A DNA stretch of 58,913 bases, counting the filler, from Asterionella formosa (Eukaryota), in NCBI GenBank assembly GCA_002256025.1. It is 5 parts of 5 records of this genome, joined end to end, with 100 filler letters (N's around TTAATTAATTAA, not from the genome) between each part and the next. Parts side by side here need not be neighbours in the genome. Positions count along the whole stretch, not along the records: positions 1 to 11,729 come from NKIB01008210.1; positions 11,830 to 23,539 come from NKIB01008225.1; positions 23,640 to 35,335 come from NKIB01008233.1; positions 35,436 to 47,126 come from NKIB01008242.1; 1 more part is not named here. One strand, 5' to 3'. The notes under the pieces were generated by a model. It saw only the letters and a program-made list of their open reading frames with translations. It had not been told where the DNA came from and made no database searches. Position 1 is the first letter of the stretch; each line of letters begins with the position of its first letter. The position numbers and the translations under genes were made by a program. Below are positions 1-58,913 of the stretch, one piece after another.

Positions 1-849
1 ACTTACAAATACTGTTTGTCTACCATTATCCTGAAAGAAGCAACACATATGGGTCAGTTTTTTTAACAGTTGTGGATTGATCCAAAGATGACTGATAGGC
101 AGCACTTACCGATTTCTTTTGTCCACATTGATGGTTGGCCAGCCACCAAATCGAAAAGGAGCTATTGAATCACTAAAAGGGGACGAGTCATTCCGTATTT
201 GTAATCCCAGCAATTGATCATCTTGGCATTTGCTCTTGACAAACCGTGATGCTATGCACAGCTTGTTGATTCCGCCCTTCTCCATCATATTCACTCATTC
301 TTATCGTGCTGTATTGTCACTTCAATTTTTCGCATCATGTGTTGCTTGAGATCCTTCATTTGAGGAAGTTGATGCAGCATGACAGGGAACATGAAAGGCA
401 TTTGCTCTTGACTTACCATCAATTGATTCGATTGATCCTGATTCTTGAAAATAAATGTTGATCGTTCATTTTCTCATCAACGACACCGTTCATCATATGA
501 TCAATATGTTATGATCAAAGTTATAGGATAAACGAATCTAAATTCATTGATTAAAGATCATAGTTTATACCGGAGTAGTTGCCCATGCATGCAACCCCTT
601 CCCCCCCTGTATACAGTACGGAAGTGATAACCCCCAAGCTACCAAGTTTTTATGTCTTGTAAGAATTATCACAGCATGCATACATACATGGTGACTCCTA
701 CTGGTATATACAATGCGGAAATGATGACCACCAGACTACCAATCCTATAGGTCCTGTAGAATTATCGCAACATGGCTGCATATCTAATGAAATGGCGGGA
801 GGAGTCATCCATGCACCTGTATAGTATGAATTATGGAAATGATCAAATA

Positions 850-1900
850 TAGCTAGTCTACACAAGGAGCAGTGCATCAGCATATATGCCCTGTTATTTT
901 AATTCCTATGAAATCTCTTGATCTGTTCTGCGCTTTTTCGCCACAATTGTTTTCATTGGCTGTTTCACTGGACAGTTTTCGAATTGATTGTGCTTTGAAC
1001 AAAGCAACGATCAAAGTCCACCCCATTGCAGAATGGTGAGTCTCACAACTAAGTATCAGCCAGTCGATTAAAATTGGACTGTCTTTTGTGCAACCTTGCT
1101 CGTTTTGTTTGTATTTGACTTGGCAGCTGTCAGCCAAGAGCAGCCATGGCATGCCACCATTTATTGTCTATACAAGTTTCGAATGTGTTCAGCTATGATA
1201 ACTTTTGCTCCCCCCTCCTAAATACTATCTCACCACCCTTGTCATAGATTTTTCTTTATCCGTTGGCTTCACAGGCCCAGGTCACTCAATGCATGCCTTC
1301 ATCTGCAAGGAGTTCAGCCAAGCAGGTCCACGTTGGCGTCAAGAAAAACTCAACCCCGATTTTCCTCACATGCTCCACCTGCTCCACCCATTGACTTCTT
1401 CATTGATGAAGTCGAGGTAGCTATATTGATGTCAGATGGCGCAGACTTGTGTAAAGATTGATGATGCCGAAATCCTTGCTTCCTTTTCCCGTAGGTACCT
1501 AGCTAGCTATTTGTCAACATTGTTTGGGTCAATCCATTCTTGTTCCCGCAAGACCAGAAGCAATTATCCCTTTGCTTCTCCTCCCATGAACCTTCATTTC
1601 TCTTTCACAATTGTCTTGATGCTTGTAGAGCTTTTTTAGTTCCCTTTTGATTTTTCCACTGGTTTCGATCCCTTTTGCATTCAAGTCAAGAAACCAGCAA
1701 CTCATTGAGATTTCTGGAGGTTTTGGTCAGTGGCACCATACAGCAAGAACAATCAACAGATCATGGCGGCTGCTCTCCATTTTCTGAAGTAGCAAGTGAC
1801 ATCCAAGAAGGGTTTGGGATCATTGGGGAGAAAAATTAGTAGGATTCTCTGTGTTTGCCCCACCCATTTGGCAGCCATTCTACCATTGCTTCCTCTCAAT
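850..1900 (-). pseudogene. Decayed coding relic of unknown family (probably transposon-derived)
   Basis: One minus-strand frame reads as protein-like text through isolated stops, many of them TGA (CAI*HQYSYLDFINEEVNGWSRWSM*GKSGLSFS*RQRGPAWLNSLQMKACIE*PGPVKPTDKE...YLGGGAKVIIAEHIRNLYRQ). No domain recognised; limits approximate. Confidence 0.3.
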
Positions 1901-4061
1901 CAATACTAGCTAGTAGTATAGCTAATGAAAACCGTAATTAGATGAAATGTGACTTCCGGTTTCTAATGTTTTACATTGCACTACTGAAACTTGAATCCAT
2001 AAATGGGCATTCAACTTGTGCTTCTTGCATTTTTGCAGTATAGACTGGCTGGTGTTCGATAGGCCAAAGTGTCTCGCTTTTCATAAACATCTACAAGGTA
2101 CTAGTGCTTTTGTCGAGGTTTGTCTTTAATACCAACTGCTACTCCCATCCATTGAAATATTCCAGATACATCAAAGAATACGCTCCTGTCTTTAAAGGAA
2201 AGGAACTAGAACAATGACAAAGAAAATCTAATGAGACATGAAAATTACGAAACCAATCACTCTGTTACTATAAATAGACAGTCTCAGCATGCTTCTTTGT
2301 GGTGCATATCGCCTCGTATGCTGCGTTTCAATTCTAGATGTATTACGATCTTGTTAGAGAGACGATGTTACGGAGAAGTAGCTAGATTGTGCTGTTCTAT
2401 AATGGATGTTGTTTAGCTATGATTGAGGTTGTAACACTGATTGATGCTCTGGTGACAGACCGGCCGGAAATATTCGTCTTGTGTGATGAGCCATTTCGTT
2501 TTCATTGGATTTCTTTTCAAGCTCTTAACGGATTGCATAGTACAAACATACTGTGCAATGTAGATGATGATTCATCGAAGACATATGATGACTTGAACGA
2601 CAAATGAAGATTTTATCACAAACATTCGTTCCTCTCAACAAGGCTGGTTTGTCGTTGTTGCAAGAATCAGAGTGAGGACTGGCGAGGATGATGAGCCAAA
2701 CCACATTACTCTAACTGGTACATTATCCTACCAAGAAATTTAAATAAAGGAACCTAAAAGAAACAATAAATATAATAATTAAATTTCCATAGTCAAAAGG
2801 GTTACTATTTAAATTACGAGGGCATTTATCAAAATTATTAGATGATATAACGAAAAATTATGATCAGATGATCATAATCCTATGATGCCGCATCATGGAA
2901 ATATGATCGTTTTTATTTGCAGACGATAGTAGTGGTCTTGGAAGGGACCGCCATGATCATTTGAAAGTCACTTGCTTTGCGGTGTTGATTGATTTTTCGA
3001 GGCATCAAATCAGTTTTGACCGATGATTACTATGAACTAGTCTTAAAAAGTACTATAGAGTTTCATTGACAAGCCTCATCAAAAAGCTCGGGGAAACTAG
3101 CAAAACAAGTTTTAGGCTTAACAACGACCCCGGAAAACTGGAAAAGTTTGGCTGAGCGACTATGGGCGTTGCATGTGCAAGTTGCGGTACCGGTAATTGT
3201 GCTGAAACGAAATGTTTAGCTATCTTCATCCTATATTAAATTGTTTATTTAAGTCAAATGATCGCAACTTCTTGCTGCACCCCCATGTACTCTTCCGGAG
3301 TACCAGAGCAAGTTGCTGTAAATGAGAAAGTTAGCTGTGTTCAACTTTTTAGTGAAAAACGTATTTTATCTCAACTCCCAATGTACTCTGTGTCCTCAGA
3401 AGAGAAGCTCGTCCAAGGTGGGGGACTGCTGGTATGCACCGGTAGGTACCTGGTACCACCTAAAAACTCAGAGTCAACATTTATCAATGCATTAGTTGAC
3501 CTATACTTTAAGGGTTTTAAAATCTGGGCTCGGCACAAAAACTGGGTAATATACTGGTCTTTAGCAGTTTTAGACTTGTACCTAGACTGTGTACAGATAA
3601 TGAGGAAGACATTTTATACATTTTCCCAGAGGTTCGGGATCCAAGAAGAAAATAGCCGGGTTACCTGGTACCTGTTTGATGCGTTCTCGGAGAACCCGAT
3701 AGTCGTTGTACCAAGGCAGGAATCAAGATAAATGACCATCTTGCCTTGCAACGCATGTGGACCAGCATCTTTTGCCATACGGGTTCGCATTGTTTTCACT
3801 TCTAACTCCCAAAATTTGCTTCCTACGAGAGACAGAACTGTTCCGTTTCAGTCCAACAGTAGCAACCAGAGTTTTGGGTACACAGCAGAAAACCCTATCT
3901 ATAAGCAAGAGAACGCTGACATCATCAGCAGAATGACGTAGTGTTGACAAGAAGATGAAGATGGTTGTGACATTTTGTTGTCAAGCAACGTGATCATAGT
4001 GTCTACCTGGTACCACATACCAGTGCGCACATCTCAACGACGGTTTCTCTATGAATTTGTA

Positions 4062-4115
4062 ACCGGTATACCGGTACCGGTACCGGTACCCATCCTGGTA
4101 CCAGGTACCTGGTAC
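4062..4115. repeat. GGTACC/CCWGG/ACCGGT palindromic motif cluster upstream of GLTP gene 1
   Basis: accggtataccggtaccggtaccggtacccatcctggtaccaggtacctggtac, about 250 bp before ATG 4359. Confidence 0.85.
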
Positions 4116-4358
4116 TCCAAAAGGTCTGCCTGACACGAGCAGGTCTCTGTACAAGGTACTCCTACCATGTACACGGAACAAACAGGCACATCTTCGCTCT
4201 GCTGAAATTTTTCTCGTCTCAGTGACAAGAAACAATTGTTACCCACAGTGGTCAGAACAAGAATTTCAAGACCGGCCCCTCCCATTTAATTTCCTGCTCA
4301 GGGTTTTCTCCAGTGACACCGATCATCAATCACCAAGCATTGCCTTTAAGCTCGCTCA

Positions 4359-6798
4359 ATGTTTGGAAGCAAAATAAAAACCAGTGACGGCACAGCTTTC
4401 GAAATGGATACAAATCCAATGGAACGTCGTATCAGGAAAGTGCGATCGCTTGATTTTGCTCGTTTTAAAGCATCGTTGTCACACGAGCAGCAGAATGCTC
4501 CTTGTGACGTACAACCTGATTGCAAGGCATCAAAGTTTTCCCATGCAGCTCAACGAGGTCGATACTCTTGCAGGTAAGCCCTTGAAAATTCATCATCGTG
4601 ATGTTTATTCAGTCGGAGTTCAAATCATTAGGTTATGTGGTGGTTCTGAATCAGATGTCCAGAGTCACAGCCTGGGAATACGAGACTTGAGGTTAGGGTT
4701 TGGCATCACGGCAACGTATAATCAGCCAGTGACACTCTCCAGAATTGTTATGCCAACGCGCTGTTGCTAGTGCTTGACGCTGGCGCTGACGTTTTTGATA
4801 CTTTTTTGTTCTATTCGCATTGGCTGCATGATGATGGATTTTTTTTGCAACTTATCGTCATTACTTTACTGACGCATTTACACATATCAATCCCATCCAA
4901 CCAATAGAAGAAGATCCACGGAGAAGCTCCCGGCCTTGCTGCTGTCGGATCTCGATTCATCCGATAGCTTTAACGGTCATCATCAGCATTCCAGAGGGGA
5001 GGATATTGAAATGAGGCTGACAACTAAACGATGGACGGCGGGCTATGTTTCGATGATTATGCTCCTCCTATTCACTGTTTCTAATTTCGCTCTTGATTTT
5101 GTCGATGCGCAAATGCATCGATTGGATTCACCTACTCTAAATGATGTACTTAGTATGGAGGTCATTATGCCCCCATTTTCGTACGTGAAGAAGGCTTTTG
5201 ACACGGATAGACCTAGATTGGGTTTGGGGACAGCAGCAATTTCCAGTATTACTGAGACCTTATCACCAATCATTCCATTTATGGGTGGTTTAGATTTGCG
5301 TCGAGACGATGTTTGGGATACACAAGATGGATGGTTCAATACTGTCTACTCCGTTGTTGATCTAGTCAGGGATGCCTTTGGGTTAGAGCCACTAGACAGA
5401 ACTGGAGCTACTGCTTCACTTTTGGCTAAAATTCCAAGGTCTGGTGGACAATCCAATTTACAAAACAAAGTCGTTTTGAAGACATCTGGAACCAGGCGGA
5501 CGACCAAGCACATTGCTTCTCTCTCCGCCCAAGAGCCGTTTGTATCAATTGAAACCATTTCCTCAATTACCTTGGGCGATTTGGCTAACATTTTTGAATA
5601 CGCTATTCACCAGAACCGGGAAGGTGGCAAGAAGTTACAGCAAAAGATGGACTCACACTTGAAGCCAATTATTCAAAAGTTTGAAGCTGCGATTGAAACA
5701 TCCCGTGGCAAAGATGTCAAACCTGCTCAAACTGGAAAGTGCGATGCTTCCGGTAATACTTGTGACGCACTTTCTCCTGCTGTTGGATATGGTGATATTG
5801 AGGCCCTTCAGTTCTGTGCGGCTATGCGACTTTTCGCTGAATGGCGTATCGTTCGCCAAGTGCCGGATGGCTACAAAGGTTATGCTGTTGGAATGAGTCT
5901 CGGTCACAAAGATGTTGTTCAAAATGTCGCAAAGATTGAGAATGCAGTTCATGCCTGGTTGGACCATCGACGCGAGTTGATGTCTTTGGAAGCTCAATGG
6001 AGAGCATCGGAAGGCATGCAAGAAGGTGATTGTGATGTCAGCTTGACGTTTGGCAACAAAGTTACCACCAATTCTCTGACCTGTGAGCTCAGAAGCCCTA
6101 CCCTTCGTGACTTACTTGAGCATGAAATTGATATGGAATCTCATCCGAGTCTGCCTCGTCTGAAGGACAAGACCGCAGCGATGGGATTGCTTTGGGTTCG
6201 CCGCCAACTTGCCTACCAAACGTCAATCTTCAATAATATTTTGAAGATCCCGCGTACCTTTCCGGATGCTAATGCTGCTGTGTCTGCTGCCTACTCTGAA
6301 GTATATGGGAAGTACCATGGATGGACAGTGCAAAAGATTTTTAACTACTCATTTCAAGCGGCTCCTGACGTTAGGGAAATCTACAAATTTATGAATCCAT
6401 TTCATTTGCATCATGTCAAGAGCATTGCTCGCACCATCACCCCTGTTGACGGATCTGTTGAGAGAATGGATTCAGGGGATTCAAACAATGAAAAATACTC
6501 CGCTAACAAAGCAGCGACCATGAACCCGTTGGAACAAATAGTAAAGCACTTAGGAGCCGAATGGGACAAATTGGTTGGTTTCTTTGGTGGAAATGGTGGT
6601 GTTGGCGAAGTCAATATCCGTGGAGGTGACCAAGGTGAGGGCTTGCAAGGTGCGGAACTCGAAGCCTTTGTCGTTGACAATATGACGAAGAAGGCGCATG
6701 AACACATTGAGCATTATCTTGAGACAGCAAACCCACTTCTAAGAGATTTGGCTGGATTATTTGATGACCTCAATATGGAGGATCCTACCAAGGTTTAG
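4359..6798 (+). CDS. Membrane-anchored glycolipid transfer protein (GLTP)-domain protein, paralog 1 (about 701 aa, 2 exons)
   Basis: Exons 4359-4573 and 4908-6798. The intron GTAAGC...TACTGAC...AATAG splices in frame. Hydrophobic segment YVSMIMLLLFTVSNFAL. GLTP motifs HKDVVQNVAKIE, GLLWVRRQL, AYSEVYGKYHGWTVQKIF. Exon 1 is inferred. Confidence 0.8.
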
Positions 6799-8438
6799 AA
6801 TATTCTCCATCCCACTGTTCATATTAAAACTGTATAGACAAATATTACATTTAACACAACCTCCCCCTCGATCGGACATTACTACAGTGGAACCATATGA
6901 ATAGCGTTACTTCTACCGCAAGCCTTCCTACACAGCCGCTGTACTGTCACTTGTGAGAGCAGGTCATCTTGCAGCTTATCTACTCAGCCGAACTCGAATT
7001 GGCAGCGATGTATGTACTCTAGGTCAGTCATTCAAGTTAATTGTGCTTGCTGTTTTACATCCTCCATGCCATGAGAAGATGTTCTGATTTGCATGCACCT
7101 CACTAGATATCACAAGAGGGTGCATTTTCTTCTTCCGTAAAATACCAGTTCTGATTATAGCACTCGAGTAGAAGACACCCCCCCCCACCTAGTTCTCAGG
7201 TTAATACTGTTACAGTCGTTAGACAGAAACAGCAATCAATTTCTTGTTCTTGTGTCAGGATATGAGACCGCCGGAAAAATCCGGTGCGTTTTCAATTACT
7301 AATTAGGGTATCATTTGGTTACATCATTTCATATGAACAGAACCAGGTACCTGGTGCTACGAGGTGACGGAGTATGTAGGGACTGATGTCACTGACGAAG
7401 TAGGAATGATGAATCAATCACCAGGCAGTGTTGGTGTCAACTACCGGTACCGGCATACCGGTATTTCATAGCCGAGACAACCCTGTGTATGCAAAGAGTG
7501 AAAGGATTTTACGTGTACGTACCATCAGTTAGTAACAGATACCATGCCAGTATCCAATCAGCGGGATCAGCCTGTTGAAAATGCACCCACGGTCTCGCTC
7601 ATCGCTCACACTCACTCGCCGAAACGCTTGTTATTAGTGCACCACTTCGATTGACCAATTATCAAGCATACTACCAGGTACCTGGTACCTGGTACCGTAT
7701 ATGCATGATACGTACATGCATCCTATAGTACTCCTACATATATGATAAAACAACGAAAGGACACAAGCGAACTATGACATCATTTCTTGGTGTCACGAAC
7801 TGGCTGATGCCAACATCTACATACAGGTACGTCATGACATTTGTTGAAACTTCTACATTACCGGAGTTTTGTTTACAACCGGTGGTAAATACGTTTGTAC
7901 GTATGTTAGCTACGGTATTGCTCATCACAAGGTGACATATGTCTAAATACGACTGGTGTAAAATGTATATGTATGTAGAGTCCTACATAACTTGTACCAG
8001 GGTAAGCAATGATGATAGATAAAGTGGCCCTCACTTTATACGCAGACATACCGGCATACAGTACTCACAGGTACGTAAGTCTGGCGCCCGGCCTGATGTG
8101 CACATTGTCGTTTCTCCGTACAGTACCTGGTACAGACCAGGAAACTATGATAGCAAGTACGTACCGGTACCTACTTTACCATTACCTGGTACTGGTACTA
8201 ACTAACAACCTCAGGTACCAACCAGTATGGCTTCGCTCGACATTTTTTCCGAAAGAGTGGAACCAAACAAAGCGATCGATCTGTGTGTTCGCTCGTCTCG
8301 AGCGAGGACATTCATGTTTGCGTAAGCAAATATACGGAGTATGCGGTACAGAGCAGTCCTCAAACTTCGTCCAACGCACAATTTAGCTTCCACTCAGCAC
8401 AGATTTACCAACCTCGCCTCGCTCATTCCAAGCAACAA

Positions 8439-10460
8439 ATGTCATCGCCATTACCACCGATGCACTGCATCAAGGATGGTCGAATAAAACGCGCTGCCTC
8501 AAGCTCCACTATCGTTATCCGTGATCACCGTTCAAATGTCTCCTTTCAAGATGATCTGAAACCCCCCGAGGTGGCCACCAGGGTCCCGGCGGCAGAGGGG
8601 GTTGCTGGCGAAGATGATCGGAGATATCGGGCTGCGCTGCCAGTTATGATGGTTGTCATGGCAACAGCTGCTCCAAACCCCAGGTTTCTGGACGCCGTGA
8701 ATCGTCTGCTATCGTTGGACTTGAGCATGAATAGTCTACATGTCTGCGTCATCGCAATTGCATCGGGACTCCTTTTCTTGACTGCATCACCAATAAGGAA
8801 GGCAAACAAGGGCAGTACGAGTAACACAGACGAATATACTATTCAAAGCGTCCCTTCAGTGCAATTCATGGTGGAGGAACCAATGTCCCTCGCAGCACGC
8901 ATTTCTCAAAGCAACCGTGCTGCAATCTCCAGGGTTTCGTCGGCCGCTCAGATGGCAAAGGTCTCGTCGGCTGCCAGTTTTGCTCGTATCTCAGAAGCAG
9001 TGATGCACATATCGGTAAGCAACCTGTGCTTTAAAGGATTTTCACCGCAAGACGTGCCACGTCATGCGCCCACGATATCGGCATCAGAATGCTTTGTTAG
9101 TGTGGAAGCAATCGCTGCGTTGACGCTCGAAGATGTCAGCACCATCATCCGCTATGCCATTCAGAGCAACAGGGCTGATTTCGAAGAGGATTCTTTTTAT
9201 GTTCATCTCAACCCCTACATGCGACGAGTCATTTCCGATTTGGATGAAGCTGCCATGGAATCACGGGGCATGGAGGCCCTCCCATCGCGATTGTCAGGGC
9301 TAACACAACCTGGAGACGTTGATGCTCTCATGTTCCTTGCTGCCATGCGTATCTTTGTCGAGTGGAGAATCGTTCGTCAAGTTCCAGAAGGATTTAAAGC
9401 ATACGCAGTTGGATTGAGCTTGGCCAAACGAGATCTTGTTCAAAACGCGGCCAAAATGGAAGCAGCCGTGCACGCATGGATTGATATGCAGCGCCAACGG
9501 GTCGGCGTTGAAGGAGAAGTATACAGTCCGACACTTCGTCAACTCTTGCAGTTCGAGTTGGAAACAAACGTCCACAGTCGCCTACCGAGACTCAAGGACC
9601 ACTCCGCGGCTATTGGTCTCCTTTGGGTGAAGCGACAAGTTCAGTATCAAACCCTTATTTACGAAAATCTTCTCCATGTCCCTCATTCGATGAGCGCTGT
9701 TGAAGCAGTTCGAACTGCTTACGAGGAAGTATTTGGTTCATACCATGGTTGGCTGATTCAAAAAACATTTAACTACTCCTTCAGTGGCACTCCGCCAGTA
9801 GAAGCTATTTACAAGATGATGAATCCCCGTCATTTCCGACAAGTAATGAATAATCTCAACAATCCTTACATGAGTAAATACCTTTCAATTGAAATGGTCA
9901 CGGATCACGGCACGGCCGACACAATCCAGACTTCCGTGTCGAATCAAAGCAGTTTTGACGAGGTCAGCGACGAGTCATTTGACAACTGCGACGAACCTCA
10001 AGGTTGTGACATCAAGCAAGTTTCGAAAGATGAAGGAGTTAATATTCTTCATTTGGGTCATCACCTTGAGTCGGAATGGAGAAAGTTTACCAAGAATATT
10101 CAGAATGTTTGGGAGGACTTGCTATCAAAGTTGGATCCAAAAACGAAGAAAATTTATTTTCAAGAGTCTGCAGAAGTGACTCCCCCTGAGGCAAATACTT
10201 CAAGCCTAGTTTCGTCTGCTGATATGACCATGTTGCAGACCATGATAACCAGTAATGCCACGAAAGCTCTCGAAACTAGTCTCGCATCAATGCCAACTTC
10301 AGTCTTGGAAGGTGAAGCACTAGAAACTTACATCAACAAGGAAATGACCAAGGCCGCCCATAGCCATATTGGGGCATACTTGGAAACGATCCAACCTCTA
10401 TTAAATGATCTGACTGCCATATTCCTGGAATTCAATATGGATGATCCCACTCGAGTTTAA
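8439..10460 (+). CDS. Membrane-anchored GLTP-domain protein, paralog 2 (about 673 aa)
   Basis: Long ORF (frame open from 8283, first ATG 8439). TM-like VCVIAIASGLLFLTA. GLTP motifs KRDLVQNAAKME, GLLWVKRQV, AYEEVFGSYHGWLIQKTF. Shares EWRIVRQVP and the C-terminal NM(E/D)DPT(K/R)V with paralog 1. Confidence 0.85.
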   Translation: MSSPLPPMHCIKDGRIKRAASSSTIVIRDHRSNVSFQDDLKPPEVATRVPAAEGVAGEDDRRYRAALPVMMVVMATAAPNPRFLDAVNRLLSLDLSMNSLHVCVIAIASGLLFLTASPIRKANKGSTSNTDEYTIQSVPSVQFMVEEPMSLAARISQSNRAAISRVSSAAQMAKVSSAASFARISEAVMHISVSNLCFKGFSPQDVPRHAPTISASECFVSVEAIAALTLEDVSTIIRYAIQSNRADFEEDSFYVHLNPYMRRVISDLDEAAMESRGMEALPSRLSGLTQPGDVDALMFLAAMRIFVEWRIVRQVPEGFKAYAVGLSLAKRDLVQNAAKMEAAVHAWIDMQRQRVGVEGEVYSPTLRQLLQFELETNVHSRLPRLKDHSAAIGLLWVKRQVQYQTLIYENLLHVPHSMSAVEAVRTAYEEVFGSYHGWLIQKTFNYSFSGTPPVEAIYKMMNPRHFRQVMNNLNNPYMSKYLSIEMVTDHGTADTIQTSVSNQSSFDEVSDESFDNCDEPQGCDIKQVSKDEGVNILHLGHHLESEWRKFTKNIQNVWEDLLSKLDPKTKKIYFQESAEVTPPEANTSSLVSSADMTMLQTMITSNATKALETSLASMPTSVLEGEALETYINKEMTKAAHSHIGAYLETIQPLLNDLTAIFLEFNMDDPTRV

Positions 10461-10698
10461 GGGCGGTCGCTCTCTCAACGAACCCGAGTTATAGACTTTA
10501 CAAAGACGCAAGGCACGCTATGCCACTGCCATCCTGGTTTGCTGTACATACTACAGAATACAATACGCAAGCACAATCAACCATTTACATTATACATGAA
10601 AATACCATGAAAATCTAAAGTCTGTGGCACCAATGTGCACCACTTGACATAGAAAAATGATCTTCAAAACTATACAATATAAAAATAAAAGCCAATCG

Positions 10699-11223
10699 CT
10701 ACCTTTCTTCCCTAGCGGAACGATCTTTATACTTAAACACGCCCTTGGCGACAAATCCAATCGAGGGCGCCGGTCCGTGAATATCCGAGGTTCTATCTCG
10801 TTCCTTCTTCTTTCGCTTATTGCCCTTGCTACTGGTTGGCAGCACCAGACCTGATGCTCTAGCTTCTTCCAAGACTCGTTCTTGCCGTTGGGCTGCCTTC
10901 TTTTTGATTCCCCTGAGAATCGGAAGGGGCACCTTCTGTTGCTTCATCTTCATCCCCGTCAAACGCTCATACTCCTCTGCTTGATGCTGTTTCTTTTGCT
11001 TCCCTTGAAACCCCTGAGCTCCCAAGGCGTGTATTTCATGAGCTGTTTCATGCCAACGAAGGAACTGTTCTTTTTTCTTTCGTTTTTCCCTCGGTTCCCA
11101 CGCCACTCGCGGTTGTCGGTTTTCTGAAGCGCCGGGAAATTCGGAGGGGCAGACAATGACTTGCACGGTGCGTTGACTTTTTGCTGTGCGTTTGACGGGT
11201 ATTTTGGCTTCAGATTTCGTCAT
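10699..11223 (-). CDS. DUF4602/C1orf131 (Faf1-like) small basic ribosome-biogenesis protein
   Basis: 174-aa Lys/Arg-rich ORF with LGAQGFQGKQKKQ...LTGMKMKQQKVPLPILRGIKKK and a C-terminal SIGFVAKGVFK resembling this family. Confidence 0.6.
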   Translation of the reverse strand: MTKSEAKIPVKRTAKSQRTVQVIVCPSEFPGASENRQPRVAWEPREKRKKKEQFLRWHETAHEIHALGAQGFQGKQKKQHQAEEYERLTGMKMKQQKVPLPILRGIKKKAAQRQERVLEEARASGLVLPTSSKGNKRKKKERDRTSDIHGPAPSIGFVAKGVFKYKDRSAREER

Positions 11224-11729
11224 GAGATGAAGTGAGAGCGATGAACAAACTGGACCGATTGTTTATTCTTGTTTGACGATACCTTGGTGCTGAGGATTTT
11301 GAAGAAGTAAAGTGTGTGCGAATTGATAATATTATAGGACGCATGATGTGCTCGAGATTGCACAAACTTGCTGACGGCCAGACTGACTCTGTCATTGCCA
11401 ATCGCTTCGTTCCAACCCAAGCAACCCTACCGGTACCGGTAGTATTGAAAACTTTATGATAGAGTGGTACCAGGTACTATGTTGTCACAATGGATGCTGC
11501 TGTTGTCAACCTAGACTACCAGTACCAGGTACCGGTAGGGTTCCTGGCAAACTGCCGATGATCAGAAGTCATCATCCGCCCTACATACATATACTACCGG
11601 TGAGTATTTATAACATATATGTATGATATAGCGGTATATAGCCATGCTGCTTGCTTGGTTGCGCCTTTTTTTGTCTCGATGATGACACTGCCGGATTCAG
11701 AGCCGTCGTTGACTCTAACAAACACAAAC

Positions 11730-11829
11730 NNNNNNNNNNNNNNNNNNNNNNNNNNNNNNNNNNNNNNNNNNNNTTAATTAATTAANNNNNNNNNNNNNNN
11801 NNNNNNNNNNNNNNNNNNNNNNNNNNNNN
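11730..11829. other. Assembly gap with artificial TTAATTAATTAA linker
   Basis: 44 N + TTAATTAATTAA + 44 N; the same construct occurs four times in the window. Confidence 0.97.
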
Positions 11830-12235
11830 ACCGGTAGCAGGTACCGGTACGTTATTTGTCATGCCGGTAAACACGTTATGACTGCACTTAATTCTTGTCT
11901 GTATGAAATAGTACATACGGTAATGGGGGCGGCGCTCGTCTGAAAATCTGAATTAAATTTTGCTTGTGCCAAAAAACTTAAACTTCAACACTCCTTCTAT
12001 TTTTGGGGTGGTGATTTGATATGATATATACAGCAACTAATTATAATAAGAACATTGTTGTGCTCTTGCTGATCATAGACTAAAATTTTAAAAATAAATT
12101 TAACTTAAAATTTTATACCTAGTATGACTACCGGTAATCATCTTCTCGATTGTGTACAGGCAGAGCAGTTTACTTGTTATGCCTCCTGTTGTTAATGATA
12201 AATATTTTTATTGTAGTGTATCAAATTATCCAAGA

Positions 12236-12742
12236 ATGAGGCAAAGAACCAATCCTAATTGTGACACTGTTGATTCCGAGTTTATCGATGAAGACGAACA
12301 AGAGCAGGTCGTTGGTAAACTACAAGAGGAGGTTTCCAGTCAAATACAAGCATCGAATAGATCCGCAGCGATAATTGGGGTGCTTTCTGTGGCCTTGAAT
12401 ACCGTATTAACGATTATGAATCCTATCACTGAGATAACTGCTGCACTCTTCCTTCATTTGACACTATCTTCAGGTTGTCATTTATTCGCATTGCTTAATC
12501 ACGCCAAAGGTATATCCAAGGGCAACCGCCACGATTTATACTTACTTTCTGCGGCAACGATTCCGTGTTTGATGCTGGCCTTGATTGACGCAGATGATCC
12601 GACCTTTGAGTTGCACAGGGTAATGTTTGTGGGAAATATGTTAACGACTTGCTTCGCAGTCTGGCTCCGACGAGATTCTTCGGCAACCCTGCAGCATTTT
12701 CAAGAATTAGTTGCGGCGAAGTACAAATACAAAAGTTTATGA
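12236..12742 (+). CDS. Small multi-pass membrane protein of unknown function (168 aa)
   Basis: ATG 12236; acidic IDEDEQEQVVGKLQ, three to four hydrophobic helices, C-terminal LVAAKYKYKSL. Confidence 0.7.
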   Translation: MRQRTNPNCDTVDSEFIDEDEQEQVVGKLQEEVSSQIQASNRSAAIIGVLSVALNTVLTIMNPITEITAALFLHLTLSSGCHLFALLNHAKGISKGNRHDLYLLSAATIPCLMLALIDADDPTFELHRVMFVGNMLTTCFAVWLRRDSSATLQHFQELVAAKYKYKSL

Positions 12743-12954
12743 TTGTTCACCTTTCTGGGTATTGCGAAAAATTGTACAAGGGTATATCTAGTACTGTATA
12801 TAGAACTCACCAACAAACCCGTACTATAATACCTTCAATATATTCGATAGATATTCCCGGTATAATTATTAGATTTATTCACTCCGTGCAAGAGTTATTC
12901 TGGCCAAAATCCAACATGAGGAAGAAAAAAATCGATGAAGGAAATATGCGATCC

Positions 12955-14322
12955 TCAATTTAGGTACCACTCTCGAACGTAGGAATCAATATCGATTCTT
13001 GGCATCTGTTCTTCATATCCACTGCCAGCATGTTCTAACTTACTGAGCCATTTCTGCAAGTGAGAAAGTATCGCAAAACATGTTTTAAGGTTGAGATTGA
13101 CCATGTCCAAATCAATTTCATCCATATACATGTTTAGATGACGAGTTCGTTTCATATCAGCATCTGTTGGTGTCTCCGCACCCGTGTCACCTAGAAAAGT
13201 GAAATTTCTCCACTTTAAACCATCAAAGTCCAAAGATGTCCCCTTGAATCCAGAGAAGATTACATACCGTTCAGCTGAAGCCGGTCGACTGCTGATTGGC
13301 TTTACCGCTACCATGTGGTCAAATGCTTGCATGATGTTTCGCATCAAAATCCGAACTTGCGTGGTTTGGAACCCAAACATTTTCATCACAAACGTACCTC
13401 CCTTCTTCAAAAGGGCGAGAGCAGCTGACGCTTGGCAAATGCAAATCTTTTGTGCTAGTTCTTCTTGACATTCAGAGTCTCGCTGCGCATCAAAGCCGCC
13501 ATCCGCCATTACAAGGTGTACCTTCCCAACTTCCATGAGTTCATTTGGGTGGTCACAGTCACTTTGAATCATAGCTTGCAAGGCCAATACATTATTCCAA
13601 TTATAAATGTCCCCAGTCCCATCAGCTCCATAGCATATTCGATAGTTGCCTGTGTTTTGTATTTTCCAGTCACTCCCTCGTCCTTGCTCATTGCACCCAA
13701 TCAAAGACATGCCATATCCTCTGCATTGCTGTCGACAAAACTGCAGAATGTATTCACTAAATCCCCCAGGGGCCCCACATAGATCAACAAATATAAAATC
13801 CCCTTTTCTATCATGCTGTGTCAACGTAAAATCTAACATTGCATTCAAATTCGCCAACTTGATGGCAGACCGATTCATAAAGAAACTATTCATACCACCT
13901 TGTCTGCCTTCACCCAAGACTTCGAATGGGTTGCAAGCACGTCGAGCTTTTTCGAAATGAACATGTGGGTTTTGAGAGTCAAAACGACTGAAATCTTGGG
14001 CAGCTGGCCACAAGCGTCGCTTGATTTGACACAATTGGAGTGAAAGAGAACGAATGGTAGTGGACCTGCCGACTTGAGACGAATCCATGCCATCAAGCAT
14101 ACCGTCAACTGAAAGCCACTTGACGTGGTTCAGCCAACTAGATCTAACTGATCCATTGACGTTTAGCGTATATCCCTTCATGATTTCGTCGAAGCAATCC
14201 CCTGTCGTTTCAATTTGACGCCTCGGTATGTTGTAATTCGTTCCATTCATCATTCGTGATCGCTTTGATCGGTCGCTCTCTTCCTCGGTTTCCATTTCTC
14301 GATCATGCTTGTCGCTTTCCAT
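12955..14322 (-). CDS. CMTR1: Cap-specific mRNA nucleoside-2'-O-methyltransferase (FtsJ/RrmJ family, CMTR1-like)
   Basis: FMNRSAIKLAN, FVDLCGAPGGFSEY (SAM binding), VMADGGFD, GGTFVMKMF and KPISSRPASAERY supply the K-D-K-E catalytic tetrad. Confidence 0.88.
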   Translation of the reverse strand: MESDKHDREMETEEESDRSKRSRMMNGTNYNIPRRQIETTGDCFDEIMKGYTLNVNGSVRSSWLNHVKWLSVDGMLDGMDSSQVGRSTTIRSLSLQLCQIKRRLWPAAQDFSRFDSQNPHVHFEKARRACNPFEVLGEGRQGGMNSFFMNRSAIKLANLNAMLDFTLTQHDRKGDFIFVDLCGAPGGFSEYILQFCRQQCRGYGMSLIGCNEQGRGSDWKIQNTGNYRICYGADGTGDIYNWNNVLALQAMIQSDCDHPNELMEVGKVHLVMADGGFDAQRDSECQEELAQKICICQASAALALLKKGGTFVMKMFGFQTTQVRILMRNIMQAFDHMVAVKPISSRPASAERYVIFSGFKGTSLDFDGLKWRNFTFLGDTGAETPTDADMKRTRHLNMYMDEIDLDMVNLNLKTCFAILSHLQKWLSKLEHAGSGYEEQMPRIDIDSYVREWYLN

Positions 14323-15456
14323 TTTGGAATAAACCGGTATTCTTGCTTATGGAGTCTGATGGTGTGTTTGCTGGACGGATTGATGCAATTTCGATTGCGA
14401 ATAGCGAAGCAATACCCAAATATCACAGGTATGTTGGTGCAGCAGCTCGAATGGTAGACGAATGTAACAGACGATTTCTGTCATCCCCTGGACTGTCCTA
14501 GGTACAAATAGTACGATATATGGATACTTCTACCTTCTACCTACTACTCCTGCTACCAGGTACATACTATCAAAGCAATAATATTTTACTTGATCATACA
14601 AACGTACCGGGGGGACTATGTAGACAGACCTATGTACCGACACAGTTTTTAAACAAGCAGGATGATACTCAAGGGATGTCAGCTTTAAAAAAAAATCTAC
14701 CGGTATGTATTGCCGGTAATGCCGGTACCAGGTAATGGTAGTCCATTGCCGTTCTTTACCAGGTATACCGGTAGTCCGTGAAAGAAGGTTACCTGTTTGT
14801 CTGTACCGGTGTATGATACCAGCACACATCAAACTATCTGCTTGTATGTACGTCTGTACCTGGTACCGTATGATCATTTGTATGTACCGGTAATTAGCAT
14901 CTTTTATACTGACTGGTTTGGGTTAGGTAGGGGTACACTATCAGGTACTGCTCGGTTGCTTTCCAGTTGCACGGAAACAATTGAATAGAGGAGGTAAACC
15001 GGTACTCTTACATGTCAAAATACACAGAGTGAAGAAAGGATAAAATGAGATGAGAGATGTGGAGAGAGAAAGGCAACAGATGTGTGAATGTAGACATGTA
15101 TATTTCAAGCATGTCAGGCAGTTCATACGGGTTTCCCTATGAAACAGTGTTATGTCTTCTTCATTGGTCACACAACAGATCTAGTAAGATTGGATAATTT
15201 GTAATAACATGAACTATAAGGACAATGTCTCATGAAACTTTCCTTTATTGCCCTCCTCATCAGCTTTTGCAAACCCAACATGCAGATATCACCTGTGCAT
15301 GTGACTACGTTTACAATTCACATAGATTAGCGTATTGAATACTTTCCTCCCTTGTCTGCATACCAATCTGCCTAAAGGCGTACTTCTATCTACTCGTCGC
15401 ACAAATACACAGATTGCAGTCCAGCTGCAACTACAGTGCGTACCAGCTAGCTCATG

Positions 15457-16464
15457 CTATCTCCCTCTGAACCTATCCTCCTTCAATCCAATAAAGTCCA
15501 ATTTGACAGCATACAATCCTCCAGCATTTGGTTCTACTGTTGCATCTCTCGACACTGCAGCAGTTGTAATGAACAACACATTTAGATCCTTGCCTCCAAA
15601 GCAGCAGCATGACACTTGTGACGTTGTGTCTGGCATATGGACAACAAACACAACATCTCCTGACATTGGGTCAATACGTTGTACAAAGGAGGGCCCGTCT
15701 CCACCCCTCCAAACGGCATTCCAGAGATATCCCTGTGCATCGATGCATGAACCATCAGGGTCTGCCATTGAAGGGTTTGCATGCAGAAGAGTTTTGTTCG
15801 AAAGGCTTCCAGTGGCCGTGTCATACGAGTAGGAGTGAATTTGTTGAGTGGATGAATCAGCGAGATACATGGTGTTCCCATCCAATGAGAAGCAGATGCT
15901 GTTGGTGATTTCAATCTCATCTACTATAGGCTGGTGTGTGAGCTGATCCCCATCTGTTTGGTATTCACACTTGTATACCTTCATTTTGTTGCCACTAACA
16001 TCTCCATAGTATCCTCCACAAATAAACCTCCTGCCTGGTCTATCGCATCTTCCGTCATTGAGCCGGGTGGGTAGGTTGTATGGATTGACCTTTTCACCTT
16101 GACTCATTTCACTAATCGCTTTGCCATGTTCAATATCATATATCTGAAATCCATCTTCCCAGGCACATAAATATCCATCTTGTTCCTGTGGGAGCAATGC
16201 AAATGCTGCGAGCATTTTGGGCAGTTGAAATGTGTCCATTGATGCAGGGGAGAGATGGAGTCTATGAAATTTCTTGCCAAGGATATCCGTAAAGAGAATA
16301 GTATCTTTGATATAGTCGTAGAGGATGCATTCGCCCAACTCGCAATGAAGATCAGCGACCAGTGTCGCAGTGACCGAGGGCGAAGGCGCTCTCCTCGTTG
16401 TTGTTGGTACTGATGGTGGTCCATCCAGCACTTGCTTGAGATTCATCAAATTCATTGTTGTCAT
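15457..16464 (-). CDS. SMP-30/gluconolactonase/regucalcin family protein
   Basis: ELGECILYD, RLNDGRCDRPGRRF, TNSICFSLDGNTMYLADS, PDGSCIDAQGYLWNA, CCFGGKDLNVLFITTA. Confidence 0.92.
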   Translation of the reverse strand: MTTMNLMNLKQVLDGPPSVPTTTRRAPSPSVTATLVADLHCELGECILYDYIKDTILFTDILGKKFHRLHLSPASMDTFQLPKMLAAFALLPQEQDGYLCAWEDGFQIYDIEHGKAISEMSQGEKVNPYNLPTRLNDGRCDRPGRRFICGGYYGDVSGNKMKVYKCEYQTDGDQLTHQPIVDEIEITNSICFSLDGNTMYLADSSTQQIHSYSYDTATGSLSNKTLLHANPSMADPDGSCIDAQGYLWNAVWRGGDGPSFVQRIDPMSGDVVFVVHMPDTTSQVSCCCFGGKDLNVLFITTAAVSRDATVEPNAGGLYAVKLDFIGLKEDRFRGR

Positions 16465-17400
16465 TGTGCTTGTTGGGACGTGTAGCTTACTGAGAGGGAC
16501 AAATGGCGTTTAGGTGCTGCTGCTACTGGTACTGGTACCGGTACTTCGACTGTTGTTGTTGCCTTTTGTACGAACGAGTTTGAAAAAGGTAATAAATCAA
16601 GTTGTATACCGGTACCGGCATACGCAAACAAAATTGTTCTTGGGCGGATTCCGCCGTATCATGCGTGATCGCTCATCATTGTGTCACCACAAAGAGTAGG
16701 CGTGGTACCAGTACCTGGTACCCCATCATTTACCAGGTATATTGGTGTGTTTCCTAATGGTTACTCCTACTACATACAAATTCATAGCTACTTCATTTGG
16801 GCTTGACTTGTTCTCAACTGGCTGTGCGTAGTATCAAATGTCCTGTGACTACCGGTACCGCTACGTACCTGGTTCCGAAAAACATACATTCCAATTTGTA
16901 TAATATATATTGCATTGTACACAAAAAAGAAGCATAAGAAAAATTTGTATGACAATCATAAACAATTATGGCTGACGATGCTGCGCGCAACTATGGCGTC
17001 ATTCTCGGTCTTACGTACGTTTTCATGAAGGAAGGATATAAACAACCATCTAAAATAAAGTGTAAAAATGGAATGACCATCTTTCCATCTTCTGCTGCTG
17101 CTGTTCGATTGCAAGAGAACAGGTACCGGGTAACTTACTCTACTTGTCCACCGTCCCAGGCGTCAGACGTCTAGTTGTACTGTAAGAGAAGCCCTGTTTT
17201 ACAAAAACAACAAGACAAAACCGCTGGAGGTTTCATATAAACATAATTCCTGCCTGCAAAAGTTAGACGTTACTTTTCTCAGTGCACTGCGCAGCATTGG
17301 CCCACTGCTCTATAGTATGAGGACTGTGTTTCGATGCCATTATATCCAATAAATATTACACATTTAATAATACAAGGAAATCGATGAGGAAAAGCTGATA

Positions 17401-19032
17401 ATGACGGGACGGATCACCACATTGGCACTTTCAATCCTCTTTGTTTCATTGGGTTGTCGAGTGCAAGGCTTCCCGTTTACATTTCTTTTGTCACCATCCA
17501 GATCACAACAAAATTTGAATCAGGACACTATCAACACCATCATGTACTCAGACTACAAGAAAAGTTCTTCTCCAAGACCCAACTATCAAACGTTCCTGCT
17601 ATCGGCACCAGAAAATGACAGTATCGAGCCGCCGACGAAACCATCGACAGGAGCTGCTATTTTAGCACTTGCCATCCCGGCATTGGGGGCAGAATTGATT
17701 GACCCCTTAATGACATTAGCAGACACAGCATTTGTTGGTCGATTCTCCGAAACGGATGCACTGGCTGGGATGGGATCGTCTGTGGCATTGTTGGGATTTT
17801 CCTTTTACATTTTTAACTTCTTTTGTACTGCCACAACCCCCTTGGTAGCATCGCAACGAGCTGCGGGGAATGAAGCAGGTGCCATTGCCGTTGGCGGACA
17901 AGCTCTTTCGTTTGCTCTGTTTCTTGGAAGTCTCATGACTATAGTGATCCTCGCTTTCGAACAGCCCTTACTAGAATTGATGGGGACTGGCATCACGGGT
18001 GCCACTGCCAATGAATATGCTCTTTCCTTTTTGGGAATTCGAGCCTTTGCAGCTCCTGCCGTCCTATGCATATCTGCGTCCACTGGTATACTCAGAGGGT
18101 ATTTGGATACAAAAACGCCCATTTATATTTTGGTCATGGCAAATATCATCAATTTAATTTTGGACCTTATTCTCATTCCTGGCATGGGATTAGGTCCCAC
18201 TGGTGCTGCCATTGCAACTACGACTGCGGAGTGGATTAGTGCGCTGTTATTTCTTGGTGTGTTGGCTGGAACTCTACCCTCTGCTGATGGAGCGCTGGGT
18301 AGCAACCGACGTGCTGCTTCGGATGGTGCAGCACAAATGTTGGTAGTAGTACCATCCTTTTCGATTCCTCCCTTGTCGGAAGTACAGCCATTGCTACTTG
18401 CATCCGGGTCTGTGTTTCTTCGATCGTTGGTACTTCAGCTTTCACTTGCATCTGCTGCTGCCATGGCTGCGAGAGCAGGAGAAGCATCGGCAAGTGTTGC
18501 CGCACATCAAATCGCTATGCAGCTTTGGATCTTGTCTTCGTATACAGCAGATTCATTGGCAGCGGCGGCTCAGGGACTAATTGCAGATGCTCTTGGACGG
18601 AAGGACCAAGACAAGGCAAGAGATGTGACAAGGACAGTGGCTGTATATAGTGTTGTGCTTGGGACGTTGCTAGGTCTTGGTCTTGGGGTTGGAAGTGCCA
18701 CTAGTTTCCTCGAGACTTTCTTTACTTCCGATAGTAGCGTTCAGCATGAGTTGAGCAAAATCCTTGCGTTGATAGTCATTGCTCAACCGTTGAACTCGGT
18801 GGTGTTTGCATCCGACGGTATAGTGCAGGGGGCATCGGCATTTGTGTTTCAAGCCAAGGGCATGGCAGTCAGTGGTTCAACTGCCTTTGGCTCGTTCCTT
18901 GCATTGCAGTACTTCGGAGATGGCTCTGAAACACTCCTACATGTTTGGACTGCATTGATAGTTCTGCAAATCATGCGAGGCGTTACAAATTGCTGGAAAG
19001 TGAATGATATTGGTCTGCTAAAGAGTTTATAA
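17401..19032 (+). CDS. MATE efflux transporter (DinF-like subfamily), possibly plastid-targeted
   Basis: LAIPALGAELIDPLMTLADTAFVGR, GILRGYLDTKTP, GAAIATTTAEW, AAHQIAMQLW, QPLNSVVFASDGI. The N-terminal signal peptide ends VQG-F and is followed by a Ser/Pro-rich stretch (bipartite diatom plastid-targeting pattern). Confidence 0.92.
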   Translation: MTGRITTLALSILFVSLGCRVQGFPFTFLLSPSRSQQNLNQDTINTIMYSDYKKSSSPRPNYQTFLLSAPENDSIEPPTKPSTGAAILALAIPALGAELIDPLMTLADTAFVGRFSETDALAGMGSSVALLGFSFYIFNFFCTATTPLVASQRAAGNEAGAIAVGGQALSFALFLGSLMTIVILAFEQPLLELMGTGITGATANEYALSFLGIRAFAAPAVLCISASTGILRGYLDTKTPIYILVMANIINLILDLILIPGMGLGPTGAAIATTTAEWISALLFLGVLAGTLPSADGALGSNRRAASDGAAQMLVVVPSFSIPPLSEVQPLLLASGSVFLRSLVLQLSLASAAAMAARAGEASASVAAHQIAMQLWILSSYTADSLAAAAQGLIADALGRKDQDKARDVTRTVAVYSVVLGTLLGLGLGVGSATSFLETFFTSDSSVQHELSKILALIVIAQPLNSVVFASDGIVQGASAFVFQAKGMAVSGSTAFGSFLALQYFGDGSETLLHVWTALIVLQIMRGVTNCWKVNDIGLLKSL

Positions 19033-19061
19033 AAGAAGTAGGCGCACTATAGCCTATTGCA

Positions 19062-19696
19062 TCATACCATAATATCTGTTTCGTCTACAGCACGCTTCGC
19101 CTTTTTCGTCCCCAAGGCCTTCATGTCACGTTCAAGTGCAGCGATAGCATTTGCCACCACAACGGAAATCTCGCGATTCTGGAGAGCTCCTGCACGTTCG
19201 TGCCATAGCTGTTGTTGTATGTGCATTAGAAACATGAATGCTTTCTATAGCTTTGTGTCGATTCCCCGAGCCAAGCACGTACCTGCTTTTCCTCGTCGTT
19301 CGTTCGCGCCCAATGCCGAGCAATCGCCGCAACAACATCCTTGTGCTTCAAGGTGGGATTGCTCGTCATGGTGGCCTGGAAGTTTTCCTGCACAAAGAGA
19401 GAATAGGCCGTAACCTGGGAGGGTGCTGCCTCTCGCTTGACTCGCTTGGGCGGCTTGCCTTTGTTATAAATGTTGTTTTGAGATGGAATGACGGAACGAA
19501 GTAATGTGAGAATTGTTACTACTGTGGAATAATTATGCAGCTTAGCTACGCGGCAACGGGCCACACAGGGTGCTTGCTACTTACCATCAGGGCCGGCTTC
19601 AATGCTGGCAATCAACGATCGAAGCGCATCCGCCCTTTCTTGTTGTTGCTCAGCTTCCACCCGAAGGTAGGCGATAAAGGCGTGATGGGCGCTCAT
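19062..19696 (-). CDS. Small HMG-box protein (144 aa, 3 exons)
   Basis: Exons 19696-19585, 19458-19283 and 19208-19062 with GTAAGT/GTACGT donors splice in frame. HMG box TAYSLFVQENF...KHKDVVAAIARHWARTNDEEKQ|LWHERA. Confidence 0.8.
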
Positions 19697-20152
19697 GCTG
19701 GTTTGAAATGGACTAAGATGAAAGGTACTTGTGTTTTCCTATTCAAAGCTAAATATATAACCTGTCTGTGGGGTTGTAATTATCATATCATATTTTTGTT
19801 TGTGTGGTGCCGTTCTTGCTGTGATGATCATGAAGAATGCTGGCTTTTAGTACATACCCATACCGATATTCTACATGTAGCTACCGGTATTCACTGCGTG
19901 ATCATTCCATTCAGACATTTCTCACACTTCGTGTAGAGTTCGGACACCTGTCGACATCAACAGCCTAGCAGACACACTCTAACAATTTCTTCTGACTGCT
20001 TTGTTTTGCTTGACTTTCATGCATCAATGATAAGGTTCCGTAGAATGATGGTCAACATTCTGACAATGATAAGAAGAAGAAGTACCGGGGAAGTAACCAA
20101 GGGAATATACCTGTATACACACCAACTCGCTCCCCTCCATGGATTTCCCAAG

Positions 20153-21010
20153 ATGAACAGACACTCATCGTTATCGTTCTATAGAACTGGCATTCGACGA
20201 AGCTCATTGACGACCTGTGCAAGTCAAAACATGGATGCATGGTTTGCTTCAATCATCAAGCCAGCGCCCTTTTATGAAGCAGCTCGGATGAAAAAGTGCT
20301 ATTTCTACTCCATCGATTTACAGGGTCGAGTCTTCCTAGGTGCGTTTGTGTAGTTGACCAGCAAATATACTCTCTCCACTTGCCAGTGCTTGTGCCACAT
20401 TCTCGATTCACTATGGAAGATTTTACTGACTTGCGGATTTTGATTGTCCACAACCATTTTTTTAGAAGACGTGCACCCAAAGAACATGGCCTCGTCGATC
20501 AAAGATACAGCCTTTCTCGACTTTTTCTTTCGAAGGATACGACGAGTAGGTCCCAAACAAGCTGCTTTGTTACAAGGTGCTGTGGGATCCTATCCATTTT
20601 ATTCCCCATGTGGAGTTGAACTCAACTTTATTAGACCTGCAGACTCGGTAATTGTATTTCATGACTTGGATGGAGACGAACTTGTATTCGCAGGAACACT
20701 GAGACAACCGTTCCATCCAGCATCGTTAGCAATATCAGCAAAAACAGGACGTTTGTACCATGAATTGTTCAATGGCATGGGAGGATTTGGTTTGATACGA
20801 TCGGCTCTTGCTGTCACACTGTCGCAGCAGATTCTTGCTGCTGAACGTGATGAGGACCAAAATAAATATCCTGAAAATAATCGTTCATCAGGTATGTTAT
20901 ATATAGATCAACAAACTGATGGAAAATTTCAGATCCCATGGTTGCCAGAGGAAGCAGAACCAGGCTTGTGGGCCATGCCTACTAATGCTATTACCAACTC
21001 GAGTTCATGA
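20153..21010 (+). CDS. UPF0598/C8orf82 (DUF4505) family protein (243 aa, 2 exons)
   Basis: Exons 20153-20339 and 20466-21010 join as YFYSIDLQGRVFL|EDVHPKNMASSIKDTAFLDFFFRRI, followed by YPFYSPCGVELNFIRPADSVIVF. Confidence 0.85.
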
Positions 21011-21242
21011 AGAATTCACTAGGCATTAGTACAACTTAAACTAGCATGATTTTGGAGATAGGAATAGATTTATTGCAAGGGAGATTTTTTTCTTTTCCTG
21101 CTCCCCAAAAAGAAGCTTGAATTCAGAATACTATGGTCCTCATGGTGGTCTCAATATGTAGAATACGCTTCCACTATAGGCAATTTACGCAATGACTGTG
21201 TTGTATCCGCACAAGATATTTAATTATATAGAACGTGTCATT

Positions 21243-23213
21243 TCATTGCATGTTATCGCTATTCCGAGCATTCTCCATACAGTACTGATCTCTCATCGTT
21301 ACTTCTTCTACAGCATCCTTGAGTTCACTGTCAGTGACTGGCTCACCATCAATATCGTCAATGTCGGAACGGTAATCCCCAACTTTTGCATCAGGAATTA
21401 TGAAATAATCTTCGTCTAGCAGTCGAAGCGTTTCTTCGTCAAGCTCGTCAACTGCAAGTGATTCGCCATCAATATCATCGTCATGTTCAATTTCAATTTC
21501 TCCTTGAGTCGCAGGTGAGCGTTTCTTGGTTTCAGTGCTCTTATTGCTTTCAATATCTCCAGCTGGAATTGGAGGTTGATCTACCAATAGCTCAACTTCT
21601 GGTTCATCTGAGACTTCAGTAAACTCTCCTCGAGGGCGATCGAAAATTATTGGAGTCGTCTCTTCGAATTCTTCTACCTTATCCTCAACTAGCACTTCCT
21701 CAATCACAGAACTTTTGACAACTTCGCGCCCTTCAAATCGAGCCTCAAGCTCGTCTATAAAATTATGATCAAAAACGCTCCAATTTGTCCATGCACTCAA
21801 CACACCATTCACTGCTGTTTTGAGCTTGTTCAATCGCATGCGCCCCAAGTTGCTGTGTTCCCCGTGCTTGCCAAGACTGGCGAAAATTTCAGGAGACATT
21901 CGTTCCACAGCATCTCTGTATCGAAATGCGTTTTTAATACCAGGCTGTTGGGAATTGAACAATACATCAGATAATAGATAAAGCCGAGCCACACGCGTGT
22001 CGATACTGCAATCGGATTCCAGCAATATTTCCTTGAGTTTGAATGCAATACGTTCAGCAGCTCCACTCTTTTCAAAGCAAAAGGCAGTAGCTTCGCAGAT
22101 ACTTTTTCGAGAGGCAGTCAGTTTAATTCTCACTAGAGTTTGGAACATGATCTCATCATCCGGCCGTAATTGTTTTTGTCCTTCCCTTCGTTCCAACTGG
22201 CGACCAGTAACAAATTCTTTGTTGAATGATTCGTCGCTTTGACCTTTTGGAGCTTCTTCAATTATAATAGATGTATGGTTATCTTGTGGAGGTGGTATCC
22301 AGGTTCTACCGTCGTCAATCATAACAAAAGGTTCTGTTTTCCAAACATCCGGCGAGTCTCCTTGGCCTAGTGAATAGACTTTCCACCGGTAGTAAATGCT
22401 CTCTACTTTCTCGGTTTCAGATCCGTCAGGGTTGAACCTGAGAAAATTGAACTCCGAGTTATGCAGTTCCTTATCCAAAATCTGGTTTTCAATATGGGGC
22501 CCATTTTTGGCGACGACTGATGCAACTCTTGTGATGAACTGCCGTCGTCGTGGATCATTCGGTGAAACGACCACAACGGAATGCGCATCAATGTGTTCCA
22601 TTTTAGGACGCTTTATAAGGAATTCGCTGTTGTTTCGGTCCACTTGTTCTTTCTCTGTCTTGACATTTTTACCCCACCGCATCATGAGCCGACGACCAAC
22701 TCTAAAGGGATCCTTATCCGAACAAGCGTCCATGGCGGCATCGGCGTCGGCTCGATGCACGAAACTAACAAATCCAGTATTTCGATTCCTGGCTCGTTCT
22801 TCTGGCGTCCGCGGCCACATAATTTTTAGAGAATATAGCGGTCCAAATTGTGAAAACATGTCCATCACTTGCTTCTCGGTCAAGGAGGGGCAGAGATTGG
22901 AGAGGAAAATATTCGTAGTCAGGTGCTCCTCGCCAGGCTGTACGAAAGATCCTTTTGGAGCTACCGATGGCTTTCTGACTGCAAAATCCGTCTCAATTTC
23001 CAGATCTTGAATAATCGCGTCCATCTTAGCCTTTCGGGTATCGCTCATCATGATGTGATGGCGCTTCATGGACGACGTTGTCGCCGGAACAATCGGCAAC
23101 GCTTTGGCAACATTCGTCTTAATGTTGCCCTTGTTGGAAAGTGCGGAAAAGGCGTCCTCGTCGTCAGAGGATGAAGACTCCTCGTTTGGGGCTCCGCCAC
23201 GTCGGATCACCAT
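21243..23213 (-). CDS. U2SURP: U2 snRNP-associated SURP motif-containing protein (SR140): RRM-SURP-CID
   Basis: TTNIFLSNL...KIMWPRTPEERARNRNTGFVSF (RRM), YYRWKVYSLGQGD (SURP), ARLYLLSDVLFNS (CID), acidic DIDGE repeats. Confidence 0.92.
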   Translation of the reverse strand: MVIRRGGAPNEESSSSDDEDAFSALSNKGNIKTNVAKALPIVPATTSSMKRHHIMMSDTRKAKMDAIIQDLEIETDFAVRKPSVAPKGSFVQPGEEHLTTNIFLSNLCPSLTEKQVMDMFSQFGPLYSLKIMWPRTPEERARNRNTGFVSFVHRADADAAMDACSDKDPFRVGRRLMMRWGKNVKTEKEQVDRNNSEFLIKRPKMEHIDAHSVVVVSPNDPRRRQFITRVASVVAKNGPHIENQILDKELHNSEFNFLRFNPDGSETEKVESIYYRWKVYSLGQGDSPDVWKTEPFVMIDDGRTWIPPPQDNHTSIIIEEAPKGQSDESFNKEFVTGRQLERREGQKQLRPDDEIMFQTLVRIKLTASRKSICEATAFCFEKSGAAERIAFKLKEILLESDCSIDTRVARLYLLSDVLFNSQQPGIKNAFRYRDAVERMSPEIFASLGKHGEHSNLGRMRLNKLKTAVNGVLSAWTNWSVFDHNFIDELEARFEGREVVKSSVIEEVLVEDKVEEFEETTPIIFDRPRGEFTEVSDEPEVELLVDQPPIPAGDIESNKSTETKKRSPATQGEIEIEHDDDIDGESLAVDELDEETLRLLDEDYFIIPDAKVGDYRSDIDDIDGEPVTDSELKDAVEEVTMRDQYCMENARNSDNMQ

Positions 23214-23387
23214 TGTGCGAGGTTCAATCTCAAAGACAAGGCACTCTCGACGCTTCTACGACCATGTGTTGCCGTAATATATGGCATGCAAACCAAAAAG
23301 TGAGGTTTGACTACATACCGTACACTAATGCACAATCCGAATATTGGACTCGGAGGACATACTGGTAGTTTGTTGACAACCTGTTGC

Positions 23388-23539
23388 TGGTACCTGGTAC
23401 CAGGTACCTGGTACAGGTACTATTAGGTACGCGCTCCCATCAGGGGGAATCAGCGAGGTGAGTCCATTCTAAGGTTCCGGTACCAGGTACCAGGTACTAG
23501 GTACATGGAGTACCAGGTACCGTAACGGGTATTGGTACA
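23388..23539. repeat. Dense GGTACC/TACCAGG/CCTGGTA palindromic motif cluster in a divergent intergenic region
   Basis: tggtacctggtaccaggtacctggtacaggtac...ccggtaccaggtaccaggtactaggtac...gtaccaggtacc, running into the assembly gap. Confidence 0.85.
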
Positions 23540-23639
23540 NNNNNNNNNNNNNNNNNNNNNNNNNNNNNNNNNNNNNNNNNNNNTTAATTAATTAANNNNN
23601 NNNNNNNNNNNNNNNNNNNNNNNNNNNNNNNNNNNNNNN
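23540..23639. other. Assembly gap with artificial linker
   Basis: N-run with TTAATTAATTAA. Confidence 0.97.
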
Positions 23640-23690
23640 TGTGTTTATAATAACCTTTTCTTGATACCCCTTGTTTCGATTCCAGATATC

Positions 23691-26600
23691 ATGGAATCTT
23701 CGCCGTCGTCGCCATCGTTGTCGTCTTCACCTGGCGACGCATCTACAACAGAAGATTCATGGGATGAGAAGGACTACATAAACTACATGAATCATTTGCA
23801 GGAGGAGGAAAAGCAGTCGAAGAAGATGAAGAACGCCCCGTCGGCTTCTATCCGTAGCAATGCTACCAGCAGTAGTAGCGCTACTAGTACTACCAGTACT
23901 AGTACAACTAGTACCAGCAATGCTAGTACAACTAGTGCTAGCAACGCGAACAAGAGGAAACGAACAACCACAGAGACTACAACAACAGAGACAACAACAA
24001 CAACAAACACAACGGTACTCTTAGAACTGAAATTTCAAGAACTCAAACATCGTTTGGTAGACTTGACTGAAACCTTTCAGGAGTTTCAAGCACTCAACAA
24101 ACAGAGCAGCCTGCAAACATTTGGAAATACCAAAACCCCGACTTTGGAATTTTCCGCCGTCTTGAACGATCTCACAACAGCCGTAGAAAGATGCGATGCA
24201 CTACTTCCAACAACTGCAACAGCCTTTACTGCCTCGATTACTAACGGTACTAGTAGTGACAATGGTGATGTGACGATTCCTATTAATTTAGGCATTCAAC
24301 TTACAAACGCAATACCGGTAGTGGAGAAGAACGAGGAGTCAGCACATGCTGCTACTAATGCTTCCACCAAAATGAAGACAATGAATGATTCTTCAATGAC
24401 CGAAATCAGGCCAACAAATGATTCTTTGACAACCAAAAGTATGACAACAAATCATGCTCCAAACAATATTGACACAACAGTTGATTGTACTTCAACTAAA
24501 AGTAAAACAACAAATGATTCGTCAAGCGAAATCAGGACAACAAATAATTGTTCTTTGACAAAAATTACGACAACAAATGATTCGTCGTTAAAAAAAGTTA
24601 GCACAGCAAAGAAACCAAAGGCTACTCTGACGACAACAACAGCTACCTCTGCTACTGCTACAACATTGACTAACAATCAAGAACACTTGGAACGAACTCT
24701 TTCCAACACAAAAGAGGTTGGTTCGAGGGTATATTGCAGATGGCCCATCAACGATAGCTTTTATTGGGGAATCATTACAAAGGTATATTACAAAAGGATC
24801 AACGCATCAAAATCAATTCGATTTAATGTACGTATAAAAATATGGAAATATATATATATATAAATATATCCACAATGCAACAATATACATTTCTATGAAA
24901 TGTATTGCTGGAAAACAACTGTTGATGACTCTATACTAACATACACATTCCGGAACAGGTGCAGTTTGATGACGGCGACATGGTGGAAGATATTGGAGAA
25001 TGCAAACGGGGAAGGGAGATAAACATTTTTTCAGAATTAGAGTACTTCAGCAGGACCAAAACCATGCCTCCTGGTCGAAAGAGTCAACCGCCGGTATCGC
25101 GTCCACGCAACCATACCATAAAAAGATATTCTCCAGCCAAATTATTCCAAAAGAGATGCAATTCCTGTTCTCGTTGTCAATTGGAAGATTGTGGAAAGTG
25201 TGAGACATGCCGACGACGACCGAAAGACACGTCCAGCCAAGAAATGGAGATTTGTCTTCGAAAGGTACGGCATACATTGACTTCATTGCGTGTGTTGCCA
25301 TACAGACCCATCAGTCTGGCGGGGAAACATGAAACAACCATTGACCTGACTGACACGGTCCTTTCTCTTTTCAGATGTGCATCCGTATTCCTTCAACAAA
25401 AAAAGCACAAAGAGCAGCTGGGTTGGAATTTGGATGGCATTTTATTTTTTGTGAAGGAAAAGGCAAACAATCGGTGGACTCACATGACGGCCTTCGCCTC
25501 ATTTCTCCACAAGGACAAACATTCAAATCCGTCAAAGAGGTTCTGACTAATTTTGGGGGATGCTGGGAGGATTGGGAAGGCCTTCAAGACACCTTTTATC
25601 GACAAATTGGGACGTTGCTCATTCGGGTGGATGATACTCATTCTCTGGTGGGTCAAAGGTATTGTCACGATTGGACAAATGTCGACGGCCATACCCATAG
25701 CATTTGCGGCACGGTCACAAAATGTGAGAGGAATAATATGGACGATTCTTTTTATCAATTTACTGTCGCATTTGACAACAAACTTCGAAAGCTAACAAGA
25801 CTATCATTGCCATGGGCGTTGGGGGGATGTATCAGTTATGACCAGAAGTTTAACAACGGGACAGGAAAAGCACGCTTGCTGCATTGCATCGATAGTACCA
25901 TTGTCCCAAAGTACTGGTCATGGATCACTCCAGAGGCAAGGGCTGAAAAGCTTGTTCTTGATAAGGATGGAAATCTGCTTCCTCGGCTAACTATGACCGT
26001 TCGAGGGTTTCAATTGACGTTCAATGCAATGACGTCCAGTATTCCTCAAGCTGGGTATGGCGTCTTTGTCAAATGTGTCGCTTTCACCCAAAATGCTGGT
26101 GCATTCGTATTGGCACCTGGTGAGATTTTGGATATAGGTGTGTATGCTCCATTTCGTAAAGAGGATCGTAAACACGAAACTGTATTCTTATTGAAGAACT
26201 ACATCCACAACCTTAAATGTGAAGAGTGGTCGTTTGATACAACTGATTCTGGCTTTCTATTTGATATTACTGAAGATGAAACTGGTAATCTCCATGAACT
26301 CGCCAGATCGCACATTCCAGCATATGTCAATGAATGTGGGCCGGACTCCATCGCTTCTGTCAAGGCAGAACATGATCCAGATGGGAACGTTCACTATCTG
26401 CTAGGTGCAGCGGACGGCAGTTCATCTTTTTCACTGGCAGCTGATGGTTCAGAACACGAAATCTTTATCAACTATGGACCTGTATATGAGCACGTCCGTG
26501 TTCGAAAGGGATATTCAAGGTTACCTCCCGACGAGCTATCCAAACAACAGCAAAAGGACGAAGATGCCGAATATATTAGCGAGATTCTTGAAATGGAGAA

Positions 26601-26916
26601 AGAAGAAGTCTTCGAAAGTCTAACATTCATTCGAACTCTCTTTCCCAATGACACGGTTTATTGCAGTGACCAACAAGTGCTGCGTAGAACCTTGACAGTT
26701 ACTGCGATGCTACAACATCGGGGCGAGATTTTTTCCAACATATCTCTTAATAGGTTAGCAGACGATATACTATCCACTCTTTTACGTCTACGAATGGACG
26801 TGCATCTTTCGGATATGAGACAGTCACCCTGCTTTTGCTATGAAGTCGTAAAGGATCAACTTAATGGGGTGATGTCAGAGTCTTTGCAAATGATTCTGAA
26901 AGGACTCAAAAAATGA
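23691..26916 (+). CDS. Multidomain chromatin protein: Ser/Thr-rich region, Tudor-like, CXXC zinc finger, MBD-like, SET-like (about 994 aa, 3 exons)
   Basis: Exons 23691-24827, 24959-25264 and 25375-26916 with two phase-0 GT-AG introns (TACTAAC branch point in intron 1). Splicing rebuilds VGSRVYCRW..FYWGIITKV..FN|VQFDDGD and CNSCSRCQLEDCGKCETC...CLRK|MC. These are followed by GW...ISPQGQTFKSVKEV and SSIPQAGYGVF...YVNE...EIFINYG. The 5' end abuts a gap, so an upstream exon is possible. Confidence 0.75.
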
Positions 26917-28359
26917 AGCAAAACTTGCTCCTTTTCTGGGGATTGTTATTGAAAGTAGCAACTTGAATCTTATTTATTTTATTTATCATGTTTATATTAG
27001 TATACCAGCAAGTTATGGTTATTTTGCTCAACTAAAGATTTAGCTGTCTTTATCCCATATTAAATTGGTTATTTAAGCAAAATGACCACAACTGGCAAGT
27101 ATAAATACTGGTGTATTTGTATCCATATTATCATTTATCTTACACCTTTACATCTTCTGTAAAGCCCTTGCTTACCAGTCGGGAATCACATTCTGGAAAT
27201 TTTTCTAAATTGTTCAATTCCTGAGGAATTCGAACCCTGCAGTGATTCTCTGATACCAAAAACACTGTTTCCTACTGTGCAGGAATTCCATTTGGGGGTT
27301 GTTAGAAATTTTTGGAAAAAGCCATTCCTTACCATGCCAGAATTTCATCACTCCTTGCCTATTTTGGAAAAATTGACCATAGAAATACCCACATGAGAAA
27401 ACCACTAGCAATTTTTAATCGATCACCAGTTGATCAAGAATGAACAATGATGGTGCTTTTGGTAGCAGTGGTGAGGACCTAACATACAGGAGGATGAATT
27501 ATAACAAATTATAGGAATTCTTAATGATAACATACTATCATATGTTCTGGGCACTTTGATGATATGCTGGATCTGTAGGCTGTTTGCTAGGCAATTCCAA
27601 TGCCATGGCAATTCCAAAATTTAAGTTCCCAACAATCCCTTTGAGAATAGCATTGCACCACTCCTCAATCATCACAACACTATCCATAGAACTACCCGTT
27701 TGATGCTTCTCTTGCCCCTGCTGATGTGTTGATTGTAGCATTGTTGAAACATGATGCCAATTGGTTGCTTTACTGGTTGCCAATGTTTGTCTTGACATAT
27801 TTTTCTTTGATTTTTATTTCTCCAGTTTTCTTTCAAATTAAACCATTCCCCATATTATTGTTATCATTGCTTGTTATCGCTGCTTTCGCGAGAAAGAGAA
27901 AGTATGACAATGGACAAGTGAGTGAGATACTGGTTGACAAAGATGTTCGACACTATCTGGTCTGCTGGTCATCACTTACTTTTAGGAGGTCTCGATGCTT
28001 GTTTCTTCAGGCAATGCCAAAGTCTTTTCTTTATCTTGTGAGCTATCCTCAGCACTCATTGACTACGACATCGTAGACAATATCTTGCCAAGGATCATCA
28101 GTAGAATCCCTCTGGGAAGAGGACAAGGAGGCCATCATTACGGATAGGAGAGAGTGAGTGATTGTTGATTGCAATTGTACTGCTAGTTTTTGTATAATAA
28201 TGATGAGTCAGTCTAGTCAAATTCTATTATTAATGATTTTCTATCTAGAGTTTTGTATGTGAAATCGAATTCCCAAACGTGACTAAAGTTTCCAAAGACA
28301 ATCATCTGCATTGGGAAAATCGACAAATTTCAAAATGAAACTTGAAAATTTGGAATGGA

Positions 28360-28645
28360 TTTCCCCCGAATTTTCCAGGTTTTTTGCATAGTAAAAAAAC
28401 CGGAAGTTCCTTTCTGCAGTTTCTCGCCAGATCCTATCGCCTGACAATATATAGGTTGGACCTTCACCCCTACTTTGTCCGAAGACTGTATTTAAGCATA
28501 TGGAAAGGGTGTCTAATGGTGAGAAGCTCCATTGAGCATTATACATATCTATTTTATGCGTGAAAACTACATTTTTGATAAGTCTGACTCAATATTACTT
28601 TTTAAACCCTACCTCGAGCTAGGGGTTCAAATGCAGGAGCCTTAA
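28360..28645. mobile_element. Terminal fragment of a Kolobok-type DNA transposon (inverted copy of the left end of the 29157-30742 element)
   Basis: About 280 bp reverse-complementary to 29153-29440; ends CTAGGGGTTCAAATGCAGGAGCC followed by TTAA (28642-28645). Other end not found. Confidence 0.7.
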
Positions 28646-28669
28646 AAGGATAGATTCCTCTTATAAAAA

Positions 28670-28906
28670 AATCATGTCTACATACAGCGATCTAGATATA
28701 GTAGTATTAACTTTTAAAAATCATTTTTGTTTGTTTGAAATGGAACTCTGTCAATCTGGCGCCGATTCCTATTTAATTCAAATATTGAAATGGACACTCG
28801 AATCATGGGAGTTCATAGTAGGAAACTTCCTGCCTGTTTCACGCCGTTTTTACAACCCTAGCGATATTTTCTCCAAACTAGGGTTAAGCCGGGGCCGCAA
28901 CCTTAA
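28670..28906. mobile_element. Right-end fragment of a second Kolobok-type non-autonomous family
   Basis: Diverged direct copy of about 31262-31487; ends CTAGGGTTAAGCCGGGGCCGCAACC + TTAA (28903-28906). Confidence 0.7.
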
Positions 28907-29156
28907 AGAAATGACCTTGACTTTCAGGAAAAGACCATGACAATAATCATTGATGGACTGTTTTACCAGCAAAATCTGCCTGGCTGTACATGTGCCTATG
29001 TACACTCGTGATCACATTCCAGTACTGGTACCGTATGTCAATATGCATGATACCGTAGTGACATAGAGCCAATACTTCAGTAGACTACGTATGTGATGTA
29101 CTAGTAGTAATTAGAAATATGGAGTAACTACGGTACGATGATGGCACCATGCTTAA

Positions 29157-30742
29157 GGTTGCTGCATTTGAACCCCTAGCTCGAGGTAGGGTTTAAAGTA
29201 ATATTGAGTCAGACTTATCAAAAATGTAGTTTTCACGCATAAAATAGATATGTATAACGCTCAACGGAGCTTCTCACCATTAGACACCCTTTCCATATGC
29301 TTAAATACAGTCTTCGGACAAATTAGGGGTGTAGATCCACTCTATATATCGTCAGTACATAGGATCTGGTCAGAAACTGCAGAAAGAAACTTCGGTTTTT
29401 AACTAGGCTAAAAAGACTCGGAAATTCGGGGGAAATCTGTTTATTTGGCATAGTAAAAAACCGAAGTTCCTTTCTGCAGTTTCTCGCCAGAAGTTATATG
29501 CTGATGCTATTTCGAAGTTACCTATGTATCTAAGTCGCCTTCAGAGGACCCAGCCAACGTTGAGCTATCGTCGTCCAAAAATTCGACAAAATCGGCCTTT
29601 TCTACGGTCTCCAAAATATCGGAATCAGAATTACTATGAGCCGAAACGTCATCATCGGAATAGTAGTTGTGTGCCGAAATTTTAGTCCTAAAATCTCCTG
29701 TCCAACAAATTCCATTGTAATTGCCTGCTTCCACATATACAATATGATTGGTCAACATCTAATACCAGTACCGGTATTGTGATTCGCTTTGCCTTGAAAG
29801 AATGGACAGAGTGTGCTGCTTTTTCTCTGATTATCATTCCGGCCGCAACGTTTGCATTGCGCATTTGCATTCTTTGTTGTGGCCTCCTGACCTTGGCTTC
29901 TAATAAAGCCAATGGAGACAGCTCGAATTGTAGAATCATCATTACAGATGATTGTAGAGTAGATAACATTGTATTTAGTTATGGCATTAACCATCATTTC
30001 CACACCCGCATCTGGTTCCATTGCCTTCGAACTTCCAGTTATGTGATTCTTGGAGCAAACATGATGTTTGATAGGTTTCTTGTACCGTATAGCCCTGTCT
30101 CACACATTACAGACCTTTGATTTTACTCGATAGTCTAGAATCTTTCTCGTGTAGCCACCAATACAGAATGCATGGCCACTTACAGAGTGTATTTATTTCC
30201 ACTGGATTGCTGCTGCCATCCCATATTATAAGTAACGGTGAGTCGCGGCATATTGAGTAAAGACATGTGTTCTGTAACAGGTATTATACTATTCCACCAC
30301 TGGAAATCTCCTCCTTTGTTCGCCCAATCGCCGCATTCTTGCACATTCCTCTTCCTGACATGTTGGACAGGTATCATGACTGTAGTTGAATGGGTCATCC
30401 CCCTTGTTGTCATGATGATGTGTAACTTTGCTCATGGTTGATTGTATGGCCCCTTTTTTGTTTCTTACCAGTATAGTCATCAACGATATTTGCCATGTTG
30501 CCAGCTTGATTCTCTGACACACATATGTTGATCGTATTATAGGGTTTATATACATTCAGTGATGATATTGTTTATATATATATTTAGCGAAGCAAATCGA
30601 AAAGGAATCTATGTACGTACACGCAAATTTCCACTGATTTAATTATTTCAAATAGAATCACGTCATTCAAAAATAGCCCAGGCAATTTTGGCAACCCTAA
30701 GAAATATTCTAATTTTTGCCTAGGGGTTCAAATGCAGCAACC
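29157..30742 (-). mobile_element. Internally deleted Kolobok-type DNA transposon with 23-bp TIRs and TTAA target-site duplication
   Basis: Perfect TIR GGTTGCTGCATTTGAACCCCTAG at both ends; TTAA at 29153-29156 and 30743-30746. Frameshifted minus-strand transposase: MGWQQQSSG, GHAFCIGGYTRKILDYRVKSKVCNVC, GSSKAMEPDAGVEM, IICNDDSTIRA, C-terminal CKRCGR...LCPF. Confidence 0.85.
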
Positions 30743-30746
30743 TTAA

Positions 30747-31483
30747 GGTTGCGGCCCCCCAGTTACACAATGCGTGGTCCCTTTTTCGTAGGTATGTTTC
30801 GCTGAATAATTCTCAGTCCGAAAAGACTCCAGAGTAAACCCCGCGTCACTACAGATATTCTGATTGGTTGAATTGAATTTATTCACCTGCTTCAGATTCG
30901 CTGAAGAATCCCGGTCTTGTAAATTCTCGCCAGCCAGACTTGAACCACATGTATAAGATAAGATGTACTGAATACTGGCTGGTAAAATCAGTACCATTCC
31001 GGTTCACCGGTAGTACATCCTGTCCTCCATCATGACAAACCAATATTATATACTACTTAGTGCTCCGAGTACCGAAATACCGTCACTCTGGGACTCTGGT
31101 ACGGTACTGATTTGCATGCCGGTATATACCTTTGTGCATGGAGTGATATTGAAACTACATAAAGCAACGAAGATTCATTATCAACGTATAAACAAGAGCC
31201 ATGAGCATACTGTATATGTTGGCATACTCCTAATTTATAAATGTGTTTTGGCGTTGAGCAAAATTATGTCTACATTCAGCAACGTACAAAAAGTATTAAC
31301 GTTTAAATATCATATCTTTTTTTAAATGGAACTCTATCAATCTGGCCCCGATTCCTATTTAATTCAGTTAGTCAAATGTACACTCAAATCATGAGAATTC
31401 ATAGTAGGAAACTCCCTGTTCCACGCCGTTTTTACAACCCTAGCGATATTTTCTTCGAACTAGGGTTAAGCTGGGCAGCAACC
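30747..31483. mobile_element. Non-autonomous 737-bp Kolobok-type element (MITE-like)
   Basis: Starts GGTTGCGGCCC right after the TTAA shared with the previous element and ends GGGCAGCAACC + TTAA (31484-31487). No coding capacity recognised. Confidence 0.75.
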
Positions 31484-32224
31484 TTAAATTGATGTACCGG
31501 TACAGACTTCATTGTTTAATGTAAAAGTTATAGTAACTACCTGGTACTGATAATTTTTCAAATTCGTATCCCAACGACTTTTGAACCATAACCTAGAATA
31601 CAGGTATTAACTGGTAGTTTTTGATCACTTTAGCCAGAAAAGCGCAATTTTGGAGACTTGACGGAACCTGAACGCATGATTTCCTGAAATTTGCTGAATA
31701 AACGACGGAGAACGCAGCGATGTCTTTACATGAATACCACTGGTACATGTATGATATCTTACGACCTATGCATGTACCGGTACATAGGTACTGGGGGTGG
31801 TGGCTATACTACGTATTCATCACAGGTAATTTGTTCCTGTGTCGTATCATGCATACATACGATGCTTTACCAAAGCAGTTTTCCTGAAATTTCAAGAAAG
31901 TCATAGTCATTTTCTGAAATTCATATTCTTTTCCAGAAAGTCATAGTCATTCAAAAATGGGAAGAAAAGCAATGCGATTTATTATCCTGTCTTATCCAGT
32001 ATGTACCTACATAAGTACTAAGCAGTGACGATATTGCTTCTCTGGATACGGTAGGTGACTATCCTGATCATTTCCCTTTACCAGGTACCGGCAGTACCGG
32101 GTATGTAGTCATAATTAAAAAAGATTAGGTATTTACGGAACATAAAAAATGACTATACCAGGTTTTCGTCGTCGCACTGTCAGCCCGCAGTTCCTCCCTG
32201 TGGTATTAATAATAATAATACCCA

Positions 32225-32238
32225 ATGTCGTCGCATTC

Positions 32239-32297
<59 letters not shown>

Positions 32298-35200
32298 TGA
32301 AGGAAATATCCCTCCTTAATGTGGAAATCGAACTCAGCGAGTGCGATCGCATTCCCTTGCATTTCATTGGCGGACTTCAGGCAAATTGTGGCCACGTTTT
32401 GTTTTGGCAGCATCCCTCTGGGACAATCGTTGCCTCGGATGCTCTCATTCACCAGCTGCCGTGGATCCGAAAGTGTCAAGACAACGAAAGGGATGACAGC
32501 GATCCTGCTGCTGCTGATGATGATCTTGAGCAAAGCCGACCATCACTGCTGGGAGATGCTCTGCAAGAATGGATCCCCGAAAATCTCTTCAAGGAGATTA
32601 TGGACATTGTTAGGGATATGAGGACTGATGGTTCGCAACGAGTCTTTCACTTTTCTACCTTGACAGATCATCAGACATTTGCCATTTCGCTTTCCACCAC
32701 CTCTACCGACTGTTCCTTGATTGGGATGGAAATTGAACACATGGCGGCCAAAAACGACAATGCAGAGAGCTTTCTGAATACTCTCGTGCATCTTGGACGC
32801 ATTCTGGAATGTCAGGTCCTTGACGTTATTGTTAATACGGCATGTGACGTACTATTTGCATCACTTGGGTGTTATGATCGGGGGATGGTGTATCGATTCA
32901 ATGACGACTTGTCAGGTGAGGTTGTACATGAAATCAAACACAAGCACATCCCCTCCTCCTATAAGGGACTGCGCTTCCCTAGTTCAGATATACCCCTTTC
33001 GGCACGACAGTTGTATTTGCAAAATGGGGTGCGATACGTTCATAATGCCGAGGCAGACAATGTCCCACTACTGTCACTCAGTAATGATCCAATTGACTTG
33101 ACGCAATGCCGCATGCGGGCTGTAGCAACACCTCATATTATTTACATGCGGAATATGGGAATGGTATCGTCACTCTCATTTGCCATTATTGTAGACAATG
33201 AACTATGGGGACTGTTTGCATATCATGGTTATGGAACACCCACCAAGCCTTCACTACACCAAAGAATTGCTTGTGAAACCATCACATCCATGGTTTCAGT
33301 ACGGGTTGAAGCAATTATTAAAAAAGAGCAAAGTGCAAGAATCATTTCATTGGGAGAGGCACTGATGCGTTTGAACAAAGATCAAAGTGTTATTCAAAAC
33401 TTACATCATTGGGGAGAAGCAATGTTGGAAACTCTTGATGCTGATGTACTTGTTGGACATGTCCAAGACCCACGTGAGGGAGAGGGTGATACCATTGTCT
33501 TGGGAGATGCAAGTCTTGCTCCATCAATGGAGTTTTGGACAAAAATGACTGTATCACATCCAATTCATGAACTGTGTGTCATGTCCACAAGAAAAGAAAT
33601 TGAAAGAAAGGGGTTGACCCAAGTTGACTGTCCTGCATCAGGTATTGTTTACTTTCGACAGGACCGCATGCACATTATGCTGGGAAGGGATGTACGCTCC
33701 AAGGATGTCAAGTGGGCAGGAGATCCAGAGGAACCCAAGTTGCGTATTGGGGGGATTTTGCATCCACGTCACTCGTTTCACATGTTTATGGAGAAGGCCC
33801 GTCAGGAGTCAAGAGCATGGAATAAAGATGACATCAAAGCCATTTCAGTCTTTAGGGAACGTATTTGCAATCACTCGCACAAGTGGATGATGCAGTTGAT
33901 GCGGAATGATATTGATGACACTAATCGTAAATATCTGCAGGCTATTGAACGCGCCCGGGACAACTATGAATTCTTTGCACACATGAGTCATGAACTCAGA
34001 ACGCCCTTTCATGGTGTCATGGGATGTCTTAACATCATCAACGAATCTGCAGAGCATTTATCAAGAGAAGAAATGAGCACTCTATTGAATACAGCACTTA
34101 CATCTGGACAACATATGATCAATTTACTGGATGAAATTTTGAATATTTCCAAGAATACACATCTCTCACATACTTGCTCAAATGACACAGTAATCTATCA
34201 GACCTTGGCATTTGAAGCCATTGATGGAATGAAAACTTTTGCCATGTCACGACAAATTCCACTGACCTGTGAGATTTTTCCCAAGAATGATAAGGTTGTC
34301 ATTGTCACGGACCGTACAAAAGTTATTCAGATTGTTTCCAACACAGTGAACAATTCCATAAAATTTTCAGGTGAAGGAGGAGTTGTTGTGAAATTTTCAC
34401 TTGTTGATACACTTCAAATAGCAATGGAGGAAAGTGAACAATTATCGCGCAAATTTGATGGAGTGGTTTACATTATGAAAGAGAATGAAATATTTTCGTC
34501 AGTTGACATGGTGCGGACACACATTCAAAGGATCCCACATGTTCTCAATCAGAAGTGGATGTGTATACGTGTTGCTGACTCAGGATGTGGCATAGCACCA
34601 ACAAAACTGGTCCATATGTTTCAGCCATATACACAAGCGAGTGCCGGGAGTAACCGGACATTTCAAGGAACAGGTCTAGGTCTGTATATTTGCATGTCAC
34701 TATGCCAGCAACTTGGAGGATTTGTGGTGTGCGCGAGTACACCCAATGTAGGGACGGTCTTCCACATTGGTATCCCAGTTCAGCTTGGAGATGATACTAT
34801 TCCTAGCAAGCCTGCAGATGTTGACAGATCATCACCTGTGACTAGTACCAACAATGTAATTGTGATGCGAGGGCCCATTATGATAGTTGACGACAATAGA
34901 GTAAATGTTCGAATCCTGCATCGGGCTTTACAAATTGGGCTCAAAAGTGTGAATATTGATCTCGAAGTCCTCACAGCCGAAGGAGGCGATGCTGCCATTG
35001 CACTCTACAAGGATGCACATCCCTCACTTTGTATCATTGACTATCACATGCCTGAGACAGATGGGATCGCATCCACGCGAGCCATTCGAGCCTACGAGGA
35101 GGAACAGGGCATTGAAGCATCACACATATTGTGTTACACAGCTGATGTCAGTGATGAGACCAAGAAGCTGTTGCTCAGGTCTGGTTTTGACAATGTCATC

Positions 35201-35317
35201 TCCAAACCTCCATACAAGGGATTTATTGCTGAACTAGTGGGCCGTCTTGAACTATATCACACCAAGGAGGACATTTCCTCCATTGAGGACATGGCAGATG
35301 AGAAGGATTCTGCATAA
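32225..35317 (+). CDS. DPH: Diatom-type phytochrome, PAS-GAF-PHY-histidine kinase-receiver (1030 aa, intronless)
   Basis: N-terminal bilin Cys in ECDRIPLH; DRGMVYRF; FPSSDIPLSARQLY; RAVATPHIIYMRNMG; WAGDP; LHPRHSF; H-box MSHELRTP; N/G boxes SNTVNNSIKF, VADSGCGI, GTGLGL; receiver IVDDN...IDYHMPETDG...SKP. Confidence 0.95.
32240..32293 (+). repeat. (AGC)18 microsatellite encoding poly-Ser at the phytochrome N-terminus
   Basis: Perfect 18-unit run read directly from the sequence. Confidence 0.95.
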
Positions 35318-35335
35318 GTGGAGTAGACTGGTCTA

Positions 35336-35435
35336 NNNNNNNNNNNNNNNNNNNNNNNNNNNNNNNNNNNNNNNNNNNNTTAATTAATTAANNNNNNNNN
35401 NNNNNNNNNNNNNNNNNNNNNNNNNNNNNNNNNNN
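35336..35435. other. Assembly gap with artificial linker
   Basis: N-run with TTAATTAATTAA. Confidence 0.97.
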
Positions 35436-36343
35436 ACCAGCATCAGCAATGGCACGAAGATGTTTGATGCGGATCCATAAATGCTCAATAGGTTCCTCTG
35501 GTGTCCAAGCATCGGCCAAGCGCATGCGATTGAGTTCCAAATCATCCGCACTCAATGTTGCATATGTAGATTCTAAGTGAGCAAGTAAGGTCAGAACAGT
35601 GATGTCTGCATATCCAAATGTAGCATCTTCCAGAACGTTGTAGTAGGTTGGGTCAATGGCTGTTAGAATTTGTTGTCGGAGAATTTCACGGATTTGGGAG
35701 TAACGACGGAATGCGTCAAGGGAGGTGTCAAAGAGACGGTTGGCAGCAGTGATTTGGGACTGTGTTGCAGTAGCACTGTGTGGCGGCTGGATGCCGGGAT
35801 TTTCGGGCGGTACAAAGGGTTCACCGGCACATAAAAGATAAGGAGCAGCAGCCATGACAATACCAAGGAAACCATTGGCACCACCACCACTGGTACAGTG
35901 GACAGAGCGAGCGTTGGCAAAGAGTTCCTTGCGAAGGCGGGTTACAGTGAAGGCTGTAGGTTTGCCCTCGATCGGCTTCAAGAGCGGATGAGGGAATGGG
36001 AAAACAGCGGAAACGATTGGAGTCGTCATGGTGGAAGAAGGCCTGAGAGACAGGGACAGCGAACGGGCAAGCGGTGCTGGACGGTTGATTGTTGAGACCA
36101 GTGCTGGTTTGCACTGTCGACAAGAGCCGCAACTTCGCAGGTGCGGACAAGAGAGAAAGAACAGATATTGTAGTTCTGTTGAGGGGAACCTTATCGTGAA
36201 TAAAGGTGAACTACAATATTATGACTATTCTATTGCTGTTTCGAGTACATCGTTGTTAGCACTCATGCATGTGCCTAATCTGGTGGCTGCGCCGGTATGG
36301 TTCGTACGGCGCATGTATGGAGCATCATATGCAGTTATTAACA
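35436..36343 (-). mobile_element. 5' end of a CoDi-like Ty1/copia retrotransposon: putative 167-bp LTR (36177-36343) plus gag start (36029 to gap)
   Basis: Uninterrupted gag-like ORF LKPIEGKPT...ELFANARSVHCTSGGGANGFLGIVM...ILTAIDPTYY...LAHLESTYA typical of diatom copia gag; upstream segment bounded by TGTTAA...TCAACA on the minus strand. Confidence 0.75.
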
Positions 36344-36397
36344 ATATCAACTGCCGGTATGAACATGTAACCTGGCACGGACTGCGTCACCAGAATC

Positions 36398-36598
36398 CTG
36401 GTACCAGGTACCAGGTACTAGCGCTGTTACATGTGTACCGGTACCTGGTTCTTGGTTCTACCGGTACGGTACCTTGCTCCCTTTTCTGCTAGTTGCAGAT
36501 ATATACCAGTACTGGTGCTTGTAACCAGATACTGTACAGTACCTGGTACCAGGGTGGTACCACCGTACAGTACTTGGATTATCTGTAAGTACCTGGTC
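36398..36598. repeat. GGTACC/CCWGG palindromic motif cluster
   Basis: More than ten ggtacc/ctggtac/gtaccag/accggt units in 200 bp; a further cluster at 37071-37116 precedes ATG 37302. Confidence 0.8.
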
Positions 36599-37301
36599 CT
36601 CAATTTCCCGGGCCACGAGTGAACTTCTTATCCGCCTACCGGTAGTAAGGTCCTGTGCTAGACTTAGGCAAACATTTAAACGATGCTGAATACATCTCCT
36701 GTATTATATATAGTCATTGGATGTAGGCCATGCCGCTAGCGTAACACATACATTTTATTTTGCACAAAAGGGTATTCGGTTTGCCGGGTCCGGTTTAAAT
36801 CTCGATATCCTGCCTGCCGACCATTGGGACTAACTGTATCTACGTTTTACAAAAATATTTTGAATCATTTGTATTAATGTTCAAAAGTTTGAGGGGTGAT
36901 GGTCACATGATTTCATTCACGACTCTACGCCAACGATGTCGAGCACCTACAGGCAGTGGTATTTCATAAATATACGCATATGAATATGTATAATTCATAT
37001 GATGAGCGAGACTTACTATGTAGTATGAATGTGAATTGCCGTGTGCATATATCTGTGCATATGTGCATGATACCAGGTACCTGGTACCTGGCACCCAAGT
37101 ACCTGGTACCAGGTACAGTGTCAAGTACAGTTCATACTAATAATTCAACAATCGAATACCGGTAATAGTACAAGTTTCAGTACATACCAGGAACTGGCAC
37201 ACAGTATATCATACCTCACTGCAAGTGCAATATCAAGTAAAAAGTATTGTGCATAATAGTTTCACACGAACGATCTTGGTATTCTCAATCGCAGCAAGAC
37301 G

Positions 37302-39014
37302 ATGATCTCAAGCATCGACGGGAATAACACAACGTCGGAATGGGCAAGCATCTCACAGCAATCGACATCGAGTACTGTCATATATCAAGGAGAACTGGAG
37401 CAGCAAAGCGACGCTAGCGAATCTGCAAATGACAAGCTCTGTGAGGACCCGATTCCGTGGTCCAGCAGTCCCCATCAGAGCTATCTTGATTACACGATGG
37501 ACCCCAAGAACAAAGCCAATGATTTCAGGAGCGTCGTAGGCTCGCAGGATGACGAAACAGACATATCGGCGTTGATTATGGCGTCGACCATTACTTCCAA
37601 TTTCAATCGCACTGTAACCAACGTCCCTGATGGAAGCGCCACTAATAACGATGGGCTTATTTTGGGGGACGGACGCATCGAGTACCAACCTCCAAAAGCT
37701 CCGCCAAGCGCAGCGATTTTCGTTAGCAGCTACGATCCTCCAATCCAGCCATCGATGGGTGCAAAAGATGTGCCTTCCGTGATTTACGTCAGTCCTGAGG
37801 ATCGTCCTCCAACACTTTTCCGCCTGTTTGGATTCGGCTCTGGTGATACCACAAGCATTGGGCAGCAAAGCTTCCTGCACTTTCCTAATAGCAACCGCCG
37901 ATTGCTCGTTGCGTTCTTTGTGCTTCTTTTCTTCACCGTGGTCTTGTCGATAACATTCATCGTACTATCAGTGGGAAAGGACAGTAACTCGAGCGTAAAC
38001 TCATCGGCTACTGGCGATAATTCGTTGATATCAACACCTCCTTCGGGAAATTCTCCGTCGCCAACTGCGTTTCCTACTGCCCCAAGTCCAGGAGAAATGT
38101 CGCCAGGACCGGACAACGCGACAACGTCTAGACCCACACGCGCTCCACATATCGTCAGCTCCACTCCCTCTCCAATCACTAACCAGACATCAGCTCCGGT
38201 ACAACAAATGACTGACGGGCCGACGTCTCAGCCATCAAATATCCCCTCTACTATAGCCCCAACCCCTGTCGTCTCGTCTGATCCAACGATTCCTTCAACA
38301 CTGGATCCAACAATTGCGCCTACCGATGCACCAAGTTTAGGTTCAACAAGCTCGCCCACTGGAGAACCGACACCTTTTCCAAGTACTTCCGATCCAACTC
38401 AAAGCCCTTCTTCTACTCCAGGCACTCCGAGTCCAACGCTAACGTCGACATCCCCACCTACACCGGACCCTACACATCATCCCACACCTAAGCCTACTCT
38501 CGCACCAGTGATCCCAGAAACACGTGGCCCTACTGAATATCCGACATCTCAACCATCCCAATCTTCAACCGGCTCACCCACTCCTTCTGCGCTTGCTCCT
38601 GTCCCAACAACTGGTGGTGTTGTAGCATCGATTCAAGTCGACAAGGCAACTTATATTCAGGGCGAAAACATTGTCATCACTTTTAAAAACGATCCCCCAA
38701 CTAGCTCTGATTGGATAGCAATGCAAAAGCTTGATTCAACAAGTTCATCAACAAGCACATGGACAGCTGTGTTGTGGGTATTGGCTTGCGGAACTCAAAC
38801 TTGTACGCAACCAACTTCTTCAGGAACGGTTGTCTTTGGCCCAAGTGACCCATATGAGGGAGACTTTGCAGCTCTTACGCCTGGTAATTATGTAATGCAT
38901 TTATTGAGGGGAACAGGTTCATATCCTTCCTATGCTGCAAGCGATCCTTTCATCATTGTTGCTGGTGCTCCAGTCACGGCTCCAGTAGCTGCCCCTGCTG
39001 TTGCTCCCATTTAA
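37302..39014 (+). CDS. Type II single-pass membrane protein with a Pro/Thr/Ser mucin-like stalk and C-terminal beta-sandwich domain
   Basis: TM RRLLVAFFVLLFFTVVLSITFIVLSV; long PT/PS repeats; terminal domain VDKATYIQGENIVITFKN...DWIAM...LTPGNYVMHLL. Confidence 0.8.
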   Translation: MISSIDGNNTTSEWASISQQSTSSTVIYQGELEQQSDASESANDKLCEDPIPWSSSPHQSYLDYTMDPKNKANDFRSVVGSQDDETDISALIMASTITSNFNRTVTNVPDGSATNNDGLILGDGRIEYQPPKAPPSAAIFVSSYDPPIQPSMGAKDVPSVIYVSPEDRPPTLFRLFGFGSGDTTSIGQQSFLHFPNSNRRLLVAFFVLLFFTVVLSITFIVLSVGKDSNSSVNSSATGDNSLISTPPSGNSPSPTAFPTAPSPGEMSPGPDNATTSRPTRAPHIVSSTPSPITNQTSAPVQQMTDGPTSQPSNIPSTIAPTPVVSSDPTIPSTLDPTIAPTDAPSLGSTSSPTGEPTPFPSTSDPTQSPSSTPGTPSPTLTSTSPPTPDPTHHPTPKPTLAPVIPETRGPTEYPTSQPSQSSTGSPTPSALAPVPTTGGVVASIQVDKATYIQGENIVITFKNDPPTSSDWIAMQKLDSTSSSTSTWTAVLWVLACGTQTCTQPTSSGTVVFGPSDPYEGDFAALTPGNYVMHLLRGTGSYPSYAASDPFIIVAGAPVTAPVAAPAVAPI

Positions 39015-39296
39015 ATGTCAATTAGTGGCCAATAACATCTATCTGCTGTCGGAATATGCTCGTGCAGCCTCATTTAGGCTTGAATTGGTTCCCCATACTG
39101 TTCAGCCTGCAGTCCTAAAATTACTGTTATGCCTTTAGCATATTATTGCTCGAAACAGAAATGGCAATGGAAATATTTGAGCAAAAATCCTCAACGTAAT
39201 TTTAGTCGCTTTATTTCCGTAGATCCTTCATCTCTATTCGATATTTAAAGATGGGTACTTTAAGTCTGCATTTTACCGCTATAGTTTTCATTTTAC

Positions 39297-42200
39297 CTAT
39301 TGTATACGATTTTCGGATTCCTCACCCAGTGCTAATGTGTCATGGAACTCATCGCATTCAGTATCCATTGCACATTCACCTTCATCACCTGCTTTGCCAT
39401 TTTTATCAGCCAGCATTTCACCTTCTTCAACAGTCTCCATGACTTTTTCTGTAGCAGCCTCTACTCCTTTCTCGTCCGTGTTGAGTGTATCCCCTTGATC
39501 AGATTCCTCATTCGTGACATTTTCCAGAGTTTCATCACCTTTTCGGAAATCATCATTGGCTGCTACATTGTTAACAATCTCCTCAACAACCTCATCAGCT
39601 TCGGGTGCATTTGAAGTGATATCTTGTTTAGTTTCCTCAATAGTCTGTTCTGATACATCTGGAGATGAAACCTCCCCGCCAGAGAGAACAAGTTCGGCTT
39701 CAGCATCCGTCAAACCTAGTCCCTCGAGTTCCAATTGAATCTGTTTGAACAATTCGTCAAGTTCTGAAGCTTCATCGTAATCCTCTCGAGCCACAGCAGC
39801 TTCCAGAGCCTCCTCAGCATCCTTGATCTTTTGGTTTATTTCCCTTCCCTTGGCAACAAGTTCAGGGTCCACGGCATCACTGGGTCTGGGAGATGGTTCA
39901 TCATTTTGAGGTGAATGCGAGGATGGTTGGTTATTTTGTGGGGACTCCGGATGGTGGTCAGATTCGTCAATGGTGGCCATGATTTCATCCCAACCACCAA
40001 ATTTGGAGCCAAAATGTTGACCTTCGATTTTCAATGCGTGAATTTGTGCCATCAAAACGAAGGATCCCATTCCCTTGATACTATTCCCTTCATCATTCCC
40101 ACATACCTTCTTCTTGGTATCAACCAATTTTCGAATCTTGTTGGCAATCTTCTCCATTATCTCCTTGCCGGATTCTTTTTCCTTTTCATCAGCAATGGCC
40201 TTCACAGCCACAAGCTCCTTTGTCAACTGTTCTAACTTGATCTGTGCCGCTTTCATTCGATCCTGTGCTTCACCATTAAGTTCTTTTTGGCACGCTTCCA
40301 GTCTCAACGTAGCTTCTTTGATTTCTTTCGATGCTTGCCCTGCAGTCTTAAAATCACGAGTTGTAGCAGCATCCTTCTTAACTGCTTCAAGCTGGGGCAA
40401 TCGTGATTGCAAAGTCTCTAATTCATAATTGAGGCTGATCAAAGCAGCATCGGCAACTTTGACAAATTGCTTTGCTTCTGCAACGGCAGCTTCACACTTG
40501 ACAACTTCTGCCTGAAGGCCAGCCATTTCACCATCGGCTTCCTTCGCCTCATTTCGATTGTTGTCAAAGCCAATCTCATTTGAGACAATTTCGCGGAAAG
40601 TTCCAGCAAGAGTGAATTCCCTTTTAAGTAGATCCATCATGTTCGTGTGAATCAACAGATTTTCGGAATGAGACTTTACTTCGGCCTCATGGGCATCTCG
40701 TAGCCTTTCGTATGACGCCTTATCAGTGAGCCACTCCCTGCGGTTCTGCTCGGCCGCAGTTTCCTTTTTCTGGACGCGCTGGAGTTGCCGAGTAAACTGG
40801 ACACGAACCTTGCTGATTCCCTGTTCCTGATAACCAACTTCGTTTTGCAGTCGAACCACTTCAGATTCTTTCTCGGCAAGTTGCTTGCGTAGGAAGATAA
40901 TTTCTTGTTGGACATACTCCAACTTTTTAATGGCTTCACCCTTGGAATCTTCCATGGCAGCCGTCTGCTCCAGAATGGCAGAATCCAACTCCTTTCGTTC
41001 CTCGTTTGCGAGCTCTTCATCTCGTTCAATTTGCTTCAATTCTTGTTTGATCCTCTCATCTTCTCCTGACAAATGTGCGGCTGTGGCTTGAAATCGCTTC
41101 TGGGCTTCTGCCCCGACTTCCTTATCGGCCGAAGATAGTTTCGTGAAAAAGTTCCGCAACTGTTGTTCAACACCTTCAAAACACGCCGATACAGCACCCA
41201 CTACATTCGGAGTCTGACTGTCCAACTGAGCTAGGGCACGACCAATATTTTCCAAAATGGCAGTCAATTCTCCCTTGTCTCGATGATGTTTATCAATAAT
41301 GATCTGCAAGCGTTCGGCCGAATCAAAGTCGTCGGATTCGGCAGCCAGCAATTGCTGTGCTTCGGCTTGCTTGATTTGTTGAATGGCCAACCGTTCCTTG
41401 GCGAGAGCTACATATCGTTCGTCCAAAAGCATGTTGCGTTGCTGGCGCAATCTCCCGACGCCATCCATAGCCTTTTTGACCTGGCTACTAAAGTTCTTGA
41501 ATAATTGGTCTAGTTCTTCTGTTGGTGTCATCGGTTGTTCGAATTTAAAAACTGCGATTGGTGGTTGAATGGAGCGTGTCATAACTGGGACGAAGCCCCT
41601 AGATTCTTCTTGTTCTTGCATGACTGCATGACGCTGTGCCATGGCACGTTTGATTTCTTCTTGCTCCTTTAAAATACGTTCAATGGATGACTCGCCATCA
41701 CTTGCTAACTTGTTGATGGCAAGTTCAGAACTGCCCGCAGCTGCAACAACACCACCCCCTAATTCTTTGGCCATGTCATCCACCCTGTCATCCAATTCTG
41801 TGTCTGAAGGGGATTGTTTTCCGTGCGAGGATCCAGATCCCCATGTGCGTCCTCCACCGAACCATTTAAATGCCGACGTCTTTTCCTTTTCCTTGGTCAA
41901 CCGTGCATGTGCTGCTTCCGCCGCCTTTTTGGCCGTCTCCAACTCCACATCCACTGGAGGCGCAAATGAGGATCCAGGAGAATTCATGCCACCAGCTACA
42001 GTAGATTGCTGTTGCATGGATGCCATGAATTGCTCCGCTCTCTGTGCCGCTTCTTCCGCTTCCAACTTTGCGGATGATTTGGCAAGGTCTGCTGTATTGT
42101 GACTATGATTTGGTGCTGGTGGTGGTGATTCTGGTTCCTCAGCCGCGTGGTAGTGTTTGCGCATGTGTACAACAGGGGATGTTTCCGGCGGTGGCACGGG

Positions 42201-42731
42201 AGTCATATCCGTGTGTATTGCTGGCAGGTCACCGGCACGGGCTCCTCCCACCTTGACACCACGGGTCCTTCGCTTGATGACCTTGGTAGCTGCCGCCCCT
42301 CCAAATGTGACGCCAGCTCCGACGGCAGGAGCATTGTACGACGGAGTTGTCGAAGGCGGTTCGGGTTGAGGTACGAATGAGAATACAGAAGGTGCGTTTG
42401 CAGAAGAATCATGTATAGGTGGCGGTTCCGGCACCTGCAAGGCTGGCGCAAGGTCATGAACAGTTGAGGCCGCCATGAAGTCGAAGCTCGAGGCCCCTTT
42501 TTCGGTGGAAGCAGCGCCCATGCTACCCATGAATGAGAATGCAGAGCTTACTGCCGGCTCAGGTTCAGGCTTGGTTTCTGGTGCAGCAGAGGTACTCAAA
42601 AAGGAAAATGCAGACGGAGGAGCTTCCGTCGAGCCCATCATGAAACTAAAGGCCGACGACGCAGTGGAAGCCGCAGGAGGAGTCGCCTCTTTCTCCCCTT
42701 CTTTGCTCTTCACTTCCAATCCTCCGAACAT
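39297..42731 (-). CDS. Large coiled-coil protein with UVR-like helical hairpins and N-terminal SAFSF repeats (1144 aa)
   Basis: Long ORF; SAFSF/SSFDF/SVFSF repeats; UVR-like AAESDDFDSAERL, AATTRDFKTAGQASKEI and AAVAREDYDEASELDE; acidic tail. Confidence 0.8.
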   Translation of the reverse strand: MFGGLEVKSKEGEKEATPPAASTASSAFSFMMGSTEAPPSAFSFLSTSAAPETKPEPEPAVSSAFSFMGSMGAASTEKGASSFDFMAASTVHDLAPALQVPEPPPIHDSSANAPSVFSFVPQPEPPSTTPSYNAPAVGAGVTFGGAAATKVIKRRTRGVKVGGARAGDLPAIHTDMTPVPPPETSPVVHMRKHYHAAEEPESPPPAPNHSHNTADLAKSSAKLEAEEAAQRAEQFMASMQQQSTVAGGMNSPGSSFAPPVDVELETAKKAAEAAHARLTKEKEKTSAFKWFGGGRTWGSGSSHGKQSPSDTELDDRVDDMAKELGGGVVAAAGSSELAINKLASDGESSIERILKEQEEIKRAMAQRHAVMQEQEESRGFVPVMTRSIQPPIAVFKFEQPMTPTEELDQLFKNFSSQVKKAMDGVGRLRQQRNMLLDERYVALAKERLAIQQIKQAEAQQLLAAESDDFDSAERLQIIIDKHHRDKGELTAILENIGRALAQLDSQTPNVVGAVSACFEGVEQQLRNFFTKLSSADKEVGAEAQKRFQATAAHLSGEDERIKQELKQIERDEELANEERKELDSAILEQTAAMEDSKGEAIKKLEYVQQEIIFLRKQLAEKESEVVRLQNEVGYQEQGISKVRVQFTRQLQRVQKKETAAEQNRREWLTDKASYERLRDAHEAEVKSHSENLLIHTNMMDLLKREFTLAGTFREIVSNEIGFDNNRNEAKEADGEMAGLQAEVVKCEAAVAEAKQFVKVADAALISLNYELETLQSRLPQLEAVKKDAATTRDFKTAGQASKEIKEATLRLEACQKELNGEAQDRMKAAQIKLEQLTKELVAVKAIADEKEKESGKEIMEKIANKIRKLVDTKKKVCGNDEGNSIKGMGSFVLMAQIHALKIEGQHFGSKFGGWDEIMATIDESDHHPESPQNNQPSSHSPQNDEPSPRPSDAVDPELVAKGREINQKIKDAEEALEAAVAREDYDEASELDELFKQIQLELEGLGLTDAEAELVLSGGEVSSPDVSEQTIEETKQDITSNAPEADEVVEEIVNNVAANDDFRKGDETLENVTNEESDQGDTLNTDEKGVEAATEKVMETVEEGEMLADKNGKAGDEGECAMDTECDEFHDTLALGEESENRIQ

Positions 42732-43046
42732 AATGATGCTATTTTATCAACAGTTGAAATTCGCCAGAAGTAGTAAACTATGAACAGAAATTGGTGATCA
42801 ATTCAGCAAACAAAATTTCCAATGAACTCAATCAAATAAAATGATCATATGCTTATTTTGCTCTGCCGCTTCGATGATTTTACGCAATCTTATGATGATG
42901 CACGTTAAGGGCGGTATACCTTGGTATATTCTTTTATGTACACATCACATCTATGTAGGGGCCTACTGGACTACAAATATAATACATGACATATAGGTAT
43001 ATGTCATGGAGTCACGAGACACGATGGAGACAATCCTACAGAGCTG

Positions 43047-43313
43047 CCGGTACCAGGTACCTGGTCTGGGACAACCGGATTTACTACGTTATGTTCTGAC
43101 AGTTATTGTATCATTCTTGTATGTAGTAAGTACCAGGTGCCTGGTATATCCACAGGGAATCTTGAGTAAACCTGTAGGGTAAACTACCGATATACCACAT
43201 GATCATTAGCTGGTACCTGGTACCTGGTACTGGAGGTACTGGTACCATCAAATCGCCGACCGTTGGTATGAAATTTTGGTTTGGCTTGGGTTGCAGTACC
43301 CTCTACCAGGTAC
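43047..43313. repeat. GGTACC/CCWGG palindromic motif cluster upstream of the coiled-coil gene
   Basis: ccggtaccaggtacctggt, gtaccaggtgcctggta, ctggtacctggtacctggtac, taccaggtac. Confidence 0.8.
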
Positions 43314-43752
43314 GGCAGATCGTGAAACAAATATTTGCTGGTATGTCCATACTTGGAACGTGTAGTAAATAGAAGCCTTGTACTTATTAGAAGATGTAAA
43401 TTATTTGGGCTCCTTCATCTTTTATTCTCTATAGTAAATATTATTCGATCACATTAATTAATAGTATGTAGAAACAACGAGACACCCCCTTGCGTAACGG
43501 CACTTGGACTGTCATCATCGTTATTTTCGTCAAGACGCTTACGGAACTTGTTTCTAAAATTTTATGGTACTTTTTTGCGAATTTATTCGGATCAAACCAA
43601 ATCATAACTTATTTGTTCGAAAACAAATTTCACTTATCGAATAATTTTTTTGATCAAACCAATAATAACGTGTGATGCACGTTCGAAAACAATATTTTTG
43701 ACTAACTCACGTTTGGAGCACTTGACATGTACTAATATAATTCTTCTCCGAT

Positions 43753-43920
43753 ATTTCGGGTGCAGGAACGTATATTAGGAGTAAATACTTAGAGGAGAGC
43801 GGTTGTTGTTGATCTTTTCTCTTATCTATGGCTGGATGATTTCGGGTGCAGGAACGTGTATTAGGAGAAAATACTTCGAGGAGAGCGGTTGTTGTCGATC
43901 TTTTCTCTTATCTATGGCTG
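43753..43920. repeat. Tandem duplication, 86-bp period, two copies
   Basis: atttcgggtgcaggaacgt...cttatctatggctg begins at 43753 and again at 43839. Confidence 0.9.
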
Positions 43921-44399
43921 CATGCATCATGAAAATACATGGGGTAGCCATCGTAGCTGCCGGTACAAAATAATTCTGTCTACCAGTACTACATAATTTT
44001 AGCTGAAGTAAAATGTTCTATATATGAATAACATCCACATGTGTAAAGTTTATCTACGCATGCCGCGATCTTGTTCTTGTCCTCGTTGCATTCATTCATG
44101 ACAAACACGAAATCGAAGTCCATTGCGCAGCAATGGCTGCGAAATTGTTGTTGTATCTTCATTGCAACTACTATATGATCTTATTTGAGACATTCCTGTA
44201 CAGTTTCAACTCCAGCTTGCCCACTATCAAGCTCAAGGGTGTCACTCCATTGGTCATGTAGGTGTGGATCTCCATGCCCAACACAAAATAGTTTATATGT
44301 TAAGTAAATTGTGTCATCCTGTGCCACTTCTGGTGTTTAAAAGTAGCGCTACTTATGGCGGAAAGAAAGCTATTTGGAGTGGCATGGGAGGATGTTATA

Positions 44400-45800
44400 T
44401 TGTTGAGTAAAGCAACAAAATAATAACAACATGGTGGATGTGATTTTAACATGCCAATCCAGGCACAATATTATATTCCATAGGTTTAGGGTTTATGCTA
44501 ATACAAGGCCTACAGGGTCTATCCGGTGGCCCAAAAAATTGCATCCAGCCATTTGTAGTAAACTGATTAATAAATTAATAAGTTGGCATGGGTTGACCGG
44601 TATTTTGATGTTCATTTTGATACGACCCCCATTGCACGTGATAGACGAATCAATTATTAGACCAGCCACCCAGCCTGACACAGTGATTTACATTGATTTT
44701 GACTGAACATATCTTGTCAACACTTTATGCTGCAAGGTTACAACGCCAATGGTCTCAGCTCATTTGCAGGTAAGCCCTGCCTTTTCACTCAGCTTTTCAT
44801 AAACATGAAGAAATCTTTCATAATTACATGGTAAACCTGTGAACTGTCTTGCGCAACAATAATGTTCATGGGGAAGCAAAATCTCTGGTAGGAGTATTTC
44901 TATTGCAGAAAGAGCGGTTCATTTGTTTGCGGATCTCATGCTCGTGCATCCAGCACCAGATTGCCTCCTACAAGAAGTGGCTCAAATACTTTGTCGATGC
45001 AGCGCCATATAATTTAAATAAGACTATCAATTTCGCGCTGTTATTTCCTGGCAGGCAATGTTCGATCCATCCAAATTTTACCATGAGGTAACAGAAGACA
45101 GGCAGAGCAAGCAACTCAAACGAGGATTGGTAAGTGGGTCCATAAGGAATCATCTCGTGTGTCCATGGAATTATTTATTATTCATTGCATGCTAATTAAG
45201 TGTGCTTGCCTTTTGCTTCAATTAAATTGGATCCAGGCATGCAACTACATCTCAGGTTTGAACGTGTCTCCTCCAGGAAGCGCAATTTTTCGGTTGCAGT
45301 GTTGTTCGTCGTCATGTTGCTCAATTGTGGATACTGGTCCTTGCTTTTTCTTTTGGCTGCTGAGTAAAATGGGTGGCGACTGCGTGTTCGTTTTCAATTC
45401 ACCTTTTGATTGGTTTGATTTGTTTTTGATGCAGTTATCGGAGGAAGAACATGCATTTTACTAAACAACAAGCCAGGATGAGTAGCTGCTACATTTTCGG
45501 ATGAGCGAGAAATTGAGATTTTTTGGGTGTTGCATCCCCACCATCAGCATCCAAATTGCGTGCTCGGCAATGAAATCTCCTTCCACATCAATCATCTGGA
45601 TTGACGCTATTTGGTTTTGAAGCTAAATTATAGCCTAAAATTATCACATTTAGCACAAGGGAAGATGCCATGGTGCTTCGCAAAGGCTTGTCGTGTAGTC
45701 GAGCAGTAGAATTTACCCAATTCTTCACTGAAATGCTCGCCGTTTGCATCTGCCATGGTGAATTATTGTCATTGCTTCATCTTTCCATCAAGATGCATGT
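44400..45800 (-). pseudogene. Heavily decayed ORF relic, possibly a transposase
   Basis: Minus-strand protein-like fragments LDARA*DPQTNEPLFLQ*KYSYQRFCFPMNIIVAQDSSQVYHVIMKDFFMF with many stops; family not assigned. Confidence 0.3.
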
Positions 45801-45869
45801 TAATTTTTACCATTTCTATTGAATATAAAAATAGTTGGCAAAAAATCTTAAAGTACGCTTTATTGAAAC

Positions 45870-47126
45870 TTGAAATCTAATGCAGCTTGTGGAGTCGCAC
45901 TAGGGCCCATATGGGCCCCAAGGGAATGACGAGTGAGGGTGAGTCCATTTTGGGACTCTTAGGGGTTGCAGATTGGAGGCAAAACAACTGTAGAGATATT
46001 GAGCAATGGCAAGGAGCCCATTCTGGAGATCTTACATGGTTTGGAATCATGTGTAGAAAAGTAGAGGGGAAAGAGAGCAGACTGGAAGGCCAATCAATAA
46101 ATTAAGAGCAAATATGAAAACTGCATGGTCCATTTGGGAGAATTGTTATGAAACGAGAATCCCGGAATTGGAATGATCAATATAAGTAGTGAAGCCTGAT
46201 AAAGACTTGATACGAGAGCAAGAGAGAAGGGTCTTGGGAGACACAGAAAGTATTTGTGGCAAACAGTATGGCCATTTCGATTAATTTGAATTGTGAAGAA
46301 GCCTGGCAGTCTATTGCCAAGCAGGAGAAAACGCAGGATGAAGAAGAAGGTTAGAGCGGCCTCCCTGTTGGAATCCAGAGGGAGGATAGAATGCAGGTTA
46401 AATCGAGGTAGGAGCAGCAAAGATATGTGGGTGGCTGGAGAGGATCAATAGGAAATGACACATTGAATCGAGGTAGGAGCAGCAAGGATATGTGGGTGGA
46501 GAACATCAATAAGAAATGACACAGTGATGGGGGGAGCAGGGTTCATATTCCCCCATTTGAGACTACAATCTCTATTTTGCCGACATCTCACGAATAAATA
46601 CAGAAAAACAATTCTTTTTTGTGTGATGTCGAAAATTCATCATTGCTTTCACAGACGGAAGTGAATGTACTGATTTTGGATGGCTGTCCTCGAGTTGAAT
46701 ATGTCATGGATACAGGCTTGTTCGACCCCTTAGCCCACCTGAAACTAAATACGAAACGCATTGTCAAGGGTCTGAAGGAGCAACGTGACCACATAGGAAG
46801 AATGGAATTCTTTCATTTCGTCTTCTTGTTCCCTATTTAAGGAATGGCAAATGGGAAAAATCCCAACTTGCTTGACTTCACATTGGATGTCGAAAATGAA
46901 AGCAAGAGTTATCAAAGGACGGAAGAAAATGGATGAGCAAGAGCCCGATGACCAGCATCAAGGAAAGAATATCCCATCATGGTCATGCAGTGAGCACTGA
47001 GAGTAGCAAATGGTAAAGCTTTGGTGAAGTGGTCCGCATAATTGTGAGCAGATGACACACGGTGAAAAGAGACTCGACCATGGCGAACATGTTCCTGGAT
47101 AGCCTGTGTCTTAGTGGCTATATGAC
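45870..47126 (-). mobile_element. 3' end of a Ty1/copia retrotransposon (RNase H C-terminus 47126-46912, putative PPT and 3' LTR)
   Basis: HIATKTQAIQEHVRHGRVSFHRVSSAHNYADHFTKALP is a copia RNase H tail; minus-strand GGGGGAATA-TG at about 46554-46544 resembles PPT plus LTR start. The distal LTR limit is uncertain. Confidence 0.65.
46401..46523. repeat. Imperfect tandem duplication (about 65-bp period) inside the putative LTR
   Basis: aatcgaggtaggagcagcaa.gatatgtgggtgg...gaaatgacaca occurs twice. Confidence 0.85.
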
Positions 47127-47226
47127 NNNNNNNNNNNNNNNNNNNNNNNNNNNNNNNNNNNNNNNNNNNNTTAATTAATTAANNNNNNNNNNNNNNNNNN
47201 NNNNNNNNNNNNNNNNNNNNNNNNNN
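47127..47226. other. Assembly gap with artificial linker
   Basis: N-run with TTAATTAATTAA. Confidence 0.97.
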
Positions 47227-48844
47227 TTTTCAAAGTTTACCTAACATTCTACTTTGAAGGATAATTATTGGCGATTCGCATCTTCATTTACGAAAAAAGA
47301 TAAAGTAAGCAAAGTAGTCGTCTGTAAATAGGAAACATCTTATTTGTTTGATGCATCTTATAATGACAATTACGATCATACGATCAAATAATTTCAAAAT
47401 GTCTTCTAATACATATGATAATTATCATCATTGAGAATATTGTAAGTATAAATATATAGATTCATGTTTTTATGTAATGTTTACCACCATCACACTACAT
47501 CAATCAGCAATTGCTCAATCAATTGACTTTCACTACAAGCCTGTAATCTAAGTCCAAGGCAAATCAATGTACATGAGTCTTCATATTCTTTAAAAGGTCT
47601 TTGATAACCACTGGAACATGTTGAAGCATAGCACTGCTGCTGCTGTAGTGCTGGATTGAGTTGGCCAGAGTTATGGCATGACATGGTAAGCCAACATGTA
47701 CTGATGAGCTCAAATAGAAAAATTTCGGTCCTCTGATAGATATGATATAACGATTCCCCTTGCCCGCTTTGTTTCTCTTTCAGTGACAGGTTTCGCTCGA
47801 TATGCCCCTTTGGCACAGGCAGCACACATATATGTAACTCCCGGCCTCTCTACTACAAGCAATTTCTGCATGACGACACTTCGGTGTAAACATGATGACC
47901 TCAAGGCAACTAACTCCAAGCTTGGTCCCAGCCAATGTGCTCATCATCATTCCTTTTTTCTCTTTCAAGATGTCAGTACACATTGACATGATGTGTCTGG
48001 TTGACGATTTCATGTGCATCTTGCCGTCGACTTAAAGTGGTATCATTGTAAGGTACGGTTTTGCCGTCAATCAACCCTCTTTTCCGAAAGACTTGCATTA
48101 ACCCCTTCACCTTGTCTTCCCAGCAACCTTCCTTGACTTATGCTCCTTGACTTGTAGTTTAAATTTCATTGAGTTTACCCTTTGGTGTTAGCTCCTCCTC
48201 TTAGTAAGCAAGGTCAGCGATCAATTACAACCGAGTTCAAGGTGTTTTTATTGCAATACTAGGGACATCATATCAGCATGAACGTCGCTAACCAGGACTC
48301 ATCCAGAATGGACCAATTTGAACAGGCTGGACTAGAAGATATTAAGTGGTGCTTAAGTTAAAGTAAATAAGCGTGTGGTGCTTAAGATAAAAGTAAATAA
48401 ACGTTTTGTGCTTTAGTTGAGAGTAAATACCGGTAAGCGTTTGGTACTAAGGCCGCTGCTAACCGTGGACAAAAACGCCGACCAAACAGTATTTCAGTTT
48501 CTGTAACCCTAAAATGCGATGCTAACGGGAGTGAAAATCCCAACACAAACGCGTTGTTCTTTGCATTACTGTCACATAGGAGATTCCGTGCCTAAATGCA
48601 TCCCAATAAGTTTTACCTAGCTAACCGCATGATTACCACGTTGTTTGTGTAACTTTTGTCCAAAGTTGTTACCTACACAAAGTAAGTAACAGTAGGACTT
48701 CTTGTTGACTTCTTAGAATGTAGCAAGCACAAACCCAATTACGACACCGGTATTCTGCTGACCCTTGAAACAGTATGTAATACATAAAGGTATACTGGTA
48801 TAAGTCATCTTCCATCGTTCATTGTTCATCATGCATCGTCATTA

Positions 48845-49094
48845 TGATAAATACGGGAACAAGATTGCTCGGGTTCTCCAGGGAATTGGTGACTTACCGC
48901 TTACCGCACCAACTGATGAATCAGATATCCATAGTACTTGATGGGTACTGGTACAACGTGGTTGTACCATCTACGTAGATACATACTAACCTAGTAAAAA
49001 GTACTGCTGGAACGGCCTCAAGTCACAACTTGTTGGACCTACCTTTACAGCAGGGCACTAACAGGCCAATTCGTCTTTAGATAGCATCTTATCA
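48845..49094 (+). repeat. 5' LTR (250 bp)
   Basis: Direct repeat of 53854-54103 with TG...CA ends. Confidence 0.95.
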
Positions 49095-49894
49095 GATTAT
49101 GAGACCGAGTCTACTAGTTCATGAGCCGACGAAGAGTGACTAGTAGAACCATGGATCCGAAAGTGGTGGAATTGTCTGGAATGACTCAACATGAGTTGGA
49201 AACACTCGCGAACGCCGGTGTGACAAATACAGACAACCTTTCCGTCCTCGAAGAAGCGGACATCGTCCAGTTACTTCCCAACTCTTCTATCCTGCTTAGG
49301 CGCAAGTTGGCAAGACTTGGAACATTTCTCGCAAGAGGACATATCGTAAACGTCCAAAAAACTATGCAGAATGTCATGGTGACACTAAGCATGCCCATGG
49401 CCACTACGGCACAAGCAGTTGTACCAGCAGTGACAGCCATGTCTGTAGACCCTACGCGTGGGGCCCCGAAAATATATGTTGATGCACTCAAGGATTTTTC
49501 CGGGGATCCAATTGACTGGGAGAAATGGTACATTGGTACAGGTGCAACACTTGGGCAGACGGCATATGCAACACTTTTGAAAGATACAGGCAAGCCAGTA
49601 AAAAATGATACAGTAGGTATGATGGCACGTGACCGTGAATTATACAACATGCTGAAGAAAGCACTGTATAAGGGGACTGCACATCACATAATTGATGCAA
49701 ATGGGCTCCAGAGTGGACATGATGCCTGGACTGGATTAAAGATGTGGTATGGAAAAGCAGAAGTATCAAGGACCCTTATTGATCACTACAGGAATCAACT
49801 CAATGAGTTATGACTGTCCAATAAGGTGAAAGCTAACGAGTACATAAACATGTTCATTCTCTGCAGTCGAAAGTTGGAAGATAAACATGAAGGC

Positions 49895-49998
49895 TACACT
49901 GAAGCAACAAAGCGGACTAAATTCCTTGATCAAATTGAGGATGAAGTACACTGAAGCAACAAAGCGGACTAAATTCCTTGATCAAATTGAGGATGAAG
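49895..49998 (+). repeat. 52-bp tandem duplication frameshifting gag
   Basis: tacactgaagcaacaaagcggactaaattccttgatcaaattgaggatgaag at 49895 and 49947. Confidence 0.92.
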
Positions 49999-52900
49999 AC
50001 TATGATGTTTGCGTTCAGAACCTTCGTGGTGACACCAACAAGACTTTTGATGAGTGTGTTCAATGTATTCGGAGCAGAGAACAGAAATTGGAATGATTCT
50101 CACGAGAGAGTTCCACCAAGGCAAGGCGCGCAACAACTTCTACAGGTAAAGGCGTAGCCACACCTAAATCATCTAAAGACAACCAAATTCCTTTCCTCCC
50201 CACACACTTACTCAATACAATTAAATCCAATTCTATCAAGAAAGATCTATTTAAGTGGAGAAGTGTCTGGAATAATGAAGGAAGGGCAATTCGTGTCGAC
50301 GAGTTGACTGGCACCAATGGAGATGCCAAGAAAGATGACAACTCAGTCGAATCTGACGGGGGATGCCACTCCAAGAACCAGCCAAAGACAAGAAAGCGCA
50401 AGAAGAAGGCTAGAAGGACAAAGACCTCAGCTTCTGGATTATGCGATACGGCTACACCTCATGTCAAAATCAAGGACTCTGATGACAAAGACAGTGAGGA
50501 TGATGGAGATGATAGTGACCAGGAAATAAATCCTACAACAAGTACCCAAAAGAAGAAATCTAAGAAGGAGACTCCCAGGAAGAAGAAAAAGGGACGTCGC
50601 AACCCAGTAATCCGACGTGGACGCATTCCGGGGGAAGCAGCAAGGGTTGTGCTTGATGGAGGAACTGAATTTGAGGTCATTGGCGGAGTCGGATGGAGAG
50701 ATCTGGAAAAAGTGAGCAAGAGCGCAAAACTGCATGATTGGTAGGCCAATATGGATGGACCTACTCTTCCAATTGTCAATGCAGTCACTGCTTTTGAACA
50801 TCCAGAAACAAAAGAAACCTATTTACTTGGGTTGGGGGAAGCAGCCTTTGATGAAAGACCAGAACAAACAAAAGCGCTGATCAACACTCATATGATGAGG
50901 CGTAATATTGTTATTGTTCATGACATTTCTGAACAGGATGGCGGTTTGCAATGCATTGAGGTTGACAACATTCAGATTAAATTATAGTTCACTGATGATG
51001 AAAAACTTCTTACATTCAATGTTCGCCTACCTACAATCGAAGAAGCAAACTCCCACACAATTCATTGGTTGACACCACAAATTCCCAGCAACTCATCTGA
51101 GTTGTTGAAGCAGTCATCTAGGAGGGGGCGCGGAAGCATTGTTGAAGAGGAGCTAACTCTATGGGAGAAACGTCTTGGAAATTCAACTGAGATTGTAACC
51201 AAGAAGACACTCCAAGCAACAACACAGCTCTGCACCCAAACAGTTGAAATGGAGAATAGAGAAGCACCGATACAGCATCGAAAGAAGCGTCTAATTCTTT
51301 TTCATCCTAATCGACTCGATGGCAGGACAGATTCGGATAGGTTTTTCTCCTCTATCAAGTCTATCCAGAACTACTCATGTGTGCAACTCTTCATTCATAT
51401 TCCATCGCAATTTCTGTTTGCACGTTGTATGTTTAGAGAGGCACATTCACATGGAGCATACCGGGATTTTGTACGTGAGGTTGGAGCTCCCAACATTTTG
51501 TTGACTGATAACTCTCAAACTCAGTCTGGCACATTGTGGACTAACACAAGCCGGGAAAACATCACAAAACAAATCAATTCTGTCCCACACAACCAAAACC
51601 AGAACCAGGCAGAGCTCAAGATTCGGGACATTAAATCTCGAACTATTTTATCTCTACGCTTGGCAAAAGCTCCACTGACGTTCTGGTGCTATTTCATGAT
51701 GTGGGTTATTGATTGCCTAAATCATTCAGCACATAAGGGACTGGATTGGGGGACTCCCATTGAGAAACTTTATGGAAGAGCTCCAGACATTTCTGTGTTT
51801 CGATTTTCCTTCTGGCAAGCAATCTATTACTATGAGCCAACAGCCAAGTACCCCAACCCAAACTTTCTTCTAGGAAGGTTTGTTGGTATCGCATGGAACC
51901 ATGGAGATGCATTCACTTATCGCATTTGGACATGTCCTGATGGTAATTAGGAAAAAGGTGTTGAACTCATTCGTAATATTGTTCGACCACGAAAGGAAAC
52001 TTCAGCTGAGCCTTACAGTGATGAGGTACCTTATGGTGACCTTACGCTCAAGTCCAGAATAACAAAAATGAAGGATCGTAAACGCAAAAGGAACGCTCCC
52101 ACCAGTCCTATTCCTGAACCTCTAGATGAACCAGAGGATCACGATCCTATTCGTCTAGTTCATTTTGCTCCTACTCCTCAGATCATTGAAAAATCAAAGG
52201 GCTAGAGGAGCAGGAATGTTTGAATTTAAGAAGCCAGATTTTAACCCTGGAGTCGGATATCAATGGACAACACTGACAGTGATCTTTGACGTCAAACAAG
52301 ATCTACGGCGCAAGGCAAGACTTGTGGCTGGCGGACATCTAGTTGACGCACTTGACAACAATATTTACTCTTCAACTGTGAAAAGGCATAAGTGTTAGAA
52401 TGCTACATGTGATTGCACACAAGCAGAACTTGAAGCTGCTTTGTGGCGATGTTGGAAATGCTTACGTCAATGCATACACTAATGAGCTAGTATACTCCCG
52501 TGCTGGACCAGAATTTGGAGAGGAGTTCTTGAGGGGATCAATCATTCTCATCCGAAAAGCACTATATGGTTTGAGATCAAGCTCTGAGCGTTGGTGGGCG
52601 CATTTTGTGGACACGATCCGGGGAATGGGGTTCCAGCCAACTAGGTACAACAAAGATGTGTGGTACAAGATGAGCAATGATACTTCACACTATGAATATA
52701 TCTGCACCCACTCAGATGCCTTCATGATAGTGTCGAAGACTCCTGAAGTAATTATGGAAGAACTCAAGCAGGTCTATACGATCAAGTCTGAAGGTCCTCC
52801 AGAATATTACCTTGGGAACGACTTCAAGAAGGACAAGAAGGGCAGGTGGTGTTTTGGATGCAAGAAATACATACAAGAGTCGATTGCAAGAATTGAGGTG

Positions 52901-53853
52901 GTGTTTGGTGTGCAACCCAAAAGTACAATTCCAATGAGTGCAAATGATCATCCAGAACTCGATGACACCACACTACTTAGTGATGACGAACATCGAAAGT
53001 TTCAGATGTTAATTGGCATGTTTAATTGGGTAGTAACAATTGGGAGATTGGACGTCACACACGCCACAATGGCATTGTCAAGATTCTCTGCATGTCCAAG
53101 AAAAGGACACCTTGAGCGGGTATTGAAAGTGTTTGGCTTCCTTAAGAGGAGGCCAAATAGGCGAATTGTTGTGGATTCTAGGTCGCCTGACTTCTCAGGA
53201 TTTGAGGAAGATTTTTCTAAAGACTACGCAAGTATTCTTGGTGAAGACTACCCTGAAGCATCTGAGGAGGTTGACTGCAACCTACCAAAGCCATTGGTCG
53301 ATGAGTTGGACATAACTGTGTTTGTTGACTCAGATCATGCCCATGACAAGATCACACGCAGGTCAGTGACCGGTTTGATTATATTCGTTGGAAGAACACC
53401 TGTATTCTTTATGAGTAGGCGACAAGGAGCAGTGGAGACATCAACATACGGCGCTGAGTTTTGTGCTATGCGCATTACAGTTGAAGAAACCATAGCTATT
53501 CGTTATATGCTACGCTCAATGGGAGTGCGGGTGGCTCATGCTTCATACCTGTTTGGTGACAATCTTGGAGTAGTTCAGAATGTTACTATCAAGGATAGTT
53601 TGTTGAAGAAGAAACATGCTGCCATCTCATATCACAAGGTGAGGGAGGCGGCGGCATGCGCAATTGTACATCCAGTCAAGATTGATGGAAGGTATAATTT
53701 TGCAGATGTGCTCACCAAGGCCCAGACTAACAAGGTGTTTGCCATGTTAGTTGGGGAGGTGATGCATGGATAGGGATTAGGGATTTGCATATTCTATGCA
53801 AGTATTATTCTATTATGGTCAATCAAACTATTGGGTTATTGATTCAAGAGGAG

Positions 53854-54103
53854 TGATAAATACGGGAACGAGATTGCTCGGGTTCTCCGGGGAATTGGTG
53901 ACTTAACGCTTACCGCACCAACTGATGAATCAGATATCCATAGTACTTGATGGGTACTGGTACAAAGTGGTTGTACCATCTACGTAGATACATACTAACC
54001 TAGTAAAAAGTACTGCTGGAACGGCCTCAAGTCACAACTTGTTGGACCTACCTTTACAGCAGGGCACTAACAGGCCAATTCGTCTTTAGATAGCATCTTA
54101 TCA
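53854..54103 (+). repeat. 3' LTR (250 bp)
   Basis: Direct repeat of 48845-49094, preceded by a polypurine tract. Confidence 0.95.
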
Positions 54104-54859
54104 ATTACTTCAGCAACAACTACAACAAATCGCTGATAATTTGACGATAGTGATCATGACATCTTTCCCTCAATTGCTATTGTATACTAATCAAATGCAT
54201 AGAATCGAATTGTCGCTAGCTTATTGTAAACTATTTTAATTGAAGCTTCTACATTCGTTTAGAAACTCACAAGTGGGCTCGACCAACGACAAAGAACGAT
54301 TTCTCGATGCCTCGTCGTCGCATTGAAACGCGTCTTATTCATACATATGCGCCGTCCTACAATGCTCCTTTGTCTACAAACAAAAATTGATTTGTAATTC
54401 ACCATTTATCTGTTTAGAATAGTTGGATCATGTGATTGTCATCGTCATATTGTTGCTTCAACCACCAATTCACCTTACTCAGAGTAAATTTCAATTGAGT
54501 AAATAATTGCTATAAAAATTAACTAATTCCCGTATAGGAATCGTTCTATTTCATTTGTAGAAATAGTACCGTAGTCGATGGGCTGACAAGAACATTTATG
54601 TAGCTCCCCTCCATCCTGCTTCTACCGATACCTGGTCCATAACCCTAAGGGGTGGGCTGAAAAAACCATCCCCTAACCCTAATGTAATTAGAAGTTCGTT
54701 TGCTGCTTAAGTTTAAGCAAGATTCACGTTTGCTGCGTAAGGTTAAGCAAGGTGTCGATTTCTTGCTCAAGTTTAAGCAAGGTGTCAGTTTCCTGTGTGA
54801 CCAAGTAGCTTTTGAACGAACTTCCATTTTCGATTGAGTTGCAGCATTCAATACAGGTT

Positions 54860-55363
54860 TTTATCTGCATACACATTGTCTGATGCAACTCTCATTCCCT
54901 TTGTTGGCTCACAACGTGATGATCCAACACAGGATACATTTAAGTTTTTCCTTTCACAGCTGAGGATAAGAATAGATGTGGCATTTGGTCTTTTTCAGAC
55001 AAAATGGTGTGTCTGAAAAAACTATTGACAAGCTTGGAAACATCTGCACGTATTCTTGATTCATGTGCTCGACTTCATAATTATGTGATTAATGAGAAGA
55101 TAATTGATAACGAGATGATGGATGATAATCAAATACTTACAGAGATAATTATATATAATCAAATACTTTCAGAGATAATTCCAGTCAGTTTTTCACCCCT
55201 TGTTTGGGGCTACTTACCAACTGTAAAACCATTCTGTATATTGCCTGGAAGCTCTATGATACGAGATGTGATTCTTACCAGATTACGAACCTTGGGCTTG
55301 CAACAACCTCCTGTCAATATAGAGTGGAGAAGGAAAGAATTACATGAAATAAATTTAATGTAG
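54860..55363 (+). pseudogene. PIF/Harbinger (DDE_Tnp_4) transposase C-terminal relic
   Basis: AYTLSDATLIPF...FKFFLSQLRIRIDVAFGLFQTKW, frameshift, then ILDSCARLHNYVINE. The catalytic Glu position reads Asp. Confidence 0.8.
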
Positions 55364-55399
55364 ACAGATAAATAATTGATTCATTAGCTGGATTTAATC

Positions 55400-56705
55400 T
55401 GATACTTCACCTTCTGAAAGTAGTTGAAAATGGTGATCCAGCTTTCTCTTGCTTGCTTGCGTATCTTAATTTATAATCGAGCCTGAGCTACATCAGAATT
55501 TTCGGAGTCATGCCCATGATTTTCCAACTCTTCCAAATCCTTCCAAGCATTCTTGAGAAGACTTTTATAGAGATCCAGAACTTCTAGGGTCTCGTTTTTG
55601 AGTCTTGGCGCTGCTGAAGACTGAAGCACTTGAAGTTTCACTGCATTTACTTGTTCAAAACACTCTAATGCATTTGCCATTTGTAACATAGAAGAGGAAT
55701 GATGAGAATGATTGGATGAAGAAGATGAAAACTTTCCTTTCTTCGAGCCAACAGGATTCGATGATAAAGAAGAAGAATTATAAATATCTTTACTTTCACT
55801 GAATGATGATTTTGGAAGCAATGGAACAGCAAAATTGAGAAGGTGAGGAACTTCGCACAACCAGAAATGGTAGTAATATATAAGTCGGCTTCCATCAAAA
55901 TTAGCAAAATCACCATGACTTACTGACTTTTTGTTGCTCCTGTATGCAATTTGGTAATGATAGTTTGCTCACACATGCACACATTCAGGATGACACGAAA
56001 ATATGTGTTGGCACAAGTGACACTGCTTGGAGGAGTTGATTTCGCTACCACTGTAACCTTCTTTGCAACATGAGGAGGAAGAGTCAATAATTTTTCATCA
56101 TCATCACTGCTACTAGTATGCGAATTAAGAACATAGTCAGGGTCTTTGTTGGCTCCAGCATCTGCCTTCTCTTTCTGTGAATCAGAGTCCATATCAACAT
56201 TGCCACGACTCTTTGCTTCATCTTCAATAATAGATTCATATTATTGCTGTTGTTTTTGTGGATGTCGATCACTTCATTAGTATATGTGATCATAGGAGGG
56301 CATAGTTGACCAAACAGCCAGTCTCTTTTCAGTAAACGAATAATTAAGGAAATAGTGAAGTCCTTCTTGCCATTCCTGTACCCTGACACTTTAAATCTCA
56401 CGCAAATTTTTCGAAGGACCTTGACAGATATGTGTATTATGTCAATTCCTTTTACATGAATCAATCTCAGCCCACTTTCATCCAGAATAAAGTCACACGG
56501 TCAAGTGTACCAGCAGTTGGAGGTATTTTATTTTCAGATGGACCCATCTCGTCAATATCAAGTGTACCAGCAGTTGGAGGTATTTTCTTTTCAGGTGGAC
56601 CCATCTCGTCAATGTCAAGTGTACCAGCAGTTGGAGGTATTTTCTTTTCAGGTGGACCCATCTTGTCAATGTCAAGTTATGCTGCTCTGCTGCAATATCA
56701 TGCTG
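55400..56705 (-). pseudogene. Decayed second ORF convergent with the Harbinger transposase (probable accessory protein)
   Basis: Frameshifted fragments VKGIDIIHISVKVLRKICVRFKVSGYRNGKK, NTYFRVILNV and LKNETLEVLDLYKSL; tail-to-tail with the transposase, as is common for two-ORF Harbingers. Confidence 0.55.
56501..56677. repeat. 57-bp tandem repeat, three copies (19-aa in-frame repeat DIDEMGPPEKKIPPTAGTL on the minus strand)
   Basis: tcaagtgtaccagcagttggaggtatttt...gtcaat at 56501, 56558 and 56615. Confidence 0.92.
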
Positions 56706-57490
56706 CCTTCACCATATAATGAACGAAAGAGTCGCCAATTCCGATTCACTTATTATTTTTTCTGCTCCAACATATTTCTTTGAACTCAACTGGCAAATAA
56801 CAACACATGCAAGAGGAAGATTCACACAGTAGCATTCAGCACACGGAGTAGTATTTGCTGTTGTAGATAAATTGTTTAGACACTGTTGATTGTAGAGTTT
56901 ACAATAGCCTGCCAGATTAGAAATAAAGCACCATTGTTGGTCCTCGTTGAGCATCGTTGAGCATTGCATGTCGACGTAGTGAGTCGAAATTGAGATGTGA
57001 CACAATGGCATTCTCCCCTTCGGAGCAGCTAGCAATAGTCTTAATCGATAACTTTAGCAAACAAAATATAGGAAAAGAAGGAAAGGATGAGTAGCTGACA
57101 ACAATTAAATTCGCAAATTCGTTAAGAAACAGCTGTTGCATATTTAACATTCATTTTATGTCGCCATAGTGAGTCAAAATTGAGATGTGCCACAATAGCA
57201 TTCTACTTTTCCGATAGGCTAGATTACTTCTATATTAATAACTGTAGCAATAACAAATTGGTCAAAAAGTCAAGGACCAAGGAGATGAGGACTATCAACT
57301 TCATTGAATTCAACCACTCCATAATCTGTATTTTTCGCAATATTTCTATTTAGTAGATGGATGCAATTTGGTAGAGAATAATAGCTCTGAGTTTTGGTGC
57401 ATTCCTGTTGATGTACTAACTATCATCACGGCATACTAGCACATCCTATTGTAGTAAATCGAAAATGAGAAGTGCCACAATCGCCATCTA

Positions 57491-58522
57491 CACATCCTGA
57501 TGCCTCCTTTGATCAACATATGTTCGTCATGAGCATATCGACATTCGCCTTGAAGGCACTGATCTTGTGTACAATTCTATACTGGATTTGAATCGGCCTA
57601 AAATTGGTGAAAAAAGATTGTTTTGAATTTTTGCTGCCAAAGCACTGATCTAATGATCAGTCCACCATCACCGAAAATTTACAAAATTTACATGTCCTGA
57701 TGCCTCCTTTGAACAGTATATGTTCTTTCTCGGAATATCGACATTCGCCATGACGGCATTGATCTCTTGTACATCGAATATTATGCCGTATATAAATCGG
57801 CTTTAAAATGGTGGAGAAAGGTGGCTTGGATTTTTTGTTGCCACAGCACTGATGATCAGTCCACAGTAGGCATCGAAAATTTACACATCCTGAGGATGCC
57901 TCCTTTGATCAATATATATTCGTTCTCAGAATATCTACATTCACCATGACGATATTGATCTCTTGTTCATCGAATACTATGTTGGATATAAATCAGCCTT
58001 AAAATAGCTAGTGAAGAAAAATGGTTTGGAATTTCCGTTGCTACAACACTGGTCATGCCGCAGCAGTCCACAGCAAGGACCGAAAATTTACACACCATCC
58101 TGATGACCAATTTGATCAATATACAATGTTTGTTCTGGGAATATCGATATTCGAAATGACGGCACTGAGCTCGTGTACATCGAATACTATGCTGGATATT
58201 AATCGGCCTATAAATTGGTCGAGAACGATTGTTTTGAATTTTTGCTGCCACAGCACTGATCTCATGATCAGTCCACAAGCAGCAAAAACTTACACATCCT
58301 GATGCCTCCTTTGATCAATACATGTTGGGTTCTCAGAATATCGCCATTCGCCATGACGACATTGATCTCTTGTAGATCGAATACTATGCCGGATAAAAAT
58401 CAGCCTTAAAATGGTGGAGAAGGATGGCTTGGAATTTCCGTTGCTACAGCACTGGTCATGCAGCAGCAGTCCACAGCAAGCACCGAAATTTTACGCATCC
58501 TGATGACGAATTTTATCAATAC
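57491..58522. repeat. Diverged satellite array with about 200-bp period (just over five units)
   Basis: Anchor cacatcctgatgcctcctttgatcaa or close variants at about 57491, 57691, 57884, 58094, 58293 and 58495; gcactga/cagtccac motifs recur at the same phase. Confidence 0.88.
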
Positions 58523-58913
58523 TGACTAAGCATAGCCTGCTCCAGCTTTTTCTGAAGTACAATTTACACAAATTTAGTACAAAATGAATGTCGATGAGGA
58601 GGACCGTCTGCGCCAGTTTTCTTAATGAAGGCAAGAGCAGCTGCTGGAATGAAAGGAACAAAATATCACATTCATGGTAAAGTGAAATTTTTGTTATTGT
58701 TATTGTTATCGTTTTGCCGTCTTTTCTGCTATCATGGTTGTATTCTCATTGTTGTTATCGCTGTCCCTGTTGTTTCTGCTGTCATTTCTATTGTTCTTAT
58801 TGTTGGAAACAAGGCGCTTTCTATTGTTTCATTGTGGTTACTGTGGTTGTATACCCTTTTCTTCCTTGGTGTTATTCGCCCTGCGTTTGAACTTGAAAAT
58901 GCATTGTTTGATA

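Follow-up and report, generated by a model that had tools for sequence, protein, structure and literature searches.

Excision of Tc1/mariner transposons produces 3' overhangs, and the footprint left behind consists of 2-4 letters from the start or the end of the transposon, enclosed by two TA copies; the canonical Sleeping Beauty footprints, TACAGTA and TACTGTA, have the form TA-CWG-TA (PMC6943129). In rice, perfect footprints were left by 8 of 94 excisions, most of the events carrying deletions or filler DNA (PMC4423477).

Units of comparable form were characterized in a 58,913-nucleotide stretch of DNA from the diatom Asterionella formosa (assembly GCA_002256025.1; hereafter the window), consisting of five separate contigs (1-11729, 11830-23539, 23640-35335, 35436-47126 and 47227-58913) joined by linkers of the form N44-TTAATTAATTAA-N44. 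With Sleeping Beauty and Tc1/mariner footprints these units share the flanking TA, a short constant palindromic filler, a free A/T centre in odd lengths and minor variants one letter short (PMC6943129). Their fillers have 4-5 letters (CCGG, CCWGG), whereas those of Sleeping Beauty have 3 (PMC6943129). Also, they depart from Tc1/mariner footprints in their extreme density (~1 perfect unit per kb of window), in forming arrays that share TA, and in a source element that was not found in 693 kb. In rice, DNA-transposon excision gives rise to small polymorphisms that distinguish closely related genomes (PMC4423477), and it may do so here, yet the putative scars in the window are highly stereotyped and far outnumber visible parent copies; given the low share of perfect footprints in rice, such stereotypy would be unusual.

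Stowaway-type MITEs, which are TA-flanked and mobilised by Tc1/mariner elements, are alike in their TA target and in their preference for gene-proximal non-coding DNA. MITEs have inverted ends of tens of bases and a body of ~100-800 bp. The units described here measure 6-7 bp, have neither body nor long inverted ends, and show inverted repeats only tract against tract, so that a MITE was rejected, in line with the earlier reading of the sequence.

That sequence-only reading had placed palindrome clusters at 13 locations, all of which (13/13) are present at the coordinates given. Word counts were compared with those in 100 shuffles of the window that preserve dinucleotide composition. TACCGGTA occurs 28 times (shuffle mean 0.16, largest 2), TACCWGGTA 37 times (mean 0.33, largest 3) and GGTACC 54 times (mean 5.92, largest 12). 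None of the 100 shuffles matched these counts, which bears out the non-random nature of the clusters, and these words rank first among all 6-, 7- and 8-mers in an unbiased k-mer ranking of the window. An assembly or library artefact is refuted as their source, since the tracts are spanned by contigs of independent runs: one such contig covers 16490-17006 with 0 differences, a second spans the tracts over 14528-17012, and an RNA contig (15348-16873) crosses the cluster at 16526..16872. Altogether, four runs, each from a different study and one of them an RNA library, have contigs that contain the tracts, and similar tracts occur at 132 or more places in public metagenome contigs.

Two units, TA-CCGG-TA and TA-CC(A/T)GG-TA, account for all the motifs ( Table 1 ). 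The 51 tracts in the window are made of 65 perfect units (28 TA-CCGG-TA, 19 TA-CCAGG-TA and 18 TA-CCTGG-TA), and TA is found on both sides of all 65. Adjoining units share one TA, which explains both GGTACC as a junction word and the periods of 6 and 7 bp, which Tandem Repeats Finder reported in the arrays. The earlier description of units lacking fixed boundaries, TIRs or TSDs is thus not supported, since every unit is TA-bounded on either side, an arrangement that reads as a duplicated TA target. In a survey of all X in TA-X-TA, CCAGG (19 vs 0.12 expected), CCGG (28 vs 0.27) and CCTGG (18 vs 0.12) far exceed any other filler. Single units make up 40 of the 51 tracts and the longest array in the window has 3 units; half-site spacings of 0 and 1 are roughly equal in frequency. 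Only one of 14 adjacencies in the window joins a 6-bp to a 7-bp unit. The centre letter of adjoining seven-bp units differs in 6 cases and is identical in 4 in the window, while in the loci the identical letter is in excess (124 vs 77).

Table 1. Tracts and isolated units of the TA-bounded palindromes in the window.
Position	Content	Context
3186..3195	one TA-CCGG-TA unit, GGTACC at the junction	
3438..3457	small tract: 1 perfect TA-CCTGG-TA unit and degenerate neighbours	
3662..3672	lone TA-CCTGG-TA unit	other tracts >150 bp off
4004..4115	cluster, 6 perfect units: three tandem CCGG, CCAGG-CCTGG pair	upstream of first GLTP gene
7343..7463	cluster, 2 perfect CCGG units	
7672..7696	array, 3 seven-bp units CCAGG-CCTGG-CCTGG	
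7859..8219	cluster, 3 perfect units	~220 bp upstream of second GLTP gene's first ATG
11428..11601	cluster, 5 perfect units	~205 bp upstream of FSAF1 gene (minus strand)
11830..11869	tract with 1 perfect unit	start of contig 2
12129..12136	isolated TA-CCGG-TA unit	first ATG of ORF 12128-12742 43 bp further on
14554..15004	cluster, 7 perfect units; strain differences +GGTACC after 14736, -6 bp at 14766	upstream of FtsJ gene
16526..16872	cluster, 5 perfect units; strain differences after 16523, 16788, 16864	SGL/MatE divergent spacer
19882..19889	isolated TA-CCGG-TA unit	MatE-DUF4505 gene interval
23387..23521	cluster, 6 perfect seven-bp units	~170 bp upstream of RRM-Surp-CID gene (minus strand); end of contig 2
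24313..24320	isolated TA-CCGG-TA unit	in 407-codon ORF, in frame, Ile-Pro-Val
29769..29776	isolated TA-CCGG-TA unit	repeat-rich DNA
31495..31547	2 perfect units	phytochrome gene downstream of them
31740..31782	1 perfect unit	
32079..32162	tract, 1 perfect unit	63 bp upstream of phytochrome ORF's first ATG
36292..36644	cluster, 6 perfect units	divergent spacer, ORF 35436-36218 (minus) / ORF 37260-39014 (plus)
37071..37191	cluster, 5 perfect units	111 bp upstream of first ATG of ORF 37260-39014
43047..43312	cluster, 4 perfect units	~316 bp upstream of 1148-codon ORF (minus strand)
48428..48435	isolated TA-CCGG-TA unit	transposon-rich contig 5

In order to compare strains, four public runs from four studies were examined on one 11.7-kb contig (11830-23539). 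Five of the 12 indels listed (of 26) are gains or losses of a whole unit, their direction being unpolarised by an outgroup: +GGTACC after 14736, -6 at 14766, +TACTGG after 16523, +TACCGG after 16788 and +GTACCTG after 16864. The reference at 16788 reads ...CATAGC|TA|CTTC..., a naive TA that +TACCGG therefore turns into TA-CCGG-TA. Inner letters of a unit are altered in three further cases (one at 16734, two at 16735), and altogether 8 of the 12 indels listed fall in units, so that, among those listed, insertions and deletions between strains are concentrated mainly there. Since whole units come and go between strains, the clusters resemble cut-and-paste scars more than a conserved promoter code. 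Units also decay through ordinary transitions from a master sequence: among words one letter away from TACCGGTA, the most frequent carry C>T at the CpG (17 vs 1.1 expected), A>G in TA (11 vs 0.8) and T>C (6 vs 0.7), and this genome holds at least as many decayed units as perfect ones.

Patterns of occurrence follow gene arrangement. A cluster lies 43-900 bp upstream of ~12 of the ~14 gene starts in the window, in support of the proposed association with gene 5' ends; single units also occur in an ORF and in transposon-rich DNA. Coding DNA is avoided, as had been proposed: long ORFs of the window hold 4 units in 28.5 kb, 2 of them in one doubtful ORF, and those of 27 related loci hold 1 unit in 207 kb, against 2-8 units per kb in spacers, the highest densities (up to 8 per kb) being those of divergent spacers. 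Sparseness in transposons, also claimed, is seen in contig 5 (1 unit in 11.7 kb), although lone units do occur at 29769 and 48428. No unit is found in the five convergent intervals of the window (2691 bp), but this zero has little power because its four genic intervals total only ~1 kb; the ORF map shows no convergent interval at 19032-19062, where one had been listed, and the absence proved to be a partial depletion in a larger sample, where units occur in 3 of 32 convergent and in 17 of 26 divergent intervals. Units per kb there number 4.34 for divergent intervals, 2.16 for tandem ones and 0.94 for convergent ones, the divergent excess over convergent being ~4-fold both per kb and per TA site. 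The enrichment survives matching for length (300-1500 bp), with units in 11 of 19 divergent and 24 of 42 tandem intervals vs 2 of 12 convergent ones (Fisher p 0.03 and 0.02, respectively, against convergent). The distance profile is a broad plateau from 200 to 1000 bp upstream of ATGs, with no peak, and units are sparse both in the 200 bp immediately upstream of ORFs and in the 300-500 bp that directly follow them. Six perfect units lie >150 bp from any tract-like word, inside the long ORF (24313), in transposon-rich DNA (29769, 48428) and elsewhere, whereas ~0.5 perfect units are expected by chance in the whole window. The in-frame unit of the 407-codon ORF and five other lone units were counted as de novo seeding.

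The reading we favour, to which we give about an even chance, is that a TA-duplicating transposon left the units as footprints on excision, and that repeated hits, with some slippage, multiplied them. The event would be a tiny stereotyped insertion at TA, converting TA into TA-CCGG-TA (+6 bp) or TA-CC(A/T)GG-TA (+7 bp), most likely produced by a cut-and-paste element of the Tc1/mariner/pogo type. Excision of such an element would leave two TA copies and a few letters of both inverted ends, and, the transposon ends being inverted repeats, joining of the broken ends would turn the retained letters into a short palindrome (CC+GG or CC-W-GG). By analogy with Tc1/mariner, the constant filler would be drawn from the transposon ends. 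It counts against this reading that palindromic fillers of 4-5 letters need letters of both ends or an unusually long stagger. Every scar would add two TA sites for new insertions, and further rounds of insertion and excision, together with hops to nearby sites and a degree of replication slippage, could then build arrays with shared TA. Scars would persist where they are harmless and where elements tend to land, that is, in non-transcribed spacers, which in this compact genome are almost entirely promoter-side of genes. A more far-reaching version appears improbable: a self-feeding ratchet in which a TA-duplicating transposon, having visited most promoter-side spacers of a diatom many times and left a near-constant palindromic scar that makes new TA targets, gave rise to GC-rich arrays that were later recruited for a general role at promoters or in chromatin (e.g. 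nucleosome exclusion or a dimeric factor site). If true, a large share of the lineage's upstream DNA would have been written by excision repair.

Searches for the putative parent element found none in 693 kb. Inverted ends of the form TA|CC...GG|TA with at least 16/20 matching yielded a single non-tract pair in the window and 123 loci (28610-29188), which was rejected because it lies within a longer foldback inverted repeat and has no defined end; a general scan for TA-flanked TIRs gave zero with CC ends. No transposase family was recognized in the 109 long ORFs scanned of the 139 in the loci, nor in 20 ORFs of the window, apart from a Copia reverse transcriptase. Also, none of the differences listed for the four runs over 11830-23539 revealed a complete element, a joint or a large insertion occupying a unit site.

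Microsatellite-like palindromic repeats might arise without any transposon, seed words expanding, contracting and spreading by slippage or by templated break repair (e.g. polymerase-theta end joining) that copies nearby units, with promoter spacers as sites both of breaks and of repeat tolerance. The failure to find a parent transposon agrees with this, as do the short periods and the copy-number differences between strains that the units have in common with microsatellites: +TACTGG occurred beside TACTGG-TACTGG and +GTACCTG beside GTACCTG, and the unit gained at 16788 recreates a 10-mer found ~60 bp away (16849-16858). Segregation of 6- and 7-bp units is easier to reconcile with slippage, or with two sources, than with a single random process, and the excess of identical centres in the loci indicates that some duplication occurs. 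However, unlike microsatellites, most tracts are single units, arrays in the window do not exceed 3 copies, the centre letter varies within arrays (different more often than identical among window neighbours), single units sit at naive TA sites, and six perfect units stand >150 bp from any template. The invariant flanking TA and the constant filler across different flanks would also go unexplained, and we regard this account as unlikely.

Selection could instead have kept the units upstream of genes as a lineage-specific cis-regulatory or chromatin element, TACC-N0/1-GGTA forming sites for a dimeric factor or excluding nucleosomes, perhaps from co-opted scars. Placement upstream of most gene starts, the ~4-fold divergent excess, the scarcity of units in transposon-rich non-coding DNA such as contig 5, the similar tracts in many eukaryote-like metagenome contigs and a palindromic form like that of many dimer sites would all suit such an element. 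Against it, units are gained and lost between close strains at indel hot spots, their variants follow a neutral, transition-dominated spectrum, no distance to the ATG is preferred and the first 200 bp are sparsely occupied, half-site spacings of 0 and 1 are about equally common, lone units occur within an ORF and in repeat- and transposon-rich DNA, and only 28 of 52 tandem and 15 of 26 divergent spacers of the loci hold a unit; literature searches found no published description of such a motif. The conserved promoter or chromatin signal proposed earlier is not upheld by these observations, and a regulatory element of this kind seems rather unlikely, although the units may have a secondary, co-opted part in regulation. 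CCGG and CCWGG are classical cytosine-methylation words, and the C>T excess at the CpG of CCGG would fit methylated CpG, while, in favour of a cruciform-forming structure, 6 of 6 tracts fold into short hairpins better than shuffles do (z -2.9 to -3.5). Yet the stems reach only ~7-15 bp, a small length for the extrusion of a cruciform, the invariant outer TA lies outside both methylation words, the sequence bears no sign of modification, and neither role accounts for unit-wise insertion at TA sites, making a DNA-modification target or a cruciform with a direct physical role very improbable.

If the units are excision scars, they constitute an exceptional record of cut-and-paste transposition in which few or no parent copies are visible, and excision repair alone can reshape promoter-side sequence composition; should they prove functional, they would illustrate clearly how transposon scars can give rise to regulatory DNA. 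For motif mining in diatom promoters they carry a warning, as the strongest upstream words here may be mutational debris unless function is shown. The units also serve as fast markers, easy to score, of how strains diverge in natural populations in fresh water.

The TA-bounded grammar extends to other short palindromes. Over 396 kb of window and loci, TA-S-TA occurs 2535 times vs 978, TA-GC-TA 327 vs 92, TA-GWC-TA 211 vs 43 and TA-CWG-TA 207 vs 89, and one allelic contig pair differs by 5 bp, TAGAC, at TAG|TAG.

Word counts in the window were set against 100 dinucleotide-preserving shuffles of its sequence. TACCGGTA occurs 28 times against a shuffle mean of 0.16, TACCWGGTA 37 times against 0.33 and GGTACC 54 times against 5.92, counts reached by 0 of the 100 shuffles, and an unbiased ranking of 6-, 7- and 8-mers places the same words and their overlapping forms at the top. 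The palindrome excess is real and far above chance, and every cluster located by the sequence-only reading is present. All motifs reduce to two units, TA-CCGG-TA (6 bp) and TA-CC(A/T)GG-TA (7 bp), and a tract grammar of TA followed by at least one CC[W]GG-TA recovers 51 tracts, which together contain 65 perfect units (CCGG 28, CCAGG 19, CCTGG 18). Adjoining units have one TA in common, which accounts for GGTACC and for the 6- and 7-bp periods detected by Tandem Repeats Finder.

Among TA-X-TA words with X of 1-7 letters in the window, CCGG, CCAGG and CCTGG were far ahead of all others; the runners-up were CTGG (10 against 0.57), CCAG (7 against 0.55) and CCG (9 against 1.2), and CCATGG showed no enrichment. 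This ranking indicates that the units have fixed boundaries, namely the TA on either side. The sequence-only reading, which had seen neither boundaries nor target duplications, was wrong on this point, and right in rejecting a MITE. The letters beside units are G in 55% and C in 59% of cases, reflecting degenerate neighbouring units. Arrays of GTAC cores, the type of site for SBP-type factors, were considered as the primary unit and dropped, given that isolated units keep the TA with any letter beyond it. The CCAGG:CCTGG ratio of 19:18 was also set aside as evidence of mismatch repair, the two words being reverse complements and the ratio expressing strand symmetry only.

Further sequence was obtained by scanning public metagenome contigs with a 16-letter seed, TACCWGGTACCWGGTA, which recovered at least 132 stretches carrying like tracts, stored as 128 loci (634,524 bases). 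Many of these share the G+C content of the window (0.43-0.46) and have several more units and eukaryotic genes. BLAST comparison of the window with the 128 loci gave 0 matches, so that the loci need not be of the same species. One of them, L069, is bacterial (genes for DNA polymerase III beta, FolD and a beta-lactamase-fold protein), which means that the seed occurs by chance outside eukaryotes too, and it was left out of later counts. Only two allelic pairs, with one informative indel, were recognized. Placement was analyzed in 27 loci (347.7 kb) of at least 5 kb, G+C 0.40-0.47 and at least 3 units, overlapping duplicates removed, and in a combined set, in which the window was added to these loci and two allelic duplicates and the bacterial contig were left out.

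In the window, ORFs of at least 150 codons (28.5 kb) contain 4 units, half of them in a single ORF without family match; tandem spacers (11.8 kb) contain 27 and the two divergent spacers (1.9 kb) 16. The five convergent intervals (2.7 kb) have 0 units, as had been remarked from the sequence; since the four genic ones total only about 1 kb, the claim cannot rest on the window alone, and it does not extend to the 27 loci, where 4 of 31 convergent spacers, with a total length for all 31 of 19.9 kb, are occupied by 18 units. In the same loci, the 52 tandem spacers (58.0 kb, 28 of them occupied) carry 127 units and the 26 divergent spacers (24.9 kb, 15 occupied) 97, with 1 unit in 207 kb of ORFs. 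Density in the combined set is 4.34 units per kb in divergent, 2.16 in tandem and 0.94 in convergent spacers (4.63, 2.42 and 1.15 per 100 TA sites), and among intervals of 300-1500 bp a unit is present in 11 of the 19 divergent ones, in 24 of the 42 tandem ones and in 2 of the 12 convergent ones (Fisher p 0.03 and 0.02 for divergent and tandem versus convergent, respectively). The suggested placement at gene 5' ends thus holds in that divergent spacers are denser than convergent ones, yet the bias, although real, is only partial.

The distance profile is a wide plateau without a peak, with 0.5-0.9 units per kb at 0-200 bp upstream of the first in-frame ATG and mostly 2-4 at 200-1000 bp, and with 0.2-0.9 at 0-300 bp downstream of stops and about 3.5 beyond 600 bp. 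Units fill in non-transcribed spacer, which in a compact genome is mostly promoter-side DNA. The transposon-rich fifth contig has 1 unit in 11.7 kb. The lone unit in the locus ORFs is a 6-bp one, a type amounting to only 25 of 302 units in the loci; this is no more than suggestive of coding DNA accepting in-frame units alone.

Strain differences were assessed on the second contig by comparison with contigs of four runs, three of DNA and one of RNA, that belong to four studies (X5, X6, X7 and X10); the public runs carrying window DNA are labelled as algae, freshwater or lake-water metagenomes. Its tracts are present in all four runs and are therefore no artefact. Among the 12 listed of 26 indel rows, five are whole-unit events, unpolarised as to gain or loss and with depths of only about 5-7 in X6 and X10, three alter the inner letters of a unit and four are unrelated changes of 1-4 bp. 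In one event, ...CATAGC-TA-CTTC... of the reference becomes ...CATAGC-TA-CCGG-TA-CTTC.... An RNA contig extends from the SGL ORF through a tract cluster, and at least this cluster may therefore be transcribed, although transcript ends are not visible in contigs and RNA libraries can contain DNA. Separately, in each of the four runs, the RNA run among them, one bin of the contig, with only one unit inside, exceeds its neighbours about 100-fold in summed contig depth (108,784 versus about 1,000 in X5), which may correspond to a short, very abundant word or a repeat.

Excision footprints, the scars left after cut-and-paste transposons leave a site, are as such textbook matter; if the units are footprints, what is unusual here is their density, uniformity, chaining into arrays and the near lack of parent copies. 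The form of the units, a constant short palindrome between two TA, at TA sites and with any flank, matches Tc1/mariner footprints. As described for that superfamily (PMC6943129), the cut in the non-transferred strand falls a few letters within the element and gives 3' overhangs, and after repair 2-4 letters from the start or the end of the transposon stay between the TA copies, the canonical Sleeping Beauty footprints being TACAGTA and TACTGTA. The two ends of a transposon being inverted repeats, the letters that remain of both together read as a palindrome, with a free central A/T in odd lengths. Ends of the form CC(A/T)...(A/T)GG would leave a CC+GG scar, or CC-W-GG if one additional letter were retained, and scars at TA sites would pile up in spacers. 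In contrast, perfect footprints made up only 8 of 94 excisions in the rice work reported in PMC4423477, against which the stereotypy of the units would be unusual. No published description of the units was found in searches, mainly at abstract level, for excision footprints or palindromic promoter motifs in diatoms and for mariner footprints across genomes, and the literature on the unit words themselves concerned primers and barcodes only.

That the units are transposon excision scars at TA sites, accumulating in spacers, is the best of the explanations and is given about an even chance. Their production by repeat slippage or templated repair is unlikely, even if tract structure carries some mark of duplication: 6- and 7-bp units rarely adjoin (mixed pairs in 1 of 14 adjacencies in the window), and neighbours in the loci have the same centre letter in 124 cases versus a different one in 77 (4 versus 6 in the window), from which it follows that either slippage or duplication contributes or there are two sources. 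Against this, six of the perfect units are separated by more than 150 bp from every tract-like word, a distance at which singletons are not explicable by slippage or copying of a nearby unit; chance alone would give about 0.5 perfect units over the full window. All but one of the six belong to the CCGG type, and the one at 24313 stands in frame within a 407-codon ORF.

The promoter or chromatin signal proposed in the sequence-only reading, whose observation is confirmed and whose interpretation is supported in part only, finds no support as a conserved feature: units turn over between strains, their distance to genes is not fixed, they occur also within an ORF and in repeat-rich DNA, and their decay looks neutral. 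One-letter variants of TACCGGTA are mostly transitions, with C>T at the CpG (TACTGGTA / TACCAGTA) seen 17 times versus 1.1 expected, A>G in TA 11 versus 0.8 and T>C 6 versus 0.7, which is what neutral decay from a single master sequence looks like. A functional promoter element is considered improbable, although the units may have been co-opted for some role. A role in DNA modification or structure is very improbable; all 6 tracts folded gave short hairpins, with predicted stems of about 7-15 bp and z values near -3, and since the units are palindromic these by themselves are no argument for cruciforms.

A scan for a parent element with TA-CC...GG-TA inverted ends in the window and 123 loci returned 6 pairs, 5 of them tract-like, and no defined element; the pair at 28610-29188 was discarded because it lies within a long foldback inverted repeat. 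A general scan of the same sequences for TA-flanked TIRs (81 pairs past a low-complexity filter) returned only tract-tract pairs, the foldback and some small palindromes unrelated to them, without a parent element, and direct and inverted repeat finders revealed no further family in contact with tracts. Pfam detected no transposase family in 20 window ORFs, nor in 109 of 139 locus ORFs, those of 230 to 720 codons. In so small a genome sample this absence is weak evidence against the footprint reading, yet the key link is missing.

Other spacer tracts are made of TA-G-TA and TA-C-TA (TAGTACTACTAG...), and of TA-GC-TA and TA-GWC-TA. In 396 kb (window and 29 loci), TA-S-TA occurs 2535 times against 978, TA-GC-TA 327 against 92, TA-GWC-TA 211 against 43 and the classical form TA-CWG-TA 207 against 89, and the allelic contig pair L048/L071 differs by a 5-bp TAGAC between TAG and TAG. 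The insertion grammar TA-x-TA therefore appears to reach beyond the CC(W)GG units.

Coordinates of features in the window and associated details
Feature	Position	Details
Contigs (n=5)	1-11729, 11830-23539, 23640-35335, 35436-47126, 47227-58913	about 11.7 kb each, descending length
Linkers (n=4)	11730-11829, 23540-23639, 35336-35435, 47127-47226	N44-TTAATTAATTAA-N44
+GGTACC	after 14736	X5; adds one unit versus reference
Loss of 6 bp	14766	X5 in part, X6, X7; exactly one unit removed versus reference
+TACTGG	after 16523	X6
+TACCGG	after 16788	X10; new unit at naive TA
+GTACCTG	after 16864	X6, X10
Inner letters of a unit altered	16734; 16735 (two)	
RNA contig	15348-16873	SGL ORF through 16526-16872 cluster
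Bin of raised contig depth	19650-20040	
Isolated perfect units	3662, 12129, 19882, 24313, 29769, 48428	24313 in frame within ORF
ORF with two units	3240-3728	
Spacer tracts of other TA-x-TA types	23881-23944	also loci L018, L041, L047, L058, L060, L075 and others
Tandem gene pair	4873-6798, 8202-10460	C-terminal GLTP (glycolipid-transfer-protein) domain each
Foldback element	28358-29437	206-nt arms, 92% complementarity, plus further arms
Foldback-related pieces	30720-30756, 31317-31475	
Phytochrome (GAF-PHY)-histidine kinase-receiver ORF	32219-35317	cut by contig end
(AGC)18 run	32240-32294	near start of phytochrome ORF
Copia-type LTR retrotransposon	48845-54103	RVT_2 match 52382-53773
Copia LTRs	48845-49094, 53854-54103	250 nt, 98% identical
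Perfect 52-bp duplication	49895-49998	
57-bp repeats, three copies	56500-56677	
Tandem array, end of fifth contig	57489-58521	satellite-like, period about 196 or 407 bp, 73-83% matches

The window DNA is eukaryotic and gene-dense, with long ORFs, those at contig edges being truncated by the joins, as in the case of the phytochrome ORF. Pfam matches comprise two GLTP-domain genes, FSAF1, FtsJ, SGL, MatE, DUF4505 and an RRM-Surp-CID protein, together with a phytochrome fused to histidine kinase and receiver and a Copia-type reverse transcriptase. In the Protein Atlas the SGL protein fell into bacterial-dominated clusters only, of no help for taxonomy; run labels and gene content are part of the basis for the diatom assignment. 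About 400 residues without family match precede the GLTP domain in both genes of the tandem pair. The Copia element looks young and has no internal units, and a second partial copy of the foldback element lies about 2.5 kb off.
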